NCBI GenBank assembly: GCA_963666975.2
Contig: CAXVYR010000003.1
Coordinates: forward strand, 32,001 to 96,000
Length of the DNA: 64,000 nucleotides
Source of the DNA: Terriglobia bacterium
GTDB lineage: Bacteria; Acidobacteriota; Terriglobia; 2-12-FULL-54-10
Direction: 5' to 3'
The notes under the pieces were generated by a model. It saw only the letters and a list, made by a program, of their open reading frames with translations, had not been told where the DNA came from and made no database searches. Made by a program: the position numbers and the translations under genes. Each line of letters starts with the position of its first letter. Within the stretch, counting starts at the first letter, position 1. Shown here one piece after another: positions 1 through 64,000 of the stretch.

Positions 1-200
1 CAGAAAGGTTTCGACAGCGCCCGGCGTCTCATCCGCGCCCCAGTTTTCTTGCAGAAAAGAAGCGATTGCAATTACAAATACTACTGCAACCAATCCAAGC
101 CCCAGCCCGGCGTATAATTTTTTAGAAATCCTGACCCCCGGTTGTCGCTCATGGCAAACAGGTCGCGTGATCGGTCCCTTGCCCAACGGCCCCTGTCCCG

Positions 201-950
201 TCAATTCGGATATGCAATTTCCATGCTCACCGTTTTCCCGGCTTGTACGCTGACGGCTAGTTTTTGTTCGCCGTAATATTCATGCCACACTTCCAAAGTA
301 TAGGAACCTTCTGGAATGTCCCGGATTTGGAACTTTCCATCGGCGCCGGAAACCGCGTGGAAGGGATGGTTGTCCACTCGAATAAAGGCTTTCATCCAGC
401 CGTGGACATCACATTTCACAATCACAAATCCGGGCCGCTGGAGGGGATGGCTGGCCTTGCCGCCGACGTGCAGGGAAAGATTTCTCGACAAGGGTCCGGA
501 GTAGAGATGGGTCGTATGAAAGAACGCATCGCTATTGATCGCCTCGACGGTGCTGCCCGACGTCAGGACTGCCACGTGGGGGTCAAACCGGCACTTGCGA
601 TTGTCCAAGAGCAGCTTTTCTCCCTGCGGCCGGGACTTCCGGGGAAATCCTTCGTTTGCGAGGGCCAAGATGACATTTTGCAATCCCCGATTTTCCTTGG
701 AGATCAGGATATCCTCCAGAGAATGCTCAGCCCCGCAAGATGCCGGCCCCGTTACATTTTCTATCACGGTAGGTTGAGGAATAGTCTTTCCTGTGAAAAC
801 GACCCGGCCTTCGATCGTGCCTGCCCCGCCGGAGTTGTCCCTTGGAAGCGGCGAAAGAACGGCATGAGGAGCCGCGGCGGCATTGCTGAAAGACAAAATC
901 CCCGCTGTCAGGAGAAGGGAAAGAAACATCTTGGTAATAGGGTTCGTCAT
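201..950 (-). CDS. Exported protein with cupredoxin-like motif and carboxypeptidase-regulatory-like domain
   Basis: Signal peptide; FDPHV...HTTH...KCDVHGWM (Cys/His/Met, cupredoxin-like); C-terminal GKFQIRDIPEGSYTLEVWHE. Confidence 0.7.
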   Translation of the reverse strand: MTNPITKMFLSLLLTAGILSFSNAAAAPHAVLSPLPRDNSGGAGTIEGRVVFTGKTIPQPTVIENVTGPASCGAEHSLEDILISKENRGLQNVILALANEGFPRKSRPQGEKLLLDNRKCRFDPHVAVLTSGSTVEAINSDAFFHTTHLYSGPLSRNLSLHVGGKASHPLQRPGFVIVKCDVHGWMKAFIRVDNHPFHAVSGADGKFQIRDIPEGSYTLEVWHEYYGEQKLAVSVQAGKTVSMEIAYPN

Positions 951-1284
951 CTGAGCTCAGTATCGCCATCCGACGGGCTCAACATCGCGATCCGGGTGAT
1001 CCGGGCGGTTTGGATTTTGTGATCCGGGATTTTGAATTTCTCCGCAACATTCTGCCATCTCAGTTTACATTCGCCACCATGCGGCGGCAAGAGGAAGCCT
1101 GAAGATCCCCCGGAACGCTTTGCTGCCTCTTGCTGAGGAGTGGAATGTGAGCTACATTGCGCCGGAGGGCTTTTGCCTGGGGAATTTCTCCTTTGAAAGA
1201 TTCCCCCCCCAGGTGGAAAAGAGAAAAAGGAAGAAGGGATGTTGCGGCGTGGCCCGAGAGAAGAGCGGTGAGAAGAGCGGGGAA

Positions 1285-1821
1285 ATGAAATTGAAGAGCC
1301 TGCTGACTGCGCAGCAAATCCAGCAGCGGGTCCGGCAAATAGCCTCCGAGATCGACCAGCAATACGCCGGGCGAAGCGTGCACCTGGTGTGCGTCCTCAA
1401 AGGGGCGTGTATTTTTCTGGCCGATATTCTTCGGCATCTTCGTTCGGAGACGTCGGTGGATTTCATCAGCGTCTGGAGCTACGAGCAGGGAGCTTCCAGC
1501 TCCGGCGAAGTGCGCCTCACGAAGGACCTGGATCACAGCATCGAAGGACGGGACGTGATCCTTGTCGAAGACATTGTCGATACCGGACTGACTTTGGATT
1601 ATCTGTGCCAATTGCTGCTGCGGCGGAATCCCCAGAGCCTGCGCGTGGCCACGCTGCTCGATAAACCGTCGCGCCGGATCCAGCCCGTGAAAATCGACTA
1701 CGTGGGATTTGAGATTCCCGATCAATTTGTGGTGGGGTATGGATTAGACTATCAACAGCGTTATCGAAATCTTCCCGATATCTGTTTACTCCCGGACGCA
1801 GCGGAATCCGAGAGGGTTTGA
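1285..1821 (+). CDS. hpt: Hypoxanthine phosphoribosyltransferase
   Basis: VLKGA, VILVEDIVDTGLTL PRPP motif, FVVGYGLDY; ATG at 1285 chosen over the upstream TTG. Confidence 0.95.
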   Translation: MKLKSLLTAQQIQQRVRQIASEIDQQYAGRSVHLVCVLKGACIFLADILRHLRSETSVDFISVWSYEQGASSSGEVRLTKDLDHSIEGRDVILVEDIVDTGLTLDYLCQLLLRRNPQSLRVATLLDKPSRRIQPVKIDYVGFEIPDQFVVGYGLDYQQRYRNLPDICLLPDAAESERV

Positions 1822-1923
1822 GCAAAGGGGAACCTGCGAGTGGGTTCGGGAAAAGCCATAAGCGGGAAAAGCTATAAGAAGGAGAAGCGTCCTGCGAGCG
1901 ATCCAAGCGGGAAGAAAACAATC

Positions 1924-3183
1924 ATGACCGGAATGGCCGGGGTTTTTACCTACCGAAATAATGAACTCTATTGTGAGCAGGTTCCCGCCCGGCAGATTGC
2001 CGAAGCAGCCGGCACGCCCGCCTACGTCTATAGCAGCCGCCGGATCGTGGCGCGGTATCTGGATTTCGACCGCGCGCTCGGAAACTATCCGCATCGGGTC
2101 TGCTATTCCGTGAAGGCCAATTCCAACTTAAGCGTGCTGCGGCTGCTGGCGCGCCGGAAAGCGGGCTTTGACATTGTTTCCGGCGGAGAGCTGTTCCGCG
2201 TTTTGGAGGCGGGCGGGAAAGCCAGCCGGGTGGTTTTTTCGGGAGTCGGCAAAACGAGCGAGGAAATGGATTACGCCTTGCGCTCGCGCATCTTCCTGTT
2301 CAACTGTGAGTCGGAGAGCGAGCTGCGCTTGCTCAGCGAACGGGCTGCGCGACTGAAAGTGCGGGCACGGGTGGCCCTGCGGGTCAATCCCCGCGTGGGG
2401 GCGAAGACGCATCCCTATATCGCCACGGGCCGGGAGGAGCACAAGTTTGGCGTGGACATGGCGGCGGCCGAGGACCTCTGCTTGCGGGCCCAGCAGTGGC
2501 CGGGTATCCGCATGGCCGGCCTGAGCTGCCACATCGGCTCCCAGATTGCTGCCTTAGCCCCCTTCGCCGAAGCGGCGGGGAAGCTGGTGAGCTTGGCGCG
2601 GCGGCTGCAAAGAAAAAAGGTTCCGGTCGAGTATCTGGATGCAGGCGGGGGATTGGCGGTGGCCTATCGCGGAGAGGACCGCCCTCCCTCTATTCACGAT
2701 TATGGGAAGAAATTGTTGCAGTGCGTGCGGGGCAGCGGTTTGAAGCTGTTGGTGGAGCCGGGACGTTCCATCGTCGCCGACGCCGGCATACTGCTGACCC
2801 GCGTGCTCCACACCAAAACAACCGGCGGAAAGAAATTTATCGTCGTGGACGCGGCGATGAACGATCTGCTGCGCCCCTCGCTCTATGGCGCCTACCACGA
2901 AATTCGGCCCGTCCGGCGCAACCGTCGGCGGGAGGCGGTCGCCGACCTGGTGGGACCGGTCTGCGAAACGGGAGATTTCATTGCTCAGAACCGCAAGCTT
3001 CCGGTCGCGGAGGCGGGCGACCTGCTGGCGGTCTTTACGGTGGGCGCTTACGGGTCTGTTTTGAGTTCGAACTACAATTCCCGGCCGCGCCCGGCGGAGG
3101 TCTTGGTAGAGGGCCGCCGCTGGCGCATTGCTCGCCGCCGGGAGACGCTCCGGGATTTGATCCGGGGAGAATCGTTGCCGTAA
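1924..3183 (+). CDS. lysA: Diaminopimelate decarboxylase
   Basis: YSVKANS PLP lysine, HIGSQI, EPGRSI, GPVCETGD, GAYG..SSNYNSRPR. Confidence 0.95.
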   Translation: MTGMAGVFTYRNNELYCEQVPARQIAEAAGTPAYVYSSRRIVARYLDFDRALGNYPHRVCYSVKANSNLSVLRLLARRKAGFDIVSGGELFRVLEAGGKASRVVFSGVGKTSEEMDYALRSRIFLFNCESESELRLLSERAARLKVRARVALRVNPRVGAKTHPYIATGREEHKFGVDMAAAEDLCLRAQQWPGIRMAGLSCHIGSQIAALAPFAEAAGKLVSLARRLQRKKVPVEYLDAGGGLAVAYRGEDRPPSIHDYGKKLLQCVRGSGLKLLVEPGRSIVADAGILLTRVLHTKTTGGKKFIVVDAAMNDLLRPSLYGAYHEIRPVRRNRRREAVADLVGPVCETGDFIAQNRKLPVAEAGDLLAVFTVGAYGSVLSSNYNSRPRPAEVLVEGRRWRIARRRETLRDLIRGESLP

Positions 3184-3211
3184 GGACGGCGCGCACAGGA
3201 TCAGGCCGCTT

Positions 3212-4000
3212 TTACTGAACCGCAAGGAATCCCTTGCCCAGCCATTCGCCTCCGTCCATGGTGAGCGCTTCTCCGTTGATGTACTCCGCGTAGGGGGAAA
3301 CCAGGAAGGCGGCGGCGTGCGCGATCTCCTGCGGGGTGCCGATCCTCCCCACAGGGATTTTGGACAACAGCTTTTTTTCCGCTTCCGGAGTGCCCCAGAG
3401 CTTGCTGGATGCGCCTTCGGTCGCCACAGGTCCCGGAGCAATGGCGTTGACGCGGATTTTATGGGAGGCCCACTCCACGGCCAGGGTTCGCGTCAGGGCC
3501 AGCACGCCCGCTTTGGCGGCGGCCGAATGAACCGTTCCAGGCCCGCCCGTTCAGGCGTAGGTTGCCAGCACGCTCAGGATTTTTCCTCCCCGCTTCTGAG
3601 CGATCATCTCCAGGCCCGCAGCTCGCGTGCAGAAAAACGTTCCGTTCAGCACGATATCCACCACGGCCTTCCAGCCGTTCGGAGAAAGCTCCTCCGCCTT
3701 GCAGATGAAATTTCCGGCTGCGTTGTTGACCAGGATATCGACGCCGCCAAACTTCTTTTTTGTTTCCTGAATCATCCGGTCCACCTGCGCCGGGTCGCGC
3801 ACGTCGGTGGGAACGGCGAGAGCTTCTCCGCCGGCCTTCTGAATCTCGGCCACGGTGGGTTCCAGGTGCTCCCGGCTGCGGCTGGCGCGAACCAGCCTGG
3901 CTCCCAGCCGCGCATATTCCAGCGCCATGGCGCGGCCCAGCCCTGTACCTCCTCCCGTGACGATGGCTACCTGTCCGCTGAATGTATTTGCTGGCAACAT
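3212..4000 (-). pseudogene. 2,4-dienoyl-CoA reductase-like SDR with an in-frame TGA at 3551-3553
   Basis: TGGGTGLG, NNAAGNF; reads ATYA*TGGPGTVHSAAAKAG, and the frame continues to 3212. The two ORFs in the track are in frame. Confidence 0.85.
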
Positions 4001-4175
4001 AAAAAACGGTCTCCTGTGTCAATTACCAATTATGGTTTCATGCAGAGTGGTGCTGGCGCACCTGCGTTCTCTCTGCGGCGATTGCAGAGGATGGCCCACA
4101 GCGACCCTCTGGAGAACCTTACAAGAGCTCTTTTTCCGGTGGGTGGAATATGCCTTCGACATGGTGTGGTGGATA

Positions 4176-4251
4176 TGGTAGGCGCGGCAGGACTCGAACC
4201 TGCGACCCTCTGCTTAGAAGGCAGATGCTCTATCCACTGAGCTACGCGCCC
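4176..4251 (-). tRNA. tRNA-Arg(TCT)
   Basis: 76 nt: GGGCGCG acceptor stem, AGCTCAGTGGATAGAGC D-arm, TCTGC-CTTCTAA-GCAGA anticodon arm, GGTTCGAGTCC T-arm, encoded CCA. Confidence 0.97.
4213..4251 (-). repeat. att site within the intact tRNA (5' half)
   Basis: CTTAGAAGGCAGATGCTCTATCCACTGAGCTACGCGCCC, identical to 55266-55304. Confidence 0.95.
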
Positions 4252-4259
4252 ATACGTGC

Positions 4260-4288
4260 ACTCTAACACCTAACTCCTTTAGTCTCAA
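4260..4288 (-). promoter_or_regulatory. Island-borne sigma70-type promoter for the restored tRNA
   Basis: TTGAGA-17 bp-TAGAGT with TGn extension, 8 nt upstream of tRNA base 1. Confidence 0.6.
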
Positions 4289-4337
4289 TGAACCCTATTT
4301 CCATTGCGCATAAAAAATCGATCTATTCGCCTCAAAA

Positions 4338-4360
4338 TGTGCCAAAAATGTGCCAAAAAT
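4338..4360 (+). repeat. Candidate integrase arm-type sites
   Basis: Tandem TGTGCCAAAAA x2; degenerate pair TGTGCCAAATA-TGTGTCAGAAA at ~55130-55151 near the other att. Confidence 0.55.
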
Positions 4361-4363
4361 CGT

Positions 4364-5545
4364 TCAGTCCGGCCTTGCTGTGCTCAAAATTTGTCGATGT
4401 TCGTTAGCTTGGCGGTCAAGCTTGGTCAATGCTTCTCGCATCATGTTGAGCTTCGCTTGGCTGTAGCGCTTGAACACCTGCGAATCGCCTTGCCGCAGCA
4501 TCTGCGTGACAAAATGATCCGCCACGCCGCCAGCGCTTAATCGGGTCGCGAACGTGTGCCGCAAGTGATAGAGCGGGAAGTACGGAACTCCAGCGCGCTG
4601 GAGCGTACCTGCCCACGTCTTTTTCAAGCTTGTCAAATGCGGCGTCGCCGAGTCGGCCCGCAAGGAAGGAAACACATAAGCTGAACCCCGTGATTGCTCC
4701 CAGTGTCCCCGAAACGCCGCATACGCAGCCTCGGTCATCGGCATCTCGGCCGCGCCGCTCGGTGTCTTGGAATCCTCGATATGTACCACTCGATTCTCCA
4801 AGTCCACCTGTGACCAACGCATCGGTGTCAACTCCTTGTACGGTCGCAACCCCATCTCCACCAGGATAACGATCGCATGACGCAAATAGTCCGGAGCCAT
4901 GAACTCGATCCGTTGCTGCTCGCTTGCCGTCATATAGTGAGGCTTTCTGGTTGCGTTCCGTAATTGAATCGGGAATTCAACCGCACTACAGAGGTTCGTA
5001 TCCAAACATTTCTTCTTCACCGCGACATTCAGAATCCGCCTCAAAATGCGGAATTCCTGGTGCACAGTGGCCGGCTTGAGCTTTCCCACAAGCCGGGTCC
5101 CGAACTTCGTGCGTACCCTCCTTCCGGAGGACAAGCGCCGATCGATGTAATCCTCAATCGCCTCTGCGGTAACTTCCGTTAAGGGACTTTCACCGAATGC
5201 AGGCCGCAGAAACTTGAGGGCATTGATATTTTCCGCGTGTGTCTTTTCCGAGCGGAATGGAGGCTTGGAACGTTTTTCCAGAAACCAATCAGCCCATTGG
5301 TTAAAGGTTAGTTTCTTGCCGGCCAGAATGGCTGGCAACCTTCCCTCGTCCCTGGCATCCAACCGGTCTCGCAAAAGGCGGTTTGCTTCTTGTTCATCTG
5401 CGGTTCCGGTCGATTCCCTCTGAAGCTTTCCTTCTCGGTCCCGGTACCGCATCCACCAAAACGCGGAACCATTGCGTTGGAAGATGCTTCCTCCTCCGCT
5501 CTTCGGTCTTCCTCTCCTATTGTTCATCGATTCCTCCATTGACAT
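4364..5545 (-). CDS. int: Tyrosine recombinase/integrase
   Basis: GLRPYKEL (R), SKT (K), HLRHTFA (HxxR), C-terminal RYS (Y); N-terminal arm-binding-like domain; beside att. Confidence 0.95.
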   Translation of the reverse strand: MSMEESMNNRRGRPKSGGGSIFQRNGSAFWWMRYRDREGKLQRESTGTADEQEANRLLRDRLDARDEGRLPAILAGKKLTFNQWADWFLEKRSKPPFRSEKTHAENINALKFLRPAFGESPLTEVTAEAIEDYIDRRLSSGRRVRTKFGTRLVGKLKPATVHQEFRILRRILNVAVKKKCLDTNLCSAVEFPIQLRNATRKPHYMTASEQQRIEFMAPDYLRHAIVILVEMGLRPYKELTPMRWSQVDLENRVVHIEDSKTPSGAAEMPMTEAAYAAFRGHWEQSRGSAYVFPSLRADSATPHLTSLKKTWAGTLQRAGVPYFPLYHLRHTFATRLSAGGVADHFVTQMLRQGDSQVFKRYSQAKLNMMREALTKLDRQANEHRQILSTARPD

Positions 5546-5732
5546 GAAATTGTTGACGCCACTCGACCAGCTCCGACAGTCGGAAGCGGATCGAGCGGCC
5601 CATCATGCGGTAATGGGGAATCTGCTTTCGCTCGACGTAAGCATACACCAGCGAGGCGCTGACGCCCAAGAAACGGGCGGCGTCCTTCACCGTGATTGGG
5701 GCATCCCTTGCTTCTGTGTCAAGGCTCATCAT
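5517..5732 (-). CDS. Excisionase-like HTH protein
   Basis: ITVKDAARFLGVS..VY..IPHYR..IRFR (HTH_17-like); GGGAGGG RBS; overlaps int start. Confidence 0.85.
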   Translation of the reverse strand: MMSLDTEARDAPITVKDAARFLGVSASLVYAYVERKQIPHYRMMGRSIRFRLSELVEWRQQFHVNGGIDEQ

Positions 5733-5886
5733 TCCCTCCCTACTCTCCATACAAAACCACAAGGGAGAACTCCGCGCGGAGAGTCCGTTGCGATTGTGTG
5801 GTTAGTCCCACTCACACTCGGCGTCACGTTTGATCTGCATGATCTGATCGGCAAAGCGGCGGTGGTATTTCTCTGCCGTCATCGCC

Positions 5887-6846
5887 CTACCCGTCATCGT
5901 GTTGCCTCCCGATGGGCTCGATGAGCCAGCGGTTCTGTGGCGCGTCGTAACCTTTGACGAGCAAGGCCTCCTCCACGAAGCGCCGTCCCTCCCGCCGGGT
6001 CATGTGAATGACCATCGCAATGCCGTCCACCACACCCCGGCAGGTAACTTCCCAGGGAAGCTCCCCGCCGCCTTGCATGGCGCAACTGGCGAGCCGTGAC
6101 AAGGCGCTCTCGGCGTTGTTGGCGTGTATGGTCGTGAGCGAGCCGCCGTGTCCGGTGTTGAGGGCTTGCAGCAGATCGGCGGCCTCCCCGCCGCGCACCT
6201 CGCCCACTACGATGTGATCCGGGCGGTGACGCAAGGCATGACGCACCAGGTCCCGGATCGTCACGGCTCCGGTTGCCAGTCCGCGAGCCTCGAAGCGGAC
6301 GCAATTGGAGTGCTCGATGCGAAGCTCCAGGGTGTCCTCGATGGCGACAATGCGCTCGTCGTCGGGCAGCAATTCAATGAGCGCGTTCAGCAGCGTGGTC
6401 TTGCCTGATCCGGTGCCGCCTGAAACCAGGATGTTCCGGCGGGTGTGCAGCATCCGCTCCGCCGCCTCCTTCACGTTCTTGGGCAGCGCCCCTTGTTCTA
6501 CCAGGTCCACCGCCGAGAAAGCCCGTTTGCCAAATCGACGAATTGTGATTGCCACCTTCGGGCTCGCGGGCGGAACGCAGATCGCAACCCGCGAGCCGTC
6601 ATCCAGGCGAGCATCGACGATGGGAGCCGTGGCCGGGTCCAGGCCGAGAGGCCGCGCAATATGGATCGCGGCCCTTTGAAGCGCCGCAGCGGTCAGCAGC
6701 GGAGCCTTGTGGGAATAGAGCTTCCCATGCCCTTCGATCCATACATTGTGCGGACCGTTGATCATGATCTCGCTCACTTCCTGGTCCTCCAGAACATCCT
6801 CCAGCCCGGGCAGAAACGGTTTCAACAACTCCAGGCCGTCGCTCAT
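5887..6846 (-). CDS. VirB11/TrbB/CpaF-family secretion ATPase
   Basis: SGGTGSGKTT, AIEDTLEL, RPDHIVVGEVRG, NTGHGGSLTTIHA. Confidence 0.92.
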   Translation of the reverse strand: MSDGLELLKPFLPGLEDVLEDQEVSEIMINGPHNVWIEGHGKLYSHKAPLLTAAALQRAAIHIARPLGLDPATAPIVDARLDDGSRVAICVPPASPKVAITIRRFGKRAFSAVDLVEQGALPKNVKEAAERMLHTRRNILVSGGTGSGKTTLLNALIELLPDDERIVAIEDTLELRIEHSNCVRFEARGLATGAVTIRDLVRHALRHRPDHIVVGEVRGGEAADLLQALNTGHGGSLTTIHANNAESALSRLASCAMQGGGELPWEVTCRGVVDGIAMVIHMTRREGRRFVEEALLVKGYDAPQNRWLIEPIGRQHDDG

Positions 6847-7585
6847 AGCTTTCCCTCAACCTTCGCCCGCCAGTAGGGGAGCGTCCGGGGCAGATAGTGC
6901 GGTTTGAGGTACACCCGGGTCGGCGCAAGCGACTGTGCGCCGTCGTAGGGTAGACAGATGGCCTGGCAGTTCGAGAGCAAGGCAAACTCGCGGGGTTGGA
7001 ATACCGCCTCGCGCTGCTCGCGGAAGGATTTGCTGGCCCCTACGCTGCCCTGTCCGCCGCCGGCCTGGGCCGAGAGCAGGGACACCTCGCTTTGCTTGGC
7101 CGACTCGGTGATGGTGTAGGAAGGCTTGATCTTGGCGACCTGGCCGCATAGCGCAGAGGCGGTTTGAGCGCTGGCATCGTCGCTCAAGGAAAGGAATATC
7201 CGGGTCCGCAGGGTTTGCAGCAGGGTGCGCCATGCTTCCGAGCTGCCCAAGACGGAACGTAACGATGAGATAGATTGGGTGGCGACGATCGGGATGCAGC
7301 GGCATTGCCGGGTGAGGGCAAAGGATTTCTCGTCTCCGGATGGATCGTCCTCGCCCACGGAAGCGAACGACTGGTATTCGTCGCAGATAAACACGGCGGG
7401 CCGGAAGTATCGCTCCGGCTCCGCCGTCATCTTAACTGGTCGCCGCAGGAGCGTTTGCAGCCAGGCGTTCTTGAGCATGACGCCGATAGCGCGGGACAGC
7501 GCCGGGTTGGTTCCGACCGGCATATTCAGGGCCAGCACCTTGCCCGCCTCGATCAGTTTATCGAGGGGCGGCAAGCTCTGCCGTA
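6843..7585 (-). pseudogene. VirD4/TraG-like coupling protein, C-terminal fragment
   Basis: FICDEYQSF Walker B, IVATQSISSL; no Walker A; 5' part cut at the MITE starting 7586. Confidence 0.8.
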
Positions 7586-7704
7586 GGTATTGTCAAGTTG
7601 AGGCCGACGACCGTTTTTGATGCCCAGCATGGCGTGTTCACGGCTGGCTCGAGCCCAGTATCTTGGGGGTCGATCGACTAGCTTTTCGTCAACTTGACAA
7701 TACC
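7586..7704. mobile_element. 119-bp MITE with IS6-like termini
   Basis: Perfect 16-bp IR GGTATTGTCAAGTTGA / TCAACTTGACAATACC; no ORF; no TSD seen. Confidence 0.7.
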
Positions 7705-7933
7705 ACGATTGGCGCTGGATTTTTCCACTTCCGTTTCCGTCGGACTCGCGCGCCGTGGAACGGGGAACGAATATCGCCTGGGCAGCACTCCAGCTCGATT
7801 GGGCGCAGGATGGAAAGGACCACCGAAAGATTTGTCAGTTGACACATCCGGAGACGGTGCACAGCTACCTTCGCCGGTGGCCTGGTCTTCTGGAATGCGC
7901 GCAGAGGAACCCCGCAACTCTGGCAATCTATGC

Positions 7934-9049
7934 GGCGCTGTTGCACGATTCAACCTTGGCGCGAGTCAGGCCGTTTTCCCAACCCCTCGTTCATGACACC
8001 ACGGCGTAGGACTTCGGCCTGCCGAGCTCGGCCATCCGGTTGAGGATGTGACACCCGATCGTGGTCTCTTTCCTTTGCGCATTGCTGTTCCTCGCCTTCA
8101 GGCTTCCTCCGAGCACTGACTTGTATCGGAAGAACCCGTTCTCAACGCGCGCCTGCTGTCGGTAGCCCGACTCCTTCTGCCACTCTCGTCGTCCGATCTT
8201 ACGAACTCTCTGAAGAGCCGCTTCTCGTTGCGCCCACGGGCCGTCCGTGGGCCCCGCGGACACCGCACAGCGACGAGGGGGGATCACGATCACGACGTCC
8301 TCTGTACCGGCCGCGCCGACCCGATCGTAGATCGCCCTGTTGTCGTAGGCCCCGTCCGCCGTGAAACGCCGGATGGGAGCCTCGATCTGGTCGAGCAGAT
8401 CCGGCAGGGCGGAGGCGTCGTCCCCGCTGCTCGTCGTGAGTTCGGCCGCCACAATGAACCCCTCGTCATCCACTCCGATGTGCAGCTTTCGCCAGTCCCG
8501 GCGTTTCTTGGATGCCTTGTACTTGTGCGAATTCCATTCGCCGCAACCCAGGATCTTGAGCCCCGTGGAATCGACGATCAAGTGGATCGGGCCGTCGTGG
8601 GCTCGGGTTAGAGGCGGCACCTCAACGATTTGGTTCCGGCGCGAGAGTGTGGTGTGGTCCGGGGCCTTGAGGTCGAGGCCCATCAAGCTGAGCAGCGAGT
8701 CCAGGAAACCCTCGGTCTGGCGAAGCGGCAGGTGGAAGACGACCCGCAGCGTCAACGCGGTCAAGATCGCGAGGTTCGAGTACCGCCGCTGGCCTCCGCG
8801 GAGACCGTTCTTCGCCGGTGTCCACGCGGCGATCGCCTCCTCGCTCAGCCAGATCGTGACGTCGCCGCGGCTCCTGAGGCCCCGCTCGTACTCCCTCCAG
8901 TTCCGGATTCTGCATTTCGTCTTGTACTTGCGGTTGACTCGGCTCGACTTCCCTGCGGCCATGACGTTGCCCCCCTTGATCTCCATGATGGATCGGGACA
9001 CCGAGCCAATGCTAGCGGGGGAGCCGAGGACGATTCATGCACCAACGCC
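7934..9049 (-). mobile_element. IS5 family (IS903 group), copy 1; transposase 7991-9001
   Basis: 1116 bp; IRs GGCGCTGTTGCACGATTC / GGCGTTGGTGCATGAATC; VDSTGLK, WRKLHI, ADGAYD. Confidence 0.93.
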
Positions 9050-9567
9050 TACCGCCTGAAAGAAAGCAAGCGGAACAGACCCGTGAAACCTGCCAGCCGG
9101 TCACATATCCACCGATAACCCCGCCCGCCATGTCGCCGCGATCGGCCGGGGTGCCTTCCGCTCCGGCCTAAACGCGCCCCGGCTTGCTTGGGGCACCGGC
9201 CTCCGCTCCAGCCCCCCCTGCCGATCCACCAAATCAAACCCTCCCGCCATCCAGGAGTGGTCTAATTTCTCTCCGCCCCGCTGGTCTAATGTTTTTCCGC
9301 CCTTGACAAAAGCTACCGGCTCAAGGAAAGCAAGCGGAAGCGCCCCACGAAGCCTGCCCGCCGAACGTAGTTCCGCTCTTCCCCTGCCTGCACGTTGCCA
9401 CGATCTGCAGGGGCGCCTTCCACTCCGGCCTAAACGCGCCGCCTAACGGCGGCGCAGGCCTCCGCTCCAGCCACCCCCGCAGATCCAACAAAACAAACCC
9501 TTCCCCGTTCCCATAATGGTCTGGTTTTGCTCCGCCCTGGTGGTCTAGTTTTACTCCGCCCTTGACA
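9050..9567 (+). mobile_element. Two stacked IS21-family right ends with istB 3' remnants (ending 9308 and 9567)
   Basis: (S)YRLKESKR IstB tail twice; termini reading TGTCAAGGGCGG on the minus strand with repeated subterminal sites. Confidence 0.7.
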
Positions 9568-10311
9568 GACGCCAAAGATTCGCCGAACCACTTGCCGATA
9601 GAACTTGAATCCGTCCGTAGTGATCAGGGGGAGATGACTTCCCGCAGACCGAGCGCAAAGCTCTCGAAACAAGGTGAGCGTGTTGCGATAGCTGCGTCTG
9701 CCGACAACTGTCGCAGGCCAGAGGCGCGACCAGACTTCAATACCAGCGAAGATCCAGACAGGCGGATGCCCATGGCCACCAACCATAGCTCGGATCTCGT
9801 CCACCTGCAGTTCGCGGATTGGGATCTTCGTGATTTTCTGTTGGTTGAATCGGCGACCGGTGGCGGCGGCTTTCTCCAGCCAGCGATCCACCGTGTTCCA
9901 GGCAATCTGCTGGACTCGGGCAATCGCGGATTTATTCACGCCCTCGGCGCTGAGAGCGGCGACTTCATCGAAGGTAGCTCGGCGATGTTGGAGGCGGTGA
10001 TAGACAGTGCCCCGGTTCCGGCAGAACGTCCTGCGGCACATCTTGCATCGGAACCGACGGCGTTTGCCCCAGCGGGTTGGGTAGAAACCAAAACGAACGA
10101 TCATTCCCCAAGAGGGTTTTGCTCGCAGCGGACACTGGGCATTTCGACAGCGGAGACTCTTCATGGCGTTTGGACCAGCGTTCGTCAGTCAGATCTGCAT
10201 TTCGTGACTCTCATGGCGTTTGGACCCGTTCGTCAATCTGGTGATGGGTCTTAAACCATATCACATGAACGGATTACAAGCGCCCCATCAACAATTGTTT
10301 GCGGAAGCACC
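9568..10311 (-). mobile_element. IS1-family element, 5' part (transposase from 10164, truncated)
   Basis: Zn-finger Cys pairs, HTH, ELQVDE, ITTDG; terminus GGTGCTTCCGCAA at 10311. Confidence 0.75.
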
Positions 10312-10476
10312 TGCCCAAAACTCACTCTGACCCTGGTACAAAAATCCAGGACCTCTCAGATGTAAACTCTTCTACCTGTGGTACAAAAGATCGGCCTAGT
10401 CAATTGAGTTGCACGACGTCTGCTTTAGGAAACATTACTGGAAACGCTTCCTCGCGGTGAGAAGGAGAACTATCAC

Positions 10477-11439
10477 TTACGATTTTGCGTATAGATGAGC
10501 GACAAAGGAGTTATAGCCGTTGTACAGTCGTGTAGGCCGGACCTCCCTTGTGTCGATGATTGTCTCTTTTTCCTGCGACCATTCGGGATGCGGTACCGCG
10601 GGATTCACGTTGGCAAACCAATCGTTTCCCACAGGTGCAAAATCGTTCCAGAAAGTTCCTGGCTTTCTGGAGGTAAACTCGATCTTGACGATTGACTTGA
10701 TGCTCTTGAAGCCATACTTCCAGGGCACCACCAAGCGAATGGGGGCGCCATTCTGCTTAGGAAGCTCATGGCCATATATCCCGGTCACCAGGAAAGATAA
10801 CTCATTCATGGCCTCTGCCATCGTCAAAGCTTCATAGTAAGGCCAGGGGTACCATGTTCTCCCAGAAAAAAGAGGGTTGCTTCTGTTCTGCTCCTTTTGG
10901 TTGGGGGCCTGACTCGGCCGGAAAAAGGTCTCCATCCGGACGTACTTCGCATCCGACTTGGGTTCAACCCGGTCGATGAGGGCCTTCAGGGGAAAGCCGG
11001 TCCACGGGACAGCCATCGACCAAGCCTCCACGCAACGATGGCGATAGAGCCGTTCTTCGAGCGGAATCTGACGGATGAGCTGAGACACATCCAGAGTTTG
11101 CTCCTTTTGGACTTTGCCGGTAATTTTGATCGTCCAGGGCTCTGTCCGGAAACGATCTATCAGCTTCCAAACGTCTTTCTCCTCGGTGAACTCATAAAAG
11201 TTGTTGTAGTGGGCAGTATGCCATTCGGTGGTGATCGGGCGGTCGAGTTTGTACCTAGGGTTCCTTTGCGCTGGGTAGAGGCCGTCGGCTGCTGTCGAAA
11301 AGCGAGGAAGGATTCCGGTGGCTCCAATCGCGGTTATTCCCATCGCCGCCAGAAACTTTCGCCGGTTCAGGAAAATGTGCTCTGGGGTGGCTTCCCGCTC
11401 TGGAATTTCCCAACCTTTGGGGATCTTAAGATAAGCCAC
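10477..11439 (-). CDS. msrP: Methionine sulfoxide reductase catalytic subunit (Tat-exported molybdoenzyme)
   Basis: NRRKFL Tat motif, YNNFYEF, RHRCVEAWSM, NGAPIRLVVPWKYGFKSIKSI; GTG start inferred. Confidence 0.93.
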   Translation of the reverse strand: MAYLKIPKGWEIPEREATPEHIFLNRRKFLAAMGITAIGATGILPRFSTAADGLYPAQRNPRYKLDRPITTEWHTAHYNNFYEFTEEKDVWKLIDRFRTEPWTIKITGKVQKEQTLDVSQLIRQIPLEERLYRHRCVEAWSMAVPWTGFPLKALIDRVEPKSDAKYVRMETFFRPSQAPNQKEQNRSNPLFSGRTWYPWPYYEALTMAEAMNELSFLVTGIYGHELPKQNGAPIRLVVPWKYGFKSIKSIVKIEFTSRKPGTFWNDFAPVGNDWFANVNPAVPHPEWSQEKETIIDTREVRPTRLYNGYNSFVAHLYAKS

Positions 11440-11604
11440 AACCCATCCTCTGCCCTCAAGTATTAGGCCAAGTTGGTGACTTTTGCAACTAAAAAAGATC
11501 GCCAAATGGGCGAGGCTTTTGAAGGTTATATCTGGCTACAACGGGAGCTTTCCACTTGAAGGATCGTTTGTTGCCTGCTATTTTGCAAGAGAAGGAGAGT
11601 TTTC

Positions 11605-12285
11605 ATGTCGAGCACAAATACCTGGCGAACGGTTTGGCTGGCTAGCTTGGCGGTATTGCTCGTTCCCGTTGTAGAGGCACCAGCCTTTCAACTGGGAGCG
11701 CAACCAGTCCAAGAGATGATTGAGCGTGCAGAACGGCTGGAGCGGACCGTCGAGTTTCAGACGGAGGTCGAACTGGTAATCGCGTATCTACAGTTGAAAC
11801 CGGGAGACAAAGTTGCGGATATTGGAGCAGGCGCTGGTGCTTTTTCTTGGCCGCTGGCCCGGGCTGTTGCCCCCACCGGCAAACTTCTGGCCGTCGATAT
11901 CGATTCAGGCCTTCTCGATTACATTGATCGGCGGGCGAAGCGGGAGAAGATAGAAAACATCCAAACAGTCCTCGGCACATTCGACGATCCTAATTTGCCG
12001 ACCCGCCAAGTGGATCTGGCCTTTTTCCACGATGTATTGCACCACATCGAACACCGTGAAGCCTATCTGAAGGCGCTTTCCTCCTATTTGAAACCCAACG
12101 GGCGCATTGCGCTGATCGAGTTGAACCAGAAGGATCCGCAGACTCCTCATCGGGGTCAACCCGAATTGTTGATCAGCAAGGACGAAGTGAAGCAGTGGAT
12201 GGCGGCGGCCGGCTTCCGCCCTGTGAGAGAAATCAACATGTATGGAATGAAGGACAAGTGGTTCATCATATATGTTCGCCGCTGA
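11605..12285 (+). CDS. Class I SAM-dependent methyltransferase with predicted signal peptide
   Basis: VADIGAGAG motif I, AVDID, DVLHH, LKPNGR; hydrophobic N-terminus. Confidence 0.85.
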   Translation: MSSTNTWRTVWLASLAVLLVPVVEAPAFQLGAQPVQEMIERAERLERTVEFQTEVELVIAYLQLKPGDKVADIGAGAGAFSWPLARAVAPTGKLLAVDIDSGLLDYIDRRAKREKIENIQTVLGTFDDPNLPTRQVDLAFFHDVLHHIEHREAYLKALSSYLKPNGRIALIELNQKDPQTPHRGQPELLISKDEVKQWMAAAGFRPVREINMYGMKDKWFIIYVRR

Positions 12286-12497
12286 CACACGGATAGGCTG
12301 CTTTCCTGCTCCGCCAATAAGCTAGGCTTTCCATGTGTGACAGGTGGATCAACTGCCGCCCTGCTTCCGCTCCTTTCCAGTGGTCTTGGTCCACTGCCTG
12401 CAACATCTTCAGCCACTTCCGTGCGTTTCTCTCCTGTCGGTTCCGATGAAGCAGGACATTTCAACTTGGAATAACCTAATTCAGCCAAAAAAAGTCC

Positions 12498-13911
12498 TGT
12501 TGTTAGTAAGTTAAAATGTCCGGTATTGGTAGCAAGTGAAATGTCCGGTTTCATGATCCGACCGAAAGTGGTTTGGCGCTGACCGAAGGAGCCCGTAGGG
12601 CGACTGAGGTTAGCGCCGCATGGTGTTGTCGGGAAGCCACAGGGCTCCGCCGCCGACCGCCGCACCGGACCGCTACCCCCTCGGAGGAGTACCGGCCCAC
12701 TGTGTGCGGTCCGTAGCCAACGCTGAGAGTATCATCGAGGTGTTCATAGACCGTCACCCGGCAGCCCGCCAGAGTTCCGCGCCAGGGAGTTTTCTCGATT
12801 TGGAGAATCCGATTCTCCAGGCTAACCGTATTGTCCTGATTCACCACCCGTTCGTGCTGGATCGAGAAGATTCGGTCTAACTCCCGTCTGGCTGACGGCA
12901 AAAAGGCGCTGCCCGGTTGGGTGGCCGGCACGGCAAAGCGCCGATTGAACTCCCCCATATAACTCTCCCGCAGGAACCGATTCGCTGCCTCGACCGTAGT
13001 GATCCCCCGCAGGCGCAGTTCCTGCGGCAGCCGCCCCTGCCAGGTCCCGAAGTTCCGCTCGCTCCGACCCCGCGCCTGCGGCGAATAGGCCGGGATCATC
13101 TGGATTCCCAGCTCCCGCAACGCTCGCCCCACCTGGGTGAGCCATTGCCGATCCACCGGCTCGCCCGCCTTCCGGGTCAGGAAGAAATGGCTGGCCCGGT
13201 CGCTGTACAGGGCGCAGAACAGACCCCATTGCTGCACCACCTCCCGTAAGGCCGCTAGCACGGTCCGCGTCGATTCCTGCTCTACCAGTTGCGCATAGTA
13301 AATCTCGCTGGTGGCATCATCCAGGACCACCAGCAGGTCATACCAGCGATCATCGCAGAACCAGCGATGGCGGCTCCCGTCCAGATGCAACAGCATCCCC
13401 GGCAACGACCGCCGAGGTCGTCGCTTCCGATGCTTCCCCCGCTTCCGCCGTTTCGCCACCAGCCCCGCCCCTTGCAAGGCCAGCTTCACCCAGGTGTAAC
13501 TGAGTCGCAGGCCGTGCTCCTCCCGCAGCTTCTCGTGAAAGTGCCGCACGTTGAAGTCAAAGTACTTCTCCCCATACAGCCCCAGCACCCGCTCCACCAC
13601 GGCCAGCGGCACCCGCCGGGGACTGGGTTTCCCCCGCCGCCGGTCATAGAGCCCGTCGTAGCCGTACTGCTCGTAACGCTCGCGCCACCGCCGCATCTGC
13701 CGGTCGCTGATCCCGATGATCTCGGCTGCCTGCCACCAACTGATCCGCTTCGCCATCGCTCGCAAAATTACTTCTTGTATCTTCATCGCCCGCTCCATCG
13801 CGGCTTCCGAGTAGAACTTCATGCCACCTCCTGGCAAAAAGCTCTACCCTACACCGCCCCAAGCGGACAGTTCACATGTTAATTAGACCGGACATATCAT
13901 GTGCTAACGCA
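12498..13911 (-). mobile_element. IS1202-family (ISNCY) element; transposase 12551-13822
   Basis: HLDGS, LYSDR, QARGRSER; repeated ATGTCCGG subterminal motifs; 15-bp TSD AGCCAAAAAAAGTCC (12483-12497, 13912-13926). Confidence 0.9.
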
Positions 13912-13926
13912 AGCCAAAAAAAGTCC

Positions 13927-13955
13927 TTGACAGACCTTTGCAGCAAGTATAGAAG
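13927..13955 (+). promoter_or_regulatory. Possible promoter of the TonB operon
   Basis: TTGACA after an A-tract; -10 only approximate (TATAGA/TAGAAG). Confidence 0.35.
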
Positions 13956-14094
13956 AGTTACTAGATACGCAATTTTCAAGAAAGTTTAGTTGCTGATGGG
14001 GGTAAATGCAGATTAAGCCCTTACCAATATTAAAGCTAAGACGAAATCAGTAGTTGGCTTTCCTGCCAACTCTATTATATGAGGAGGATGAACG

Positions 14095-17000
14095 ATGGGC
14101 TGCAATCAAGGATTTTTCCAAGGGTGGAGAGTTCTCAGGTTGCCGGAAGGTAAAACGGCCTCAGGAGCGGCGTTGAGAGGATCTTGTTTAGGGGCTTTGC
14201 TGGGCGTTCTGTTGTTTGCGATGGCACCCCTCGTTTGGGGGCAACTGGCGACCGGCTCTATTTCCGGCACGGTGGAGGACCCCACGGGGGCGGTCACGCC
14301 CGGGGTGCAGATCACGGTCCGCAACGTGGAAACCGGGATTACCCGGACGGTCGAGACCGGGCCGGCCGGCCGCTATCTGGTCACGAACCTGGCTCCTGGC
14401 AGTTATGCGGTAGAAGCGCAACTGACCGGCTTCCAGACCGAGGTGCGCCAAGGAATCACCCTCACAATAGGCCGGGAAGCCGTGATCGATCTCACCCTGA
14501 GCGTGGGACAGGTGCAAGAGCAGGTGGTGGTGACGGCGGAGGCCCCCTTGGTGGATACCACCAGCTCGGCCGTGTCGGGCCTGGTGGATCAGCAGCAAGT
14601 CCAGGGCTTGCCGCTGAACGGGCGCAGCCTGACGCAATTGACCACCTTGCAACCCGGGGTGCTTCTCTATCGGTCTAGGAGCACATGCACCGGCGTGGGA
14701 GAGAATATTATCATCAATGGAGCCCGTGCCCGGCAGATCAACTTTCTGTTGAACGGGACCAGTACCCTGAACTTTTTTGGCAAGTCCCCGGGCGGAATTT
14801 CGGGCCACCAGTTGGGCGTGGAAGGGGTCCGGGAGTTCACCGTGCTGAGCAGCAGCTACAGCGCTGAGTTCGGGCGCAGCGCCGGCGGGGTGGTCAACGC
14901 GGTTACCAAGTCGGGGACCAATACCCTGCATGGTTCTGTGTTTGATTACTTGCGGAACGACAATCTGGACGCGGCGCAGTGGGAGGACAACACGTTTAAC
15001 GACGGGGTCCAGCCGCCATTCGTGCGGAACCAGTTTGGGGCCAGCGTGGGCGGTCCCATCCGGCGCGACCAAACGTTTTTCTTCGCTACCGCGGAGTTTT
15101 TGCGGGAACGACTCGGCCAAACGTTGACTGACCGTTTCCCGACCGCGAACTCCCGGGCGGGCATTCTGCCGGACGGGAGCACCATCGAGGTGGCCGAGTC
15201 AATCAAACCGTATCTGGCTTTGCTACCGGTCCCGGACGATCGGTTTGATTTGGGCGATGGGTATGGGCGCCACGTAGCCTCCCTCACGCGGCCCACGGAT
15301 CAGAGCTATGTCAACTTCAGAATCGACCACCATTACTCCGATTCGCAATCCCTGTTTGGCAGCTATGTACTTGACGATTCGGACCGATTCTCGCCGCGCG
15401 CCGACGAACTCACGGCGCAATCGAATCCTTACCGCAATCAATACGCGACGCTGCAATGGGACAGCATCCTCTCCCCGACCATGCTCAACACGGCGCACGT
15501 TGGGTTCAATCGCTCCGAGGCCAATGACATCCCGACCTGTGAGGATTCTTTGCGGGCGCTCAACTTCATTCCCGGCACTGAGTTTTGTTCCCGCGGGGGG
15601 ATTACAGGCACGGGGGGCTTCTTCGGGCCCAGGGTTTTTATCCTCAACTCGTTCCAGTACTCCGATACGCTTTCCTGGACGCGAGGGATGCACTCCATCA
15701 AGCTCGGCGCTCGCTACGAACGCCATCAGGTCAACGGGACGGGTGGCATCTTTCCCGGCGGATGGATGGTCATGGCACCCGGTATTGAGAGGGAAATGAG
15801 GGGGCTGGTGAGCTTTTTTCAGGCTCCCCGGCCCGACGTGGATATAAATCGGGGGTTGAGGCAGAACTTCTATGCTTTCTTCGTGAACAACTCCATGCGG
15901 CTGATGCCCAATCTGACGGTGAACCTGGGCCTGCGTTACGAATTCATCACCCCCCCCACCGAGGTGAATGGGAAGTTGTCCAACCTGGACTCGGTGACTT
16001 CGCCGGAAGTGCGCATAGGAGAACCCTACTTCGAAAACCCGTCGCTGTGGAACTTCAGTCCTCGAGTGGGGATTGCGTGGGCTCCCGGAGGAAGCCAGAA
16101 CACCTCCGTTCGGGCCGGCTTTGGGATCTATTATGATCAACTGCTCCACCATACCTGGCTCGATGGACCCTTTCTGGCGCCCCCCTTCTATAGCGAAGCC
16201 CGTGTCTCTTCGGATCGCTCTTTTGCGCCTGGCAGCTTTCAGGTTCCCTTCCCCAACGCCTTCGATCTGTTTCTGGCGAACGACCCACGGGTAAGAACCG
16301 GGGGGTACCTGTTCTTCATTCAAGGGAATCCCCCACAGCCGTACACGCTCCAGTACAACTTCATGGTGCAACATCAACTGCCGGGACAATTGGTGGTGCA
16401 GGCAGCCTATGTGGGTACCGGGGGACGCAAATTGCCGCGCCTGATAGACAACACGGCTACTCCAACCACCCTCTCCGATGGCAGGCTCTTCTTTCCGGAA
16501 GATTCCGTCCGTCGGAACCCCAATTTTTCCGAGATACGCGCGAAGCAGTTTGATACGGTCAGCTCCTACAACGCGCTGCAGTTGGCGGCCCGGCGGCGGT
16601 TTGCGCGGGGGGCCGGCTTCCAGTTGTCTTACACCTGGTCCAAATCGATTGACATGATGTCGGATTTCCATGGCGCGGGCGATATCATTAACGATACGTT
16701 TTTCGGCACGTTGCCGGAATTGCCCGCATTCGACAAGGGGCGTTCGGCCTTTGATCGCCGGCATAATTTTGTCGGCAACTTTGCCGTGGACCTTCCGTTC
16801 GCGAGGAACCTGGAGGGGGCAGCGGCAAAACTGTTGGATGGTTGGCAGGTGCAGAGCATCCTGACGCTGCAAAGCGGCCTGTCGACGACGGCATTGCTTG
16901 ACACCAGGCGGCTTGGCTCGGGGTATACCCGCACCCGGTCCACCCGGGTTGGGGTGCGGCCGGACCTCGCCCCTGGGTTCACCGCTGAGAGTGTGGTGCT

Positions 17001-17355
17001 GGGAACGCCGAGCGAAAGCAACGATCCCCAGCATCGTTACCTGAACACCGCCGGGTTTGCCTTGCCTGCAGCAGGGTTCTTGGGGACTTTGGGACGCAAC
17101 ATCATCGATGGCCCGGGCCTCGCAACCTTTGACTTTTCCTTGATTAAGAGCACCGCGATCACGGAGAGGGTCAATCTGGAGTTTCGCACCGAGTTCTTCA
17201 ACCTGTTCAACCGGCCCAATTATTCTTCTCCCGCACAGACCGTGTTTAGAGGGGAACAAGACGGGACGGGCATACTGGACGGCAATTTCAGCACCATCAC
17301 CACTACCGTCAGCAGCGCCCGGCAAATCCAGTTGGCGCTGAAGCTCACGTTCTGA
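14095..17355 (+). CDS. TonB-dependent receptor (Oar-like, carboxypeptidase-regulatory N-domain)
   Basis: GSISGTVEDPTGA, LPLNGR, YSAEFGRSAGGVVNAVTKSGTN, NFSPRVG, C-terminal RQIQLALKLTF. Confidence 0.93.
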   Translation: MGCNQGFFQGWRVLRLPEGKTASGAALRGSCLGALLGVLLFAMAPLVWGQLATGSISGTVEDPTGAVTPGVQITVRNVETGITRTVETGPAGRYLVTNLAPGSYAVEAQLTGFQTEVRQGITLTIGREAVIDLTLSVGQVQEQVVVTAEAPLVDTTSSAVSGLVDQQQVQGLPLNGRSLTQLTTLQPGVLLYRSRSTCTGVGENIIINGARARQINFLLNGTSTLNFFGKSPGGISGHQLGVEGVREFTVLSSSYSAEFGRSAGGVVNAVTKSGTNTLHGSVFDYLRNDNLDAAQWEDNTFNDGVQPPFVRNQFGASVGGPIRRDQTFFFATAEFLRERLGQTLTDRFPTANSRAGILPDGSTIEVAESIKPYLALLPVPDDRFDLGDGYGRHVASLTRPTDQSYVNFRIDHHYSDSQSLFGSYVLDDSDRFSPRADELTAQSNPYRNQYATLQWDSILSPTMLNTAHVGFNRSEANDIPTCEDSLRALNFIPGTEFCSRGGITGTGGFFGPRVFILNSFQYSDTLSWTRGMHSIKLGARYERHQVNGTGGIFPGGWMVMAPGIEREMRGLVSFFQAPRPDVDINRGLRQNFYAFFVNNSMRLMPNLTVNLGLRYEFITPPTEVNGKLSNLDSVTSPEVRIGEPYFENPSLWNFSPRVGIAWAPGGSQNTSVRAGFGIYYDQLLHHTWLDGPFLAPPFYSEARVSSDRSFAPGSFQVPFPNAFDLFLANDPRVRTGGYLFFIQGNPPQPYTLQYNFMVQHQLPGQLVVQAAYVGTGGRKLPRLIDNTATPTTLSDGRLFFPEDSVRRNPNFSEIRAKQFDTVSSYNALQLAARRRFARGAGFQLSYTWSKSIDMMSDFHGAGDIINDTFFGTLPELPAFDKGRSAFDRRHNFVGNFAVDLPFARNLEGAAAKLLDGWQVQSILTLQSGLSTTALLDTRRLGSGYTRTRSTRVGVRPDLAPGFTAESVVLGTPSESNDPQHRYLNTAGFALPAAGFLGTLGRNIIDGPGLATFDFSLIKSTAITERVNLEFRTEFFNLFNRPNYSSPAQTVFRGEQDGTGILDGNFSTITTTVSSARQIQLALKLTF

Positions 17356-17410
17356 GGGTGAGCCACCGATAACTTGACAGAATTTCAAAATCCAAGGGAG
17401 AGATCTTGCA

Positions 17411-18895
17411 ATGCGAGCCATGATTGTCTCCTCGGCATTGCCGGGGGTAGTTTTCGTTCTGTTGATTGCAGTTGCACAACCAACCTTGCAAGGGCAGCAG
17501 ATCACCTATAGGCCAGGGCAATATCCGGCACCCCGTTATCCCCAAGCACTCAAAAACCCCATGGTCGAGGATTTGATGCCTATCGCCCGGCAAATTGTGA
17601 AACGACCGGATAGCGGTCAGATGTTCTATCCCGGTTATGACATCAAACCGGGTGAAAGAGTTTTGATTGCCGTGGCACGGCATTTTAATCCCGTTGTTTT
17701 GGAAGCCATTACCCGCGCCATCCGGGAAGCGGGAGCCAAAGTGGATGTAATGATGGGCAGCGACGCCTATTTGCCCGGCGGGGATGGGGCCACCGAATGG
17801 GAGTACTTCACTTTCATGAAGGCTATCATGAGTGCGCAGGCAGGTGGTATCCCGCAAGAGACCATCATTGCCATGACTCTGGCGGGAAAATACGACCTGG
17901 CCATTTCGGGCATGGGAGGAGGGATTCCTCCCCATCCCCGCGATAAGATGCGCTGGGCTTATATTCCCTGGGATTTGGCGGATATGTTTTACGTTCACGG
18001 AGCTGGCATACCGGCTGACCTATTGAAGTTCATTGACAGCAAGGCCTGGGAATCCCTCTCCAGTGCTGTACAGATCCATGCGACGGATCCGGAAGGCACC
18101 GACATTACCTGGTCGCCGAAAGGCGCTGACTGGCAGGTTCCCGGAAGGCATAATCCCGGGCATCTGTCCTCTCATCCTGGGCGATCTGGAGCTACCGGTG
18201 TGCTGGCAGGCACCTGGAACCACGTAGGACCCTTTCCCCACATCCGCGTTTCCTTCAACAATGATCGCATGGAAGGCATCGAAGGTGGGGGAAGCTACGG
18301 GCAAAAGTGGCGGGCCATTCGGGGTGAGTGGAAAAACGTGAGTGTGCCTACCAAGCCAGGTGCGGGTCTCTTTACCTGGTTGCAGGAGGCCTCGGTCGGA
18401 ACAAACCCAAAATCTCTGCGACCGAAGGCCGCTTTGGACATTGCGATGGGAAACATCTGGGAGAGGACCCGTTCGGGAGTCATGCATTGGGGAATTGGCG
18501 GGGGACACAGCGAGGAAACCGGGATGGCTACGACATCAAACAACTTCGCACTGGCTAACCCAACCCTCGGGGATTCACCATTGACAGAATTCTACGAGGC
18601 ACACCCGGACACACCGACCGGCCACGTCCACATCCACAACTACTTCATCACCATGGAGCTCACCAATGCCGATGGGAGCAAGACTACCTTGATCCACAAG
18701 GGACGCCTCACCGCTCTGGATGATCCACAGGTGCGGCAGGAGGCAGCCAAGTATGGCGACCCGGATAAGCTCCTGCAAGAAAACTGGATTCCGGCTATTC
18801 CCGGCATTAACATACCGGGAGACTATCAGAAAGATTACGCTGGCGACCCGGCGGCATGGATCCGCAAGGACTTAGCGACTAACTGGAAATACTGA
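17411..18895 (+). CDS. Exported M29/NicX-fold-like metalloprotein, type A1
   Basis: Signal peptide; KPGERVLI, DPEGTDITW, IEGGG, EASVGTNPK, ERTRSGVMHWG, HVHIH. Fold inferred from motif order. Confidence 0.65.
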   Translation: MRAMIVSSALPGVVFVLLIAVAQPTLQGQQITYRPGQYPAPRYPQALKNPMVEDLMPIARQIVKRPDSGQMFYPGYDIKPGERVLIAVARHFNPVVLEAITRAIREAGAKVDVMMGSDAYLPGGDGATEWEYFTFMKAIMSAQAGGIPQETIIAMTLAGKYDLAISGMGGGIPPHPRDKMRWAYIPWDLADMFYVHGAGIPADLLKFIDSKAWESLSSAVQIHATDPEGTDITWSPKGADWQVPGRHNPGHLSSHPGRSGATGVLAGTWNHVGPFPHIRVSFNNDRMEGIEGGGSYGQKWRAIRGEWKNVSVPTKPGAGLFTWLQEASVGTNPKSLRPKAALDIAMGNIWERTRSGVMHWGIGGGHSEETGMATTSNNFALANPTLGDSPLTEFYEAHPDTPTGHVHIHNYFITMELTNADGSKTTLIHKGRLTALDDPQVRQEAAKYGDPDKLLQENWIPAIPGINIPGDYQKDYAGDPAAWIRKDLATNWKY

Positions 18896-18957
18896 AGGCA
18901 GCAAGGCTTCGGGAAAGGGACCGTCAAGAAGAAGAAATGGAAAAAGGAGGAAAAGCC

Positions 18958-20409
18958 ATGGTAGCCGGTGCCAAGGGGATGTTTCTGTTCTTTTTGATTG
19001 CGCTTGCCGGACCGCTTCTATACTCGCAACAGAGAACGTACCAGCCGGGGGAATATCCGACTCCCCGCTACCCGAAGATTCCGAAGAATCCCACCATAGA
19101 GGACCTGATGCCGACAGCCCGAGCCATTATAAGGCGAGGTGACATCGGGGCCATGTTCTATCCCGGTTATGCCATTAAACCGGGCGAGAGGGCTCTGATG
19201 GCGGTGCCCCGAGATTTTGACCCGCTGGTGATCGAGGCCCTCGGGCGCGCCATCCGAGAAGCGGGAGCTAAGCTCGACTTGATCCTGGGAAACGAACCGT
19301 ATCTGCCCGGCGGAGACGGAGCGACGGAGTTTGAGTACTTCACCCAGATGAAAGACATCATGGCCGCGCAAGCGGGCGGCATCGAACAAGCTACTATCGT
19401 GGCGATGACTTTGGCTGGCAAATATGACATCGCCATTTCCGGCATGGGGGGAGGGATACCAGCCCATCCCCGTGACAAGATGCGCTGGGCATACATGCCC
19501 TGGGATATGGTCGACCAGTTTCTTGTGCACGGAGCGAGCATCCCGCCGGAGTTGCTGAAGTTTATTGACGATGTGGCCTGGAATACGCTGATTCAGGCAG
19601 TCCATATCCACGCCACGGATCCAGAGGGCACAGATATCAGTTGGCCTGCCACGCCGGAGGACTGGGAGAGCCCTGGGCGCCATACGCCGGGCCATTTCAT
19701 GTCTCATCCATTGATTGATCTGCAGGGGATACCGGGCGCTACCGGAGTGGTTGCAGGGACATGGAACCACACGGGGCCTCACCCCCACATCCGGCTTTCC
19801 TTCAAGAATGATCGGCTTGAGGGGATCGAAGGCGGGGGTGCCTATGGACAGAAGTGGCGTGGTATTCGAGATCAGTGGAAGGATGTGAAATGGTCTGGAA
19901 AGAAAGGTTCGGGACTGTTTAATTATTTGTTTGAAGCCTCGATCGGGACGAATCCGAAATCGGCCCGTCCCAAGGGAGCCCTGGAGCGCGCCATGGGCAA
20001 TATCTGGGAAAGGACCCGTGCGGGGGTTATCCACTGGGGGATCGGCGGTGATTCTAAAATGATCGACTTCTTTCCGAGCGATTCGGGCGATCCCGCTGTC
20101 GCCAAGTACTTCCAAGAGAATCCGGATACACCAACTGGCCACGTCCATGTGCACAACTACTTTCTGACGATGGTGCTCACCAACGCCGACGGAAGCAAGA
20201 CCACCTTCGTCGACAAAGGCCGTTTGACGGCGCTGGACGATCCCAGGGTTCGCCAAGAGGCCGCCAAGTATGGGGACCCGGATGAGCTGCTGGGGGAGAC
20301 CTGGATTCCGGCCATTCCCGGGATTAACGTGCCCGGAGATTACCGCAAGGACTATGCCGGCGATCCGGCCGCCTATGTCCGCAAGAACCTGGCGAACTGG
20401 CCATACTAA
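18958..20409 (+). CDS. Exported M29/NicX-fold-like metalloprotein, type A2
   Basis: Close paralog of A1 with the same motifs; GGAGG RBS. Confidence 0.65.
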   Translation: MVAGAKGMFLFFLIALAGPLLYSQQRTYQPGEYPTPRYPKIPKNPTIEDLMPTARAIIRRGDIGAMFYPGYAIKPGERALMAVPRDFDPLVIEALGRAIREAGAKLDLILGNEPYLPGGDGATEFEYFTQMKDIMAAQAGGIEQATIVAMTLAGKYDIAISGMGGGIPAHPRDKMRWAYMPWDMVDQFLVHGASIPPELLKFIDDVAWNTLIQAVHIHATDPEGTDISWPATPEDWESPGRHTPGHFMSHPLIDLQGIPGATGVVAGTWNHTGPHPHIRLSFKNDRLEGIEGGGAYGQKWRGIRDQWKDVKWSGKKGSGLFNYLFEASIGTNPKSARPKGALERAMGNIWERTRAGVIHWGIGGDSKMIDFFPSDSGDPAVAKYFQENPDTPTGHVHVHNYFLTMVLTNADGSKTTFVDKGRLTALDDPRVRQEAAKYGDPDELLGETWIPAIPGINVPGDYRKDYAGDPAAYVRKNLANWPY

Positions 20410-20439
20410 GTGCAGTATCGGTTCTTCGCGGCAAACCGT

Positions 20440-20615
20440 TCCGGCCTAAATGTTCACGTATTCATCCAGTGGGGTCCGTCCAGACAAGAGGGTCTGGGAG
20501 GCGATCCGGCAGGCCTGGGCCGAAAAGGGTGCGGAGATCCAAGCAGGCACCTACGAGTACATCGTAGAGGATTTCTCGTTTGACGTTTTGTGGGAGCGCT
20601 CGGTTCTGGCCGCCT
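20440..20615 (+). pseudogene. Internally deleted seventh paralog (type B)
   Basis: VHVFIQWG / VWEAIRQAWAEKG joined directly to the C-terminal IQAGTYEYIVEDFS. Confidence 0.75.
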
Positions 20616-20724
20616 GTGAAGAGCTTGCGACCGATAGCGAATGAAATGTCGTATAGCAAGGTGGTGAGACCATCGGAATTTGTTTTTGCTACGGTGACGG
20701 TCAATGGGAAGAAAAGAGGAAACT

Positions 20725-22383
20725 ATGATTTGCCGTGATTCCTCCGATAGGAAATTTTTTCATCCGACGCGGTCTTGGTGGACGGGCTTGGTCACGTGCC
20801 TCGTCATGAGTTTGTTGAGCTTTTCCTGTTCCCGGCAGCATGAGGAGGCCATGACCGGGGCAGCCTACCCGCAACCGCGATACCCCCGGTATCTGGTCAA
20901 CCCCGATATGGACGACCTCCTGATTGCAGCGCGAGTTGCGGTCAGCCAGCCAACCGGGCGTGCACCCTTAGGGAAAATGCAGTCTGGGCAGAATATTTAC
21001 GTTTTCATCCAGTGGGGCCAGGACATGAGAGTCTGGGAGGCGGTCAAGCAGGCCTGGGACGAGAAAGGTGTGGAGGCCCATGCGATTGGAATCTGGGATG
21101 TCATGGGAATGACGAAGGAAGACTATGACAAAAGGATGGAGCTGAACATAGTCCACGGCAATGAGGGCTGGAAGGAGGCAGGGATATTCCTCCGCCGAGA
21201 CTACAGACAGTATTTTTCGGAAGAAATCCAGAACCAGTTTGGTGACCCGATTGTTGACTTCCAGATAATCGACCCCTATCTGATCGCTTATCTCGACAAG
21301 CATCCGGAGATCACGAATATTTATGCCGGCATTGGTGGCCGCAATTTCTTTGTGAGTTGGCTTGGGCCGAAGCATGCCGATAAGTTCCAGGGGAACTGGA
21401 TTTACTACCGGCCGGTCGATCTGCTCTCCAAGGCGGCGGAATTTCCTGCCGATGTCTGGAATCTGGTAGATGAGAAAACGTTGCGCCCGATCCCCTTCGT
21501 TTCCGAGGTGACCTTCCAGGACCCCGAGGGAACGAACCTGCACTGGACCTTGACTCCGGAACAGTCCAAGCTGTGGAGCCTTAATAGCGGAATATCCAAT
21601 CACATTTACATTTATCCCAGTCCCTTACGTTCGACAATGCAGGAAGGAGGAGTGCTGGCAGCACACGCTAACCATACCGGCATTTTCCCGACCATGACTG
21701 TTAACCTCGATCGTTACGGGGCTATCGAACGGATCGAGGGTGGCGGGCGTGTGGCAGAAATGTTCAATATACTGCTGAATCATCTCGCATTCCAGGATGT
21801 GAAGTTTCCGAAAGCGCCCGCGCCGGGTTACTGGTTTTTCCGACAGGATGGCTTTGCGACCAATCCGAAATTCATTCGCAGCATACCGGCGCTGATCGAA
21901 GGGGGGGCGTTTTTGCCGAATGCCTCCGAGCGGAACCGGGCAGGAATCCAGCACCTGGCGTTTGCCTACAATTCCACAGATCCCGAGGATCTGGCCTATG
22001 CAGAGCAGAGAGGAATTCCGTTAGGAGATGGCCAGCATAACTTTCACATGCACGTTTATTTTCCGACTGTGCAGTGGAAGCTGCGGGACACGGGAGAGTG
22101 GCTGACGGTAGCGGAAAAAGGGTATGTGAGGATGTTTGATGACCCGGAGGTACGTGCGCTGGCGGCGCGTTACGGAGATCCTGACTTGATCTTCCGGTAT
22201 GAATGGATCCCATCTGTTCCAGGGATCAATATGCCGGGAAACTACGAGAACGATTTCGCCCGCGATCCCTGGGGCTGGATTATGTCGGAATGGCAACGGA
22301 TCCAAGAAGGAACCTACGAGTACTTCGTAGAGGAATACTCGCTGGACGAGCCGGTGGCAGCGCTTCATTCTGGCCGCCCGTAA
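20725..22383 (+). CDS. M29/NicX-fold-like probable lipoprotein, type B1
   Basis: LLSFSC lipobox-like; DPEGTNLHW, SNHIY, QDGFATNPK, ERNRAGIQH, HNFHMH. Confidence 0.65.
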   Translation: MICRDSSDRKFFHPTRSWWTGLVTCLVMSLLSFSCSRQHEEAMTGAAYPQPRYPRYLVNPDMDDLLIAARVAVSQPTGRAPLGKMQSGQNIYVFIQWGQDMRVWEAVKQAWDEKGVEAHAIGIWDVMGMTKEDYDKRMELNIVHGNEGWKEAGIFLRRDYRQYFSEEIQNQFGDPIVDFQIIDPYLIAYLDKHPEITNIYAGIGGRNFFVSWLGPKHADKFQGNWIYYRPVDLLSKAAEFPADVWNLVDEKTLRPIPFVSEVTFQDPEGTNLHWTLTPEQSKLWSLNSGISNHIYIYPSPLRSTMQEGGVLAAHANHTGIFPTMTVNLDRYGAIERIEGGGRVAEMFNILLNHLAFQDVKFPKAPAPGYWFFRQDGFATNPKFIRSIPALIEGGAFLPNASERNRAGIQHLAFAYNSTDPEDLAYAEQRGIPLGDGQHNFHMHVYFPTVQWKLRDTGEWLTVAEKGYVRMFDDPEVRALAARYGDPDLIFRYEWIPSVPGINMPGNYENDFARDPWGWIMSEWQRIQEGTYEYFVEEYSLDEPVAALHSGRP

Positions 22384-22421
22384 GAAGAGGATGCGGATTG
22401 TCAAAGCTTCGATCCCTCTAG

Positions 22422-22565
22422 AGCATTTCTCCAGTAGGTGTAGAGTTCTGGCAGCCGCGTAGCGTCAGCGTACTCGCTGGCCATTGGGTCGCCAGAGCCT
22501 GCCCCGAGCCAGCCGATGAGGATGGTGGCGCTACATTCCTCCTATACACTTTCGGGAGAACTGCT
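22422..22565. mobile_element. 144-bp MITE (CTAG or TA duplication; IS630/IS5-like ends)
   Basis: IR AGCATTTCTCC / GGAGAACTGCT flanked by CTAG; the paralogous spacer 24265-24338 is the empty site (148 bp shorter). Confidence 0.85.
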
Positions 22566-22605
22566 CTAGTTTGCGTGAGTTTCAACGGAAAGAGAGGACA
22601 GGACA

Positions 22606-24264
22606 ATGAGTATCGGTGATTGTTCACACAAAGCATTTTCTAATTCGGAGCGATTGCGCTGGACAGGCTTGGTCACGTGCCTCGTCATGAGTTTGTTGAG
22701 CTTTTCCTGTTCCCGGCAGCAAGAGGAGGCCATGACCGGGGCAGCCTACCCGCAACCGCGATACCCCCGGTATCTGGTCAACCCCGATATGGACGACCTC
22801 CTGATTGCAGCGCGAGTTGCGGTCAGCCAGCCAACCGGGCGTGCACCCTTGGGCAAAATGCAATCTGGGCAAGAGGTTTACGTTTTGGTCCAGTGGGGCC
22901 AGGATATGCAGGTCTGGGAAGCGATTAAACAGGCATGGGCGGAAAGAGGTGTGGAAGCCCATTCACTTGGGATTTGGGAGGTCATGGGCATCACGAAGGA
23001 CGAGTATGACAAGAGGATGGAGCCGGATATCGTCTACGGCAACGAGGGCTGGAAGGAGTGGGGGATTTTCCTCCGCCAAGACTACAAACAATATTTTCCG
23101 GAGGATCTGCAAAAACAGTTCGGGAACCCGATTGTTGACTTCCAGATAATCGATCCTTATCTGATCGCATATTTCGACAAGCATCCTGAGATCGAAAATA
23201 TTTATGCCGGCATTGGCGGCGGAAATTTCTTTGTGAGTTGGATTGGAGAAAAGCACGCCGCTAAGTTTCAAGGGAACTGGATTTACTACCGGCCTGTCGA
23301 TCTACTTTCCAAGGCCGCGGAATTTCCCGCGGATGTCTGGAATCTCGTGGACGAGAAAATCCTGCGCCCAGTCCCATTTGTTTCAGAGGTCACCTTCCAA
23401 GACCCCGAGGGGACGAATTTGCACTGGAGCTTGACTCCGGAACAGTCCCAGCTGTGGGGCCGCAATTCCGGCGGTTCCAACCATATCTATGTTTATCCCA
23501 ATCCCTTATATTCGACATTGCAGGAAGGAGGAGTGCTGGCAGCGCACGCGAACCATACCGGCATTTTCCCCACCATGACCGTATACCTCGATCGGTATGG
23601 ATCTGTGGAAAGTATCGAAGGCGGTGGGCGTAATGCGGAGCTTTTCCGAATGATGGTGGAAAATCCGCTATTCAAGGAGGCAAAATTGCCGAAATCCCCC
23701 GCGCCGGGTTACTGGTTCTTCCGGCAAGATGGCTTCGCGACCAATCCGAAATTCACCCGCAGCCTGCCGGCCCTGGTTGAAGGGGAGTCGTTTTTGCCGA
23801 ATGCTTCCGAGCGCAACCGGGCAGGCATCCAGCACCTGGCGTTTTCCTACGATTCCGATGATCCCGAGGACCTGGCCTATGCAGAGCAGCGAGGAATTCC
23901 GTTAGGAGATGGCCAGCATAACAGTCATATGCATGTCTATTTTCCGACCATACAGTGGAAGCTTCGAGACACGGGAGAGTGGCTGACGGTAGGGGAAAAA
24001 GGGTATGTCACGATGTTTGACGACCCGGAGGTGCGCGCGCTGGCGGCGCGTTACGGAGATCCTGACTTGATCTTCCGGTATGAATGGATCCCATCTGTTC
24101 CAGGGATCAATATGCCGGGAAACTACGAGAACGATTTCGCCCGCGATCCCTGGAGCTGGATTATGTCGGAATGGCAACGGATCCAAGAAGGAACCTACGA
24201 GTACTTCGTAGAGGATTACTCGCAGGACGAGCCGGTGGCAGCGCTCCATTCCGGCCGCCCGTAA
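22606..24264 (+). CDS. M29/NicX-fold-like probable lipoprotein, type B2
   Basis: Paralog of B1; HNSHMH. Confidence 0.65.
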   Translation: MSIGDCSHKAFSNSERLRWTGLVTCLVMSLLSFSCSRQQEEAMTGAAYPQPRYPRYLVNPDMDDLLIAARVAVSQPTGRAPLGKMQSGQEVYVLVQWGQDMQVWEAIKQAWAERGVEAHSLGIWEVMGITKDEYDKRMEPDIVYGNEGWKEWGIFLRQDYKQYFPEDLQKQFGNPIVDFQIIDPYLIAYFDKHPEIENIYAGIGGGNFFVSWIGEKHAAKFQGNWIYYRPVDLLSKAAEFPADVWNLVDEKILRPVPFVSEVTFQDPEGTNLHWSLTPEQSQLWGRNSGGSNHIYVYPNPLYSTLQEGGVLAAHANHTGIFPTMTVYLDRYGSVESIEGGGRNAELFRMMVENPLFKEAKLPKSPAPGYWFFRQDGFATNPKFTRSLPALVEGESFLPNASERNRAGIQHLAFSYDSDDPEDLAYAEQRGIPLGDGQHNSHMHVYFPTIQWKLRDTGEWLTVGEKGYVTMFDDPEVRALAARYGDPDLIFRYEWIPSVPGINMPGNYENDFARDPWSWIMSEWQRIQEGTYEYFVEDYSQDEPVAALHSGRP

Positions 24265-24338
24265 GAAGAGGAAGCGGATTGTCAAAGACTCGGTCCCTCT
24301 AGTTTGCGTGAGTGTCAACGGAAAGAGAGGACAGGACA

Positions 24339-26006
24339 ATGAGTATCGGTGATTGTTCACACAAAGCATTTTCTAATTCGGAGCGATTGCGCTGGATAGG
24401 AGTGGTCACGTGCCTCGTCATGAGTTTGTTAAGCCTTTCCTGTTCCCGGCAGCAAGAGGAGGCCATGACCGGGGCAGCCTACCCGCAACCGCGATACCCC
24501 CGGTATCTGGTCAACCCGAGTGCGGAAGAACTTCTAGGCGCTGCACGTTTTGCAGTCCGCCAGCCGGTCGGTCGCGCGCCGTTGGGGAAAATGCAATCTG
24601 GCCAAACCGCGCACGTGCTGATCCAGTGGGGTCAGGACATGCAGGTCTGGGAGGCGGTCCGGCAAGCCTGGGCGGAAAAGGGTGTGGAGGCTCATGCGAT
24701 TGGAATCTGGGATGTCATGGGAATTACGAAGGAAGAGTATGACCGGAGAATGGCAAGCAATGTGGTTCTCGGAAACGAGGGATGGAAGGAAGCGGGCATT
24801 TTCTGGACAGGAGATTACAGAGAATACTTTCCAGAGGATATTCAAAACGAGTTTGGCAATCCGATTGTCGATTTTGCGATCGTTGATCCCTATTTAAACC
24901 AGTATCTGGACGAGCATCCGGAGGTCCAGAACCTGTATGGCGCCATTGGCGGAGGTGGTTATGCCAGATGGCTTACGGAGGCACATAGGGAAAAGTATCA
25001 GGGGACTTGGATCTACTATCGCCCGGTTGATCTGGTGAGCAAAGCGGCCGAATTCCCGACGGATGTCTGGAATCTGGTCGAGGAGAAAACGTTGCGCCCG
25101 CGCCCCTTTGTTTCCGAGGTGACCCTCCAAGACCCGGAGGGGACGAATCTGCACTGGATGCTGAATCACGGACAGGCTCAATTGTGGAGCGCTCGTGGTG
25201 GAGCTGTTGGTGACAATGCCTCCAATCACATTACCATTTATCCCAACCCATTGCATTCGACATTCCGCGACGGCGGCGTGATCGCTTCCCACTCGAACCA
25301 TACTGGGATCTATCCTACTATGAAGGTTACCCTCAATTCGTATGGAGCAGTCAATAACATCGAGGGGGGGGGGCGGACGGCTGAGATGTTCCGGTATTTA
25401 CTAAACCATCCCAACTTCCAGGATATCAAGTTCCCGAAAGCCTATGTGCCGGGTTACTGGTTTTTGCGACAAGATGGCTTCGCGACCAACCCAAAGTACG
25501 TCCGCAGCTTGCCGGCGCTGATTGAAGGAGAATCGTTCTTGCCGAATGCCTCGGAGCGGAATCGGGCTGGGGTGCAGCACTTGGCCTTTGCCTACAGTTC
25601 CGATGATGCCGAGGACTTGGCGTATGCGAAGCAGAAAGGCGTTCCTCTGGGAAATAGTCACAACTTCCACATGCACATTTATTTTCCGACGGTGCAGTGG
25701 AGACTGCGCGACACGGGAGAATGGATCACGATATCGGAAAAAGGGTATGTGACCATGTTTGACGACCCCGAGGTCCGTGCGCTGGCCGCGCGTTACGGAG
25801 ATCCTGACTTGATCTTCCGGTATGAATGGATTCCGTCTATTCCAGGGATTAATGTCGAGGGGAACTACGAGAAAGACTTCGTCCCGGATCCCTGGGGCTG
25901 GATGATGGCGGAATGGCAACGGATCCAAGAAGGAACCTACGAGTACTTTGTAGAGGATTACTCGCAGGACGAGCCGGTGGCAGCGCTCCATTCCGGCCGC
26001 CCGTAA
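24339..26006 (+). CDS. M29/NicX-fold-like probable lipoprotein, type B3
   Basis: Paralog of B1; LSLSC; most divergent central region. Confidence 0.65.
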   Translation: MSIGDCSHKAFSNSERLRWIGVVTCLVMSLLSLSCSRQQEEAMTGAAYPQPRYPRYLVNPSAEELLGAARFAVRQPVGRAPLGKMQSGQTAHVLIQWGQDMQVWEAVRQAWAEKGVEAHAIGIWDVMGITKEEYDRRMASNVVLGNEGWKEAGIFWTGDYREYFPEDIQNEFGNPIVDFAIVDPYLNQYLDEHPEVQNLYGAIGGGGYARWLTEAHREKYQGTWIYYRPVDLVSKAAEFPTDVWNLVEEKTLRPRPFVSEVTLQDPEGTNLHWMLNHGQAQLWSARGGAVGDNASNHITIYPNPLHSTFRDGGVIASHSNHTGIYPTMKVTLNSYGAVNNIEGGGRTAEMFRYLLNHPNFQDIKFPKAYVPGYWFLRQDGFATNPKYVRSLPALIEGESFLPNASERNRAGVQHLAFAYSSDDAEDLAYAKQKGVPLGNSHNFHMHIYFPTVQWRLRDTGEWITISEKGYVTMFDDPEVRALAARYGDPDLIFRYEWIPSIPGINVEGNYEKDFVPDPWGWMMAEWQRIQEGTYEYFVEDYSQDEPVAALHSGRP

Positions 26007-26107
26007 ACGACCCGGGGACGCATAGCAAAATGGAATGTAGGGAAGTGGCGGCAGACATCGAGCTTTTATTCATACGGTGACAGGCAACGGAAAGAAAGGA
26101 CAAAACT

Positions 26108-27766
26108 ATGATTTACCGTGATTCCACGCCCAGAGGATTTTTGTGTTCGACACGATCCCTCCCGATGAGCGTCATCGTATGCTTCGTTGTTAGTTTGATT
26201 AGCTTTTCCTGTTCCCGGCAGCAAGAGGAGGCCATGACCGGGGCAGCCTACCCACAACCGCGCTACCCCCGGTATCTGGTCAACCCCGATTCGGACGACC
26301 TCTTGAGTGCTGCACGCTTTGCGGTCCGCCAGCCGACCGGGCGTTCGCCCTTGGGGAAAATGCAGTCTGGGCAAGTCGTTCATGTGCTCATCCAGTGGGG
26401 GCAAGATATGCAAGTCTGGGAGGCGGTCCGGCAGGCCTGGGCCGAGAAAGATGTGGAGGCTCAAGCAATTGGGGTTTGGGAGGTCATGGGCATCACGAAG
26501 GAAGAGTATGACAAAAGGATGGAGCCGAACATAGTCTACGGCAATGAGGCATGGAAGGAGGCGGGAGTTTTCCTCCGCAGAGACTACAAACAGTTTTTTC
26601 CGGAAGATATCCAGAAACAGTTTGGCGACCCGATTGTTGATTTCCAGATAATTGACCCCTATCTGATCGCTTATCTCGACAAGCACCCTGAGGTCCAGAA
26701 TATTTATGCCGGCAATGGTGGCGGCGTTTTTTTTGTGAGGTGGCTTGGGGAAAAGCACGCCGACAAGTTCCAGGGGAACTGGATTTTCTACCGGTCGGTC
26801 GATCTGCTTTCCAAGGCGGCGGAATTTCCCGCCGACGTCTGGAATCTGGTGGACGAGAAAACGTTGCGCCCGATTCCCTTCGTTTCTGAGGTCACGTTCC
26901 AAGACCCCGAGGGGACGAATCTGGAATGGGCCGTAACTCCGGAACAGGCCCAGTTCTGGAGCAAGAGTGCCGGGAATTCCAATCACATCTACATTTATCC
27001 CAGTCCTCTGCACTCGACTTTCCAGGAAGGAGGGGTGCTGGCAGCACACGCCAACCATACCGGCATTTTCCCGACCATGACCGTTAACCTCGATCGTTAC
27101 GGGGCTATCGAAAGGATCGAGGGAGGTGGGCGTGTGGCAGAAATGTTCAACATCCTGCTGAATAACCCGGCATTCCATGATGTGCAGTTTCCGAATTCAC
27201 CAGCGCCGGGTTACTGGTTCTTCCGGCAAGATGGGTTCGCGACCAACCCGAAATTCCTTCGTAGCATACCGGCGCTGATTGAAGGTGAGCCGTTTTTGCC
27301 GAATGCCTCCGAGCGCAACCGGGCAGGCATCCAGCACCTGGCTTTTGCCTACGATTCCGTTGATCCCGAGGACCTATCCTATGCAAAGCAGCGAGGGATT
27401 CCATTGGGGGAGGGGCAGCATAATTTTCACATGCACGTTTATTTCCCCACCGCGCGGTGGAAGCTGCGGGACACGGGAGAGTGGATCACGATATCGGAAA
27501 AAGGGTATGTCACGATGTTTGACGACCCGGAGGTCCGCGCGCTGGCGGCGCGTTACGGAGGTCCGGATTTACTCTTCCGGTATGAGTGGAATCCATCGAT
27601 TCCTGGGGTCAATGTAGGAGGAGAGTACGAAAAGGATTTTGCCCAGGACCCCTGGAACTGGATTATGGCGGAATGGGAACAGATCCAAGCAGGCACCTAC
27701 GAGTACTTCGTAGAGGATTACTCGCTTGACAATCCTGTGGCTGCGCTCGATGCTGGCCGCCCGTAA
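26108..27766 (+). CDS. M29/NicX-fold-like probable lipoprotein, type B4
   Basis: Paralog of B1; ISFSC. Confidence 0.65.
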   Translation: MIYRDSTPRGFLCSTRSLPMSVIVCFVVSLISFSCSRQQEEAMTGAAYPQPRYPRYLVNPDSDDLLSAARFAVRQPTGRSPLGKMQSGQVVHVLIQWGQDMQVWEAVRQAWAEKDVEAQAIGVWEVMGITKEEYDKRMEPNIVYGNEAWKEAGVFLRRDYKQFFPEDIQKQFGDPIVDFQIIDPYLIAYLDKHPEVQNIYAGNGGGVFFVRWLGEKHADKFQGNWIFYRSVDLLSKAAEFPADVWNLVDEKTLRPIPFVSEVTFQDPEGTNLEWAVTPEQAQFWSKSAGNSNHIYIYPSPLHSTFQEGGVLAAHANHTGIFPTMTVNLDRYGAIERIEGGGRVAEMFNILLNNPAFHDVQFPNSPAPGYWFFRQDGFATNPKFLRSIPALIEGEPFLPNASERNRAGIQHLAFAYDSVDPEDLSYAKQRGIPLGEGQHNFHMHVYFPTARWKLRDTGEWITISEKGYVTMFDDPEVRALAARYGGPDLLFRYEWNPSIPGVNVGGEYEKDFAQDPWNWIMAEWEQIQAGTYEYFVEDYSLDNPVAALDAGRP

Positions 27767-27890
27767 CGCAAGGAGACTGAGGGGCCAAACGAAATGTGCA
27801 GAACCGGGTCCTCCCGGATGATATCCATGCAGGGAGCGGTGGCCAGTGCAGTGGTTCCCCTCTGCGGCTGCACAGCGAGGATGTGAGGTT

Positions 27891-28427
27891 GTGACGAGAG
27901 CAACACTTCTTGCGGGGGCGCTTGTTTTTGCTGTTGCGGTTGGAGTGCCGGCGGCCTCGCTGGCCCAAAGCAGCAGGTTCACGCTAGGAAGCGGATCGGG
28001 GGGCCCCGGTCATAGCGTAGGATTGCCGATCTACCTGACTCTCCCCAAAGACAGCGAGTTCGAGCGCATCATTGCAATCGTCGAACCCACTGCTGCCCTG
28101 GCGTATGACCGGGTGGAAGCAATGGAGGAGAACAGCGTTGTGCTCCGCGCGAAAGAGTCCGCTCCCGGAACGGACGGGAAGAGGCGTGTGGAAATCACGC
28201 TGGAAGGGGGGCAAGGAAAGCCGTTGCAGACCGGGCTGGCGGGCATGATTTATTTCACCATTGACCAAGATGCACGGCCGCAGATGGCCTCTCTGCCCGT
28301 TTCGGAGGTGAAAGGTTTCCCGAAGGGAAGTCGCGTGGCAGAAAATTTACGCGGCGATCAAGGGAGTGTCACGGTCTACGAGCCTGGGACAGAACCTGTT
28401 ATGACCTGCTTTTTTTTCACGCACTGA
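27891..28427 (+). CDS. Exported cohesin-like beta-sandwich protein with C-terminal CFFFTH tail
   Basis: Signal peptide ending ASLA-Q; GGPGHSVGLPIYL..G.AGMIYFTI..GSVTV cohesin-like strand pattern. Confidence 0.55.
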   Translation: MTRATLLAGALVFAVAVGVPAASLAQSSRFTLGSGSGGPGHSVGLPIYLTLPKDSEFERIIAIVEPTAALAYDRVEAMEENSVVLRAKESAPGTDGKRRVEITLEGGQGKPLQTGLAGMIYFTIDQDARPQMASLPVSEVKGFPKGSRVAENLRGDQGSVTVYEPGTEPVMTCFFFTH

Positions 28428-28614
28428 GGAAGTCTCAGCACGCCTTCTCAGGCTCGCCTCCAGAAAAAGTTGGGCAGGCACGCCCCGCTTCTCCGTGCTG
28501 GGTTGCGGGTGGCCGGTTTGTTGAAAGCCGGCCTGTGACCACTCAACAGAGGGGGCAGTCCGCCAAGGTAGTCGTAACAAACAATTTCTGTCTTCAGCCA
28601 GACAACAGGATTAC

Positions 28615-31600
28615 ATGAACCGCATTGTGCTTCATTGGTTTCTGCTTAGAGTCGTCGGCCGGCGCGTCATGCTGGGCTACGGTGTAGTCGCGCTTTTGTC
28701 GGTGGCGATTCTGGCGTCCCTGTACATGGCTTCGCGTTACGGTCTGGAAGCTTACGTTGACGACCAGCTCGGCCGGATTCCGTGGGAGATCTCCGTCATC
28801 CAGCGCGGCGAGACGTATCGCTATGCTGAACTTCAGGAAAAGTATCGGCAGCGCGCGGGTGTGCGCGAGGTGCAGGGGCTGGGCTTTCTGCGCGTGCGCA
28901 ACCTGTCGCCGGTGAGATTGGAGGCCGGGAACCAAGCCGTGCCCGTCCGCTGGATTGTGTTTGTTTCCGCCTCCAGCGAGGGATTATTGCCGCCGGAGCT
29001 GCGGAGAGGCCTCGAAGAGAACGGCGGTAGCGGCTCCTCGCCGCGGGTGATCGAAGCCGCGCTGGTGGGCGCTCCCGGAACAGCCGCAGGCGGCGGCAGC
29101 CTGGGAAGCATCCGCGCGGGCAGCGCGTTGCGCGTTTCCGTCGCTCTGGATCCGGAGGGGTTTGCCACGGTCCCGGACGATCATTCGCACGGTCCGGGGG
29201 CAATCGAACAGGACTCCTTACGCGTGCTGTTCGAAGGGGAACTGGCGAGCAACCCCCTGCAAATCGACCGGCAGGAGTTCAACCGGTGGATGTTGCGGGA
29301 GGTGGGGTCGTTGACGTACCTTCCCGAGGAATCCATCGTGCTGCCCGTGCCGATGGAGGATTTCCAGCGACTGGCCTCCCAGTTTCACGACCTGTTTCTG
29401 ACCTCCGAGGGAGTGCACGGAGGGGGAGCGGCGCCCACCTACGTGCCGGAAATGACCCACTTGATTGGCGTGGACCGGGAGCGGTTTGTTTCCACCTGGG
29501 ATCTGTACGGCTCGCTCCGGCGACTGGAGCCGGAGGTACGAGATATCTTCCGGGAAGCGCAGCGGCTGACGCCGTTTTCCTGGGCGAACAGCGATCTGGT
29601 TCTTTTGCTGTCCCGCATGAATGCGATTGCGCGGCTGATTAGCCTGGCGACGTTGCTGGTCTCGATTCCGCTGTTATGGATGGGGTGGGTGCTGGCGAGG
29701 TGGCTGGGGCGGCTGCTGGTTCTGGACCAGCGGCGGCTGATCGGCCTGGCCCTCATCCGGGGCGTTGCCAGCCGCGATGCGGGAAGGGCTGTTCTGTTGG
29801 CCCTTGGTTTAGGAGGCGCCATCGGTGGCTTGGCCGGCCTGCTTCTGGGCACCGGGCTTCCCATCCTGGGGTACTCTCTGGCGGGCCGCGCTGTGCCTCC
29901 GCAGATCGTATTGCTGGAGGCGGTGGTGTACTTCGGGGCTTTTCTGATCGTCGGGGTGGCTCTGGCGGTGCTGTCGGGACGGGATGTGCTCCGGTTTGTG
30001 CGCCGCCTGACGCCGCGGGAAGCCATCTCCAGGGCCGAGGGCGAAGCGGCGGAGAAGGCGGCCCCTGCGTTGTCGCGGTACGACGTGGGAAGTTTCCTGG
30101 TGGCGCTGGCGCTGGGAAGCTACAAGATCGGGTCGTGGATTGCCGGCCAGTCGCCCTTGCTTGACGCTTCGCGGGATCTTTTGCCCAACGGGGTGGTGCA
30201 GGCCCTGGTTGTCCTGGAGGGGGTCTTGAACTTTGTCGCTGTTCCGCTGTTGCTGTACGGGCTGGCGGGCTTGCTGCTCTGGAGAGTCGCCCTGGTCCAG
30301 AAAGTGATCGGCAAACTGACGGCTCCGCTGGTCGGGAGTCTGGATTGGTTTGTCAGCCAGTACATGGCGCTACGGCGCCAGCGGGTGGCGCAGCTTCTGT
30401 TCGTGGCGGGGATGGCGACGGCCCTGAGCCTGATGCCGCAGGTTGCCGGCGACGGTTTTTATGACCGGGTTGTCCGGGGGGTCAGAACGTCGCTGGGATC
30501 GGAGATGCTTTTGGAGTTCGACCTCCAGGCGCTGGGCAGCGATCTGGTAGGCCCGGCCGCCCTGGGCCGTTACCAGCAGGCGCTGCAGCCGCAAGTGAAC
30601 CGGTTGCGCGAGATGATCGCAAGCGATGACGATGTCGCGACCGTGGAAGTGATCCAGCAATTTCTGATTCCCAGCATCTACATACCGGGCCAGAGCGGCC
30701 TGCTGCTGAACCTGATCGAGGACCCCGGCCATTACCTGGCGATGGTGCAATACGAGGACGGCCTGGGGCTGACGCGGAGCTTCCCGGATGCGATCGCCTC
30801 GCTGGAGGACGGGAAGGTGCTGGGGTCGCTGGGGCTGTTCCGGCTGCGCGCCATCCAGCTGGAAAAACCGGTGATTCTCGGCTACGACTCCCGGGGCGAG
30901 GAAATCCTCTCCCAATTTGACGATATCGTGGCCTTCCTGCCGGGCCAGCCGGCGAGAGCCATTGAGCAGCGGGAGGGGTTCGCGACGGCTGAGATCGACT
31001 ACCTGAATTACCTGCTGACGGCAGATGCCCGCATGGTTTTCTCTCAGGAGCAGTTGTTGCAGTCACCCAATTTGCAGGAGTTGACCGTCGTGCCGTCCCG
31101 GGCTGTTTTCCTGATTACCACCCGGAACGGGGTTGCCGGCGCCGAGCTGGCCGCTCGTCTGAGCACGCGGCTTCCGTGGAAGGCCGAACAGGCCCGGTGG
31201 GAAGCGGCGGAACGCGAGCGCCTGGGAAAAGACATGTTCGTGTCGCTGGCGATGGAAAACATGCGGGTCTACATGATCGGGAGCCTGCTGCTGGCATGTG
31301 CCAGCGTGGGGGCCATCGCGTTGTCGAACTTTGTGGCAGACCGGCGCACCTTCGGGCTGCTGCGGCTGCGGGGGGTGGCGCCGTCACTGCTGCTGCGGAT
31401 TACCCTGTCGTTCTTCCTCCTGCCCGTTATGGCGGGCGTGCTGGTGGGCATCGCCGTGGGGGCGGTCTCGGGCTTCGGCTTGTCACAGGCCATCTGGGAT
31501 CTGCCGCGTGTGCACGGGATCGGCGACTTTCTGTCCAACCAGCTGATCTTCTCGGCAACAGCTGGGGTGATCACCGTAACGCTGATCGCCATCTTTGCCG

Positions 31601-31668
31601 CCTTGGCATGGGGCATTGGGGTCTGGCTGTTCCGGAGGACGGCGCGAGAGGCGATTCGGGAGGGGTAA
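28615..31668 (+). CDS. FtsX/MacB-type ABC permease (double-length)
   Basis: Two FtsX-like modules (QRRLIGLALIRG; DRRTFGLLRLRG), large periplasmic loops, DDHSH motif. Confidence 0.85.
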   Translation: MNRIVLHWFLLRVVGRRVMLGYGVVALLSVAILASLYMASRYGLEAYVDDQLGRIPWEISVIQRGETYRYAELQEKYRQRAGVREVQGLGFLRVRNLSPVRLEAGNQAVPVRWIVFVSASSEGLLPPELRRGLEENGGSGSSPRVIEAALVGAPGTAAGGGSLGSIRAGSALRVSVALDPEGFATVPDDHSHGPGAIEQDSLRVLFEGELASNPLQIDRQEFNRWMLREVGSLTYLPEESIVLPVPMEDFQRLASQFHDLFLTSEGVHGGGAAPTYVPEMTHLIGVDRERFVSTWDLYGSLRRLEPEVRDIFREAQRLTPFSWANSDLVLLLSRMNAIARLISLATLLVSIPLLWMGWVLARWLGRLLVLDQRRLIGLALIRGVASRDAGRAVLLALGLGGAIGGLAGLLLGTGLPILGYSLAGRAVPPQIVLLEAVVYFGAFLIVGVALAVLSGRDVLRFVRRLTPREAISRAEGEAAEKAAPALSRYDVGSFLVALALGSYKIGSWIAGQSPLLDASRDLLPNGVVQALVVLEGVLNFVAVPLLLYGLAGLLLWRVALVQKVIGKLTAPLVGSLDWFVSQYMALRRQRVAQLLFVAGMATALSLMPQVAGDGFYDRVVRGVRTSLGSEMLLEFDLQALGSDLVGPAALGRYQQALQPQVNRLREMIASDDDVATVEVIQQFLIPSIYIPGQSGLLLNLIEDPGHYLAMVQYEDGLGLTRSFPDAIASLEDGKVLGSLGLFRLRAIQLEKPVILGYDSRGEEILSQFDDIVAFLPGQPARAIEQREGFATAEIDYLNYLLTADARMVFSQEQLLQSPNLQELTVVPSRAVFLITTRNGVAGAELAARLSTRLPWKAEQARWEAAERERLGKDMFVSLAMENMRVYMIGSLLLACASVGAIALSNFVADRRTFGLLRLRGVAPSLLLRITLSFFLLPVMAGVLVGIAVGAVSGFGLSQAIWDLPRVHGIGDFLSNQLIFSATAGVITVTLIAIFAALAWGIGVWLFRRTAREAIREG

Positions 31669-31688
31669 AGAGAGGGGTAAAGAAAAGA

Positions 31689-32417
31689 ATGGTGATGAGG
31701 AGTCTGTTCCGCCGGTCGGGGATGGAGTGTTCTATCCGGGGGTTGGTGAAGCAATACGAAGTTGGTGACAGTATCTATCCGGTCTTAAAAGGGATCAACT
31801 GCGATATGCAGCCCGGGCAAGTGGCCATCATCCAGGGTCCCAGCGGATGCGGCAAGACTACTTTTCTAAATTTGCTGGGAGGCATCGACGAGCCGGACGG
31901 CGGCCAGATCCGAATCGGCGGGGTTAATCTGGAAAGGGTTGAGTCCGACTTGGCCCGTTACCGGCTGTTGGACGTGGGGTTCGTGTTCCAGGCCTTCAAT
32001 CTGATCCCCGGCCTTTCCGGCCTCGACAATTTGCAGCTGCCCATGGCCGTCGCCGGCCGCCGGCACAACGAGAGAGTCGAGCGGTCCCATGACCTGCTGG
32101 AACTGGTGGGAATGCGGGAGATGGCCGCCAAGCAGCCCGATGAGCTGAGCGGCGGCGAGCAACAGCGCGTCGCCATTGCCATAGCGCTGGTCAACGACCC
32201 GCCGCTGATTCTCGCCGATGAGCCGACGGGGAATCTCGACAGCGTCAACGGCGGGATCGTCGCCGACCTGCTCTGCGCGCTGGCCCGCGACCACGGAAAG
32301 ACGGTGGTCATCTGCACGCACGATCCGGCCGTCGGCGTCCGCGGTGACCAGATCTTACGCATGCGCGACGGCCTCATCACAGACAACGGGCAGAACGCAA
32401 CGCCAACAACTTCCTGA
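31689..32417 (+). CDS. ABC ATP-binding protein (LolD/MacB-like)
   Basis: GPSGCGKTT, LSGGEQQRVA, ILADEPTGNLD, CTHD. Confidence 0.93.
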   Translation: MVMRSLFRRSGMECSIRGLVKQYEVGDSIYPVLKGINCDMQPGQVAIIQGPSGCGKTTFLNLLGGIDEPDGGQIRIGGVNLERVESDLARYRLLDVGFVFQAFNLIPGLSGLDNLQLPMAVAGRRHNERVERSHDLLELVGMREMAAKQPDELSGGEQQRVAIAIALVNDPPLILADEPTGNLDSVNGGIVADLLCALARDHGKTVVICTHDPAVGVRGDQILRMRDGLITDNGQNATPTTS

Positions 32418-33268
32418 TAAGCCTCAAAAAGGAAAGCGAGACACCTGTCGTCCGCAGAAAATATATCAAAATATACTTCGAGATTGAAAGAACCTAGGAA
32501 CAATAGACTTACATCATTGTGATGAGATGTGGCATTCTTTACTGATGATCGGCCCTGACCGAACCCGGAATTTTGTACCATCGATAAGGGCAAAGGCCCC
32601 GACGCATCCTGCGTAGACTTTGGTTGGTTTGGAGACAGAAGACTGCGGGAGGAAGGAGCCTTCGCCCTTATCCAATCAACTTCAGGGTGAGTTTCCGGCT
32701 ATTTGCAGGTCCATCAGATCGCGGAGAGACCTTACAGCATTACCGGCCACATGACACGCTACTCGTAAAAGTGCCCTTGGCCTGCGCAAGATCTCCGTAC
32801 GAGAACCTGTCCTCGACGATTACTCGCGAGTAACGCCGTAGTGTTTACCGATCCGGTACGACTTGGCCGTAAAGTCGGCATCTCGGAAACTAGAGCCTTT
32901 GAATCGATTTCTTCAATAACCGTCGCGAACACTTCTTCCCACTAATAAGCAAGATTTCTCCCGTCAAACATCCTTTTCGATTTTGAACTGTGAGATAGGG
33001 GCAGTGAGGGCAAGCCACCCGCGTCGGGATTGGAGCGGGTAGTCAAGGACGGTCGTGACGAGATGATCGCAGTACACCGGTCAAAACCAACTACTTCTGG
33101 CCGGTCTCCGGTCAATCCGGCAAGCTTTTTGTTTTCTGGGCCTCCCATAAAATTCACACAGGATAATTTTGGCAGGCTCAGACGAGCCCCCGATTACCTA
33201 CCAACGTTTCCGCTCCATCCCGCGACGAACGTCAGTCCGGATCGCGATTCCGGTCTCGCGATCCTTTC

Positions 33269-34897
33269 CCAGGGATTTCAGAAGATTCGTTTGGCAGGAA
33301 CAAGAATCAACCCTTTTTGTAACAATATCTATATCTATAGCAATTATGGGTGAGAGCCAAAAACAGGTGTTTCAACTGTCATTCAACCGGATTCTACGGG
33401 TTACTTTTCATGGATCACGGGTGACGTCCAACGGTGGACTGATTCTGGTGCGGGAGTTGGACGAGCGATTGGGATTCGGCGAACTCGTCGAACAGCACTT
33501 GACCGACTCTCGGGCAAACAATGCGCGGTTGTCTTTTACGGACCTACTTCGACAGTCGGTCTACAGCCGTCTGGCTGGATACGAGGATGTGAACGATGCC
33601 GAGGGGCTATCTCAGGACCCGGCGTTGCGGCTGATCGGTTCGGAGAAGATTTGGGATCGAGGGGCGGCTCTGACTTCTCGGTTGCAAACCTTCGAGACGG
33701 AACTTCTGGCTGAGGAGGAAAACTTCGCGGGGCTGGCACGGGTGAACCGAGAGCTGATCGGCAATGCAGAAGCGATCAATTCGCCGCACCGAACAGTGTT
33801 GGACATGGATTCGACCGAGATTCCGGTCTACGGCGAACAGGAGAATAGCGCCTACAACGGGCATTTCGAGTCGAGCTGCTATCACCCGTTGTTGCTGTTC
33901 AATCGCGAGGGTGACTGTTTGGCAGCCAAGCTACGACCCGGTAACGTCCACAGCGCCGATGACTGGGAAGAACTTCTCCTGCCGGAGATCGAGCGGCAGC
34001 AGAAGCTGGGCAAGGAAGTGGTGTTTCGTGCCGACGCGGCCTTTGCCAAGCCGGAGATCTACGAGGCTCTGGAGGAGCGCGGCGTGAAGTACGCCATCCG
34101 CATCCCGGCCAACGAAAGCCTACAGCGGGACATTGAGGAGTTGCTGACTCGGCCGGTGGGAAGACCCAGTGTGAAGCCGTTGGTGGAGTACAAGGGCTTT
34201 CTCTATCAAGCAGCGAGTTGGGGTAAGGCGAGACGGGTCGTTGCCAAGGTTGAACATCACCAGGGAGAGATGTTCCCGCGAGTGGGTTTCATCGTGACTA
34301 ATTTAACCTTGCCGAGTCGGGCGGTCGTGCGTTTTTACAACAAGCGCGGTACGGCCGAGCAGTGGATCAAGGAAGGCAAACAGGCGGTGAAGATGACGCG
34401 GCTAAGTTGTCACCGGTTCCGGTCGAACGAGGTCCGGCTGTGGCTCACCATCATTGCCTATAATCTGGGAAATCTATGGCGGCGACTGGTGCTGCCACAG
34501 AGAATCGGGAACTGGTCCTTGACGAGCTTGCAGCAGCGGTTGGTGAAAACCGGAGGACGCCTGATTAAGCATGCCCGCTACTATTGGCTATTGCTGGCAG
34601 AGAGCCATCTGACTCGGCGGCTGTTTGCCAGCATGCTGGGGCGTATAAATGGGCTGTCGCTTCCGTCGGGATAGCCCAGGCTGCGGCACCCAAGAAAACC
34701 ATTCCGCTATCTCCCAGGAATGGAGAGGTGTCTGAAAAAGTTGCTTCTGGAAGCTCAAGCTACAGGCTTTCAGGGCCCGAAAAAGGGGGCTGGGAGCCGG
34801 TGGGACCGTCTGAGAGAAAATTCGTGCTCGGAGGGCTCCACTGGATGCAAAGGGGTGTATATTCGTTACCGTCGGGAGGCCAAAAAGTTTATTCCGG
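33269..34897 (+). mobile_element. IS1380-family element; transposase 33346-34674 (ends approximate)
   Basis: VTSNGGL, GYEDVND, LDMDST, LRPGN, RADAAF, YNKRGTAEQWIKEGK. Confidence 0.88.
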
Positions 34898-35019
34898 CTT
34901 GTAGCTGACATGCAGCTCAATTCTATTCTCGTGTACTATTTCCGGAGATGTTCTAGAATCGACTACAACGGGTAAGCTGGAAGGGGCTCTTAACCTTCCT
35001 CAATTTTCGGAGGTTGGTG

Positions 35020-35484
35020 ATGCGGTTAGTGCTCGAAGTAAACGGTCGATCCCACACCGTGGATGTCGAACCGGACACGCCGCTACTGTACGTGCTGCGC
35101 AACGATTTGCAGCTGGATGGGCCCAAGTTTGGCTGCGGTCTTGCGCAGTGCGGCGCTTGCACGGTGATCCTGGATGGCCAGGCCATCCGCTCTTGCGTCA
35201 CGCGCGTGTCTGCGGCGCAGGGACATCAGGTAATGACGCTGGAAGCTCTCGGGACGTTGAACCGCCCACACCCGCTCCAGCAGGCATTCATTGACGAACA
35301 AGCCACCCAATGCGGCTACTGTGCGAACGGGATGATCATGACGGCCAAAGCGCTCTTGGACAAGAATCCCCATCCGACCGATGCGGAGATCCGGCAGGCG
35401 CTGGCGGGCAACTTGTGCCGATGTGGCACGCAACCCCGAGTCGTTCGGGCGGTGATGCGCGCAGCGGAGATGGTGGGACGGTGA
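35020..35484 (+). CDS. (2Fe-2S) small subunit of a xanthine-oxidase-family molybdoenzyme (IorA/NicA-like)
   Basis: GCGLAQCGACTV, QCGYC, NLCRC. Confidence 0.93.
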   Translation: MRLVLEVNGRSHTVDVEPDTPLLYVLRNDLQLDGPKFGCGLAQCGACTVILDGQAIRSCVTRVSAAQGHQVMTLEALGTLNRPHPLQQAFIDEQATQCGYCANGMIMTAKALLDKNPHPTDAEIRQALAGNLCRCGTQPRVVRAVMRAAEMVGR

Positions 35485-37745
35485 TGAGCAAAAAGATCAC
35501 TCGGCGGGAATTTGTCAAGGACACGGGCGTCCTGGTCGTAAGCATCAGCGTGGTGAACCGTCTTCCCAGGCTCGTGGCCTCGCAGACGGCTCCCGAAGCT
35601 GGCTCCGCTATTCTCCGGAGTGTGGCACCAGAGGAGCTAGACTCATGGCTGGCGATTGCCCAGGACGGGAAGGTGACGCTGTACACGGGTCGGGTGGACA
35701 TTGGGACCGGCGTGGAGACCTCCTATGCTCAGATTGTGGCCGACGAACTTGACCTCGCCTTCGAGCATGTGAAGGTCATCATGGGTGACACGGGGCTGAC
35801 GCCCGATCAGAGCAAATCGACGGCCAGCACTGCCACCTCGATGGCCGCCCAGCCAATCCGCATAGCTGCAGCGGAAGCGCGGCAGGTGCTGCTGAACCTC
35901 GCGTCGAAGCATCTCAACACCCCGGTCGGCGAGCTGACGGTCAACGAGGGTGTTATCAGCCTCCGGGATGATTCTTCCAAGAAGATCTCTTATGGGGAGC
36001 TGATTGGCGGCAAACGGTTCGACGTTAAGTTGAAAGTGCTGGAAACGGGCATGTGGGGCCCAAAGCTGGCTGGCACCGCGAAACCCAAAGTCCCGAGCCA
36101 GTACACGATTGTAGGCAAGCCGATCCCGCACGTGGATATTCCGCCGAAGGTGACCGGCTCATACAAATTTGTCCATGATGTTCGGGTTCCGGGGATGCTC
36201 CACGGCCGGGTGGCCCGCCCGCCCGCCTTGGGCGCCACGCTGCTCAGAGTGGACCCGGACTCTGTGCGTCATATTCCAGGCGTGAGGGTCGTTCACAAAG
36301 CCAATTTCGTCGGCGTGGTTGCCGAGCGCGAAGAACACGCCATCCGGGCTGCGGGAGAACTCAGGTGCGCCTGGTCGAAATGGAGCGGTCTGCCGGACTA
36401 CCAGGACCTGTACCAGGCTGTGCGCACCGCTCCGCTTATAGAGCGGCGGTCGCGCGACGAAAAGGGCGACGTGGAAGCGGCCCTGCAGGGGGCAGTTAGG
36501 TCGGCGAAGGCCACCTACCACTATCCCGTCCAGTTGCACGGGATGATCGGTCCTTCCTGCGCCATCGCGGACGTGAAGGACGGCGGAGCGACGATCTGGT
36601 CGGGGGCGCAGTGGGTTCAGGGAAACCGCTACGATATCGCCCAAATGTTGGGGCTGTCGCCGGAAAAGGTCCGTGTGATCTGGGTGGCAGCGGCCGGATG
36701 CTACGGACGGCTCTCTGTGGATGACGCGGCGCATGACGCGGCGCTGATGTCGCAGGTGGTTGGCAGGCCCGTGCGCGTCCAGTGGATGCGGCACGACGAG
36801 CACGGATGGGAGCCCGTGAGCACGCCGATGGTGATGGATTTACTTGCGGGCCTGGACGCCCGGGGCAACGTGGTGGCCTTTGACTTTGAGGGGTGGTCCT
36901 CCAGCCATTCCAGCGGAGAACGAGGCAATTCCGTCGCGTGGCGCCTCCTGGGGACGGCGCCGGGGCATAAGCGGCTCAGCGGTGGTGTGGGTGACCACCC
37001 CTACAATTTTCCAAACCGGCGGGTGGCGCTGAACTATGTACAGCCGTTGTTTCGCACCCTTTATCTGCGAGCGCCCGGAGGCCTGCAAAACAACTTTGCC
37101 ATCGAGTCCTTTATGGACGAACTGGCGGCGGCACAGGGAGTTGACCCCATCGATTTCCGGCTTCGGTATCTGGAAGATGCGCGTGCTGTCGCGACTCTTA
37201 AGGCGGCGGCACAGAAATTCGGCTGGGACTCCCGACCGTCACCCAGGAAAGGGGCCGGAGGCTCCGGTGTTGCCACGGGTCGCGGAGTCTCGCTGGCATG
37301 GCAGTCGATTGGCGAATATGCGGTAGGCCAGCGGGTGGCGATGGTTGCTGAGGTGGAGGTCCACCGGGACACAGGCCGGGTGCGCGTCACAAGGGCTGTG
37401 GTCGCCTCGGACTGCGGGTTGATCATTAACCCAAACGGACTGCAGCAGCAGGTGGAAGGGGCTGTTCTCCAGGGGATCAGCCGCGTACTGATGGAGGAGG
37501 TCAAATTCGACCGCTCGAAGGTCACGAGTCTGAACTGGAACTCGTACCCGATTCTCACGTTCCCGGAGACTCCGGAGGTAGAGGTCGTCCTGATCAACCG
37601 GCCCGATATCCCGTCGTCGGGCATAGGCGAGTTAGCGACTATTCCGACGGGTGGTGCCGTCGCCAACGCCATTTTCGACGCTATTGGCCTGCGGCTGCGC
37701 CAGGTCCCGTTTACACCCGACCGGGTCAAGCCCACTTTGGGTTAA
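35484..37745 (+). CDS. Molybdopterin-binding large subunit (IorB/NicB-like), Tat signal
   Basis: TRREFVK, GRVDIGTG, AGCYGR, LRAPG, QQVEG, GIGE; start overlaps the upstream stop. Confidence 0.9.
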   Translation: MSKKITRREFVKDTGVLVVSISVVNRLPRLVASQTAPEAGSAILRSVAPEELDSWLAIAQDGKVTLYTGRVDIGTGVETSYAQIVADELDLAFEHVKVIMGDTGLTPDQSKSTASTATSMAAQPIRIAAAEARQVLLNLASKHLNTPVGELTVNEGVISLRDDSSKKISYGELIGGKRFDVKLKVLETGMWGPKLAGTAKPKVPSQYTIVGKPIPHVDIPPKVTGSYKFVHDVRVPGMLHGRVARPPALGATLLRVDPDSVRHIPGVRVVHKANFVGVVAEREEHAIRAAGELRCAWSKWSGLPDYQDLYQAVRTAPLIERRSRDEKGDVEAALQGAVRSAKATYHYPVQLHGMIGPSCAIADVKDGGATIWSGAQWVQGNRYDIAQMLGLSPEKVRVIWVAAAGCYGRLSVDDAAHDAALMSQVVGRPVRVQWMRHDEHGWEPVSTPMVMDLLAGLDARGNVVAFDFEGWSSSHSSGERGNSVAWRLLGTAPGHKRLSGGVGDHPYNFPNRRVALNYVQPLFRTLYLRAPGGLQNNFAIESFMDELAAAQGVDPIDFRLRYLEDARAVATLKAAAQKFGWDSRPSPRKGAGGSGVATGRGVSLAWQSIGEYAVGQRVAMVAEVEVHRDTGRVRVTRAVVASDCGLIINPNGLQQQVEGAVLQGISRVLMEEVKFDRSKVTSLNWNSYPILTFPETPEVEVVLINRPDIPSSGIGELATIPTGGAVANAIFDAIGLRLRQVPFTPDRVKPTLG

Positions 37746-38189
37746 GTGACTGTAAGTCCGAACCACCATTCAGTGATTTTTGACGAGCCCTGGATAAATG
37801 TCACCAGGTTACCGGATTTCCCGCAGTAATAGATTAGACGTTCCCCCGAGAATCAGCTAGGTGCTGCTTGATGAGTTCACCGAATCCCAAGCGTTCGTCC
37901 AACTCGTGTGGTCAAAAAACTCATGCACGGATTTAGTTGGACAGTCGACCCCGTCTGTCTCCGATCCAGGCAGGACAACACGGCATCATCACTCATTCGC
38001 CGTGTTCTCCAGGCAGGTAAGGAATCAATCCGCGTCGCACTGCTTCCTCTTGAATTTCCCGCGGAGCCTCGCGAGCATCTATGACCAGCCCGTTGACCAT
38101 TATCTGTGACACTGTCGGGTTATCCGCCAGCCTACTCGCTAAAGTCCAGCGCGGGTCAAACACATAGATTTTCAGGCTCTCTTCGATTC

Positions 38190-38444
38190 GGTGCTTCCGC
38201 AATCTGGTGTTGTTAAGCAGCCTCTGAAATCGCCGAGTCTTCCCGACCGGGCGAATTCGCTTCGAAGATGAACACACAGACGGTCCTGACCAAGCACAAA
38301 AAGTTCGGGACGGACGTGAAGACATCGCGGAACGTCAGCCGTTTTTGGGTCAGGCCTGCCTGCATCGCCGGAGTTCGGACTTCGCGCCCAAACTTCAGAG
38401 CCCGATGAGGCCTGAGGAAGTTGTAATGGCATCGCAGCAGCTCC
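38190..38444 (-). mobile_element. IS1-family element, 3' part
   Basis: HYNFLRPHRAL..RTPAMQAGL; terminus GGTGCTTCCGCAA at 38190, inverted match to 10299-10311; junction approximate. Confidence 0.7.
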
Positions 38445-38885
38445 CGATGATGCTTCAGCGCCTTGCGAAAGAAGGCCTTCGCCGCTGCGATGCCACGTGC
38501 CCGACTGAGAAAGAACTCCACAGTGTTGCCCTGTCCGTCCACGGCTCGATACAGGTACATCCACTGGCCCCGCACCTTGATAAACGTTTCATCAACCCGC
38601 CAACTCCCACCCACCGGTCGTTCGAATCGGCTCCAACGCCTTTCGCAGGTTTCGGCATAGCGAACGACCCACCGCAAGATTGTGGTGTGCGAAATCGGTA
38701 AACCCCGCTCACCTAAAATCTCGACCAGGTCCCGGTAACTCAGTTTGAAGCGGAAATACCAGCGAAGGCAGAGAAGAATGATGTCGTCTTCGAACCAACG
38801 TCCGGCAAATAGAGGATTCCGTTCCGTTTTGCGATGCGCCATATCTCATTATCGCCAATCTCCGTTGGTTGTCTGCACCAGAACC
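38445..38885 (-). mobile_element. IS6-family element, 5' part (transposase from 38842)
   Basis: LSYRDL, HTTILRWV, WRVDETFIKVRG.W.YLYRAVD; terminus GGTTCTGGTGCA. Confidence 0.85.
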
Positions 38886-41201
38886 CCTTTGGAAGCTTTC
38901 CCGCCCAATCGGCAGAGAACCGCAATACAATTCCACCGTTTCCGGATCGCCTAAAAGGGGCATCTTCAATTCCACCCTTCTTAGCGATAATTCCTGCGAA
39001 AGCTTACTGAAGGCGGCCTCGTTGATCTCGATGCCCTCGACGTTGTAATGCAGCAGGAATTCCTCCGAGGCGCCGCCGGATTCGGCGTCGGGCAGCAACT
39101 GCATCACAAAGACCCGGAAGAACCGGTTCTTCTGGCCCACCACCCGCTTCGCCAGTTTGCCGCAACTGGAAAGCCGGTCGGATTCATTCAGCGCTTTGGA
39201 GATCATAATCGGGGTCTCGCCGTCCATCAGGTACATGGGAGCCGCAGGCTGAAAACTGATGCCGATTCCCAGCTCCAGCAGCGGCAACTGTTTCCGCGCG
39301 GCCTGGTCGTTGACCGCCCGGACCCCCTCAATCATATCTCTGGCTAAACAGGAGATTCGGGCCACGGAGTTTGTGCCCAGGGTATCCTTCTCCCGCTCCA
39401 GGATCGCCAAAATCACGGCGTCCCCTTCCAGAAACACTTTGAAAGCGCCGTAGCGGGGCAGCAGTTTGGTGATCGGCTGAAAAAAATTGAGACTAAAGTA
39501 AGAGGCCGGATTCAATCCCCTGGAATACAGCTGGGCCGTGATGGAGGTGGAGTCCCGGATGTCGGCTTTCAGGATAGCGTGGCTAGAGACCTTGTCCTCC
39601 AGCGGCCCATGTTCCTCCGCCAGAAGAAACCGGTAGAGGGTGCGGTTGATCTCGGAAAGTTCCAGTTGCTTCCGGTCAACGGGAAGGTGGACATGCTCCA
39701 TCAAGCTCCGCACCAGGTGAAAGTCGCGCAGATCGTGCTGGTAGCGCATATAGTCGGAAAGGAAGCGGACCAGCACAGCCCGTATCTCCTTGCTCCCGGC
39801 GTCGCGGACCCGGCGCGCCGCTTCCTCCAGCGTGGCGGTGGAAGCGGTGGGGAGGCGGTATTCGCGAATCAGGTGCGCCACTTTCTTTCTCTCGCCTTCC
39901 TCCACCAGCGCTTCTTTCAGTTGCTGCGGGTGGATCGGAGGACAAAAGTCCTGATAAATTCTGGCTGTTTCATAGGCCGCCAGGATATAGGGAATCAGCC
40001 CGGCTTGGTGAAATTGATCGTAGAGTTTCTCGAGGGCTTCCTTTTGCTCTCCGGCTTTTTGCTTCAGGAACGCGATTTTTTCCGCTCCGGCTTTTTCCTT
40101 CCGCGCCTCCGCAAGCTGCTGCTCGGACTGAAAGGCGTCCACCAATAAAACGGCATTGGCCGGCGCAGCGGCGATGGCATCTATGCGGGCCGCATAAGAA
40201 TCCGAGATCAGGTGAAACGCTTCCAGTTGCCCGTTCAGCCGGCTTTCTATGGACGCAATCTCTAACTTCAGCTCGGCCGGGTCTTGTGTTTCCGTCCGTC
40301 CGCCCAGGGAGAAAAATCCCCGCTTCGTTCCCTGTTCCTCCACTTGCTTGCGCAGGGTCTCCCGACGCAGGCTCAGTTCCGCGCAGGACTCCCGGCGGGA
40401 ATAGTAATTTTGAAACTCCTCCGAGTGAGAGTCGGCCCATTCCAGCAAGCTCCGCACCTGCTCGTCGACCAGTTCCAGCCGGTCCGGGTCCCTCTGGAAA
40501 TTTCCCAGCAAAATGTAGTGCTCCAGATTTAGATAATCGTCCTTCCCGTCCTCGGTGAAAATCAATGGATTGGAAAAGACGGCGTGCGGCTCCGAGGCCT
40601 CGCTGCCGAAAAAGGACTCGCGCGTCTTGCGAACCACGTCACCGCGCGCCTCGTTGACCATTCCCAGCAGTTCCTGACCCGCCCGGCGCAGAATGATTTT
40701 TCTGTTTTTTTGGAAATTGCCGAACTGTTCTTGCAGTTGGTAGCCGCGTGGCCGGTGATCCCGTCCCGGCCCCTCAAACAATTTCAACTTCTCGCGCGCT
40801 TGGACGGTGATCGCGGCGTGCTGCGCTTGCAACTCCCCAACCATATACTTGAAGACCGCCGTTTGAACCAGCACCTCCAGTTGAGGGTTTTTCTCGACAT
40901 TGGCGCGTTTCAGCACAGCCACCAGCAAGTCTTGCAAGCTCTGCTTCACCTCTTTTTTATCAGATGGTTTGGGTTGGCCTGGAGGGTTGTGCATAAGCTC
41001 TGCCGCGCCGGAATGCTTGAGAACTACTTGCAACAAGAGAGGCCGGCAGAACTCCAGGAAACGGGGGCTGAGACAGACGTCAAACCGGATGTTGTCAATG
41101 CCGGGGATCAACTGATCGGTCTTGACAGCGGGCGCGTAGGAGTGGAAGGAGAAGGGGTGCTGCGGCTTTGCAGAAGCGGATTTGGAGAATAGGGCGCTCA
41201 T
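38886..41201 (-). pseudogene. Large helical protein with C-terminal class III nucleotide cyclase-like domain, 3' end cut by IS6
   Basis: KADIRDST, LEGDAVI, LGIGI, ALNESDRL; coiled-coil middle. Confidence 0.65.
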
Positions 41202-41436
41202 CGCTGGTTGTCCGAGGGTTGTCCGAGTAGCCCTTGGTATGAAGGGGCAGGGGTAACGCCAGCTTCTGGCTCCGGAAGCAACTATAACAAAACCCGTGAC
41301 CACCAGCAAAGCCCGTTGCGGCCCGATGGCTGCTCCGGCTCGGTAACCTCAATGATTCCCCTTGCACATCGCAGCGGGAAAAAACGGCAAGAAACGAAAA
41401 ATGATCTGCAGTAGAAAATTTGGGTAGAATGTCCAA

Positions 41437-41673
41437 ATGTTTCCTGAAGCGGCCCCCCTGCGTTGCGTACATCTAAACCGGCTTGGCCGTCAATGTCCTT
41501 CCGAGGCGCTTCCGGAGGACGTGTTTTGCGCGGCCCACTCGCCCGACCGGGAACTTGAATCGCCGGAGCCGGACAATCGCCGCCCTTCCATCTATCGCTT
41601 GGTGGCGCTCCTGCTGCTGCTCATTTTTCTTTTCAATGCCTATCAGACTGTTCTCGGATGGCTGGGATGGTAG
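41437..41673 (+). CDS. Small membrane protein with C-C-C-H motif
   Basis: C-x9-C-x10-C-x2-H followed by one TM helix; TAGAAT just upstream. Confidence 0.45.
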   Translation: MFPEAAPLRCVHLNRLGRQCPSEALPEDVFCAAHSPDRELESPEPDNRRPSIYRLVALLLLLIFLFNAYQTVLGWLGW

Positions 41674-41781
41674 GATTGCTTTGTCGTTCTGCGCTGAGCA
41701 CAAGCCTGGTAGATTCTCTCTTGAGTTACAAGGTTTTTTCTCTTTTGGAGGATGCCGAAGGAACCTTTTCTCTTATTGGAT

Positions 41782-41900
41782 TCATGCAACCTTCATGGTA
41801 CAAAGCTCCGAGGCGAGCGGAAAGAGCTTGGCCCCGTCGTAAGCCTGGCGATGTTTGAACATGCCGAAGATGGCGTGCAAGAGCTTCCGCATGACGGCCA
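41782..41900 (-). pseudogene. IS110-family transposase C-terminal remnant
   Basis: VAVMRKLLHAIFGMFKHRQAYD. Confidence 0.6.
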
Positions 41901-42036
41901 CGCCCATATCTTCGACGCCCCGCACTTGATCGTCTTCCCTGCCCTGGCCGTGATGCTGGCTGTTCTTGCCTTCAATTTCCTGGGAGATGCGCTCCGCGAC
42001 TACCTGGACCCGCGATTGAATAAGGAGTTCCTGTAA
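41900..42036 (+). pseudogene. DppC/OppC-like permease C-terminal remnant
   Basis: APHLIVFPALAVMLAVLAFNFLGDALRDYLDPR. Confidence 0.8.
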
Positions 42037-42223
42037 GCGGGAGGCAACTGGCCGCGAAGAGGACAGTCGCGGAATGTGAAGGTGTTTCCACAAGAAAGCT
42101 TTTGAGATGGAATTAGTGTGCTATAATAATTTGTAGTCAGTGGAAGCTGACTAAACCTCCGGTGGAAACTGGAGGCCGTCATTAGACGGAAAATCCCAAT
42201 GCTGTCTGCCTTGGAGAAACCGT

Positions 42224-42730
42224 ATGCCTATCAAGAAAGAGCCTCTCTTTCAGAAATCTCAATTATCATTTCAGAAGCTCACTGCCGCCGCATTAACCCT
42301 CAATAGCGCCTCCGACAAGCTAGGTCAATCCATAGCCGAACTTGACGCCTCGCTGAAAAAGTTAAACCTGGGGATTTCAAGCTGGGTTGAGTTCAGCACT
42401 TGGTCATCACCAGAAGGTTTAGAACACTCCGTGGAGAAGCTCGGTTACGACAAGATTAATGGCAAGTGGGGCATCGCAATCAGAACAATTGCTGGCCATG
42501 AGTCGTTTCCCGAGGAAGCCGATGAAGAAGAATGGCTGTTCAATGATGCTCCTCGCGCCCTGAGAATCAGAGCGACCGAAATGATCCCCAATCTCATTAA
42601 CCTACTTACGAAGAACGCAATAGAGACCACAAAGCAAGTCAACGGGAGGGCAGCCGAGGTCCAAGAACTCGCCGAAGCCATCAACATCGTCCTAGATCAA
42701 TCGGCCGAAAAACCGTCGGGTAAGCGTTAG
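42224..42730 (+). CDS. Hypothetical protein, 168 aa
   Basis: Clean ORF with GGAG RBS; extended -10 TGCTATAAT at 42119-42127. Confidence 0.65.
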   Translation: MPIKKEPLFQKSQLSFQKLTAAALTLNSASDKLGQSIAELDASLKKLNLGISSWVEFSTWSSPEGLEHSVEKLGYDKINGKWGIAIRTIAGHESFPEEADEEEWLFNDAPRALRIRATEMIPNLINLLTKNAIETTKQVNGRAAEVQELAEAINIVLDQSAEKPSGKR

Positions 42731-42771
42731 GTCGTACGGGAGTTGATGGCGATGGATACAGTAATCTCTAA

Positions 42772-44949
42772 GGGGCTGTCCTAGCTAAGGGTGATTCTGT
42801 CTCGATTTGATCCATGTCTTCAATTGGTTAAGCAGTGTCCGGTGGTTACCGCCATTGAAGCGCCATTCGCACTCCTTCAGGAAGAGGTGAAAACTCTGTT
42901 TGGGCACCCCGTTGAAGCGCCGAAGATGCCGCTTTGCCTGGTTCCAGAAGTTCTCGATCCCATTGATGTGGTTCCGTTCGTCGACGAACCGTTCCGAGTG
43001 GTTGATCCGAACATGGTGGAAGTCCGACACATCCAGAGCATCGTAGCTCGAAAAGCCATCCGTGTAGACGATGCTGTCGGGCTGGATCAGGCGCTCCATG
43101 ATCGGCATCAACGTGTCCGTACGGGCATTGGGGATCATCACCGTGTAGACCCTTCCTCCACGCTTCAAAAGCCCGAAAACCGGGACTTTCCCGCCAGCAC
43201 CACGACCGCGTTTGCCCTTGCGGCGACCACCGAAGTAACTCTCGTCCACTTCGATTTCGCCGCAAACCGAAGAGGCTTTCTGGGTCTCCTCGGCAATCAC
43301 CGTGCGAATCCGTGTATGAGGGTGTCCCATACATAGTTGAAGGTTGAACGGCGGTTCGGCCCGAATCGAATAGAATCGGGCCAAGCCTAAATCCTATAGA
43401 AGGAGAACCGCCGAATGAAGGGAAAATATCACGTTTTGGAACTGGGTTCCAAGGGAGCCGAAGAAACCATCCAGAAGTTTTGCCAAACCAACGGACAGAT
43501 GCTGTTGCCGGTGGTGGATCTGATCACGGAGGCGCGTCTGGCGGTGGATGAGGTGATTGATCGGGCCGGGCGAGGTTTGATTGAAACGATTCTGAGCATG
43601 AGCGCAGAGCAAATCGCGGGGCCAAAGAGTCCCGGGAAGGCGAGCGGAGAGGTGCGCTGGCATGGCCGGCAATTGGGGAGGGTGAAACTGGCCGATCGCC
43701 AGCTGCGGGTGGAGCGGCCGAGGCTGCGCCGGAAGGGCGGAGGGGAAGAAGCGGTGCCGGCCTACGAAGCACTGCGGAAAAGCGAGAAGACGGGCGAGGA
43801 GATGTTCGAGGCACTGTTGAAAGGGGTTTCGACGCGGAACTACCGCGAGGTGATCCCGGAGATGGCCAACAGCGCTGGGGTGTCGAAGTCTCAGGTGAGC
43901 CGGGAAGCGGCCGAGCAAGGAGCGCGGCGGCTGGAAGAACTGTTGGCGCGGCGCTGGGAGGAGGTCGAGATTCTGGTGATTTACCTGGACGGAATGCGGT
44001 TCGGCTCCCACCACGTCATCAGCGCCGTGGGCGTGGACATCGAGGGCCGCAAGCATGTGCTGGGGATTCAACTGGGCGCGACCGAAAACGCCGCTGCGGT
44101 GAAAGACCTTCTCACCCGCCTGCGCCAGCAAGGTTTGCGCACGGATCAGCGCTATCTGTTTGTGATCGACGGCGCCAAAGCGCTCCGCGCGGGGATCGAG
44201 GAAGTATTCGGCAGCAATCAGCTGGTGCAGCGTTGCCGTACTCATAAGCTGCGCAACGTGGCTGAGCGGTTACCAAAGGGCGACAAAATGCTGGCGAATC
44301 AGGTGCGGTCGCTGATGCGCGCCGCCTGGCGATTGCCCCAAGCCGAGGAAGGCATCGTGCGCATAAAAAAGCTCGCTGGGATGATCGAGTGCGATCATCC
44401 GGCAGCAGCCGCCAGCTTGCGCGAAGGGTTGGAGGAGACCTTTACGATCAATCGAGCCGACGTTCCTCCCAGCCTCCACCGCTGCCTGGCAACCACGAAC
44501 CTCATCGAGAGCCCGCAGTCGGGCGTGCGGAAAAAGACTGGCAATGTTTGCCGCTGGCGCGACGGCGAGATGACGTTGCGCTGGGTGGCAGGAGCGTTTC
44601 TGCTGACCGAGAAGAATTTCCGGAAGATCATGGGTTATCACGATCTCTGGGCTTTGGCATCGATTCTCGGCCGAAGTCCAAACGCTGCTTCCTCTCACAA
44701 GGAGAAAGTGGCGTAATATGAACTCAACCCGCCGTCCCAACCTGCAACTGAGTTTGGGACACCTTCCCGTGTATAGAACGAAGCGGCCGTGTTCCGATGA
44801 ACCCCGACAAGCTCAGCCGCCGCCCGTGCCGTCGTCCCGGCAACGAAGTGCTCCACCAACCGATCCCGCTTCGCCTTGCTCAGCCGACTACGCCGTTCGT
44901 ACATATCGCCATCCTATCCCTAAGCAATCTGCTTAGCTAGGACAGCCCC
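42772..44949 (-). mobile_element. IS1595-family (IS1016-like) element interrupted by IS256
   Basis: Perfect 18-bp IR GGGGCTGTCCTAGCTAAG; transposase split 44904-44767 / 43317-42785 (EVDESYFGG, YTDG, NGIENFW). Confidence 0.9.
43318..44766 (+). mobile_element. IS256-family element; transposase 43415-44716
   Basis: IR GAGGGTGTCCCA / GAAGGTGTCCCA; 8-bp TSD CCGTGTAT; GVSTR, YLDG, VIDG, QRC..HK.RN, TTNLIES. Confidence 0.93.
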
Positions 44950-44974
44950 TTTTTCAATTAGGCGAGAGTAATCC

Positions 44975-47900
44975 GTGCTCATATCCCCAGGTGCCCAGGC
45001 TCTTGCCAACCCGTGTGGCGTAGGTCCAAGGAATTTGGATTTGTGCAACCACATCCTGTGTCGGCTGAGTGTCCTGGGACTTGTGGTCATTCTTCACTTT
45101 TTCCTCGCAACTCCTCCTTCCTTGGCGCAGGGCATCACTCCACAAAGCATCATCACGACGGTGGCAGGCACCACTTGGACCTTTCGGGGCGACGGCGGGC
45201 AGGCGATCAATGCGCCCCTGGGGTTTGTCTCGGGAATTGTGATGGACACAGCCGGGAATCTGTTCGCCGCTGATACAGGCAACCACCTGGTGGTGAAGAT
45301 CTCCCCGACAGGGATCCTCACCGTGGTGGCGGGCAATGGTATCCGTGGGTTTTCCGGCGATGGCGAGCAGGGCACCAGTGCCTCGCTGAATAACCCCCAA
45401 GGTGTGGCGGTAGATGCGGCCGGCAACCTTTACGTCTCCGACATGAGTAACAACCGCATCCGTAAGATCAGCCCCGGCGGGATTATTTCCACTGTGGCTG
45501 GGAATGGAGAACAAGGCTTTTCTGGCGATGAAGGCCCCGCCACCAGCGCCTCCCTGAATCTACCCCGCGGTGTGGTGGTGGATGCGACCGGCAATCTCTA
45601 CATCGCCGACACGATCAACAACCGCATTCGCTTGGTCAGCCCCGACGAGATTATCTCCACCGTGGCCGGGAATGGGGAACGAGGCTTTTCTGGCGACGAA
45701 GGCCTTGCCACCAGCGCCTTCCTGAATCGACCCTTTGGGATCGCGATGGATGTGGTCGGCAACCTCTACGTCGCCGACAGGGATAACAACCGCATCCGCA
45801 AGGTCAACCCCGACAGGATTATTTCCACCGTGGCTGGGAACGGGGAACGGGGCTTTTCCGGCGATGAAGGCCCCGCCACCAGCGCATCCCTAAATCTACC
45901 CCGTGGTGTGGCGGTGGATGCGACCGGCAACCTTTACGTCGCCGACAGGAATAACAACCGCATCCGCAAAATCAGCCCCGGCTGGATCATCACTACTGTG
46001 GCCGGCACCGGAGATGCGAGCTTTTCCGGCGATGGAGGATTGGCCACCAGCGCCTTTCTGGATCTACCCCAAGGTGTGGCGGTGGATGCGACCGGCAACC
46101 TCTACATCGCCGACACGATCAACAACCGCATTCGCTTGGTCAGCCCCGACGAGATTATTAGCACCGTGGCTGGCAACGGAACATTCAAATTCGGAGCTGA
46201 CGGAGGGCCGGCCACTAGCGCTCTACTGAATATTCCCGCTAGTGTGGCCTTAGATGCAGCGCGCAACCTCTACATCGCCGACCAGGTTAACCACCGCATC
46301 CGCAAGGTCAACCCCGACGGGATTATTTCCACCGTGGCCGGGAACGGGGAACGGGGCTTTTCCGGCGATGGCGGGCCGGCTACCGACGCCAAACTGAATT
46401 TTCCCTTGGGTGTGGCGGTGGATGTGACCGGCAACTTCTACGTCGCCGACAGGTTCAACAACCGCATTCGCATGATCAGCCCCGACGTGATTATCTCCAC
46501 CGTGGCCGGGAATGGGGAACGGGGTTTTTCCGGCGATGGCGGACTGGCTATCGACGCTGAACTAAATCTCCCCTCGGGTGTGGCGGTAGGTACGGCCGGT
46601 AACCTTTACATTGCTGACGCGAATAACCACCGCATCCGCAAGGTCGGCTCCGACGTGACGATCACCACCAAGGCCGGGAATGGGGAACGGGGCTTTTCCG
46701 GCGATGGCGGGCTGGCTATCGACGCTGAACTAAATCTACCCCGTGGTGTGGCGGTGGATGCGACCGGCAACCTTTACATTGCTGACGCGAATAACCACCG
46801 CATCCGCAAGGTCGGCTCCGACGTGACGATCACCACCAAGGCCGGGAATGGGGAACGGGGCTTTTCCGGCGATGGCGGGCTGGCTATCGACGCTGAACTA
46901 AATCTACCCCGTGGTGTGGCGGTGGATGCGACCGGTAACCTCTACATCGCCGACACGATCAACAACCGCATTCGCTTGGTCAGCCCCGACGAGATTATCT
47001 CCACTGTGGCCGGAACCGGAGAAGCGAGCTTTTCCGGCGATGGTGGGCTGGCCACTAGCGCTTCCCTAAATCTACCCCGCGGGGTGGCGGTGGATACGGC
47101 CGGTAACCTGTACCTTGCTGATACGGATAACGATCGTATCCGGGTTGTACTGGCGGCCTCGCCTTCCTACCTCGTTTTGCCGGAAGTTTTGAGCTTCTCT
47201 TCTCAGGCGGGTGGGTTGCCATCCACGCCGCAGAATATTACCGTCTCCGGCTCGGTTCCCAGCATTCCGTTTTCCATTAGTCTAAACACTACCAGTGGTG
47301 ATGCGTGGCTGGCGGCAACTCCCTTGAACGGATCGATGCCGACCACAGTGGAGATTACTGCGGACCCCGCACAGCTCACTCCCGGCACCTATTCAGGAAC
47401 TGTGAACATTACGGCACTGAATGCAGATCCAGCGATGCGGATGGTCATGGTGACGTTCAACGTGGAGACGGCAGCGGAACCCAACCTGGCGGTGAGACCC
47501 AGGAGCAGAACCCTCTCGTTTGTGCAGGGCGACGAGGCAAGGAGAAGGCAGATCAAGGTTCTTAATCAGGGGGGCGGCTCGTTAGACTTTCAGGTCACGG
47601 CCACCACCGCCTCCGGCGGCCCCTGGCTGACGGTCGAAACCGAGAGCGGCACTGCCACGCTGGCGGACCCTGTCTTTGTGCCCGTGACGATTGACCCCAG
47701 TGGATTGGATGTCGGCACATACACTGGGCGCATCACGGTTTTCAGTTCCACCACCAACCAGAGCATTGATGTGCCTGTCACAATCACCATAAGCGCGATT
47801 GAGCAGTCCTCCATCCTGCTCTCCCAGACCGGTTTGACCTTTACGGCGGTGGCCAACGGAGGTCGGGTGCCGCCGCAGACCTTTGAGGTGTTGAACTCCG

Positions 47901-48886
47901 GACAGGGTGTGATGGAATGGTCGGTGAGCACCTCGACGCTCTCAGGCGGTCCAAGCTGGCTGACGGTGAGCCCCACCAACGACTCCACCGACGCAGCCTC
48001 CTCGAATATTCCACAGCTGGAAGCCAGCATCCGTCCAGAGGGACTGGCGGCAGGAGAATACTACGGTCAGGTGCAGGTATCCTCGCCCACGGCCGACAAC
48101 TCCCCCCAGGTTGTTTCTATCGTCCTGAACGTTCTGCCCGCAGGCAGCAACCCTGGACCGATCGTGCGCCCGACCGGAGTGATCTTCACCGCCGAGGCCG
48201 GTGAGACTTCGCCCGGCTCTCAGAACGTGTTTGTCTCCAACCTTGCTGCCAGTCCGACCAACTTTGCCTCGGGGCGGGTGACTTTTGATGGAGTGGATTG
48301 GTTCGTCCACCTCCCCACCAACGCTACAGTAGCCCCAGACCGGCCGAGCCGGATCGTGGTGCAGCCCGAACTCAGCGGGCTGGAGGCTGGCATCCGGCGA
48401 GGAGTGTTGACACTGTTATTCCAGGATGGCACTGTCCGGACGGTGAGGTTGTTATTCGTATTGACCGCCGGCGCAGGGGCGCAGCAGCAAGCATTTCCGG
48501 CGCAAAGCACCTGTACGCCGACGGAATTGCTCCCTGTTTTCACCTTATTGCCGGATCAGTTCAACGTGCCTGCCGCGTGGCCAACCCCGGTGGAGGTGCG
48601 GGTGGTGGATGACTGTGGCAACCCGATGGTCAGCGGGTCCGTGCTGGCGACTTTCTCCAACGGCGATCCTCCGCTGAGCCTGGTCCCCCTGCGCGATGGG
48701 CGATGGAGCGGAACCTGGCAGGCCCGCAATGCCGGAGTAGCTGCGGTCACAATCACGGTGACGGCAGCGATCCCCGGCACGACGTTGCAGGGAACGGCCG
48801 ATCTGGTGGGAGGACTTCAGGCCAATCCGACTATTCCTCAGGTGGGAGAGGGAGCGGTGGTGAGTGCGGCAAGTTTCGCACCGCAG
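44975..48886 (+). pseudogene. NHL-repeat (12 x 56 aa) + BACON-like surface protein, C-terminus removed by IS3
   Basis: Repeats PxGVAVDxxGNLYIADxxNNRIR..IxTVAG; three GxxWL..GTY.G domains; stops just after GAVVSAASF; start uncertain. Confidence 0.85.
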
Positions 48887-50398
48887 TGTGCCCCGTCAGG
48901 GCTTGTTGGACAGGTAGAGGGTAATAGTTAAGGTGATGTTTTTGGCTCATCGTAGAGACTGAAAGGAACGAAGATGAGACAAAAACAAGACGACAGGGGG
49001 GCGGTCGAGAAGGCCGTCCGGGAGATCAAACGCAGGACGCGGCGCAGGTTCAGCCCGGAAGACAAAATCCGCATTGTATTGCAGGGACTTCGCGGCGAGG
49101 ACAGCATCGCGGAGCTGTGCCGCCGCGAGGGGCTGCACCAGAACCAGTATTACCGCTGGAGCAAGGAGTTTCTGGAGGCTGGCCGCAAGCGGCTGGCGGG
49201 CGACATAGACCGTGAGGCAACCAGTGGCGAAGTCAAGACTCTGCGGGAGCAGGCCGTACAGCTGAAAGAGGCCCTGGCCGAGGCTATGCTGGAAAATCGC
49301 CTGCTAAAAAAAAGCGTGATCGGGGATGGGGAGGAAAATACATGAGATACCCTGCCTCGGAGAAGCTGGAGATCATCTGCACGGTGGAGCAATCTGCCCT
49401 GGGGGTGCGCCGGACGCTGCAGCAGGTTGGCATTCCCAGATCGACGTTTTACAACTGGTACGACCGCTATGTGTCGGAAGGCTTTGATGGGCTGGAAGAC
49501 AAAAAACCCGATCCTGGCCCTGTCTGGAACAAGGTGCCGGAGGAGATAACTCAGCAGTTGGTGACGTTAGCCCTGGCCGAGCCCGATCTGTCGTCACGCG
49601 AGCTGGCGGTGCGTTTTACCGAGGAAAGGCGGTATTACCTTTCTGAATCGACGGTTTACCGCGTCCTGAAAAGCCATGACCTGATTACCGCGCCAGCCTT
49701 TATTGTCCTGAAAGCGGCGGAACGGTTCGCCAACCCGACCACGGCGGTCAACCAGCTCTGGCAGACCGACTTCACCTACCTGAAAGTCATCGGTTGGGGC
49801 TGGTTCTACCTGTCCACGGTGCTGGACGACTTCTCGCGCTATATCATCGCCTGGCGGCTGTGCAAAACCATGAGCGCAAGTGACGTCTCGGCCCCGTTGC
49901 GGGATGCTTTGCAAGCCACCGGCCTCGACCGCGTGGGCGCCCGGCACAGACCTCGCCTCCTGAGCGACAACGGGCCGTGCTACGTCTCTTCCGAACTGCA
50001 ATCATGGCTGGCAGAAAACAGCGTGCCGCATACTCGCGGCAAGCCCTATCACCCCATGACGCAGGGCAAGATCGAACGCTGGCACCGAACTCTGAAAGAC
50101 CGCATCCTGCTCAACAACTATTACCTGCCAGAAGAGCTGGAGCGGCAGATCGATGCCTTCGTCAACCACTACAACACCAACCGATACCATGAAAGCCTGA
50201 ACAACCTGACACCGTATGACGTTTTTACAGGCCAAGGCAGTGCCATCCTGCAAAAACGGGATCGCATCAAAGAGAAAACTATGATCTTAAGAAAACGGTT
50301 GCACTTCAAAAGAAGGGCAGCCTAACATCAACCCAGAGGAGCCTGAACGCCACCTTATCTTTTTATGCTCTGTGTCCAACATTATCTGACGACGTACA
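48887..50398 (+). mobile_element. IS3-family element; orfA 48974-49345, orfB 49342-50325
   Basis: TG..CA imperfect IRs (..TGTTGGACA); A-run frameshift site ~49305; WQTDFT, SDNG, QGKIER; no TSD. Confidence 0.92.
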
Positions 50399-50901
50399 GT
50401 TTGCCCGGACACCTTTGTCTCGACGCCGTATGTTCCCAGGGCCTTTCCCTTCGGAGCCAGGGAAGAGCGTTTGCCGTTTTCGACTTTATAGAGGACTACG
50501 TTGTCCTCCAGCGCATTGGCGCGGACGATGTAGTAGTTATTCTCGTCCAGGTAACGCCATACCAGGCCGCCGGAAGCATCCACCTCGCCCGAGACCGGCT
50601 TTAATTTCACGCGCAGGTCACCATTCTTGCAACTCACTTTGTTGAAGACCGCCAGCGGGTAACGCCCACGCGTGCTGTCGGAGGAAAGCTGTGCCAGCAC
50701 ATTGGGCTTGCTCGGCGCCGTGTCGTTTCTGACGATCTCCCACCGGGCCAGCCCACCGCTGTGGGTCATCGCCGAGGACCAACCTGAAGGCAGGGAACCG
50801 ATGGAGTCCGAGTCGAAGTGGATTGTCTCTGCCTGAGCGGCTCCAAACATCAGGAATACCAATGCTGCCAGCAACAAAAATGCGGCACATAAGTTGTTCA
50901 T
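50399..50901 (-). pseudogene. Exported DUF1080/ConA-like protein, 3' truncated by IS3
   Basis: Signal peptide AQA; GGLVWRYLDENNYYIVRANALEDNVVLYK. Confidence 0.6.
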
Positions 50902-51008
50902 GGTTACCTTCCGGCTATCGATATTATCCGCCACGCTCCCCAATCTAACAGGAATTAACTTTTGGGCCTTACGGCGGTTCAGTTGGCAGGCAGCCGCCGC
51001 TTTAGCTC

Positions 51009-52124
51009 GGCGCTGTTGCACGATTCAACCTTGGCGCGAGTCAGGCCGTTTTCCCAACCCCTCGTTCATGACACCACGGCGTAGGACTTCGGCCTGCCGA
51101 GCTCGGCCATCCGGTTGAGGATGTGACACCCGATCGTGGTCTCTTTCCTTTGCGCATTGCTGTTCCTCGCCTTCAGGCTTCCTCCGAGCACTGACTTGTA
51201 TCGGAAGAACCCGTTCTCAACGCGCGCCTGCTGTCGGTAGCCCGACTCCTTCTGCCACTCTCGTCGTCCGATCTTACGAACTCTCTGAAGAGCCGCTTCT
51301 CGTTGCGCCCACGGGCCGTCCGTGGGCCCCGCGGACACCGCACAGCGACGAGGGGGGATCACGATCACGACGTCCTCTGTACCGGCCGCGCCGACCCGAT
51401 CGTAGATCGCCCTGTTGTCGTAGGCCCCGTCCGCCGTGAAACGCCGGATGGGAGCCTCGATCTGGTCGAGCAGATCCGGCAGGGCGGAGGCGTCGTCCCC
51501 GCTGCTCGTCGTGAGTTCGGCCGCCACAATGAACCCCTCGTCATCCACTCCGATGTGCAGCTTTCGCCAGTCCCGGCGTTTCTTGGATGCCTTGTACTTG
51601 TGCGAATTCCATTCGCCGCAACCCAGGATCTTGAGCCCCGTGGAATCGACGATCAAGTGGATCGGGCCGTCGTGGGCTCGGGTTAGAGGCGGCACCTCAA
51701 CGATTTGGTTCCGGCGCGAGAGTGTGGTGTGGTCCGGGGCCTTGAGGTCGAGGCCCATCAAGCTGAGCAGCGAGTCCAGGAAACCCTCGGTCTGGCGAAG
51801 CGGCAGGTGGAAGACGACCCGCAGCGTCAACGCGGTCAAGATCGCGAGGTTCGAGTACCGCCGCTGGCCTCCGCGGAGACCGTTCTTCGCCGGTGTCCAC
51901 GCGGCGATCGCCTCCTCGCTCAGCCAGATCGTGACGTCGCCGCGGCTCCTGAGGCCCCGCTCGTACTCCCTCCAGTTCCGGATTCTGCATTTCGTCTTGT
52001 ACTTGCGGTTGACTCGGCTCGACTTCCCTGCGGCCATGACGTTGCCCCCCTTGATCTCCATGATGGATCGGGACACCGAGCCAATGCTAGCGGGGGAGCC
52101 GAGGACGATTCATGCACCAACGCC
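51009..52124 (-). mobile_element. IS5 family (IS903 group), copy 2; transposase 51066-52076
   Basis: Same 1116 bp, IRs and protein as copy 1. Confidence 0.93.
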
Positions 52125-53026
52125 CACCGCGGCACCGGAACCAGGAAGTTCCGTCGCGCATATCCGATCAGTCCCTCGACCTTCCCCTTGTCGTTTCCCT
52201 TGCCAGGTCGCCCGAACCGCTCCTGGAACGGGTAGTGGCTCTGCAACTCCGAAAATGCTTGCGTCTTCTTCCTCCTCCCGTCTCCCAGGATCTGCGCCAC
52301 CGCCAGCTTCGTGTTGTCGTACACGATGGTTCGCGGCACTCCGCCAAAATAGGCGAACGCCTGGTTGTGCCCCTCCAAGAACGCCTCCGTCGTCTCGGCC
52401 GGAAATCCCATTACGAAGCAGTCGTCCGATTGTGGCAGATCGATCACCAGATAGTGTGCCTTCTGCTCCTCTCCGCCGATCACCACTAATGCTTCCCCGA
52501 AGTCCGCCTGGGCGTCTCCCGGAGGATGTTCCAGCGGCACGAACATCTCCCGCTGGCTCATCTTCCGCAGACGCACGTAATCCTTCACGATGGTGTATCC
52601 ACCGCCAAATCCGTGCTCCTCTCGTAATCGTTCGTAGATTCGTTTCGCGGTGTGGCGCTGTTTCCGGGGACGCTCTCGATCCTCCTCCAGGATCTGGTCA
52701 ATCACCCCCACCCACGGATCCAGCTTCGGCCGCTTCGCCGGTTGTCGCCGCCGATACCCCGGCGGGACCGAATACCGCATCATCTTTCGGACCGTCTCTC
52801 GGGCCAGCCCAAACTCCCGGGCTACCTCCCGCTCACTCATCCCCTCAACCTGAACTGCTCGCCGAACTCGTGCATAGATCTCCACTGTGTACATCCCTCC
52901 GGTATCTCACAAAACACTCAGCCCTCGGACTGCTTTGTGAGATTGTCTTCCGGCGGTCTGCTTTTACTCCGCCAGGGACCGCCGCTAACGCGGCCTTCCT
53001 GGCCTATTTTCTCTCCGGCGTTCTCA
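52125..53026 (-). mobile_element. istA: IS21-family left end with truncated istA (from 52894)
   Basis: HTAKRI, QADFG, FGGVP..IVYDN, KGKVE; terminus TGAGAACGCCGG; cut by IS5 copy 2. Confidence 0.88.
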
Positions 53027-53252
53027 CCCCCCCGGAAAAAGTTGGAGTGGGGGGCTCGACGGCCTCCCCGCGATCTATCAATGCCTGAACGAAACGATGT
53101 GCCCGGTTGGCCCGCGCGTCGAAATAGTCACAGAACTGCGCCCGCGTAAAGACGCCACTGTGCAGACAAACCAGCGCGATCCACTCGGCCTCCGGCCCGG
53201 TCCAGCCGAAAGGCTCTAACGACTTTTCTCGATCATGAAGATGGTCGATTAT
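53027..53252 (-). pseudogene. Remnant of a probable ICE backbone gene (not in ORF track)
   Basis: Open frame IIDHLHDREKSLEPFGWTGPEAEWIALVCLHSGVFTRAQF; ATA at the apparent start; cut by IS21. Confidence 0.45.
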
Positions 53253-53556
53253 TGCTACCTGCCGGTCGCTAAAACTTGGTTGCTTCGGAGACAGGTGATG
53301 ATGATTCCAGGGTTGAACACCATCAATTCGGTTGGGATTTCATCCAGGAACATGAACTGCTTGGAGACTGTCCAGCGTTCGCGCTGGCTCTCGACCGCAT
53401 TCACCAGGCGCACCAGGTCGAAGTCTGCCGCTGGTTGCCCGAATCAACGATAAGGAGTGGTAGAGGTTGTCGGCATTGCAGTCTGGCTTGACAGGGTCGA
53501 TCACTGCGCGGCAGCATCCAGTTCCCCTGGAGGCAAGGAGGAGAACACCGGATCGG

Positions 53557-54672
53557 GGCGCTGTTGCACGATTCAACCTTGGCGCGAGTCAGGCCGTTTT
53601 CCCAACCCCTCGTTCATGACACCACGGCGTAGGACTTCGGCCTGCCGAGCTCGGCCATCCGGTTGAGGATGTGACACCCGATCGTGGTCTCTTTCCTTTG
53701 CGCGTTGCTGTTCCTCGCCTTCAGGCTTCCTCCGAGCACTGACTTGTATCGGAAGAACCCGTTCTCAACGCGCGCCTGCTGTCGGTAGCCCGACTCCTTC
53801 TGCCACTCTCGTCGTCCGATCTTACGAACTCTCTGAAGAGCCGCTTCTCGTTGCGCCCACGGGCCGTCCGTGGGCCCCGCGGACACCGCACAGCGACGAG
53901 GGGGGATCACGATCACGACGTCCTCTGTACCGGCCGCGCCGACCCGATCGTAGATCGCCCTGTTGTCGTAGGCCCCGTCCGCCGTGAAACGCCGGATGGG
54001 AGCCTCGATCTGGTCGAGCAGATCCGGCAGGGCGGAGGCGTCGTCCCCGCTGCTCGTCGTGAGTTCGGCCGCCACAATGAACCCCTCGTCATCCACTCCG
54101 ATGTGCAGCTTTCGCCAGTCCCGGCGTTTCTTGGATGCCTTGTACTTGTGCGAATTCCATTCGCCGCAACCCAGGATCTTGAGCCCCGTGGAATCGACGA
54201 TCAAGTGGATCGGGCCGTCGTGGGCTCGGGTTAGAGGCGGCACCTCAACGATTTGGTTCCGGCGCGAGAGTGTGGTGTGGTCCGGGGCCTTGAGGTCGAG
54301 GCCCATCAAGCTGAGCAGCGAGTCCAGGAAACCCTCGGTCTGGCGAAGCGGCAGGTGGAAGACGACCCGCAGCGTCAACGCGGTCAAGATCGCGAGGTTC
54401 GAGTACCGCCGCTGGCCTCCGCGGAGACCGTTCTTCGCCGGTGTCCACGCGGCGATCGCCTCCTCGCTCAGCCAGATCGTGACGTCGCCGCGGCTCCTGA
54501 GGCCCCGCTCGTACTCCCTCCAGTTCCGGATTCTGCATTTCGTCTTGTACTTGCGGTTGACTCGGCTCGACTTCCCTGCGGCCATGACGTTGCCCCCCTT
54601 GATCTCCATGATGGATCGGGACACCGAGCCAATGCTAGCGGGGGAGCCGAGGACGATTCATGCACCAACGCC
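53557..54672 (-). mobile_element. IS5 family (IS903 group), copy 3; transposase 53614-54624
   Basis: Same element; one synonymous difference noticed (GCGTTG vs GCATTG near 53704). Confidence 0.93.
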
Positions 54673-54885
54673 CCTTAGTTCCGCTATTTCAACTTCCAGG
54701 AGGAAAAGCTCATGTTCCAGGTAACCCAGATCGCGGTTGTACTTCGCCAGGAGTACGTCGCGCTCTCCGTAAAGCAGAAATTCATGCTCTTCGATGAGCA
54801 CGCTCAGGTTTTCGCGCAATGCATCGATTTCTCTGAGCTTGGAGGAGAAATCAGGGTGCCGAATTAGATCGCTCTTCACAACCAC
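54673..54885 (-). pseudogene. N-terminal coiled-coil fragment, possibly of a J-domain protein, cut by IS5
   Basis: LLAKYNRDLGYLEHELFLLEVEIAELR then IS terminus. Confidence 0.4.
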
Positions 54886-55265
54886 GCATCACCTATAAAT
54901 AAACCATAGTAATAGAGATACTAGAGCTGGTCCACTATCATCCCTTCGTTGTACCCCTCTTTTTGAACGGGAATCCATTGGACACTCGAAGTCGTCTGCG
55001 GACAGGTTGTCAAGCGATCACCCTTGGAGTCCGCGAGTCCGAGGCTGCCGAGTGGGGTAGCAATCTCCCGCGTAGGCGATCTTTAAACAGAGCATCTGCC
55101 CACGGCAGACGCTCATAGGAACCTCCTGCTGTGCCAAATATGTGTCAGAAATGCAAGTTAAGCAGCCAAAAAGGGTTATGTGCTGAGCGAAAGCAGAGTC
55201 CCTGAATGGGTGTAAAGCTATGGAAAATAAGGGAGAGAGTGAAAGGAGAAGAGGAGAGGTAACCA

Positions 55266-55304
55266 CTTAGAAGGCAGATGCTCTATCCACTGAGCTACGC
55301 GCCC
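55266..55304 (-). repeat. att site: displaced 5' half of tRNA-Arg (bases 1-39)
   Basis: Exact 39-bp repeat ending just past the anticodon loop. Confidence 0.95.
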
Positions 55305-55312
55305 CGCAGTTC

Positions 55313-55321
55313 AGTATAGCA
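55313..55321 (-). promoter_or_regulatory. Native tRNA promoter (extended -10)
   Basis: TGC-TATACT, 8 nt upstream of the tRNA fragment, same spacing as the island promoter. Confidence 0.6.
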
Positions 55322-55377
55322 GTCCTCTCGGCGACGCCTAAAAGCTCACGAAAAAAACGGCTGCCGGAGGAGGCCGC

Positions 55378-56100
55378 TTACCGCCACCAGGAGATTCCGG
55401 TGTAGATATAGAGCGCATTGTGTCCGGGATTGCGCTCCGCCGTGCTGGCATTGGAAATGTGATGGTAGCGCACGCCAAACACCGCCGCCGAGCGCGGTCG
55501 CCGGAACCAGTAAACTCCGACGCCGCCCTGTGGGGTGAAGTTGAACTGCGATGTGTCTTCCGGAACCTTCCGGGTGATGAACAGCATCCCCGCGCCGGCT
55601 TGGATAAAGGGAACGAAGCGGCTGCCGCCGGAGAAGTTGTATTGCAGCAGGAGGGGAGTGACGCCTCCTCCAAAAACATTTGTGGATTGGCCCATCACGA
55701 AGGCCGGCAAGATTTCCACGGCGTATTCGAGATTTCCGCGAAGCAACCCGGGTCCGTGATTGGTGGTCAGCACGCGGCCCCAGCGCAGGTGCATCGCCCA
55801 AAAGTTGGCGTTGCTGGCGCCTCCGGCAATGCCGACGCCCGCACCGGTGATCGCGCTCCATTCCGTAGCGCCCTTGCGGATGGGCGGCTCCCGGCGCGAC
55901 TGGGTTGGGTCGGCCTGAGCAGAAGGCAAGGTGGAAAGCGGAAGCGCGGCAGGGGGGAGCGCGGCAGGGGGAAGAGTGAATAGCGGAGCAGTGGAGGGAA
56001 CAGGTTCCGCTGCGACGGCCGAAGTCTGGAACAGAATCCACGCTGCCAGCGGCAAAGCGCTCGCGAACAGCGCGCGGCTTACTGCAATGTTGGGCAACAT
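55378..56100 (-). CDS. PagL-like lipid A deacylase/acyloxyacyl hydrolase beta-barrel
   Basis: Signal peptide; FNFTPQGGVG, RYHHISNA, NPGHN, aromatic C-terminus. Confidence 0.85.
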   Translation of the reverse strand: MLPNIAVSRALFASALPLAAWILFQTSAVAAEPVPSTAPLFTLPPAALPPAALPLSTLPSAQADPTQSRREPPIRKGATEWSAITGAGVGIAGGASNANFWAMHLRWGRVLTTNHGPGLLRGNLEYAVEILPAFVMGQSTNVFGGGVTPLLLQYNFSGGSRFVPFIQAGAGMLFITRKVPEDTSQFNFTPQGGVGVYWFRRPRSAAVFGVRYHHISNASTAERNPGHNALYIYTGISWWR

Positions 56101-56516
56101 GTCCGCCTCTGCCGGTTGCGTTTTGCCGGATCGGAAGGCCCGATTGTATCATGAGAATTAGCGCAAATTCCTTCGCAGTTTCCATCGTAGTTTCCATCAG
56201 GGCAGCAAAGAATCCATAGCCCAAAGGTCCTGCCGAAAAAAGTGACTTTCCCGCTATTCCCCCCGGACTGGAAGCTGTTTTACAGTGGAGTTGTTGATGA
56301 GGTAAGACTGACCTGAGGGACGCCGGGGGGACGAACTTCAGGGAAGCCTTTCCTGGGGCTGGCGGTGTTCGCCGGCCCTTTTGCTTTTTCCACCCCAACC
56401 GTGCAACCTTATCTTCATTATTAAAGAGACATCCTGATCCTCTGGTTCTCCGGCGCAATGGAATTTTGCGTACGGCAGGCCTTGACAGGGATCAGAGAGC
56501 TTTCTATTTTTGGAAG

Positions 56517-57407
56517 ATGCCGACTTCTGTGGCCAATGCAATGCCACCGCCCAGAACCGCCCGCCGGCGGTTTGCGAAAACTCCGAAGCAGACTTTGGGG
56601 CAAAGGGCCAAGGCCACCCTGCGCCATGTGCGGTTTTCTTCCGGAGTTCGTCTCGGCATGCTCGACCTTTCGCCACGGTTCGCCGGGCCGCAGCGCCAGG
56701 AGCTGGAATTTTGGATCCGCAGAATGCCTCCGCTCTTTCGGTCCCGCCTACCACGGCTGAAGCTGGCCGTTGCGGACCGGCTGAGTTTGGCGGGGACGAG
56801 CGTCTTTATCAATATCAATGAGTCTCCACCTTCGGAGAATCAGCTTCCGAAAAAGACCGCCTCGTCCAGCCGCACGCATGCGGTCAGTTTCATTCCAGAG
56901 CGTTACGTGGTGTTGGATGCGGCGCTCTTCCACCGCCGTGTGGAGCTGGGACGCATTCTGTATCATGAACTTTGCCATTTTCTGTGGCCCAGACTGGGAA
57001 ATCCCAGCCGCGAAAAGTTTGCCGCCCTGCTCGTTCGGGAGTTCCGGCAGGGCATCAAAGGAGAACTGGGCTATTCGTCTGAATGGCGCAAAGCAAAGCT
57101 GACGGCGGGAGGAACAGGGCAGAGCAGGAGGAGATTTCTCGGCCGTCAATGGCGGGAATATGTTTGCGAAAGTTTTTGCGACACAGGATCGTTCGTTTTG
57201 CTGGATCGCGAGCGAAGGAGAAATCACTCGGAATATACGCTGAGCGGGATGGCTCGTGACCGGCGCTGCTCGCAATGGTCCCAGTTGGTGTTCGGACGCG
57301 GAGAAGCATCTTTGAAGCACAGAGGCGGCCCGGCCGGTCCACGGAGCAAGAGACCGAAACCTCTTCGCAGCAAGGTTGGCCGTTGGGTCTCAGCTTTTCT
57401 GCGGTGA
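56517..57407 (+). CDS. Hypothetical protein with zincin HExxH motif
   Basis: ILYHELCH and downstream EYVCESF; start uncertain. Confidence 0.6.
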   Translation: MPTSVANAMPPPRTARRRFAKTPKQTLGQRAKATLRHVRFSSGVRLGMLDLSPRFAGPQRQELEFWIRRMPPLFRSRLPRLKLAVADRLSLAGTSVFININESPPSENQLPKKTASSSRTHAVSFIPERYVVLDAALFHRRVELGRILYHELCHFLWPRLGNPSREKFAALLVREFRQGIKGELGYSSEWRKAKLTAGGTGQSRRRFLGRQWREYVCESFCDTGSFVLLDRERRRNHSEYTLSGMARDRRCSQWSQLVFGRGEASLKHRGGPAGPRSKRPKPLRSKVGRWVSAFLR

Positions 57408-57875
57408 GCCGGGAGGGGAGGAGATCGCTCCGATGAAGTCCTGCAGCGCGCGCAGCATGTCGGTCACAGTGATGATTCCGACCAGTTTCCCCTCCTCCAG
57501 GACAGGCAAGCAGCCCAGGCGCTTTGTATAGAGCAAGACCACTGCTTCTCCCAGGGGCGAATCGGGGGTGGTGGTGACCGGCTCCTTGGTCATTACCTTT
57601 CCCAACGCAGTGCCTTCGAACACGCGGTTGTACTCCTCCTCTGGGAGGGGCGTCAGGCGGGACGGGGCGTAGCGGGCCACATCCTTGTCGGTGAGAATTC
57701 CCACCAGATGGCCGTTTTCCACGATGGGGATGTGCCGGAGATGCGACCGGCGCAGCAGCAGCGCCGCGTCCAGAAGGCTTTGAGTGACCTCCAAGGTCTG
57801 CGGATCCGCCGTCATGTGCTGGCGCACCTGAACTCGATCCGGCCACCCGATGAGGTCCGTCTGTGTCAAGAACAA
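57390..57875 (-). CDS. CBS-domain pair protein
   Basis: RHIPIV..LVGILT..D; GCLPV..LVGIIT.TD. Confidence 0.9.
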   Translation of the reverse strand: MFLTQTDLIGWPDRVQVRQHMTADPQTLEVTQSLLDAALLLRRSHLRHIPIVENGHLVGILTDKDVARYAPSRLTPLPEEEYNRVFEGTALGKVMTKEPVTTTPDSPLGEAVVLLYTKRLGCLPVLEEGKLVGIITVTDMLRALQDFIGAISSPPGSPQKS

Positions 57876-58193
57876 CCCTCCGCCGCGATCTTTACTGCGG
57901 TTTGATTACTTCTGCTTGCCAGGGCCAATTCTAGCAAATCCTCAGCCCGGCAACAATCAAGCCCTTTCCTCATTATTAGGTTCGCAAGCCTGGATTTTTC
58001 AGGTCAGGTTGCGTTCATTTCGCAAACTGAGAAGTAAGCCGGAGGCGGAACGTGCCCTGACGGGAGTGTAATATTGGGATATACGAACTGGGAAACAGGT
58101 CTAGAATAGCTTGCAGGCAGTTGGGAAAAACGGCACGGGAGGATTATACAGTGGACGCAGGCTTCCGCCGCCACGGGTCAGGGAGGGAAACCG

Positions 58194-58497
58194 ATGCCAA
58201 CAGTGGATGAGGTATATGCCGCACTGCGGCAGTGCATTGATCCGGAGCTTCCTGTCAGCATTGTGGATCTGGGACTGATCTACGAGGTGAAGGTGGAGAA
58301 CGATACGGTGCAAGGTCACGATGACCCTTACAGGAGCAGGCTGTCCGAGCCATGTTTCGATCAGCGAGGAAGTCAAAAGACGTGTGCTCATGATGTCGGG
58401 AGTGCGCGACGCCTCGGTCGAAGTGGTGTGGGAGCCGCGGTGGAGCCCCAGCCTGATGAGCGCCGCCGCCAAGCAAAAGCTCGGAGTCAAGGAGTAG
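58194..58497 (+). pseudogene. SufT/DUF59 Fe-S assembly factor with one extra base near 58312
   Basis: DPELPVSIVDLGLIY, then in the shifted frame VTMTLTGAGCP..VVWEPRWSP..KQKLG. Confidence 0.85.
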
Positions 58498-58529
58498 TCC
58501 CGGCGGAGACCTGCGGCTGCCAGTTCAGG

Positions 58530-59462
58530 TCACTTCCCTGGGTGGGCCTCGGTCTCCAGGAATCGCTCGGCGGCCATGGCAGCCATGCAGCCCGTGCCGG
58601 AGGCAGTGATCGCCTGCCGGTAGATGCGGTCCTGCACGTCCCCGCAGGCAAACACCCCGGGGACGTTGGTAATGGGCGCAGGCCGGGTGATGAGATAGCC
58701 GTCGGAGTCCATATCGAGCTGGCCCCGGAAGATGCCCGTGTTCGGAATGTGCCCGATCGCCACGAAAACGGCGCTGACATCCTCTTCCGTCGTCTTCTGT
58801 GTCTTCACGTTTTTCAGCTTCACGCCGGTCACTTCATTCCGCGCCGGGTCGGCAATGTCCTCGACGACTGTGTTCAGCGTGAAACCGATCTTGGCGTTGC
58901 CGCGGGCCCGGTCCAGCATAATCTTGGAGGCTCGGAACTGGTCTCGGCGATGCACCACGTCGACGTGCGAAGCGAACCGGGTAAGAAAGATAGACTCCTC
59001 CATGGCCGAATCGCCACCGCCGACCACCATCACTTTTTTGTCGCGGAAGAAAAAGCCGTCGCAGGTGGCGCAACTGGAGACTCCCTTGCCGATCAGGGTC
59101 TTCTCAGCGTCCAGACCCAGCCAGCGCGCGGAGGCGCCGGAAGCGACGATCAGAGCGCGCGTCTGAATCGGTTCGCCGTTCACCGTCAGCGTGAAGGGGC
59201 TCTTCGATAGATCCGCTGCGGTGACATCCCCCGCTTTGTACTCGGTTCCAAAACGCGCCGCCTGATCCTTCATCCGCTGGATCAACTCCGGACCCTGCAC
59301 GCCCTCCGGGAATCCCGGGAAATTTTCCACCAGGGTCGTGAGCGACAATTGTCCTCCCGCTTCCCGGCCTTCGATGACCAGTGGATTCAGATTCGCGCGC
59401 CCGGTATAGATGGCGGCGGTCAGCCCGGCGCATCCCGACCCGATAATGACTACATCCCGCAT
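58530..59462 (-). CDS. trxB: Thioredoxin reductase
   Basis: GSGCAG, CATCDG, GGGDSAMEE, HRRD, GVFACGD, QAITA. Confidence 0.97.
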   Translation of the reverse strand: MRDVVIIGSGCAGLTAAIYTGRANLNPLVIEGREAGGQLSLTTLVENFPGFPEGVQGPELIQRMKDQAARFGTEYKAGDVTAADLSKSPFTLTVNGEPIQTRALIVASGASARWLGLDAEKTLIGKGVSSCATCDGFFFRDKKVMVVGGGDSAMEESIFLTRFASHVDVVHRRDQFRASKIMLDRARGNAKIGFTLNTVVEDIADPARNEVTGVKLKNVKTQKTTEEDVSAVFVAIGHIPNTGIFRGQLDMDSDGYLITRPAPITNVPGVFACGDVQDRIYRQAITASGTGCMAAMAAERFLETEAHPGK

Positions 59463-59676
59463 GCTGTTGTGTTCCTCTCAAAAATTAAAATGACTGTCAC
59501 AGGATCGCTGTGTAAATCAGCCTATTGTAGCTGCTTTTCGCGTTTCAATAACAGTTCCGCCCTATGGGATGCGCCTCTGCGGCACAAGGATTCAGCGTCG
59601 CCAGAGCAGCACCGTCGAGCCGCTTCTTAAATGGACGGGAAAACAGCGCCGAGGCGCTGCCGCAAGGGTTTTTCCC

Positions 59677-59730
59677 TTGACAGGGGAAGGCGGGGAAAGG
59701 GATAATGTTAATGCAAGTCATTTGCAATAA
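59677..59730 (+). promoter_or_regulatory. Promoter with Fur-like operator
   Basis: TTGACA-18-GATAAT followed by the dyad AATGCAAGTCATTTGCAAT, upstream of iron-uptake genes. Confidence 0.7.
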
Positions 59731-59874
59731 GAAAGGCTGTTTTTGGCTCCTCCAAACGACACCCGCTGCTCGAAAGACAGGGGCACGAACCTCCGCCGTC
59801 TCGGTTGGTCCGAGATTTTCATTATGCGCTTCTTGAATGGATTGTAAGGGAAAAGGGCGTCAACGGGTCCATAT

Positions 59875-61140
59875 ATGGTGCAGGCACTGATCGTTACGCT
59901 CCGGGAAGGCGTAGAAGCCGCTCTGGTGATTGGGATTGCCGTGGCCTACCTGGGCAAATCCGGGAGGGGCCATTTAGTGAGAGTGGTCTACTTCGCTCTG
60001 GCTGCTGCCGTCGCTGCCAGCGTTGCAGGCGCAGTGTTGCTGCAACGTGTCAGCTTAAACCAGGAAGCCGTGGAGGGATGGCTTCTGCTGCTGGCGGCTT
60101 TTTTTGTGGCGACGGTGGTGTACTGGATGCAGCGCACGGCCCGCACGCTGCGGCACCGCATTGAGCAGCGTCTGGAGACTGTCTCCGCCCAGCACAAAAC
60201 CTCCGTTCTCGGTGTCTTTCTTTTTGTCTTTTTCATGGTGTTCCGCGAGGGGATGGAGACGATCCTAATTCTCTCGGCAGTATCCTGGAACTCAACCGAT
60301 TTGCTGAGCTTGATTGGAACCGGTGTCGGCCTGGCTCTGGCTGTCGTCTTTGGCATTGTTTTTGTGCGAGGCACCCTCCGGATGGACCTGCGGAAATTTT
60401 TCCGCGTGACCAGCATCATCCTGGCGTGCGTGGTGCTGCAATTGCTGGTGACCGGCCTGCACGAGCTTTCCGAAGCGCAGGTTCTGCCCAGCAGCCAGCG
60501 GGAGATGGCCGTGGTGGGGCCGATTGTAAGCAACAGCGTGTTCTTCTTCGTCGTCATCCTGGCCCTGGCCGCTCTCATGGTGCTGTTTGACTGGCGGTCC
60601 CGCCAGGCCGGTCTGTCCCCGGCCGGCGAGGTTTCCCGCTCCGAACTGCGCAAGCAGCAGTGGGGAGCACGGAAGGAAAAGTTTTGGGCGGTTGCCGTCT
60701 GCCTGAGCGCATTTGTTTTCGCGGTGCTCGTGACGGCTGAATTTATCTATGCCAAGAGTGCGACGGCGCTTTCCGAGGCCCGGCCCGTGACGGCGGAGCA
60801 GGGCGCGATTCTCATTCCCACAGAAAGCGTTTCCGACGGAAACCTCCATCGGTTTATTTACACGGCGGGCGATGTCACCACCCGCTTCATCGTCATTCGA
60901 GTCGGTTCCCGTTTGGCCACGGCCCTGGACGCCTGCGACATCTGCGGCGCGCAGGGCTACTACCAAAATGGGGCGACCATCATTTGCCGGAACTGCGCGG
61001 CGGAAATCTTCGGTCCCACCATTGGTTTGAGCGGCGGCTGCAACCCGGCGCCTCTGCCCTCGACGATTGAGGGAGCCATGTTGCGGATCGAGGCCGCTGA
61101 TCTGGAGTCCGGCGCGCGGTACTTTCACGCTCACCCGTGA
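59875..61140 (+). CDS. FTR1 iron permease fused to a DUF2318-like Cys domain
   Basis: REGVE and REGME motifs; DACDIC, ICRNC, GGCNP. Confidence 0.9.
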   Translation: MVQALIVTLREGVEAALVIGIAVAYLGKSGRGHLVRVVYFALAAAVAASVAGAVLLQRVSLNQEAVEGWLLLLAAFFVATVVYWMQRTARTLRHRIEQRLETVSAQHKTSVLGVFLFVFFMVFREGMETILILSAVSWNSTDLLSLIGTGVGLALAVVFGIVFVRGTLRMDLRKFFRVTSIILACVVLQLLVTGLHELSEAQVLPSSQREMAVVGPIVSNSVFFFVVILALAALMVLFDWRSRQAGLSPAGEVSRSELRKQQWGARKEKFWAVAVCLSAFVFAVLVTAEFIYAKSATALSEARPVTAEQGAILIPTESVSDGNLHRFIYTAGDVTTRFIVIRVGSRLATALDACDICGAQGYYQNGATIICRNCAAEIFGPTIGLSGGCNPAPLPSTIEGAMLRIEAADLESGARYFHAHP

Positions 61141-61146
61141 GTTGCG

Positions 61147-62478
61147 ATGTTTTGGAAAGTTGTACAGGAATCATTCTTGAGGCCCGGCCGCCGCCGCCGC
61201 GCCCTGTGGGCCATGCTAGCGGTCGCCCTGGGAACAGCAGTTGCCGCCGCCATGCTGCATGTGTCGCTTGATATCGGCGACAAGATGGGCAGGGAACTGA
61301 GAACCTTGGGGGCCAACATTGTTGTCACCCCATCGGCGGATACGCTGCCTGTCGAGATCGGCGGCATTGATTATCGTCCCGTGTCGGAAGGCGCCTATAT
61401 TGAGGAATCGTCTCTCGCCAAGCTGAAGGAGATCTTCTGGCGCAACAACATCATCGCCTTCGCCCCGTACCTGTACATGCCGGTTCGCGTCGAAGGTCAG
61501 CCCGCGAGCCATTCCTCAATTCTGGTGGGAACCTGGTGGGAGCATCCCGTTGTTACCTCGACGGGCGATCAGTTCCAGACCGGCGTCCAGCAGCTCAATC
61601 CCACATGGAAATTGGAAGGCCAGCCGATTCGGGATTCCGTGTCCGGTGCAGACGGGAACGTTTGCTGGATCGGCAGCTCTTTGGCCGAAGCGCTGGGCCT
61701 CGGATTGGGGGATACCGTACGCTTGGCGGCCACGGATGAGGATGCGGAACCGGGAGCGGCCGTCGGAAGAGGGGAACTTTCGCTCGTTGTGAAAGGCATC
61801 CTGACCACCGGAGGCGCCGAGGACAATCAGATTTTCACCTCCTTGGGCTTGGTGCAGTCTTGGGCCGGATTGGACGGCAAGGTCCGCAAGGTTGAGGTAA
61901 GCGCTCTGATCAAGCCCGAGGACGAACTTTCCCGCCGCGATCCCGCGACCATGACGCCGGCACAGTATGACCGCTGGTATTGCTCGCCGTATCTTTCTTC
62001 GATCCTTCATCAGATTGGCGAGGTCCTGCCGGGAACTGCCTCGCGGCAGATTCGGCAAGTGGCTGAAACACAGGGGAACGTGCTGAGTCAGCTGACGTTT
62101 CTGCTGTGGATGCTGGCGCTTTTGGCGCTGACGGCCGCGGCGCTCAGCATATCGAGTATCGCCAGTCTAACTGTTATGGAGCGGCGGAAGGAAATCGGAT
62201 TGATGAAAGCCATTGGAGCCCCGGATTGGCTGGTTGCCTCCTTCTTCCTGGCGGAGATCACCGTGCAGGGCGTCGCGGGCGGGATTTTGGGTTTTGTCGG
62301 CGGGCAGCTTCTGGCGAAGGTCGTGGGGCGAGTGGTGTTCGGCGCCGATGTCGCGGTCAACTGGATGCTTTTGCCGCTGATGCTGCTGGTGGCATTGGGC
62401 GTCAGTTTTGCAGGGACTTGGCTGCCTTTGAAGCGGGCCGTTCACAATGATCCGGCGTGGGTGTTGCGCGAGGAATAA
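61147..62478 (+). CDS. FtsX-type ABC permease (Fet/P19-associated type)
   Basis: GANIVV, IFWRNNI, WYCSPY, ERRKEIGLMKAIGA. Confidence 0.9.
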   Translation: MFWKVVQESFLRPGRRRRALWAMLAVALGTAVAAAMLHVSLDIGDKMGRELRTLGANIVVTPSADTLPVEIGGIDYRPVSEGAYIEESSLAKLKEIFWRNNIIAFAPYLYMPVRVEGQPASHSSILVGTWWEHPVVTSTGDQFQTGVQQLNPTWKLEGQPIRDSVSGADGNVCWIGSSLAEALGLGLGDTVRLAATDEDAEPGAAVGRGELSLVVKGILTTGGAEDNQIFTSLGLVQSWAGLDGKVRKVEVSALIKPEDELSRRDPATMTPAQYDRWYCSPYLSSILHQIGEVLPGTASRQIRQVAETQGNVLSQLTFLLWMLALLALTAAALSISSIASLTVMERRKEIGLMKAIGAPDWLVASFFLAEITVQGVAGGILGFVGGQLLAKVVGRVVFGADVAVNWMLLPLMLLVALGVSFAGTWLPLKRAVHNDPAWVLREE

Positions 62479-62495
62479 ATGAACGGGAGAAATAA

Positions 62496-63701
62496 ATGAG
62501 CCGATGGGCGATTTTCTTTCGCGTCGTATCCCGGGCCTTCTGGTTTCGTCCCGGACGTGTTTCCGCCGCGCTGGCTTCCTTGACTGTGGGTGCCACCCTG
62601 GCCAGCGCCTTTCTGAATCTGTATTTCGAGTTGCCCCGAAAGATGACAGGAGAGTTCCGCAGCTTGGGAGCCAATCTGGTGCTGGCCCCCGCCGGCAACG
62701 CGCAGACCTTGCCGGAGAGCGTTTTTCACCAGGTTGGTGCTCAGCATCATCCGCCGGAGCTTTCCCGCCTGCCGTGGTTGTATGCGGTCGGCGAGGTGGG
62801 CAATGAAGACGTGATTTTCGGCGGCACGGATCTCGCCGGGCTGGCCGCCATGAATCCTTGGTGGCAAGTTATGGGGTGGCAAGTTCTGGGCGATACCGCA
62901 CGGAATGCTTCTCCTGGGAACCTGGAAGCTTTTCTGAAAACGGAAGCTTCTCTGCAAGGGCAGTCGCCGGAAAATCAAGACAGGTGGCTCCTGGCGGGAG
63001 AAAAAGCCGCCTCCCATTTCGGGTTGCACCCAGGAGAAACAGTCCAACTAGATTATGGCGAGAGAGCGCTGAAGCTGCCTTTACTGGCCGTTGTATCGAC
63101 GGGCGGAAGCGAAGACTCACAGCTCTTTCTGCCGCTCCCCGCTTTACAAGAGTTGACCGGCCAGCCGGAGCGGCTCAGTTTGATCGAGTTGCGGGCGCAG
63201 GGATCGGGCGAGCAGGTGGAGACCGTTCGGCAAAGCTTGGCGGCCCTGTTGCCGCAAACCGAGGTGCGCCCGCTCCGGCAGGTGGTGGAGTCTGAGGCCC
63301 TGGTGGTGATGAAGGTCCGCTGGCTGATGTTTGGGCTGACGGCCATCGTCCTCGGCATTGTGGTCCTCAGCGTGATGACTACGGTGAGCGGCTTGGTGCT
63401 CGACCGCCAGCGGGAGATTGGCGTCATGAAAGCGCTGGGCGGAAGCGACGGCATGATCTCGCTTTTGTTTGTCACCGAAACCGCCTGCTATGCATCGCTG
63501 GCCGCAGTGTTAGGTTACCTGGCCGGTTTCGGGCTGTCGCAGTGGGCCGCGCTGCGTATGTTTGGGTCGGTTTTGCAGTGGCGCTGGGACGTCCTGCCGG
63601 CGGTTGTGGCGGTGACGCTGGGGGTGGCCCTGATGGCAACGGCGTTCCCCATCCATCTGGTTCGGAAGGTGGACCCAGCCGTGAGCTTGAGAGGCAATTG
63701 A
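62496..63701 (+). CDS. FtsX-type ABC permease
   Basis: GANLVL, TGGSED, DRQREIGVMKALG. Confidence 0.9.
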   Translation: MSRWAIFFRVVSRAFWFRPGRVSAALASLTVGATLASAFLNLYFELPRKMTGEFRSLGANLVLAPAGNAQTLPESVFHQVGAQHHPPELSRLPWLYAVGEVGNEDVIFGGTDLAGLAAMNPWWQVMGWQVLGDTARNASPGNLEAFLKTEASLQGQSPENQDRWLLAGEKAASHFGLHPGETVQLDYGERALKLPLLAVVSTGGSEDSQLFLPLPALQELTGQPERLSLIELRAQGSGEQVETVRQSLAALLPQTEVRPLRQVVESEALVVMKVRWLMFGLTAIVLGIVVLSVMTTVSGLVLDRQREIGVMKALGGSDGMISLLFVTETACYASLAAVLGYLAGFGLSQWAALRMFGSVLQWRWDVLPAVVAVTLGVALMATAFPIHLVRKVDPAVSLRGN

Positions 63702-63702
63702 G

Positions 63703-64000
63703 ATGACGGAAGCCAGGAATCATGCGGGCGCGGGCGAGAAGGCGGGCTCTCCGTTGATTGAGTTAGCGGGACTGCACAAAGGATACGGCCCGGCTGTGAT
63801 GGCGCTGGAGAATGTCAGCTTCACGGTCGGTCGCGGCGAGTGGATCGCAGTAATGGGTCCGTCGGGCTCGGGCAAGACGACGTTGCTGAACATCATCGGG
63901 TGTCTCGACTCCCCGACCTCAGGCCGGGTGGTGATTGAAGGAGAAGACGTCAGCCATTTCAGCAAACGGGATTTGGCTAATTTTCGTGCGGAAAAAGTAG
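63703..64000 (+). CDS. ABC ATP-binding protein (partial, runs off window)
   Basis: MGPSGSGKTTLLNIIGCLD. Confidence 0.9.
   Translation, partial: MTEARNHAGAGEKAGSPLIELAGLHKGYGPAVMALENVSFTVGRGEWIAVMGPSGSGKTTLLNIIGCLDSPTSGRVVIEGEDVSHFSKRDLANFRAEKV

What the first reader, a model, noticed from the sequence alone, without database searches (positions are those of the whole stretch)
14095..32417. Candidate new system: TonB receptor + six exported M29/NicX-fold metalloproteins + CFFFTH cohesin-like protein + FtsX-type ABC transporter
Seen: ten intact co-oriented genes in an otherwise ruined island, comprising two Sec-type (A) and four lipoprotein-like (B) paralogs of one family, a small beta-sandwich protein and a MacB/LolCDE-like transporter. 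Known: characterised M29-fold proteins (AmpT/AmpS peptidases, NicX dioxygenase, crocagin CgnB/E) are cytoplasmic and not arrayed like this. Inference: an envelope-located multi-enzyme station, PUL-like but for non-glycan substrates, or a periplasmic peptide-modification pathway, with the transporter placing or metallating its parts. I recognise no described pathway with this architecture.
Basis: partly seen in the sequence, partly recalled or inferred. Interest (0 to 1): 0.9.

Follow-up and report, generated by a model that had tools for sequence, protein, structure and literature searches.

The report
Exported metalloenzyme array with FtsX transporter
A bacterial gene cluster joins an outer-membrane importer, six exported copies of an unusual metal-enzyme fold, a small adaptor-like protein with a fixed six-residue tail and an ATP-driven membrane machine; its parts recur together in many environmental genomes, and no function is known for them.

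Summary
There are ten intact co-oriented genes: a TonB-dependent transporter, 2 A-type and 4 B-type paralogs, a small exported protein ending in CFFFTH, a 1017-aa permease and an ABC ATPase. A1 has the M29/NicX fold (Foldseek E 4e-13; hhalign 98.5%). The small protein has a cohesin fold (E 5.6e-9). The permease is a 10-TM double-FtsX protein.

The ten-gene order is specific to this genome. In the sister genome the same genes are permuted, so the cluster is three separable modules:
- TBDT plus exported A-clade enzymes, which recurs in Acidobacteriota.
- B-clade enzyme plus FtsX permease plus ATPase. This held in 7 of 7 genome loci. Among the best 80 metagenome loci, 39 of the 43 with at least 2.5 kb upstream of the permease had an M29-like gene and 67 of the 69 with at least 500 bp downstream had the ATPase. 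All 92 linked enzymes were B-clade.
- A large undescribed family of stand-alone cohesins whose tail is C-F-F-[FY]-x-H (137 of 139 short representatives). They often sit at the ends of arrays of exported metallohydrolases.

This genome carries about 90 exported amidohydrolase genes, many next to TBDTs, so the locus fits a genome-wide non-glycan, PUL-like design. Substrate and chemistry remain unknown. A docking prediction between B4 and the permease's second periplasmic loop gave only weak support. I rate it a new variant of known kinds and of real interest.

The parts
14095..17355 (+). SusC-like TonB-dependent transporter (1086 aa)
   Evidence: Pfam hits: OMP_b-brl_4 3.3e-171, CarboxypepD_reg 2.2e-19, Plug 3e-5, TonB_dep_Rec_b-barrel 1.5e-6. 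It is one of 33 full-length paralogs in the genome.
17411..18895 (+). A1, a Sec-exported A-clade M29/NicX-superfamily metalloprotein (494 aa)
   Evidence: No Pfam or NCBIfam hit. AF2 model has pLDDT 89.2. Foldseek: 8 of 8 hits at E<=1e-3 are PepS, AmpS, AmpT or NicX. hhalign against an M29 alignment gives 98.5% probability, E 3.2e-15. Signal peptide seen.
18937..20409 (+). A2, paralog of A1 (490 aa, 69% identical)
20704..22383 (+). B1, exported B-clade paralog (559 aa) with a lipobox-like SFSC
   Evidence: It lies in the B clade of the tree.
22606..24264 (+). B2 (552 aa)
24312..26006 (+). B3 (564 aa from a GTG start; the true start may be a few codons later)
26108..27766 (+). B4 (552 aa)
   Evidence: Used as the partner chain in the complex prediction.
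27891..28427 (+). COH, a stand-alone exported cohesin-fold protein (178 aa from GTG 27891; the ORF opens at 27846) with the C-terminal tail CFFFTH
   Evidence: The start was chosen from homologs. AF2 model has pLDDT 85, with a flexible tail. Top Foldseek hits are all cohesins, E 5.6e-9. The family has 1405 representatives at E<=1e-3, and 137 of 139 short ones carry the tail motif.
28615..31668 (+). PERM, a 10-TM double-FtsX permease (1017 aa) with two large periplasmic loops at about 37-340 and 613-884
   Evidence: No Pfam hit. Hydropathy. In the Atlas, 30 of 30 nearest clusters are FtsX. Full-length homologs at 30-33% identity (E about 1e-140) carry PF02687.
31695..32417 (+). ABC ATPase of the LolD/MacB/FtsE group (about 240 aa)
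   Evidence: ABC_tran 2.3e-30. LolD TIGR02211 4.2e-55 at 186.6 bits, below its cut-off of 307.75. The start was taken from the translation and the G001 ortholog.
12551..13837 (-). Upstream boundary: transposase-like ORF (HTH domains plus a weak rve hit)
33169..34674 (+). Downstream boundary: DDE_Tnp_1_4 transposase
   Evidence: 4.6e-117. An 89%-identical copy lies elsewhere in the genome.

Best explanation
The locus is an envelope nutrient-processing cluster built from three modules that are conserved independently of each other.

1. A SusC-like TonB-dependent transporter followed by Sec-exported A-clade proteins of the M29/NicX superfamily.
2. B-clade exported paralogs that travel with a 10-TM double-FtsX permease and its LolD/MacB-type ATPase. 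This is a type VII, mechanotransmission-type ABC system.
3. A stand-alone periplasmic cohesin with an invariant C-F-F-[FY]-x-H tail.

Most likely working: the TBDT imports a non-glycan organic substrate into the periplasm, either a small N-containing or aromatic compound or a peptide-like molecule. The A and B proteins transform it by metal-dependent catalysis. B enzymes dock on the periplasmic loops of the FtsX-like permease. Cytoplasmic ATP hydrolysis is transmitted outward to gate or drive the B-dependent step, as FtsEX does for cell-wall hydrolases. The cohesin acts as an adaptor that holds, anchors or metallates the exported enzymes.

Shown here: gene content, folds, export signals, clade structure and module conservation. 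Inferred: the substrate, the chemistry, the B-permease contact and the cohesin's role.
For: Folds and homology:
- A1 has the M29/NicX fold.
- A1 keeps the M29 ligand columns E319 (as E326; D in B) and H349 (as H359), plus an invariant H407-x-H409.

Export:
- Acidobacterial members have signal peptides. Members from Bacillota, Actinomycetota, Chloroflexota, Myxococcota and Binatia do not.

Catabolic context of the cytoplasmic relatives:
- NMT1-type binding-protein ABC importers in 10 loci, UbiD in 5, AMP-binding ligases in 7, MFS in 5.

TBDT link:
- A TBDT hit occurs in 18 of 80 family loci.
- It lies directly upstream on the same strand in 5 loci by script, plus L014, L030 and L049 by coordinates.
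- Genome-wide, G000 has about 90 exported Amidohydro_3 paralogs. Of its 33 TBDTs, 13 have one within 1 kb and 20 within 5 kb.

B-PERM-ATPase module:
- All 7 genome loci with a full-length PERM homolog have a B-type gene and an ATPase beside it.
- 310 metagenome stretches encode a PERM relative. Among the best 80, 67 of 69 evaluable loci have the ATPase directly downstream. Of 43 loci with at least 2.5 kb upstream, 39 hold an M29-like gene, and in 36 it is upstream on the same strand.
- All 92 of those enzyme ORFs have their best hit in the B clade.
- The 12 PERM-linked proteins fall in one clade of 14 with SH-aLRT 100.

Docking prediction, B4 (47-552) with PERM loop 612-886:
- Verdict: weak support. 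Score 0.41 (runs 0.05, 0.41, 0.49); best of 3 controls 0.00.
- The mark was reached by 58 of 80 solved complexes and 2 of 110 mismatched pairs. At 0.60 or under it was reached by only 7 of those 80 and by both mismatches that passed.
- The runs agree in at least 0% of their contacts. Partner pLDDT is at least 88.

Cohesin link:
- COH-type ORFs with the tail lie beside A-type genes in 7 of 80 loci. There are 9 such ORFs, 7 of them within 130 bp.
- They lie after the ATPase in 3 metagenome loci.
- They lie beside Amidohydro_3 arrays in 7 of 8 loci of G166.

RNA libraries:
- Contigs of two metatranscriptome-library runs from one study lie on the locus at 99% identity or more: 24 of 26 and 32 of 32 contigs. 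This is consistent with transcription but does not prove it.
Against: - No substrate or activity is known for any member of the family.
- Pfam Peptidase_M29 does not hit A1 or B1 even at E<=10.
- The M29 ligand E253 has no acidic counterpart, and the H-x-D motif is H-x-H here. The chemistry may therefore differ from both peptidase and NicX, or the proteins may be binders like CgnE.
- The docking result is only weak, and one of its three runs scored 0.05. The first periplasmic loop was not tested.
- Module order is not fixed. G001 is permuted, and L012 lacks COH-PERM-ATPase after the B array.
- 4 of 43 metagenome loci show no M29-like gene.
- COH paralogs also sit in unrelated contexts. 10 of 17 sampled loci in family f1 have no hydrolase or TBDT within 5 kb, and one subgroup lies upstream of MFP-RND genes.
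- In G000, the proximity of COH genes to amidohydrolases is not above chance by my arithmetic.
- The locus is bracketed by IS elements, so the present juxtaposition may be recent.
Confidence: 0.45

Rival explanations
1. The ten genes are not one system. Two or three unrelated modules (a TBDT plus enzyme array, an FtsX/ABC module with its own enzyme, and a generic periplasmic cohesin) were brought side by side here by IS-mediated rearrangement, and each works on its own.
For: - The flanks are IS-rich, and an IS sits inside the second locus.
- G001 has the order B-B-COH-PERM-ATP ... TBDT-A-A-B-B-B.
- L012 has the A/B array alone.
- Most of the 80 A-type loci have no PERM or COH hit by tblastn.
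- TBDT hits occur in only 14 of 80 metagenome PERM loci.
Against: - A and B are paralogs of one family and are arrayed together behind one TBDT in G000, G001 and L012. L023 has TBDT followed by a B-clade and then an A-clade gene.
- A TBDT or TBDT fragment lies within about 12 kb in 5 of 7 genome PERM loci.
- COH recurs next to both A-type genes and the PERM-ATPase pair.
Confidence: 0.2
2. B is a secreted, potentially self-harmful enzyme. The FtsX/ABC pair is its immunity or detoxifying transporter, as in lactococcin-972-type or BceAB-type modules (both recalled from memory, not from a call).
For: - A Sec-exported protein gene sits directly upstream of an FtsX permease plus ATPase, with no membrane-fusion adaptor gene.
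- The ATPase matches the L_ocin_972_ABC and DarD models at 1.5e-49 and 2.2e-46, but below their cut-offs and no better than LolD.
Against: - B genes are arrayed with a nutrient-type TBDT and with A paralogs.
- They are about 500-aa M29-like enzymes, not small bacteriocins.
- Up to three tandem B copies per module suit substrate breadth better than a toxin.
- The weak docking signal fits a partner better than an antagonist, though it does not exclude one.
Confidence: 0.1
3. A periplasmic peptide-modification (RiPP-like, crocagin-style) pathway. COH is the precursor and its C-terminal CFFFTH is the core. A and B bind and modify it, the ABC system exports the product, and the TBDT takes it back up, for example as a metal-binding peptide.
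For: - CgnB and CgnE are M29-like proteins that bind the precursor peptide CgnA, and paralog pairs are typical of that pathway (PMC10070186; abstract and passages read).
- The tail is invariant while the body diverges to about 20-28% identity.
- COH lies next to A-type genes in 7 of 80 loci.
- The tail holds one Cys and one His.
Against: - COH is a folded cohesin domain of about 150 aa with its own signal peptide.
- There are 7-9 copies per genome, mostly beside Amidohydro_3 arrays or unrelated genes.
- No CgnC-like oxygenase or CgnD-like protease is present in the cluster.
- Both A and B keep the conserved His/Glu set, unlike the degenerate second copy described for crocagin pairs.
- No CgnB or CgnE chain is among the 8 Foldseek hits at E<=1e-3.
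Confidence: 0.08
4. A dedicated Lol-like system in which PERM and the ATPase extract the B lipoproteins from the inner membrane and send them to the outer membrane or the cell surface.
For: - The best NCBIfam hit of the ATPase is LolD.
- B1-B4 and their G001 and L012 orthologs carry a Cys after the hydrophobic stretch.
Against: - B orthologs beside PERM in G000 locus 2, G006, G007, G003 and G052 have signal-peptidase-I-type ends without a Cys.
- The LolD score of 186.6 bits is far below the cut-off of 307.75.
- PERM is one 10-TM chain with two loops of about 270-300 aa, whereas LolC/LolE are a 4-TM pair (recalled).
Confidence: 0.05

Closest known systems
FtsEX with EnvC, PcsB, RipC or CwlO (a type VII ABC system that controls a periplasmic hydrolase; recalled, no call)
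   Same: An FtsX-family permease plus an FtsE/LolD-like ATPase, encoded with an extracytoplasmic enzyme and without a membrane-fusion adaptor. The proposed working is the same: ATP-driven mechanotransmission to a periplasmic partner.
   Different: - The permease is a single 1017-aa chain with 10 TM segments and two large loops, not a 4-TM FtsX dimer.
- The partner is an M29/NicX-fold metalloprotein, not a coiled-coil activator or a peptidoglycan hydrolase.
- The module is tied to TBDTs and enzyme arrays, not to cell division.
- Physical contact has only weak in-silico support.
MacAB-TolC and LolCDE (recalled)
   Same: The ATPase group, FtsX-family membership, and the TM1, large loop, TM2-4 layout, here repeated twice.
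   Different: - No MFP or TolC gene in the cluster or beside the homologous loci checked.
- B orthologs in other genera are not lipoproteins.
M29 aminopeptidases (PepS, AmpS, AmpT) and the NicX 2,5-dihydroxypyridine dioxygenase
   Same: - The fold: Foldseek E 4e-13 to 3e-9, with the best TM-score, 0.58, to NicX 7cn3.
- Profile homology to M29.
- Two of the five M29 ligand columns are kept.
- One homolog, P0092, carries the Pfam NicX family PF26233.
   Different: - No Pfam M29 hit.
- H-x-H stands in place of the H-x-D motif that NicX (His318, Asp320; PMC7910607, abstract and passages read) and M29 share.
- About 100 residues longer.
- Sec-exported in Acidobacteriota.
- Arrayed in tandem behind a TBDT.
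CgnB/CgnE of crocagin biosynthesis (PMC10070186)
   Same: M29-derived proteins without a Pfam family, occurring as adjacent paralogs and acting on a protein or peptide C-terminus. Here a protein with a conserved C-terminal tail is encoded nearby.
   Different: - Cytoplasmic versus exported.
- No CgnC, CgnD or CgnL equivalents in the cluster.
- Both paralog types keep the conserved metal-site residues.
- The candidate 'precursor' is a folded cohesin family found mostly beside other enzyme families.
Bacteroidota polysaccharide utilisation loci (SusC/SusD; recalled)
   Same: A SusC-like TBDT with a CarboxypepD_reg N-terminal domain, followed by exported or lipoprotein-like enzymes. The design is repeated many times in the genome.
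   Different: - No SusD-like gene and no glycoside hydrolase among the ten genes.
- The enzymes are metallohydrolase or oxygenase folds (M29-like, Amidohydro_3).
Cellulosomal and non-cellulosomal cohesin modules
   Same: The fold: TM-score 0.74 normalised by the target (0.62 by the model) to a type I cohesin. The family profile also hits multi-cohesin scaffoldins, for example P0129 with 8 matched stretches.
   Different: - A stand-alone protein of about 180-210 aa with a signal peptide.
- No Pfam Cohesin hit.
- No dockerin identified in A, B or the amidohydrolases (not searched systematically).
- An invariant C-terminal C-F-F-[FY]-x-H tail, whose three commonest strings (CFFFTH, CFFYMH, CFFFSH) occur in no paper of the searched library.

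Membership tests
Peptidase_M29 (AmpS/AmpT/PepS) | Match to Pfam PF02073 above the gathering score | tested here: not met
   A1, A2 and B1-B4 have no Pfam hit at E<=0.01. A1 and B1 have none at E<=10.
Peptidase_M29 (AmpS/AmpT/PepS) | The M29 two-domain fold and detectable profile homology | tested here: met
   Foldseek: 8 of 8 hits at E<=1e-3 are M29 or NicX chains. hhalign of A1 against A3 gives 98.5% probability, E 3.2e-15, over 282 columns.
Peptidase_M29 (AmpS/AmpT/PepS) | The full set of five metal ligands (E, E, H, H, D; invariant columns E253, E319, H349, H382, D384 in alignment A3) | tested here: not met
   E319 and H349 align to E326 (D in B) and H359. E253 has no acidic counterpart. 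The H-x-D region lies outside the aligned range, and the family has H407-x-H409 there.
Peptidase_M29 (AmpS/AmpT/PepS) | Aminopeptidase activity | not testable with these tools
   Needs enzymology.
NicX-type Fe(II) ring-cleavage dioxygenase | Match to Pfam PF26233 | not testable with these tools
   The family is not in the local library. One homolog of the 120 listed (P0092, 38% identical) carries it precomputed. Atlas leads point the same way.
NicX-type Fe(II) ring-cleavage dioxygenase | Fe(II) ligands His265, Ser302, His318, Asp320 (PMC7910607) | tested here: inconclusive
   NicX 7cn3 gives the best TM-score normalised by the target, 0.58 (0.43 by the model), but no residue-level alignment to NicX was available. 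The family's H-x-H sits where M29 and NicX have H-x-D.
CgnB/CgnE peptide-binding proteins | Encoded with a short precursor peptide, a CgnC-type oxygenase and a CgnD-type protease | tested here: not met
   None of the ten genes has such a domain. No Cgn chain is among the Foldseek hits at E<=1e-3.
Type VII ABC transporter (FtsX/MacB/LolCDE superfamily) | ATPase of the LolD/MacB/FtsE group | tested here: met
   NCBIfam: LolD 4.2e-55, DevA 1.7e-54, MacB 2.8e-52, FtsE 4.5e-50. All are below the equivalog cut-offs, so membership holds at group level only.
Type VII ABC transporter (FtsX/MacB/LolCDE superfamily) | FtsX domain (PF02687) in the permease | tested here: inconclusive
   No Pfam hit on the window protein itself, and the profile search of PDB sequences found nothing. 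However, full-length homologs at 29-34% identity (E 1e-106 to 1e-140) carry PF02687, and 30 of 30 nearest Atlas clusters are FtsX.
Type VII ABC transporter (FtsX/MacB/LolCDE superfamily) | TM1, large extracytoplasmic loop, TM2-4 topology | tested here: met
   Hydropathy shows this unit twice, with loops at about 37-340 and 613-884.
MacAB-TolC-type tripartite pump | Adjacent membrane-fusion (HlyD-family) adaptor | tested here: not met
   No HlyD-family hit among the ten genes or among the neighbours scanned in L094, L095, L096 and L098.
LolCDE lipoprotein extractor | The client proteins are lipoproteins | tested here: not met
   B orthologs beside PERM in five other loci lack the Cys.
Cohesin | Cohesin beta-sandwich fold | tested here: met
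   89 Foldseek hits at E<=1e-3. All listed rows are cohesin or cohesin-like modules, best E 5.6e-9.
Cohesin | A dockerin-bearing partner | not tested
   No dockerin search was made. No Pfam domain of any kind was found in A or B.
SusC/SusD-type PUL | A SusC-like TBDT paired with a SusD-like lipoprotein and glycan-active enzymes | tested here: not met
   A SusC-like TBDT is present, but no SusD or glycoside-hydrolase domain occurs among the ten genes.

The most novel reading that the evidence does not exclude
Two undescribed envelope devices meet in this locus.

(a) A widespread three-gene machine in which a double-FtsX/ABC mechanotransducer powers or gates a periplasmic M29/NicX-fold metalloenzyme. 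This would use ATP across the membrane for nutrient chemistry, rather than for cell-wall remodelling or export.

(b) A family of stand-alone periplasmic cohesins whose invariant C-F-F-[FY]-x-H tail is a new functional tag for Sec-exported metallohydrolase arrays. The tag could be a metal-handing Cys/His tail, an active-site plug or an anchoring signal.
Probability: 0.2. Interest if true: 0.85.

Novelty: new variant of a known kind. Interest (0 to 1): 0.65.

Why it matters
- Type VII ABC systems are known to do mechanical work in the periplasm for cell division, lipoprotein sorting and efflux. A conserved pairing with a catabolic-type metalloenzyme would extend that principle to nutrient processing. 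Here the pairing held in 39 of the 43 metagenome loci that had at least 2.5 kb upstream of the permease, out of the best 80 kept from 310 matching stretches.
- The locus also shows that some Acidobacteriota organise dozens of TBDT-linked arrays of exported metallohydrolases. This is a non-glycan counterpart of PULs and bears on how these abundant soil and marine bacteria scavenge organic nitrogen.
- The cohesin family, with at least 1405 representatives at 50% identity clustering and an invariant terminal hexapeptide, has no Pfam or NCBIfam model and its motif appears in no paper of the searched library. It is a well-defined and easily testable unknown.

Tried and rejected
Searches and tests that gave nothing or were not decisive:
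- Profile searches of PDB sequences with the A family and the PERM family found nothing.
- A genome-contig scan with the first COH alignment found no relative. The genome search then found the family.
- I asked whether COH genes in G000 lie near amidohydrolases more often than chance. 2 of 7 loci have one within 1 kb. With about 90 copies covering roughly 8% of the genome including flanks, the probability is about 0.1 by my arithmetic, so this is not significant. The link rests on G166 and on the A-type and PERM loci instead.
- A mirror-tree comparison to choose which periplasmic loop to dock gave correlations with B of 0.86 for loop 1 and 0.94 for loop 2. It is confounded by phylogeny and not decisive. 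Only loop 2 was sent. Loop 1 and the whole permease remain untested.
- Rfam gave no riboswitch or other regulatory RNA in or before the cluster.
- The Mo-hydroxylase genes downstream (35014-37745) were considered as part of a heterocycle pathway. They are separated from the cluster by an IS and are not found next to the G001 locus, so I left them out.
- The Lol-like and RiPP-like readings are treated under rival explanations.
- Parts of the locus without cover in the RNA-library contigs are no evidence either way.
- The careful tree search did not finish. The quick IQ-TREE tree with SH-aLRT support was used. L012 rows and rows outside 430-570 aa were left out of it.

Literature searches:
- Acidobacteria + TonB-dependent + amidohydrolase + peptidase gave 1 irrelevant paper.
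- The three tail strings gave 0 papers.
- FtsX + M29 + periplasmic + ABC transporter gave 1 irrelevant paper.
- Supplements of the two papers I read were not seen. The CgnB/E homolog lists and trees are in those supplements and could overlap with this family.

Full report
WHAT IS THERE.

The region 14095-32417 holds ten intact ORFs on the + strand, with gaps of 26-294 bp.
- Pfam names only the first and the last gene. The first is a SusC-like TonB-dependent transporter (OMP_b-brl_4 3.3e-171, CarboxypepD_reg, Plug). The last is an ABC ATPase.
- NCBIfam places the ATPase in the LolD/DevA/MacB/FtsE group, below every equivalog cut-off.
- The six paralogs, the small protein and the 1017-aa membrane protein have no Pfam or NCBIfam hit. 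This holds even at E<=10 for A1, B1, COH and PERM.
- A1/A2 are 69% identical, the B copies 73-84%, and A versus B 29-32%.
- The cluster is bracketed by transposase ORFs, and the window holds at least four transposase ORFs.
- The window is G000:C3:32001-96000 of a 4.23-Mb genome in 4 contigs.

THE SIX PARALOGS.

Fold and homology:
- An AF2 model of A1 (pLDDT 89.2, pTM 0.88) hits only M29 aminopeptidases (PepS, AmpS, AmpT) and NicX at E<=1e-3. That is 8 of 8 hits, best E 4.2e-13. The best TM-score normalised by the target is 0.58, to NicX.
- I built an alignment of 11 canonical Peptidase_M29 proteins taken from genomes of the same phylum. It aligns to the family profile at 98.5% probability, E 3.2e-15.
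- Of the five invariant M29 ligand columns, E319 and H349 correspond to E326 (Asp in B) and H359. E253 has no acidic counterpart. Where M29 and NicX have H-x-D, the family has an invariant H407-x-H409. NicX ligands are His265, Ser302, His318 and Asp320 (PMC7910607, abstract and passages).
- Both A and B keep these residues. Neither looks like the degenerate second copy described for crocagin CgnB/CgnE pairs (PMC10070186, abstract and passages).
The proteins are not members of M29 by Pfam, however, and their metal site differs from both characterised relatives.

Size and spread of the family:
- At least 247 proteins in one search and 313 loci in the species-genome collection.
- Ten copies in G000.

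Export and context:
- Members from Bacillota, Actinomycetota, Chloroflexota, Myxococcota and Binatia start without a hydrophobic segment. Acidobacterial members, and a few from Pseudomonadota, carry signal peptides.
- The cytoplasmic members sit with NMT1-type binding-protein ABC importers (10 loci), AMP-binding ligases (7), UbiD decarboxylases (5), polysaccharide-deacetylase-like genes (6) and MFS carriers (5).
- That is a small-molecule uptake-and-catabolism setting rather than a protease setting.

THREE MODULES, NOT ONE FIXED SYSTEM.

(1) TBDT plus A.
- A TBDT hit lies in 18 of the 80 family loci.
- It lies directly upstream on the same strand in 5 loci by script. L014, L030 and L049 add three more by the coordinates.

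(2) B plus PERM plus ATPase.
- Full-length PERM homologs occur in 6 of the 61 related genomes searched, G000 among them, at 7 loci. Every one of these loci has a B-type gene and an ATPase beside it. This includes a second locus in G000 itself, where an IS4-like transposase sits between the B genes and PERM.
- As an independent test I scanned metagenome contigs with the PERM alignment. 310 stretches encode a relative, and the best 80 were kept.
- The ATPase follows directly in 67 of 69 evaluable loci.
- Of 43 loci with at least 2.5 kb upstream, 36 have one to three M29-like genes upstream on the same strand, 3 have one downstream, and 4 have none.
- All 92 such ORFs of at least 300 aa have their best hit among B-clade references and none among the A-type or cytoplasmic references.
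- In a quick ML tree the 12 PERM-linked proteins fall in one clade of 14 with SH-aLRT 100.

(3) COH (see below).

Order of the modules:
- The sister genome G001 has B-B-COH-PERM-ATPase, an IS fragment, two other genes, then TBDT, an A fragment, A-A-B-B-B.
- Relative L012 has A-A-B-B-B-B followed by unrelated genes.
- The ten-gene order of the window is therefore one arrangement of linked modules, probably shaped by IS activity.

THE PERMEASE.
- Hydropathy gives 10 TM segments with two large extracytoplasmic loops, at about 37-340 and 613-884.
- The Atlas's 30 nearest clusters are all FtsX proteins of about 1000 aa.
- Of the 66 homologs, most of those at 29-34% identity carry PF02687, and two of them are named FtsX-like permease.
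- No membrane-fusion adaptor is encoded in the cluster or beside the homologous loci that I scanned.
- B orthologs beside PERM in other genera have signal-peptidase-I-type ends without a Cys. A Lol-like lipoprotein-sorting role is therefore unlikely.
- One docking job was run, with B4 residues 47-552 against PERM 612-886 and family alignments for both chains. The verdict was weak support.
  - Score 0.41 (runs 0.05, 0.41, 0.49); best of 3 controls 0.00.
  - The mark was reached by 58 of 80 solved complexes and 2 of 110 mismatched pairs. At 0.60 or under it was reached by only 7 of those 80 and by both mismatches that passed.
  - The runs agree in at least 0% of their contacts. Partner pLDDT is at least 88.
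- Given the strong prior from gene linkage this raises my odds a little and no more.

THE COHESIN WITH A TAIL.

Fold and family:
- The model (pLDDT 85) is a beta-sandwich with a flexible last 15 residues or so.
- All listed Foldseek hits are cohesin or cohesin-like modules, best E 5.6e-9, with 89 hits at E<=1e-3.
- G000 has eight ORFs ending exactly in CFFFTH. One is a 56-aa piece of a frameshifted copy, and two are identical copies on C1 and C3. The bodies are only about 20-30% identical.
- A profile search of 1.84 billion representatives found 1405 proteins at E<=1e-3 and 702 at E<=1e-10.
- Of the 139 listed proteins of up to 330 aa, 137 end in C-[FYL]-[FLV]-[FY]-x-H. The commonest tails are CFFYMH (58), CFFFTH (41) and CFFFSH (26).

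Distribution:
- The family is patchy and multi-copy. It occurs in 13 of 13 genomes of the window's family, but in only 1 of 200 other genomes sampled across the phylum (G166, 9 copies).

Context:
- Beside A-type genes in 7 of 80 loci (9 ORFs, 7 of them within 130 bp).
- After the ATPase in three metagenome PERM loci, with tail CFFYLH.
- Beside Amidohydro_3 genes or arrays in 7 of 8 loci of G166. In one case its start overlaps the stop of the last of four tandem amidohydrolases.
- Beside an amidohydrolase or TBDT in 5 of 17 sampled loci of family f1. The other loci are in unrelated settings, and one conserved subgroup lies upstream of MFP-RND genes.
- The three commonest tail strings occur in no paper of the library.
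- Its role is open. The options I can see are an adaptor or scaffold, a Cys/His metal-handing tail, an active-site plug, or an anchoring signal.

GENOME-WIDE DESIGN.
- G000 has about 90 places encoding exported Amidohydro_3 proteins of about 630 aa, often in tandem arrays of up to seven.
- It has 33 full-length TBDT paralogs. 13 of them have such a gene within 1 kb and 20 within 5 kb.
- The locus studied is the M29-like version of this repeated plan.

EXPRESSION AND OCCURRENCE.
- Twelve public runs hold at least half of the sampled words of 24312-32417, and the 20 rows that hold the stretch or a part of it come from 8 studies.
- One DNA contig in each of two runs spans 27696-33000, which covers COH, PERM and the ATPase.
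- Contigs of two metatranscriptome-library runs from one study lie on the TBDT, A1, A2, the B copies, COH and the ATPase at 99% identity or more: 24 of 26 and 32 of 32 contigs. This is consistent with transcription, but DNA carry-over is not excluded.

VERDICT.
- The best reading is a TBDT-fed periplasmic processing locus. Its B-clade enzymes are functionally coupled to a dedicated double-FtsX/ABC mechanotransducer, with a tail-bearing cohesin as accessory.
- Substrate, chemistry and contacts are inferred, not shown.
- Each part belongs to a known kind of fold or machine, while their conserved combinations and the cohesin tail family are undescribed. I therefore rate it a new variant of known kinds.

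Noticed in passing
G000 genome-wide, e.g. C2:306641-320928, C3:10294-18222, C4:2239377-2249551: There are about 90 places encoding exported Amidohydro_3 proteins of about 630 aa, often in tandem arrays of up to seven and often next to TBDT genes (13 of 33 TBDTs within 1 kb). This is a striking genome-wide design in its own right.
   Followed up: partly
window 35014-37745 (+): A small ORF with a 2Fe-2S-like Cys motif overlaps or precedes an 811-aa MoCoBD_1/MoCoBD_2 protein (xanthine-dehydrogenase/aldehyde-oxidase family). It lies just past the downstream transposase. It is not found next to the G001 locus.
   Followed up: partly
window 38709-41309 (-): An 866-aa ORF with no Pfam hit at E<=0.001.
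   Followed up: no
window 44975-48931 (+): A 1318-aa protein with many NHL/teneurin-NHL repeats and a BACON_2 domain.
   Followed up: no
G000, at least 11 places, e.g. C3:778721-779617 and L009:8847-10016: A multi-copy IS4-like element (DUF4372 plus DDE_Tnp_1 transposase). Its antisense strand carries an identical 298-aa ORF at 11 places. One copy sits between the B genes and PERM in the second locus.
   Followed up: partly
G000 C1:6564-7337 and C3:767016-767789: The 8.7-kb contig C1 carries a COH paralog identical to one on C3. C1 is probably an unresolved repeat of that region.
   Followed up: no
G000 C3:1065153-1065766 (-): A COH paralog whose CFFFTH end lies in another reading frame. This is either a frameshifted pseudogene or an assembly error.
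   Followed up: no
L133 (G003:C1:2615301-2625900) 4879-10598; also G000 C4:1689683-1697296: A conserved COH subgroup (tail ...PGTxP..CFFFTH) lies upstream of two unknown small proteins, two HlyD_D23 membrane-fusion proteins and an RND pump.
   Followed up: partly
L158, L165, L166, L185, L186, L191, L192, L206, L208, L222, L223 (metagenome loci), between B and PERM: A subset of PERM loci has an extra exported protein of about 450 aa of unknown family between the B gene and PERM, often with a TBDT further upstream.
   Followed up: no
L098 (G003:C1:254001-274000) 3380-12549: Next to the B-PERM module in G003 are a TBDT and three proteins that combine CarboxypepD_reg, a cytochrome-c-like stretch and a Vgb-lyase-like beta-propeller.
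   Followed up: no
L012 2921-7524: In a close relative the B genes are broken into pieces (B1 at about 3380, B4 at about 7140) and the array is truncated. This may be decay or long-read assembly error.
   Followed up: no
L070 4814-5001 (-): A cobalamin riboswitch lies about 5 kb from the cytoplasmic family member of Paenibacillus naphthalenovorans. It probably belongs to a neighbouring transporter.
   Followed up: no
window 4179-4251 (-): A tRNA gene.
   Followed up: no
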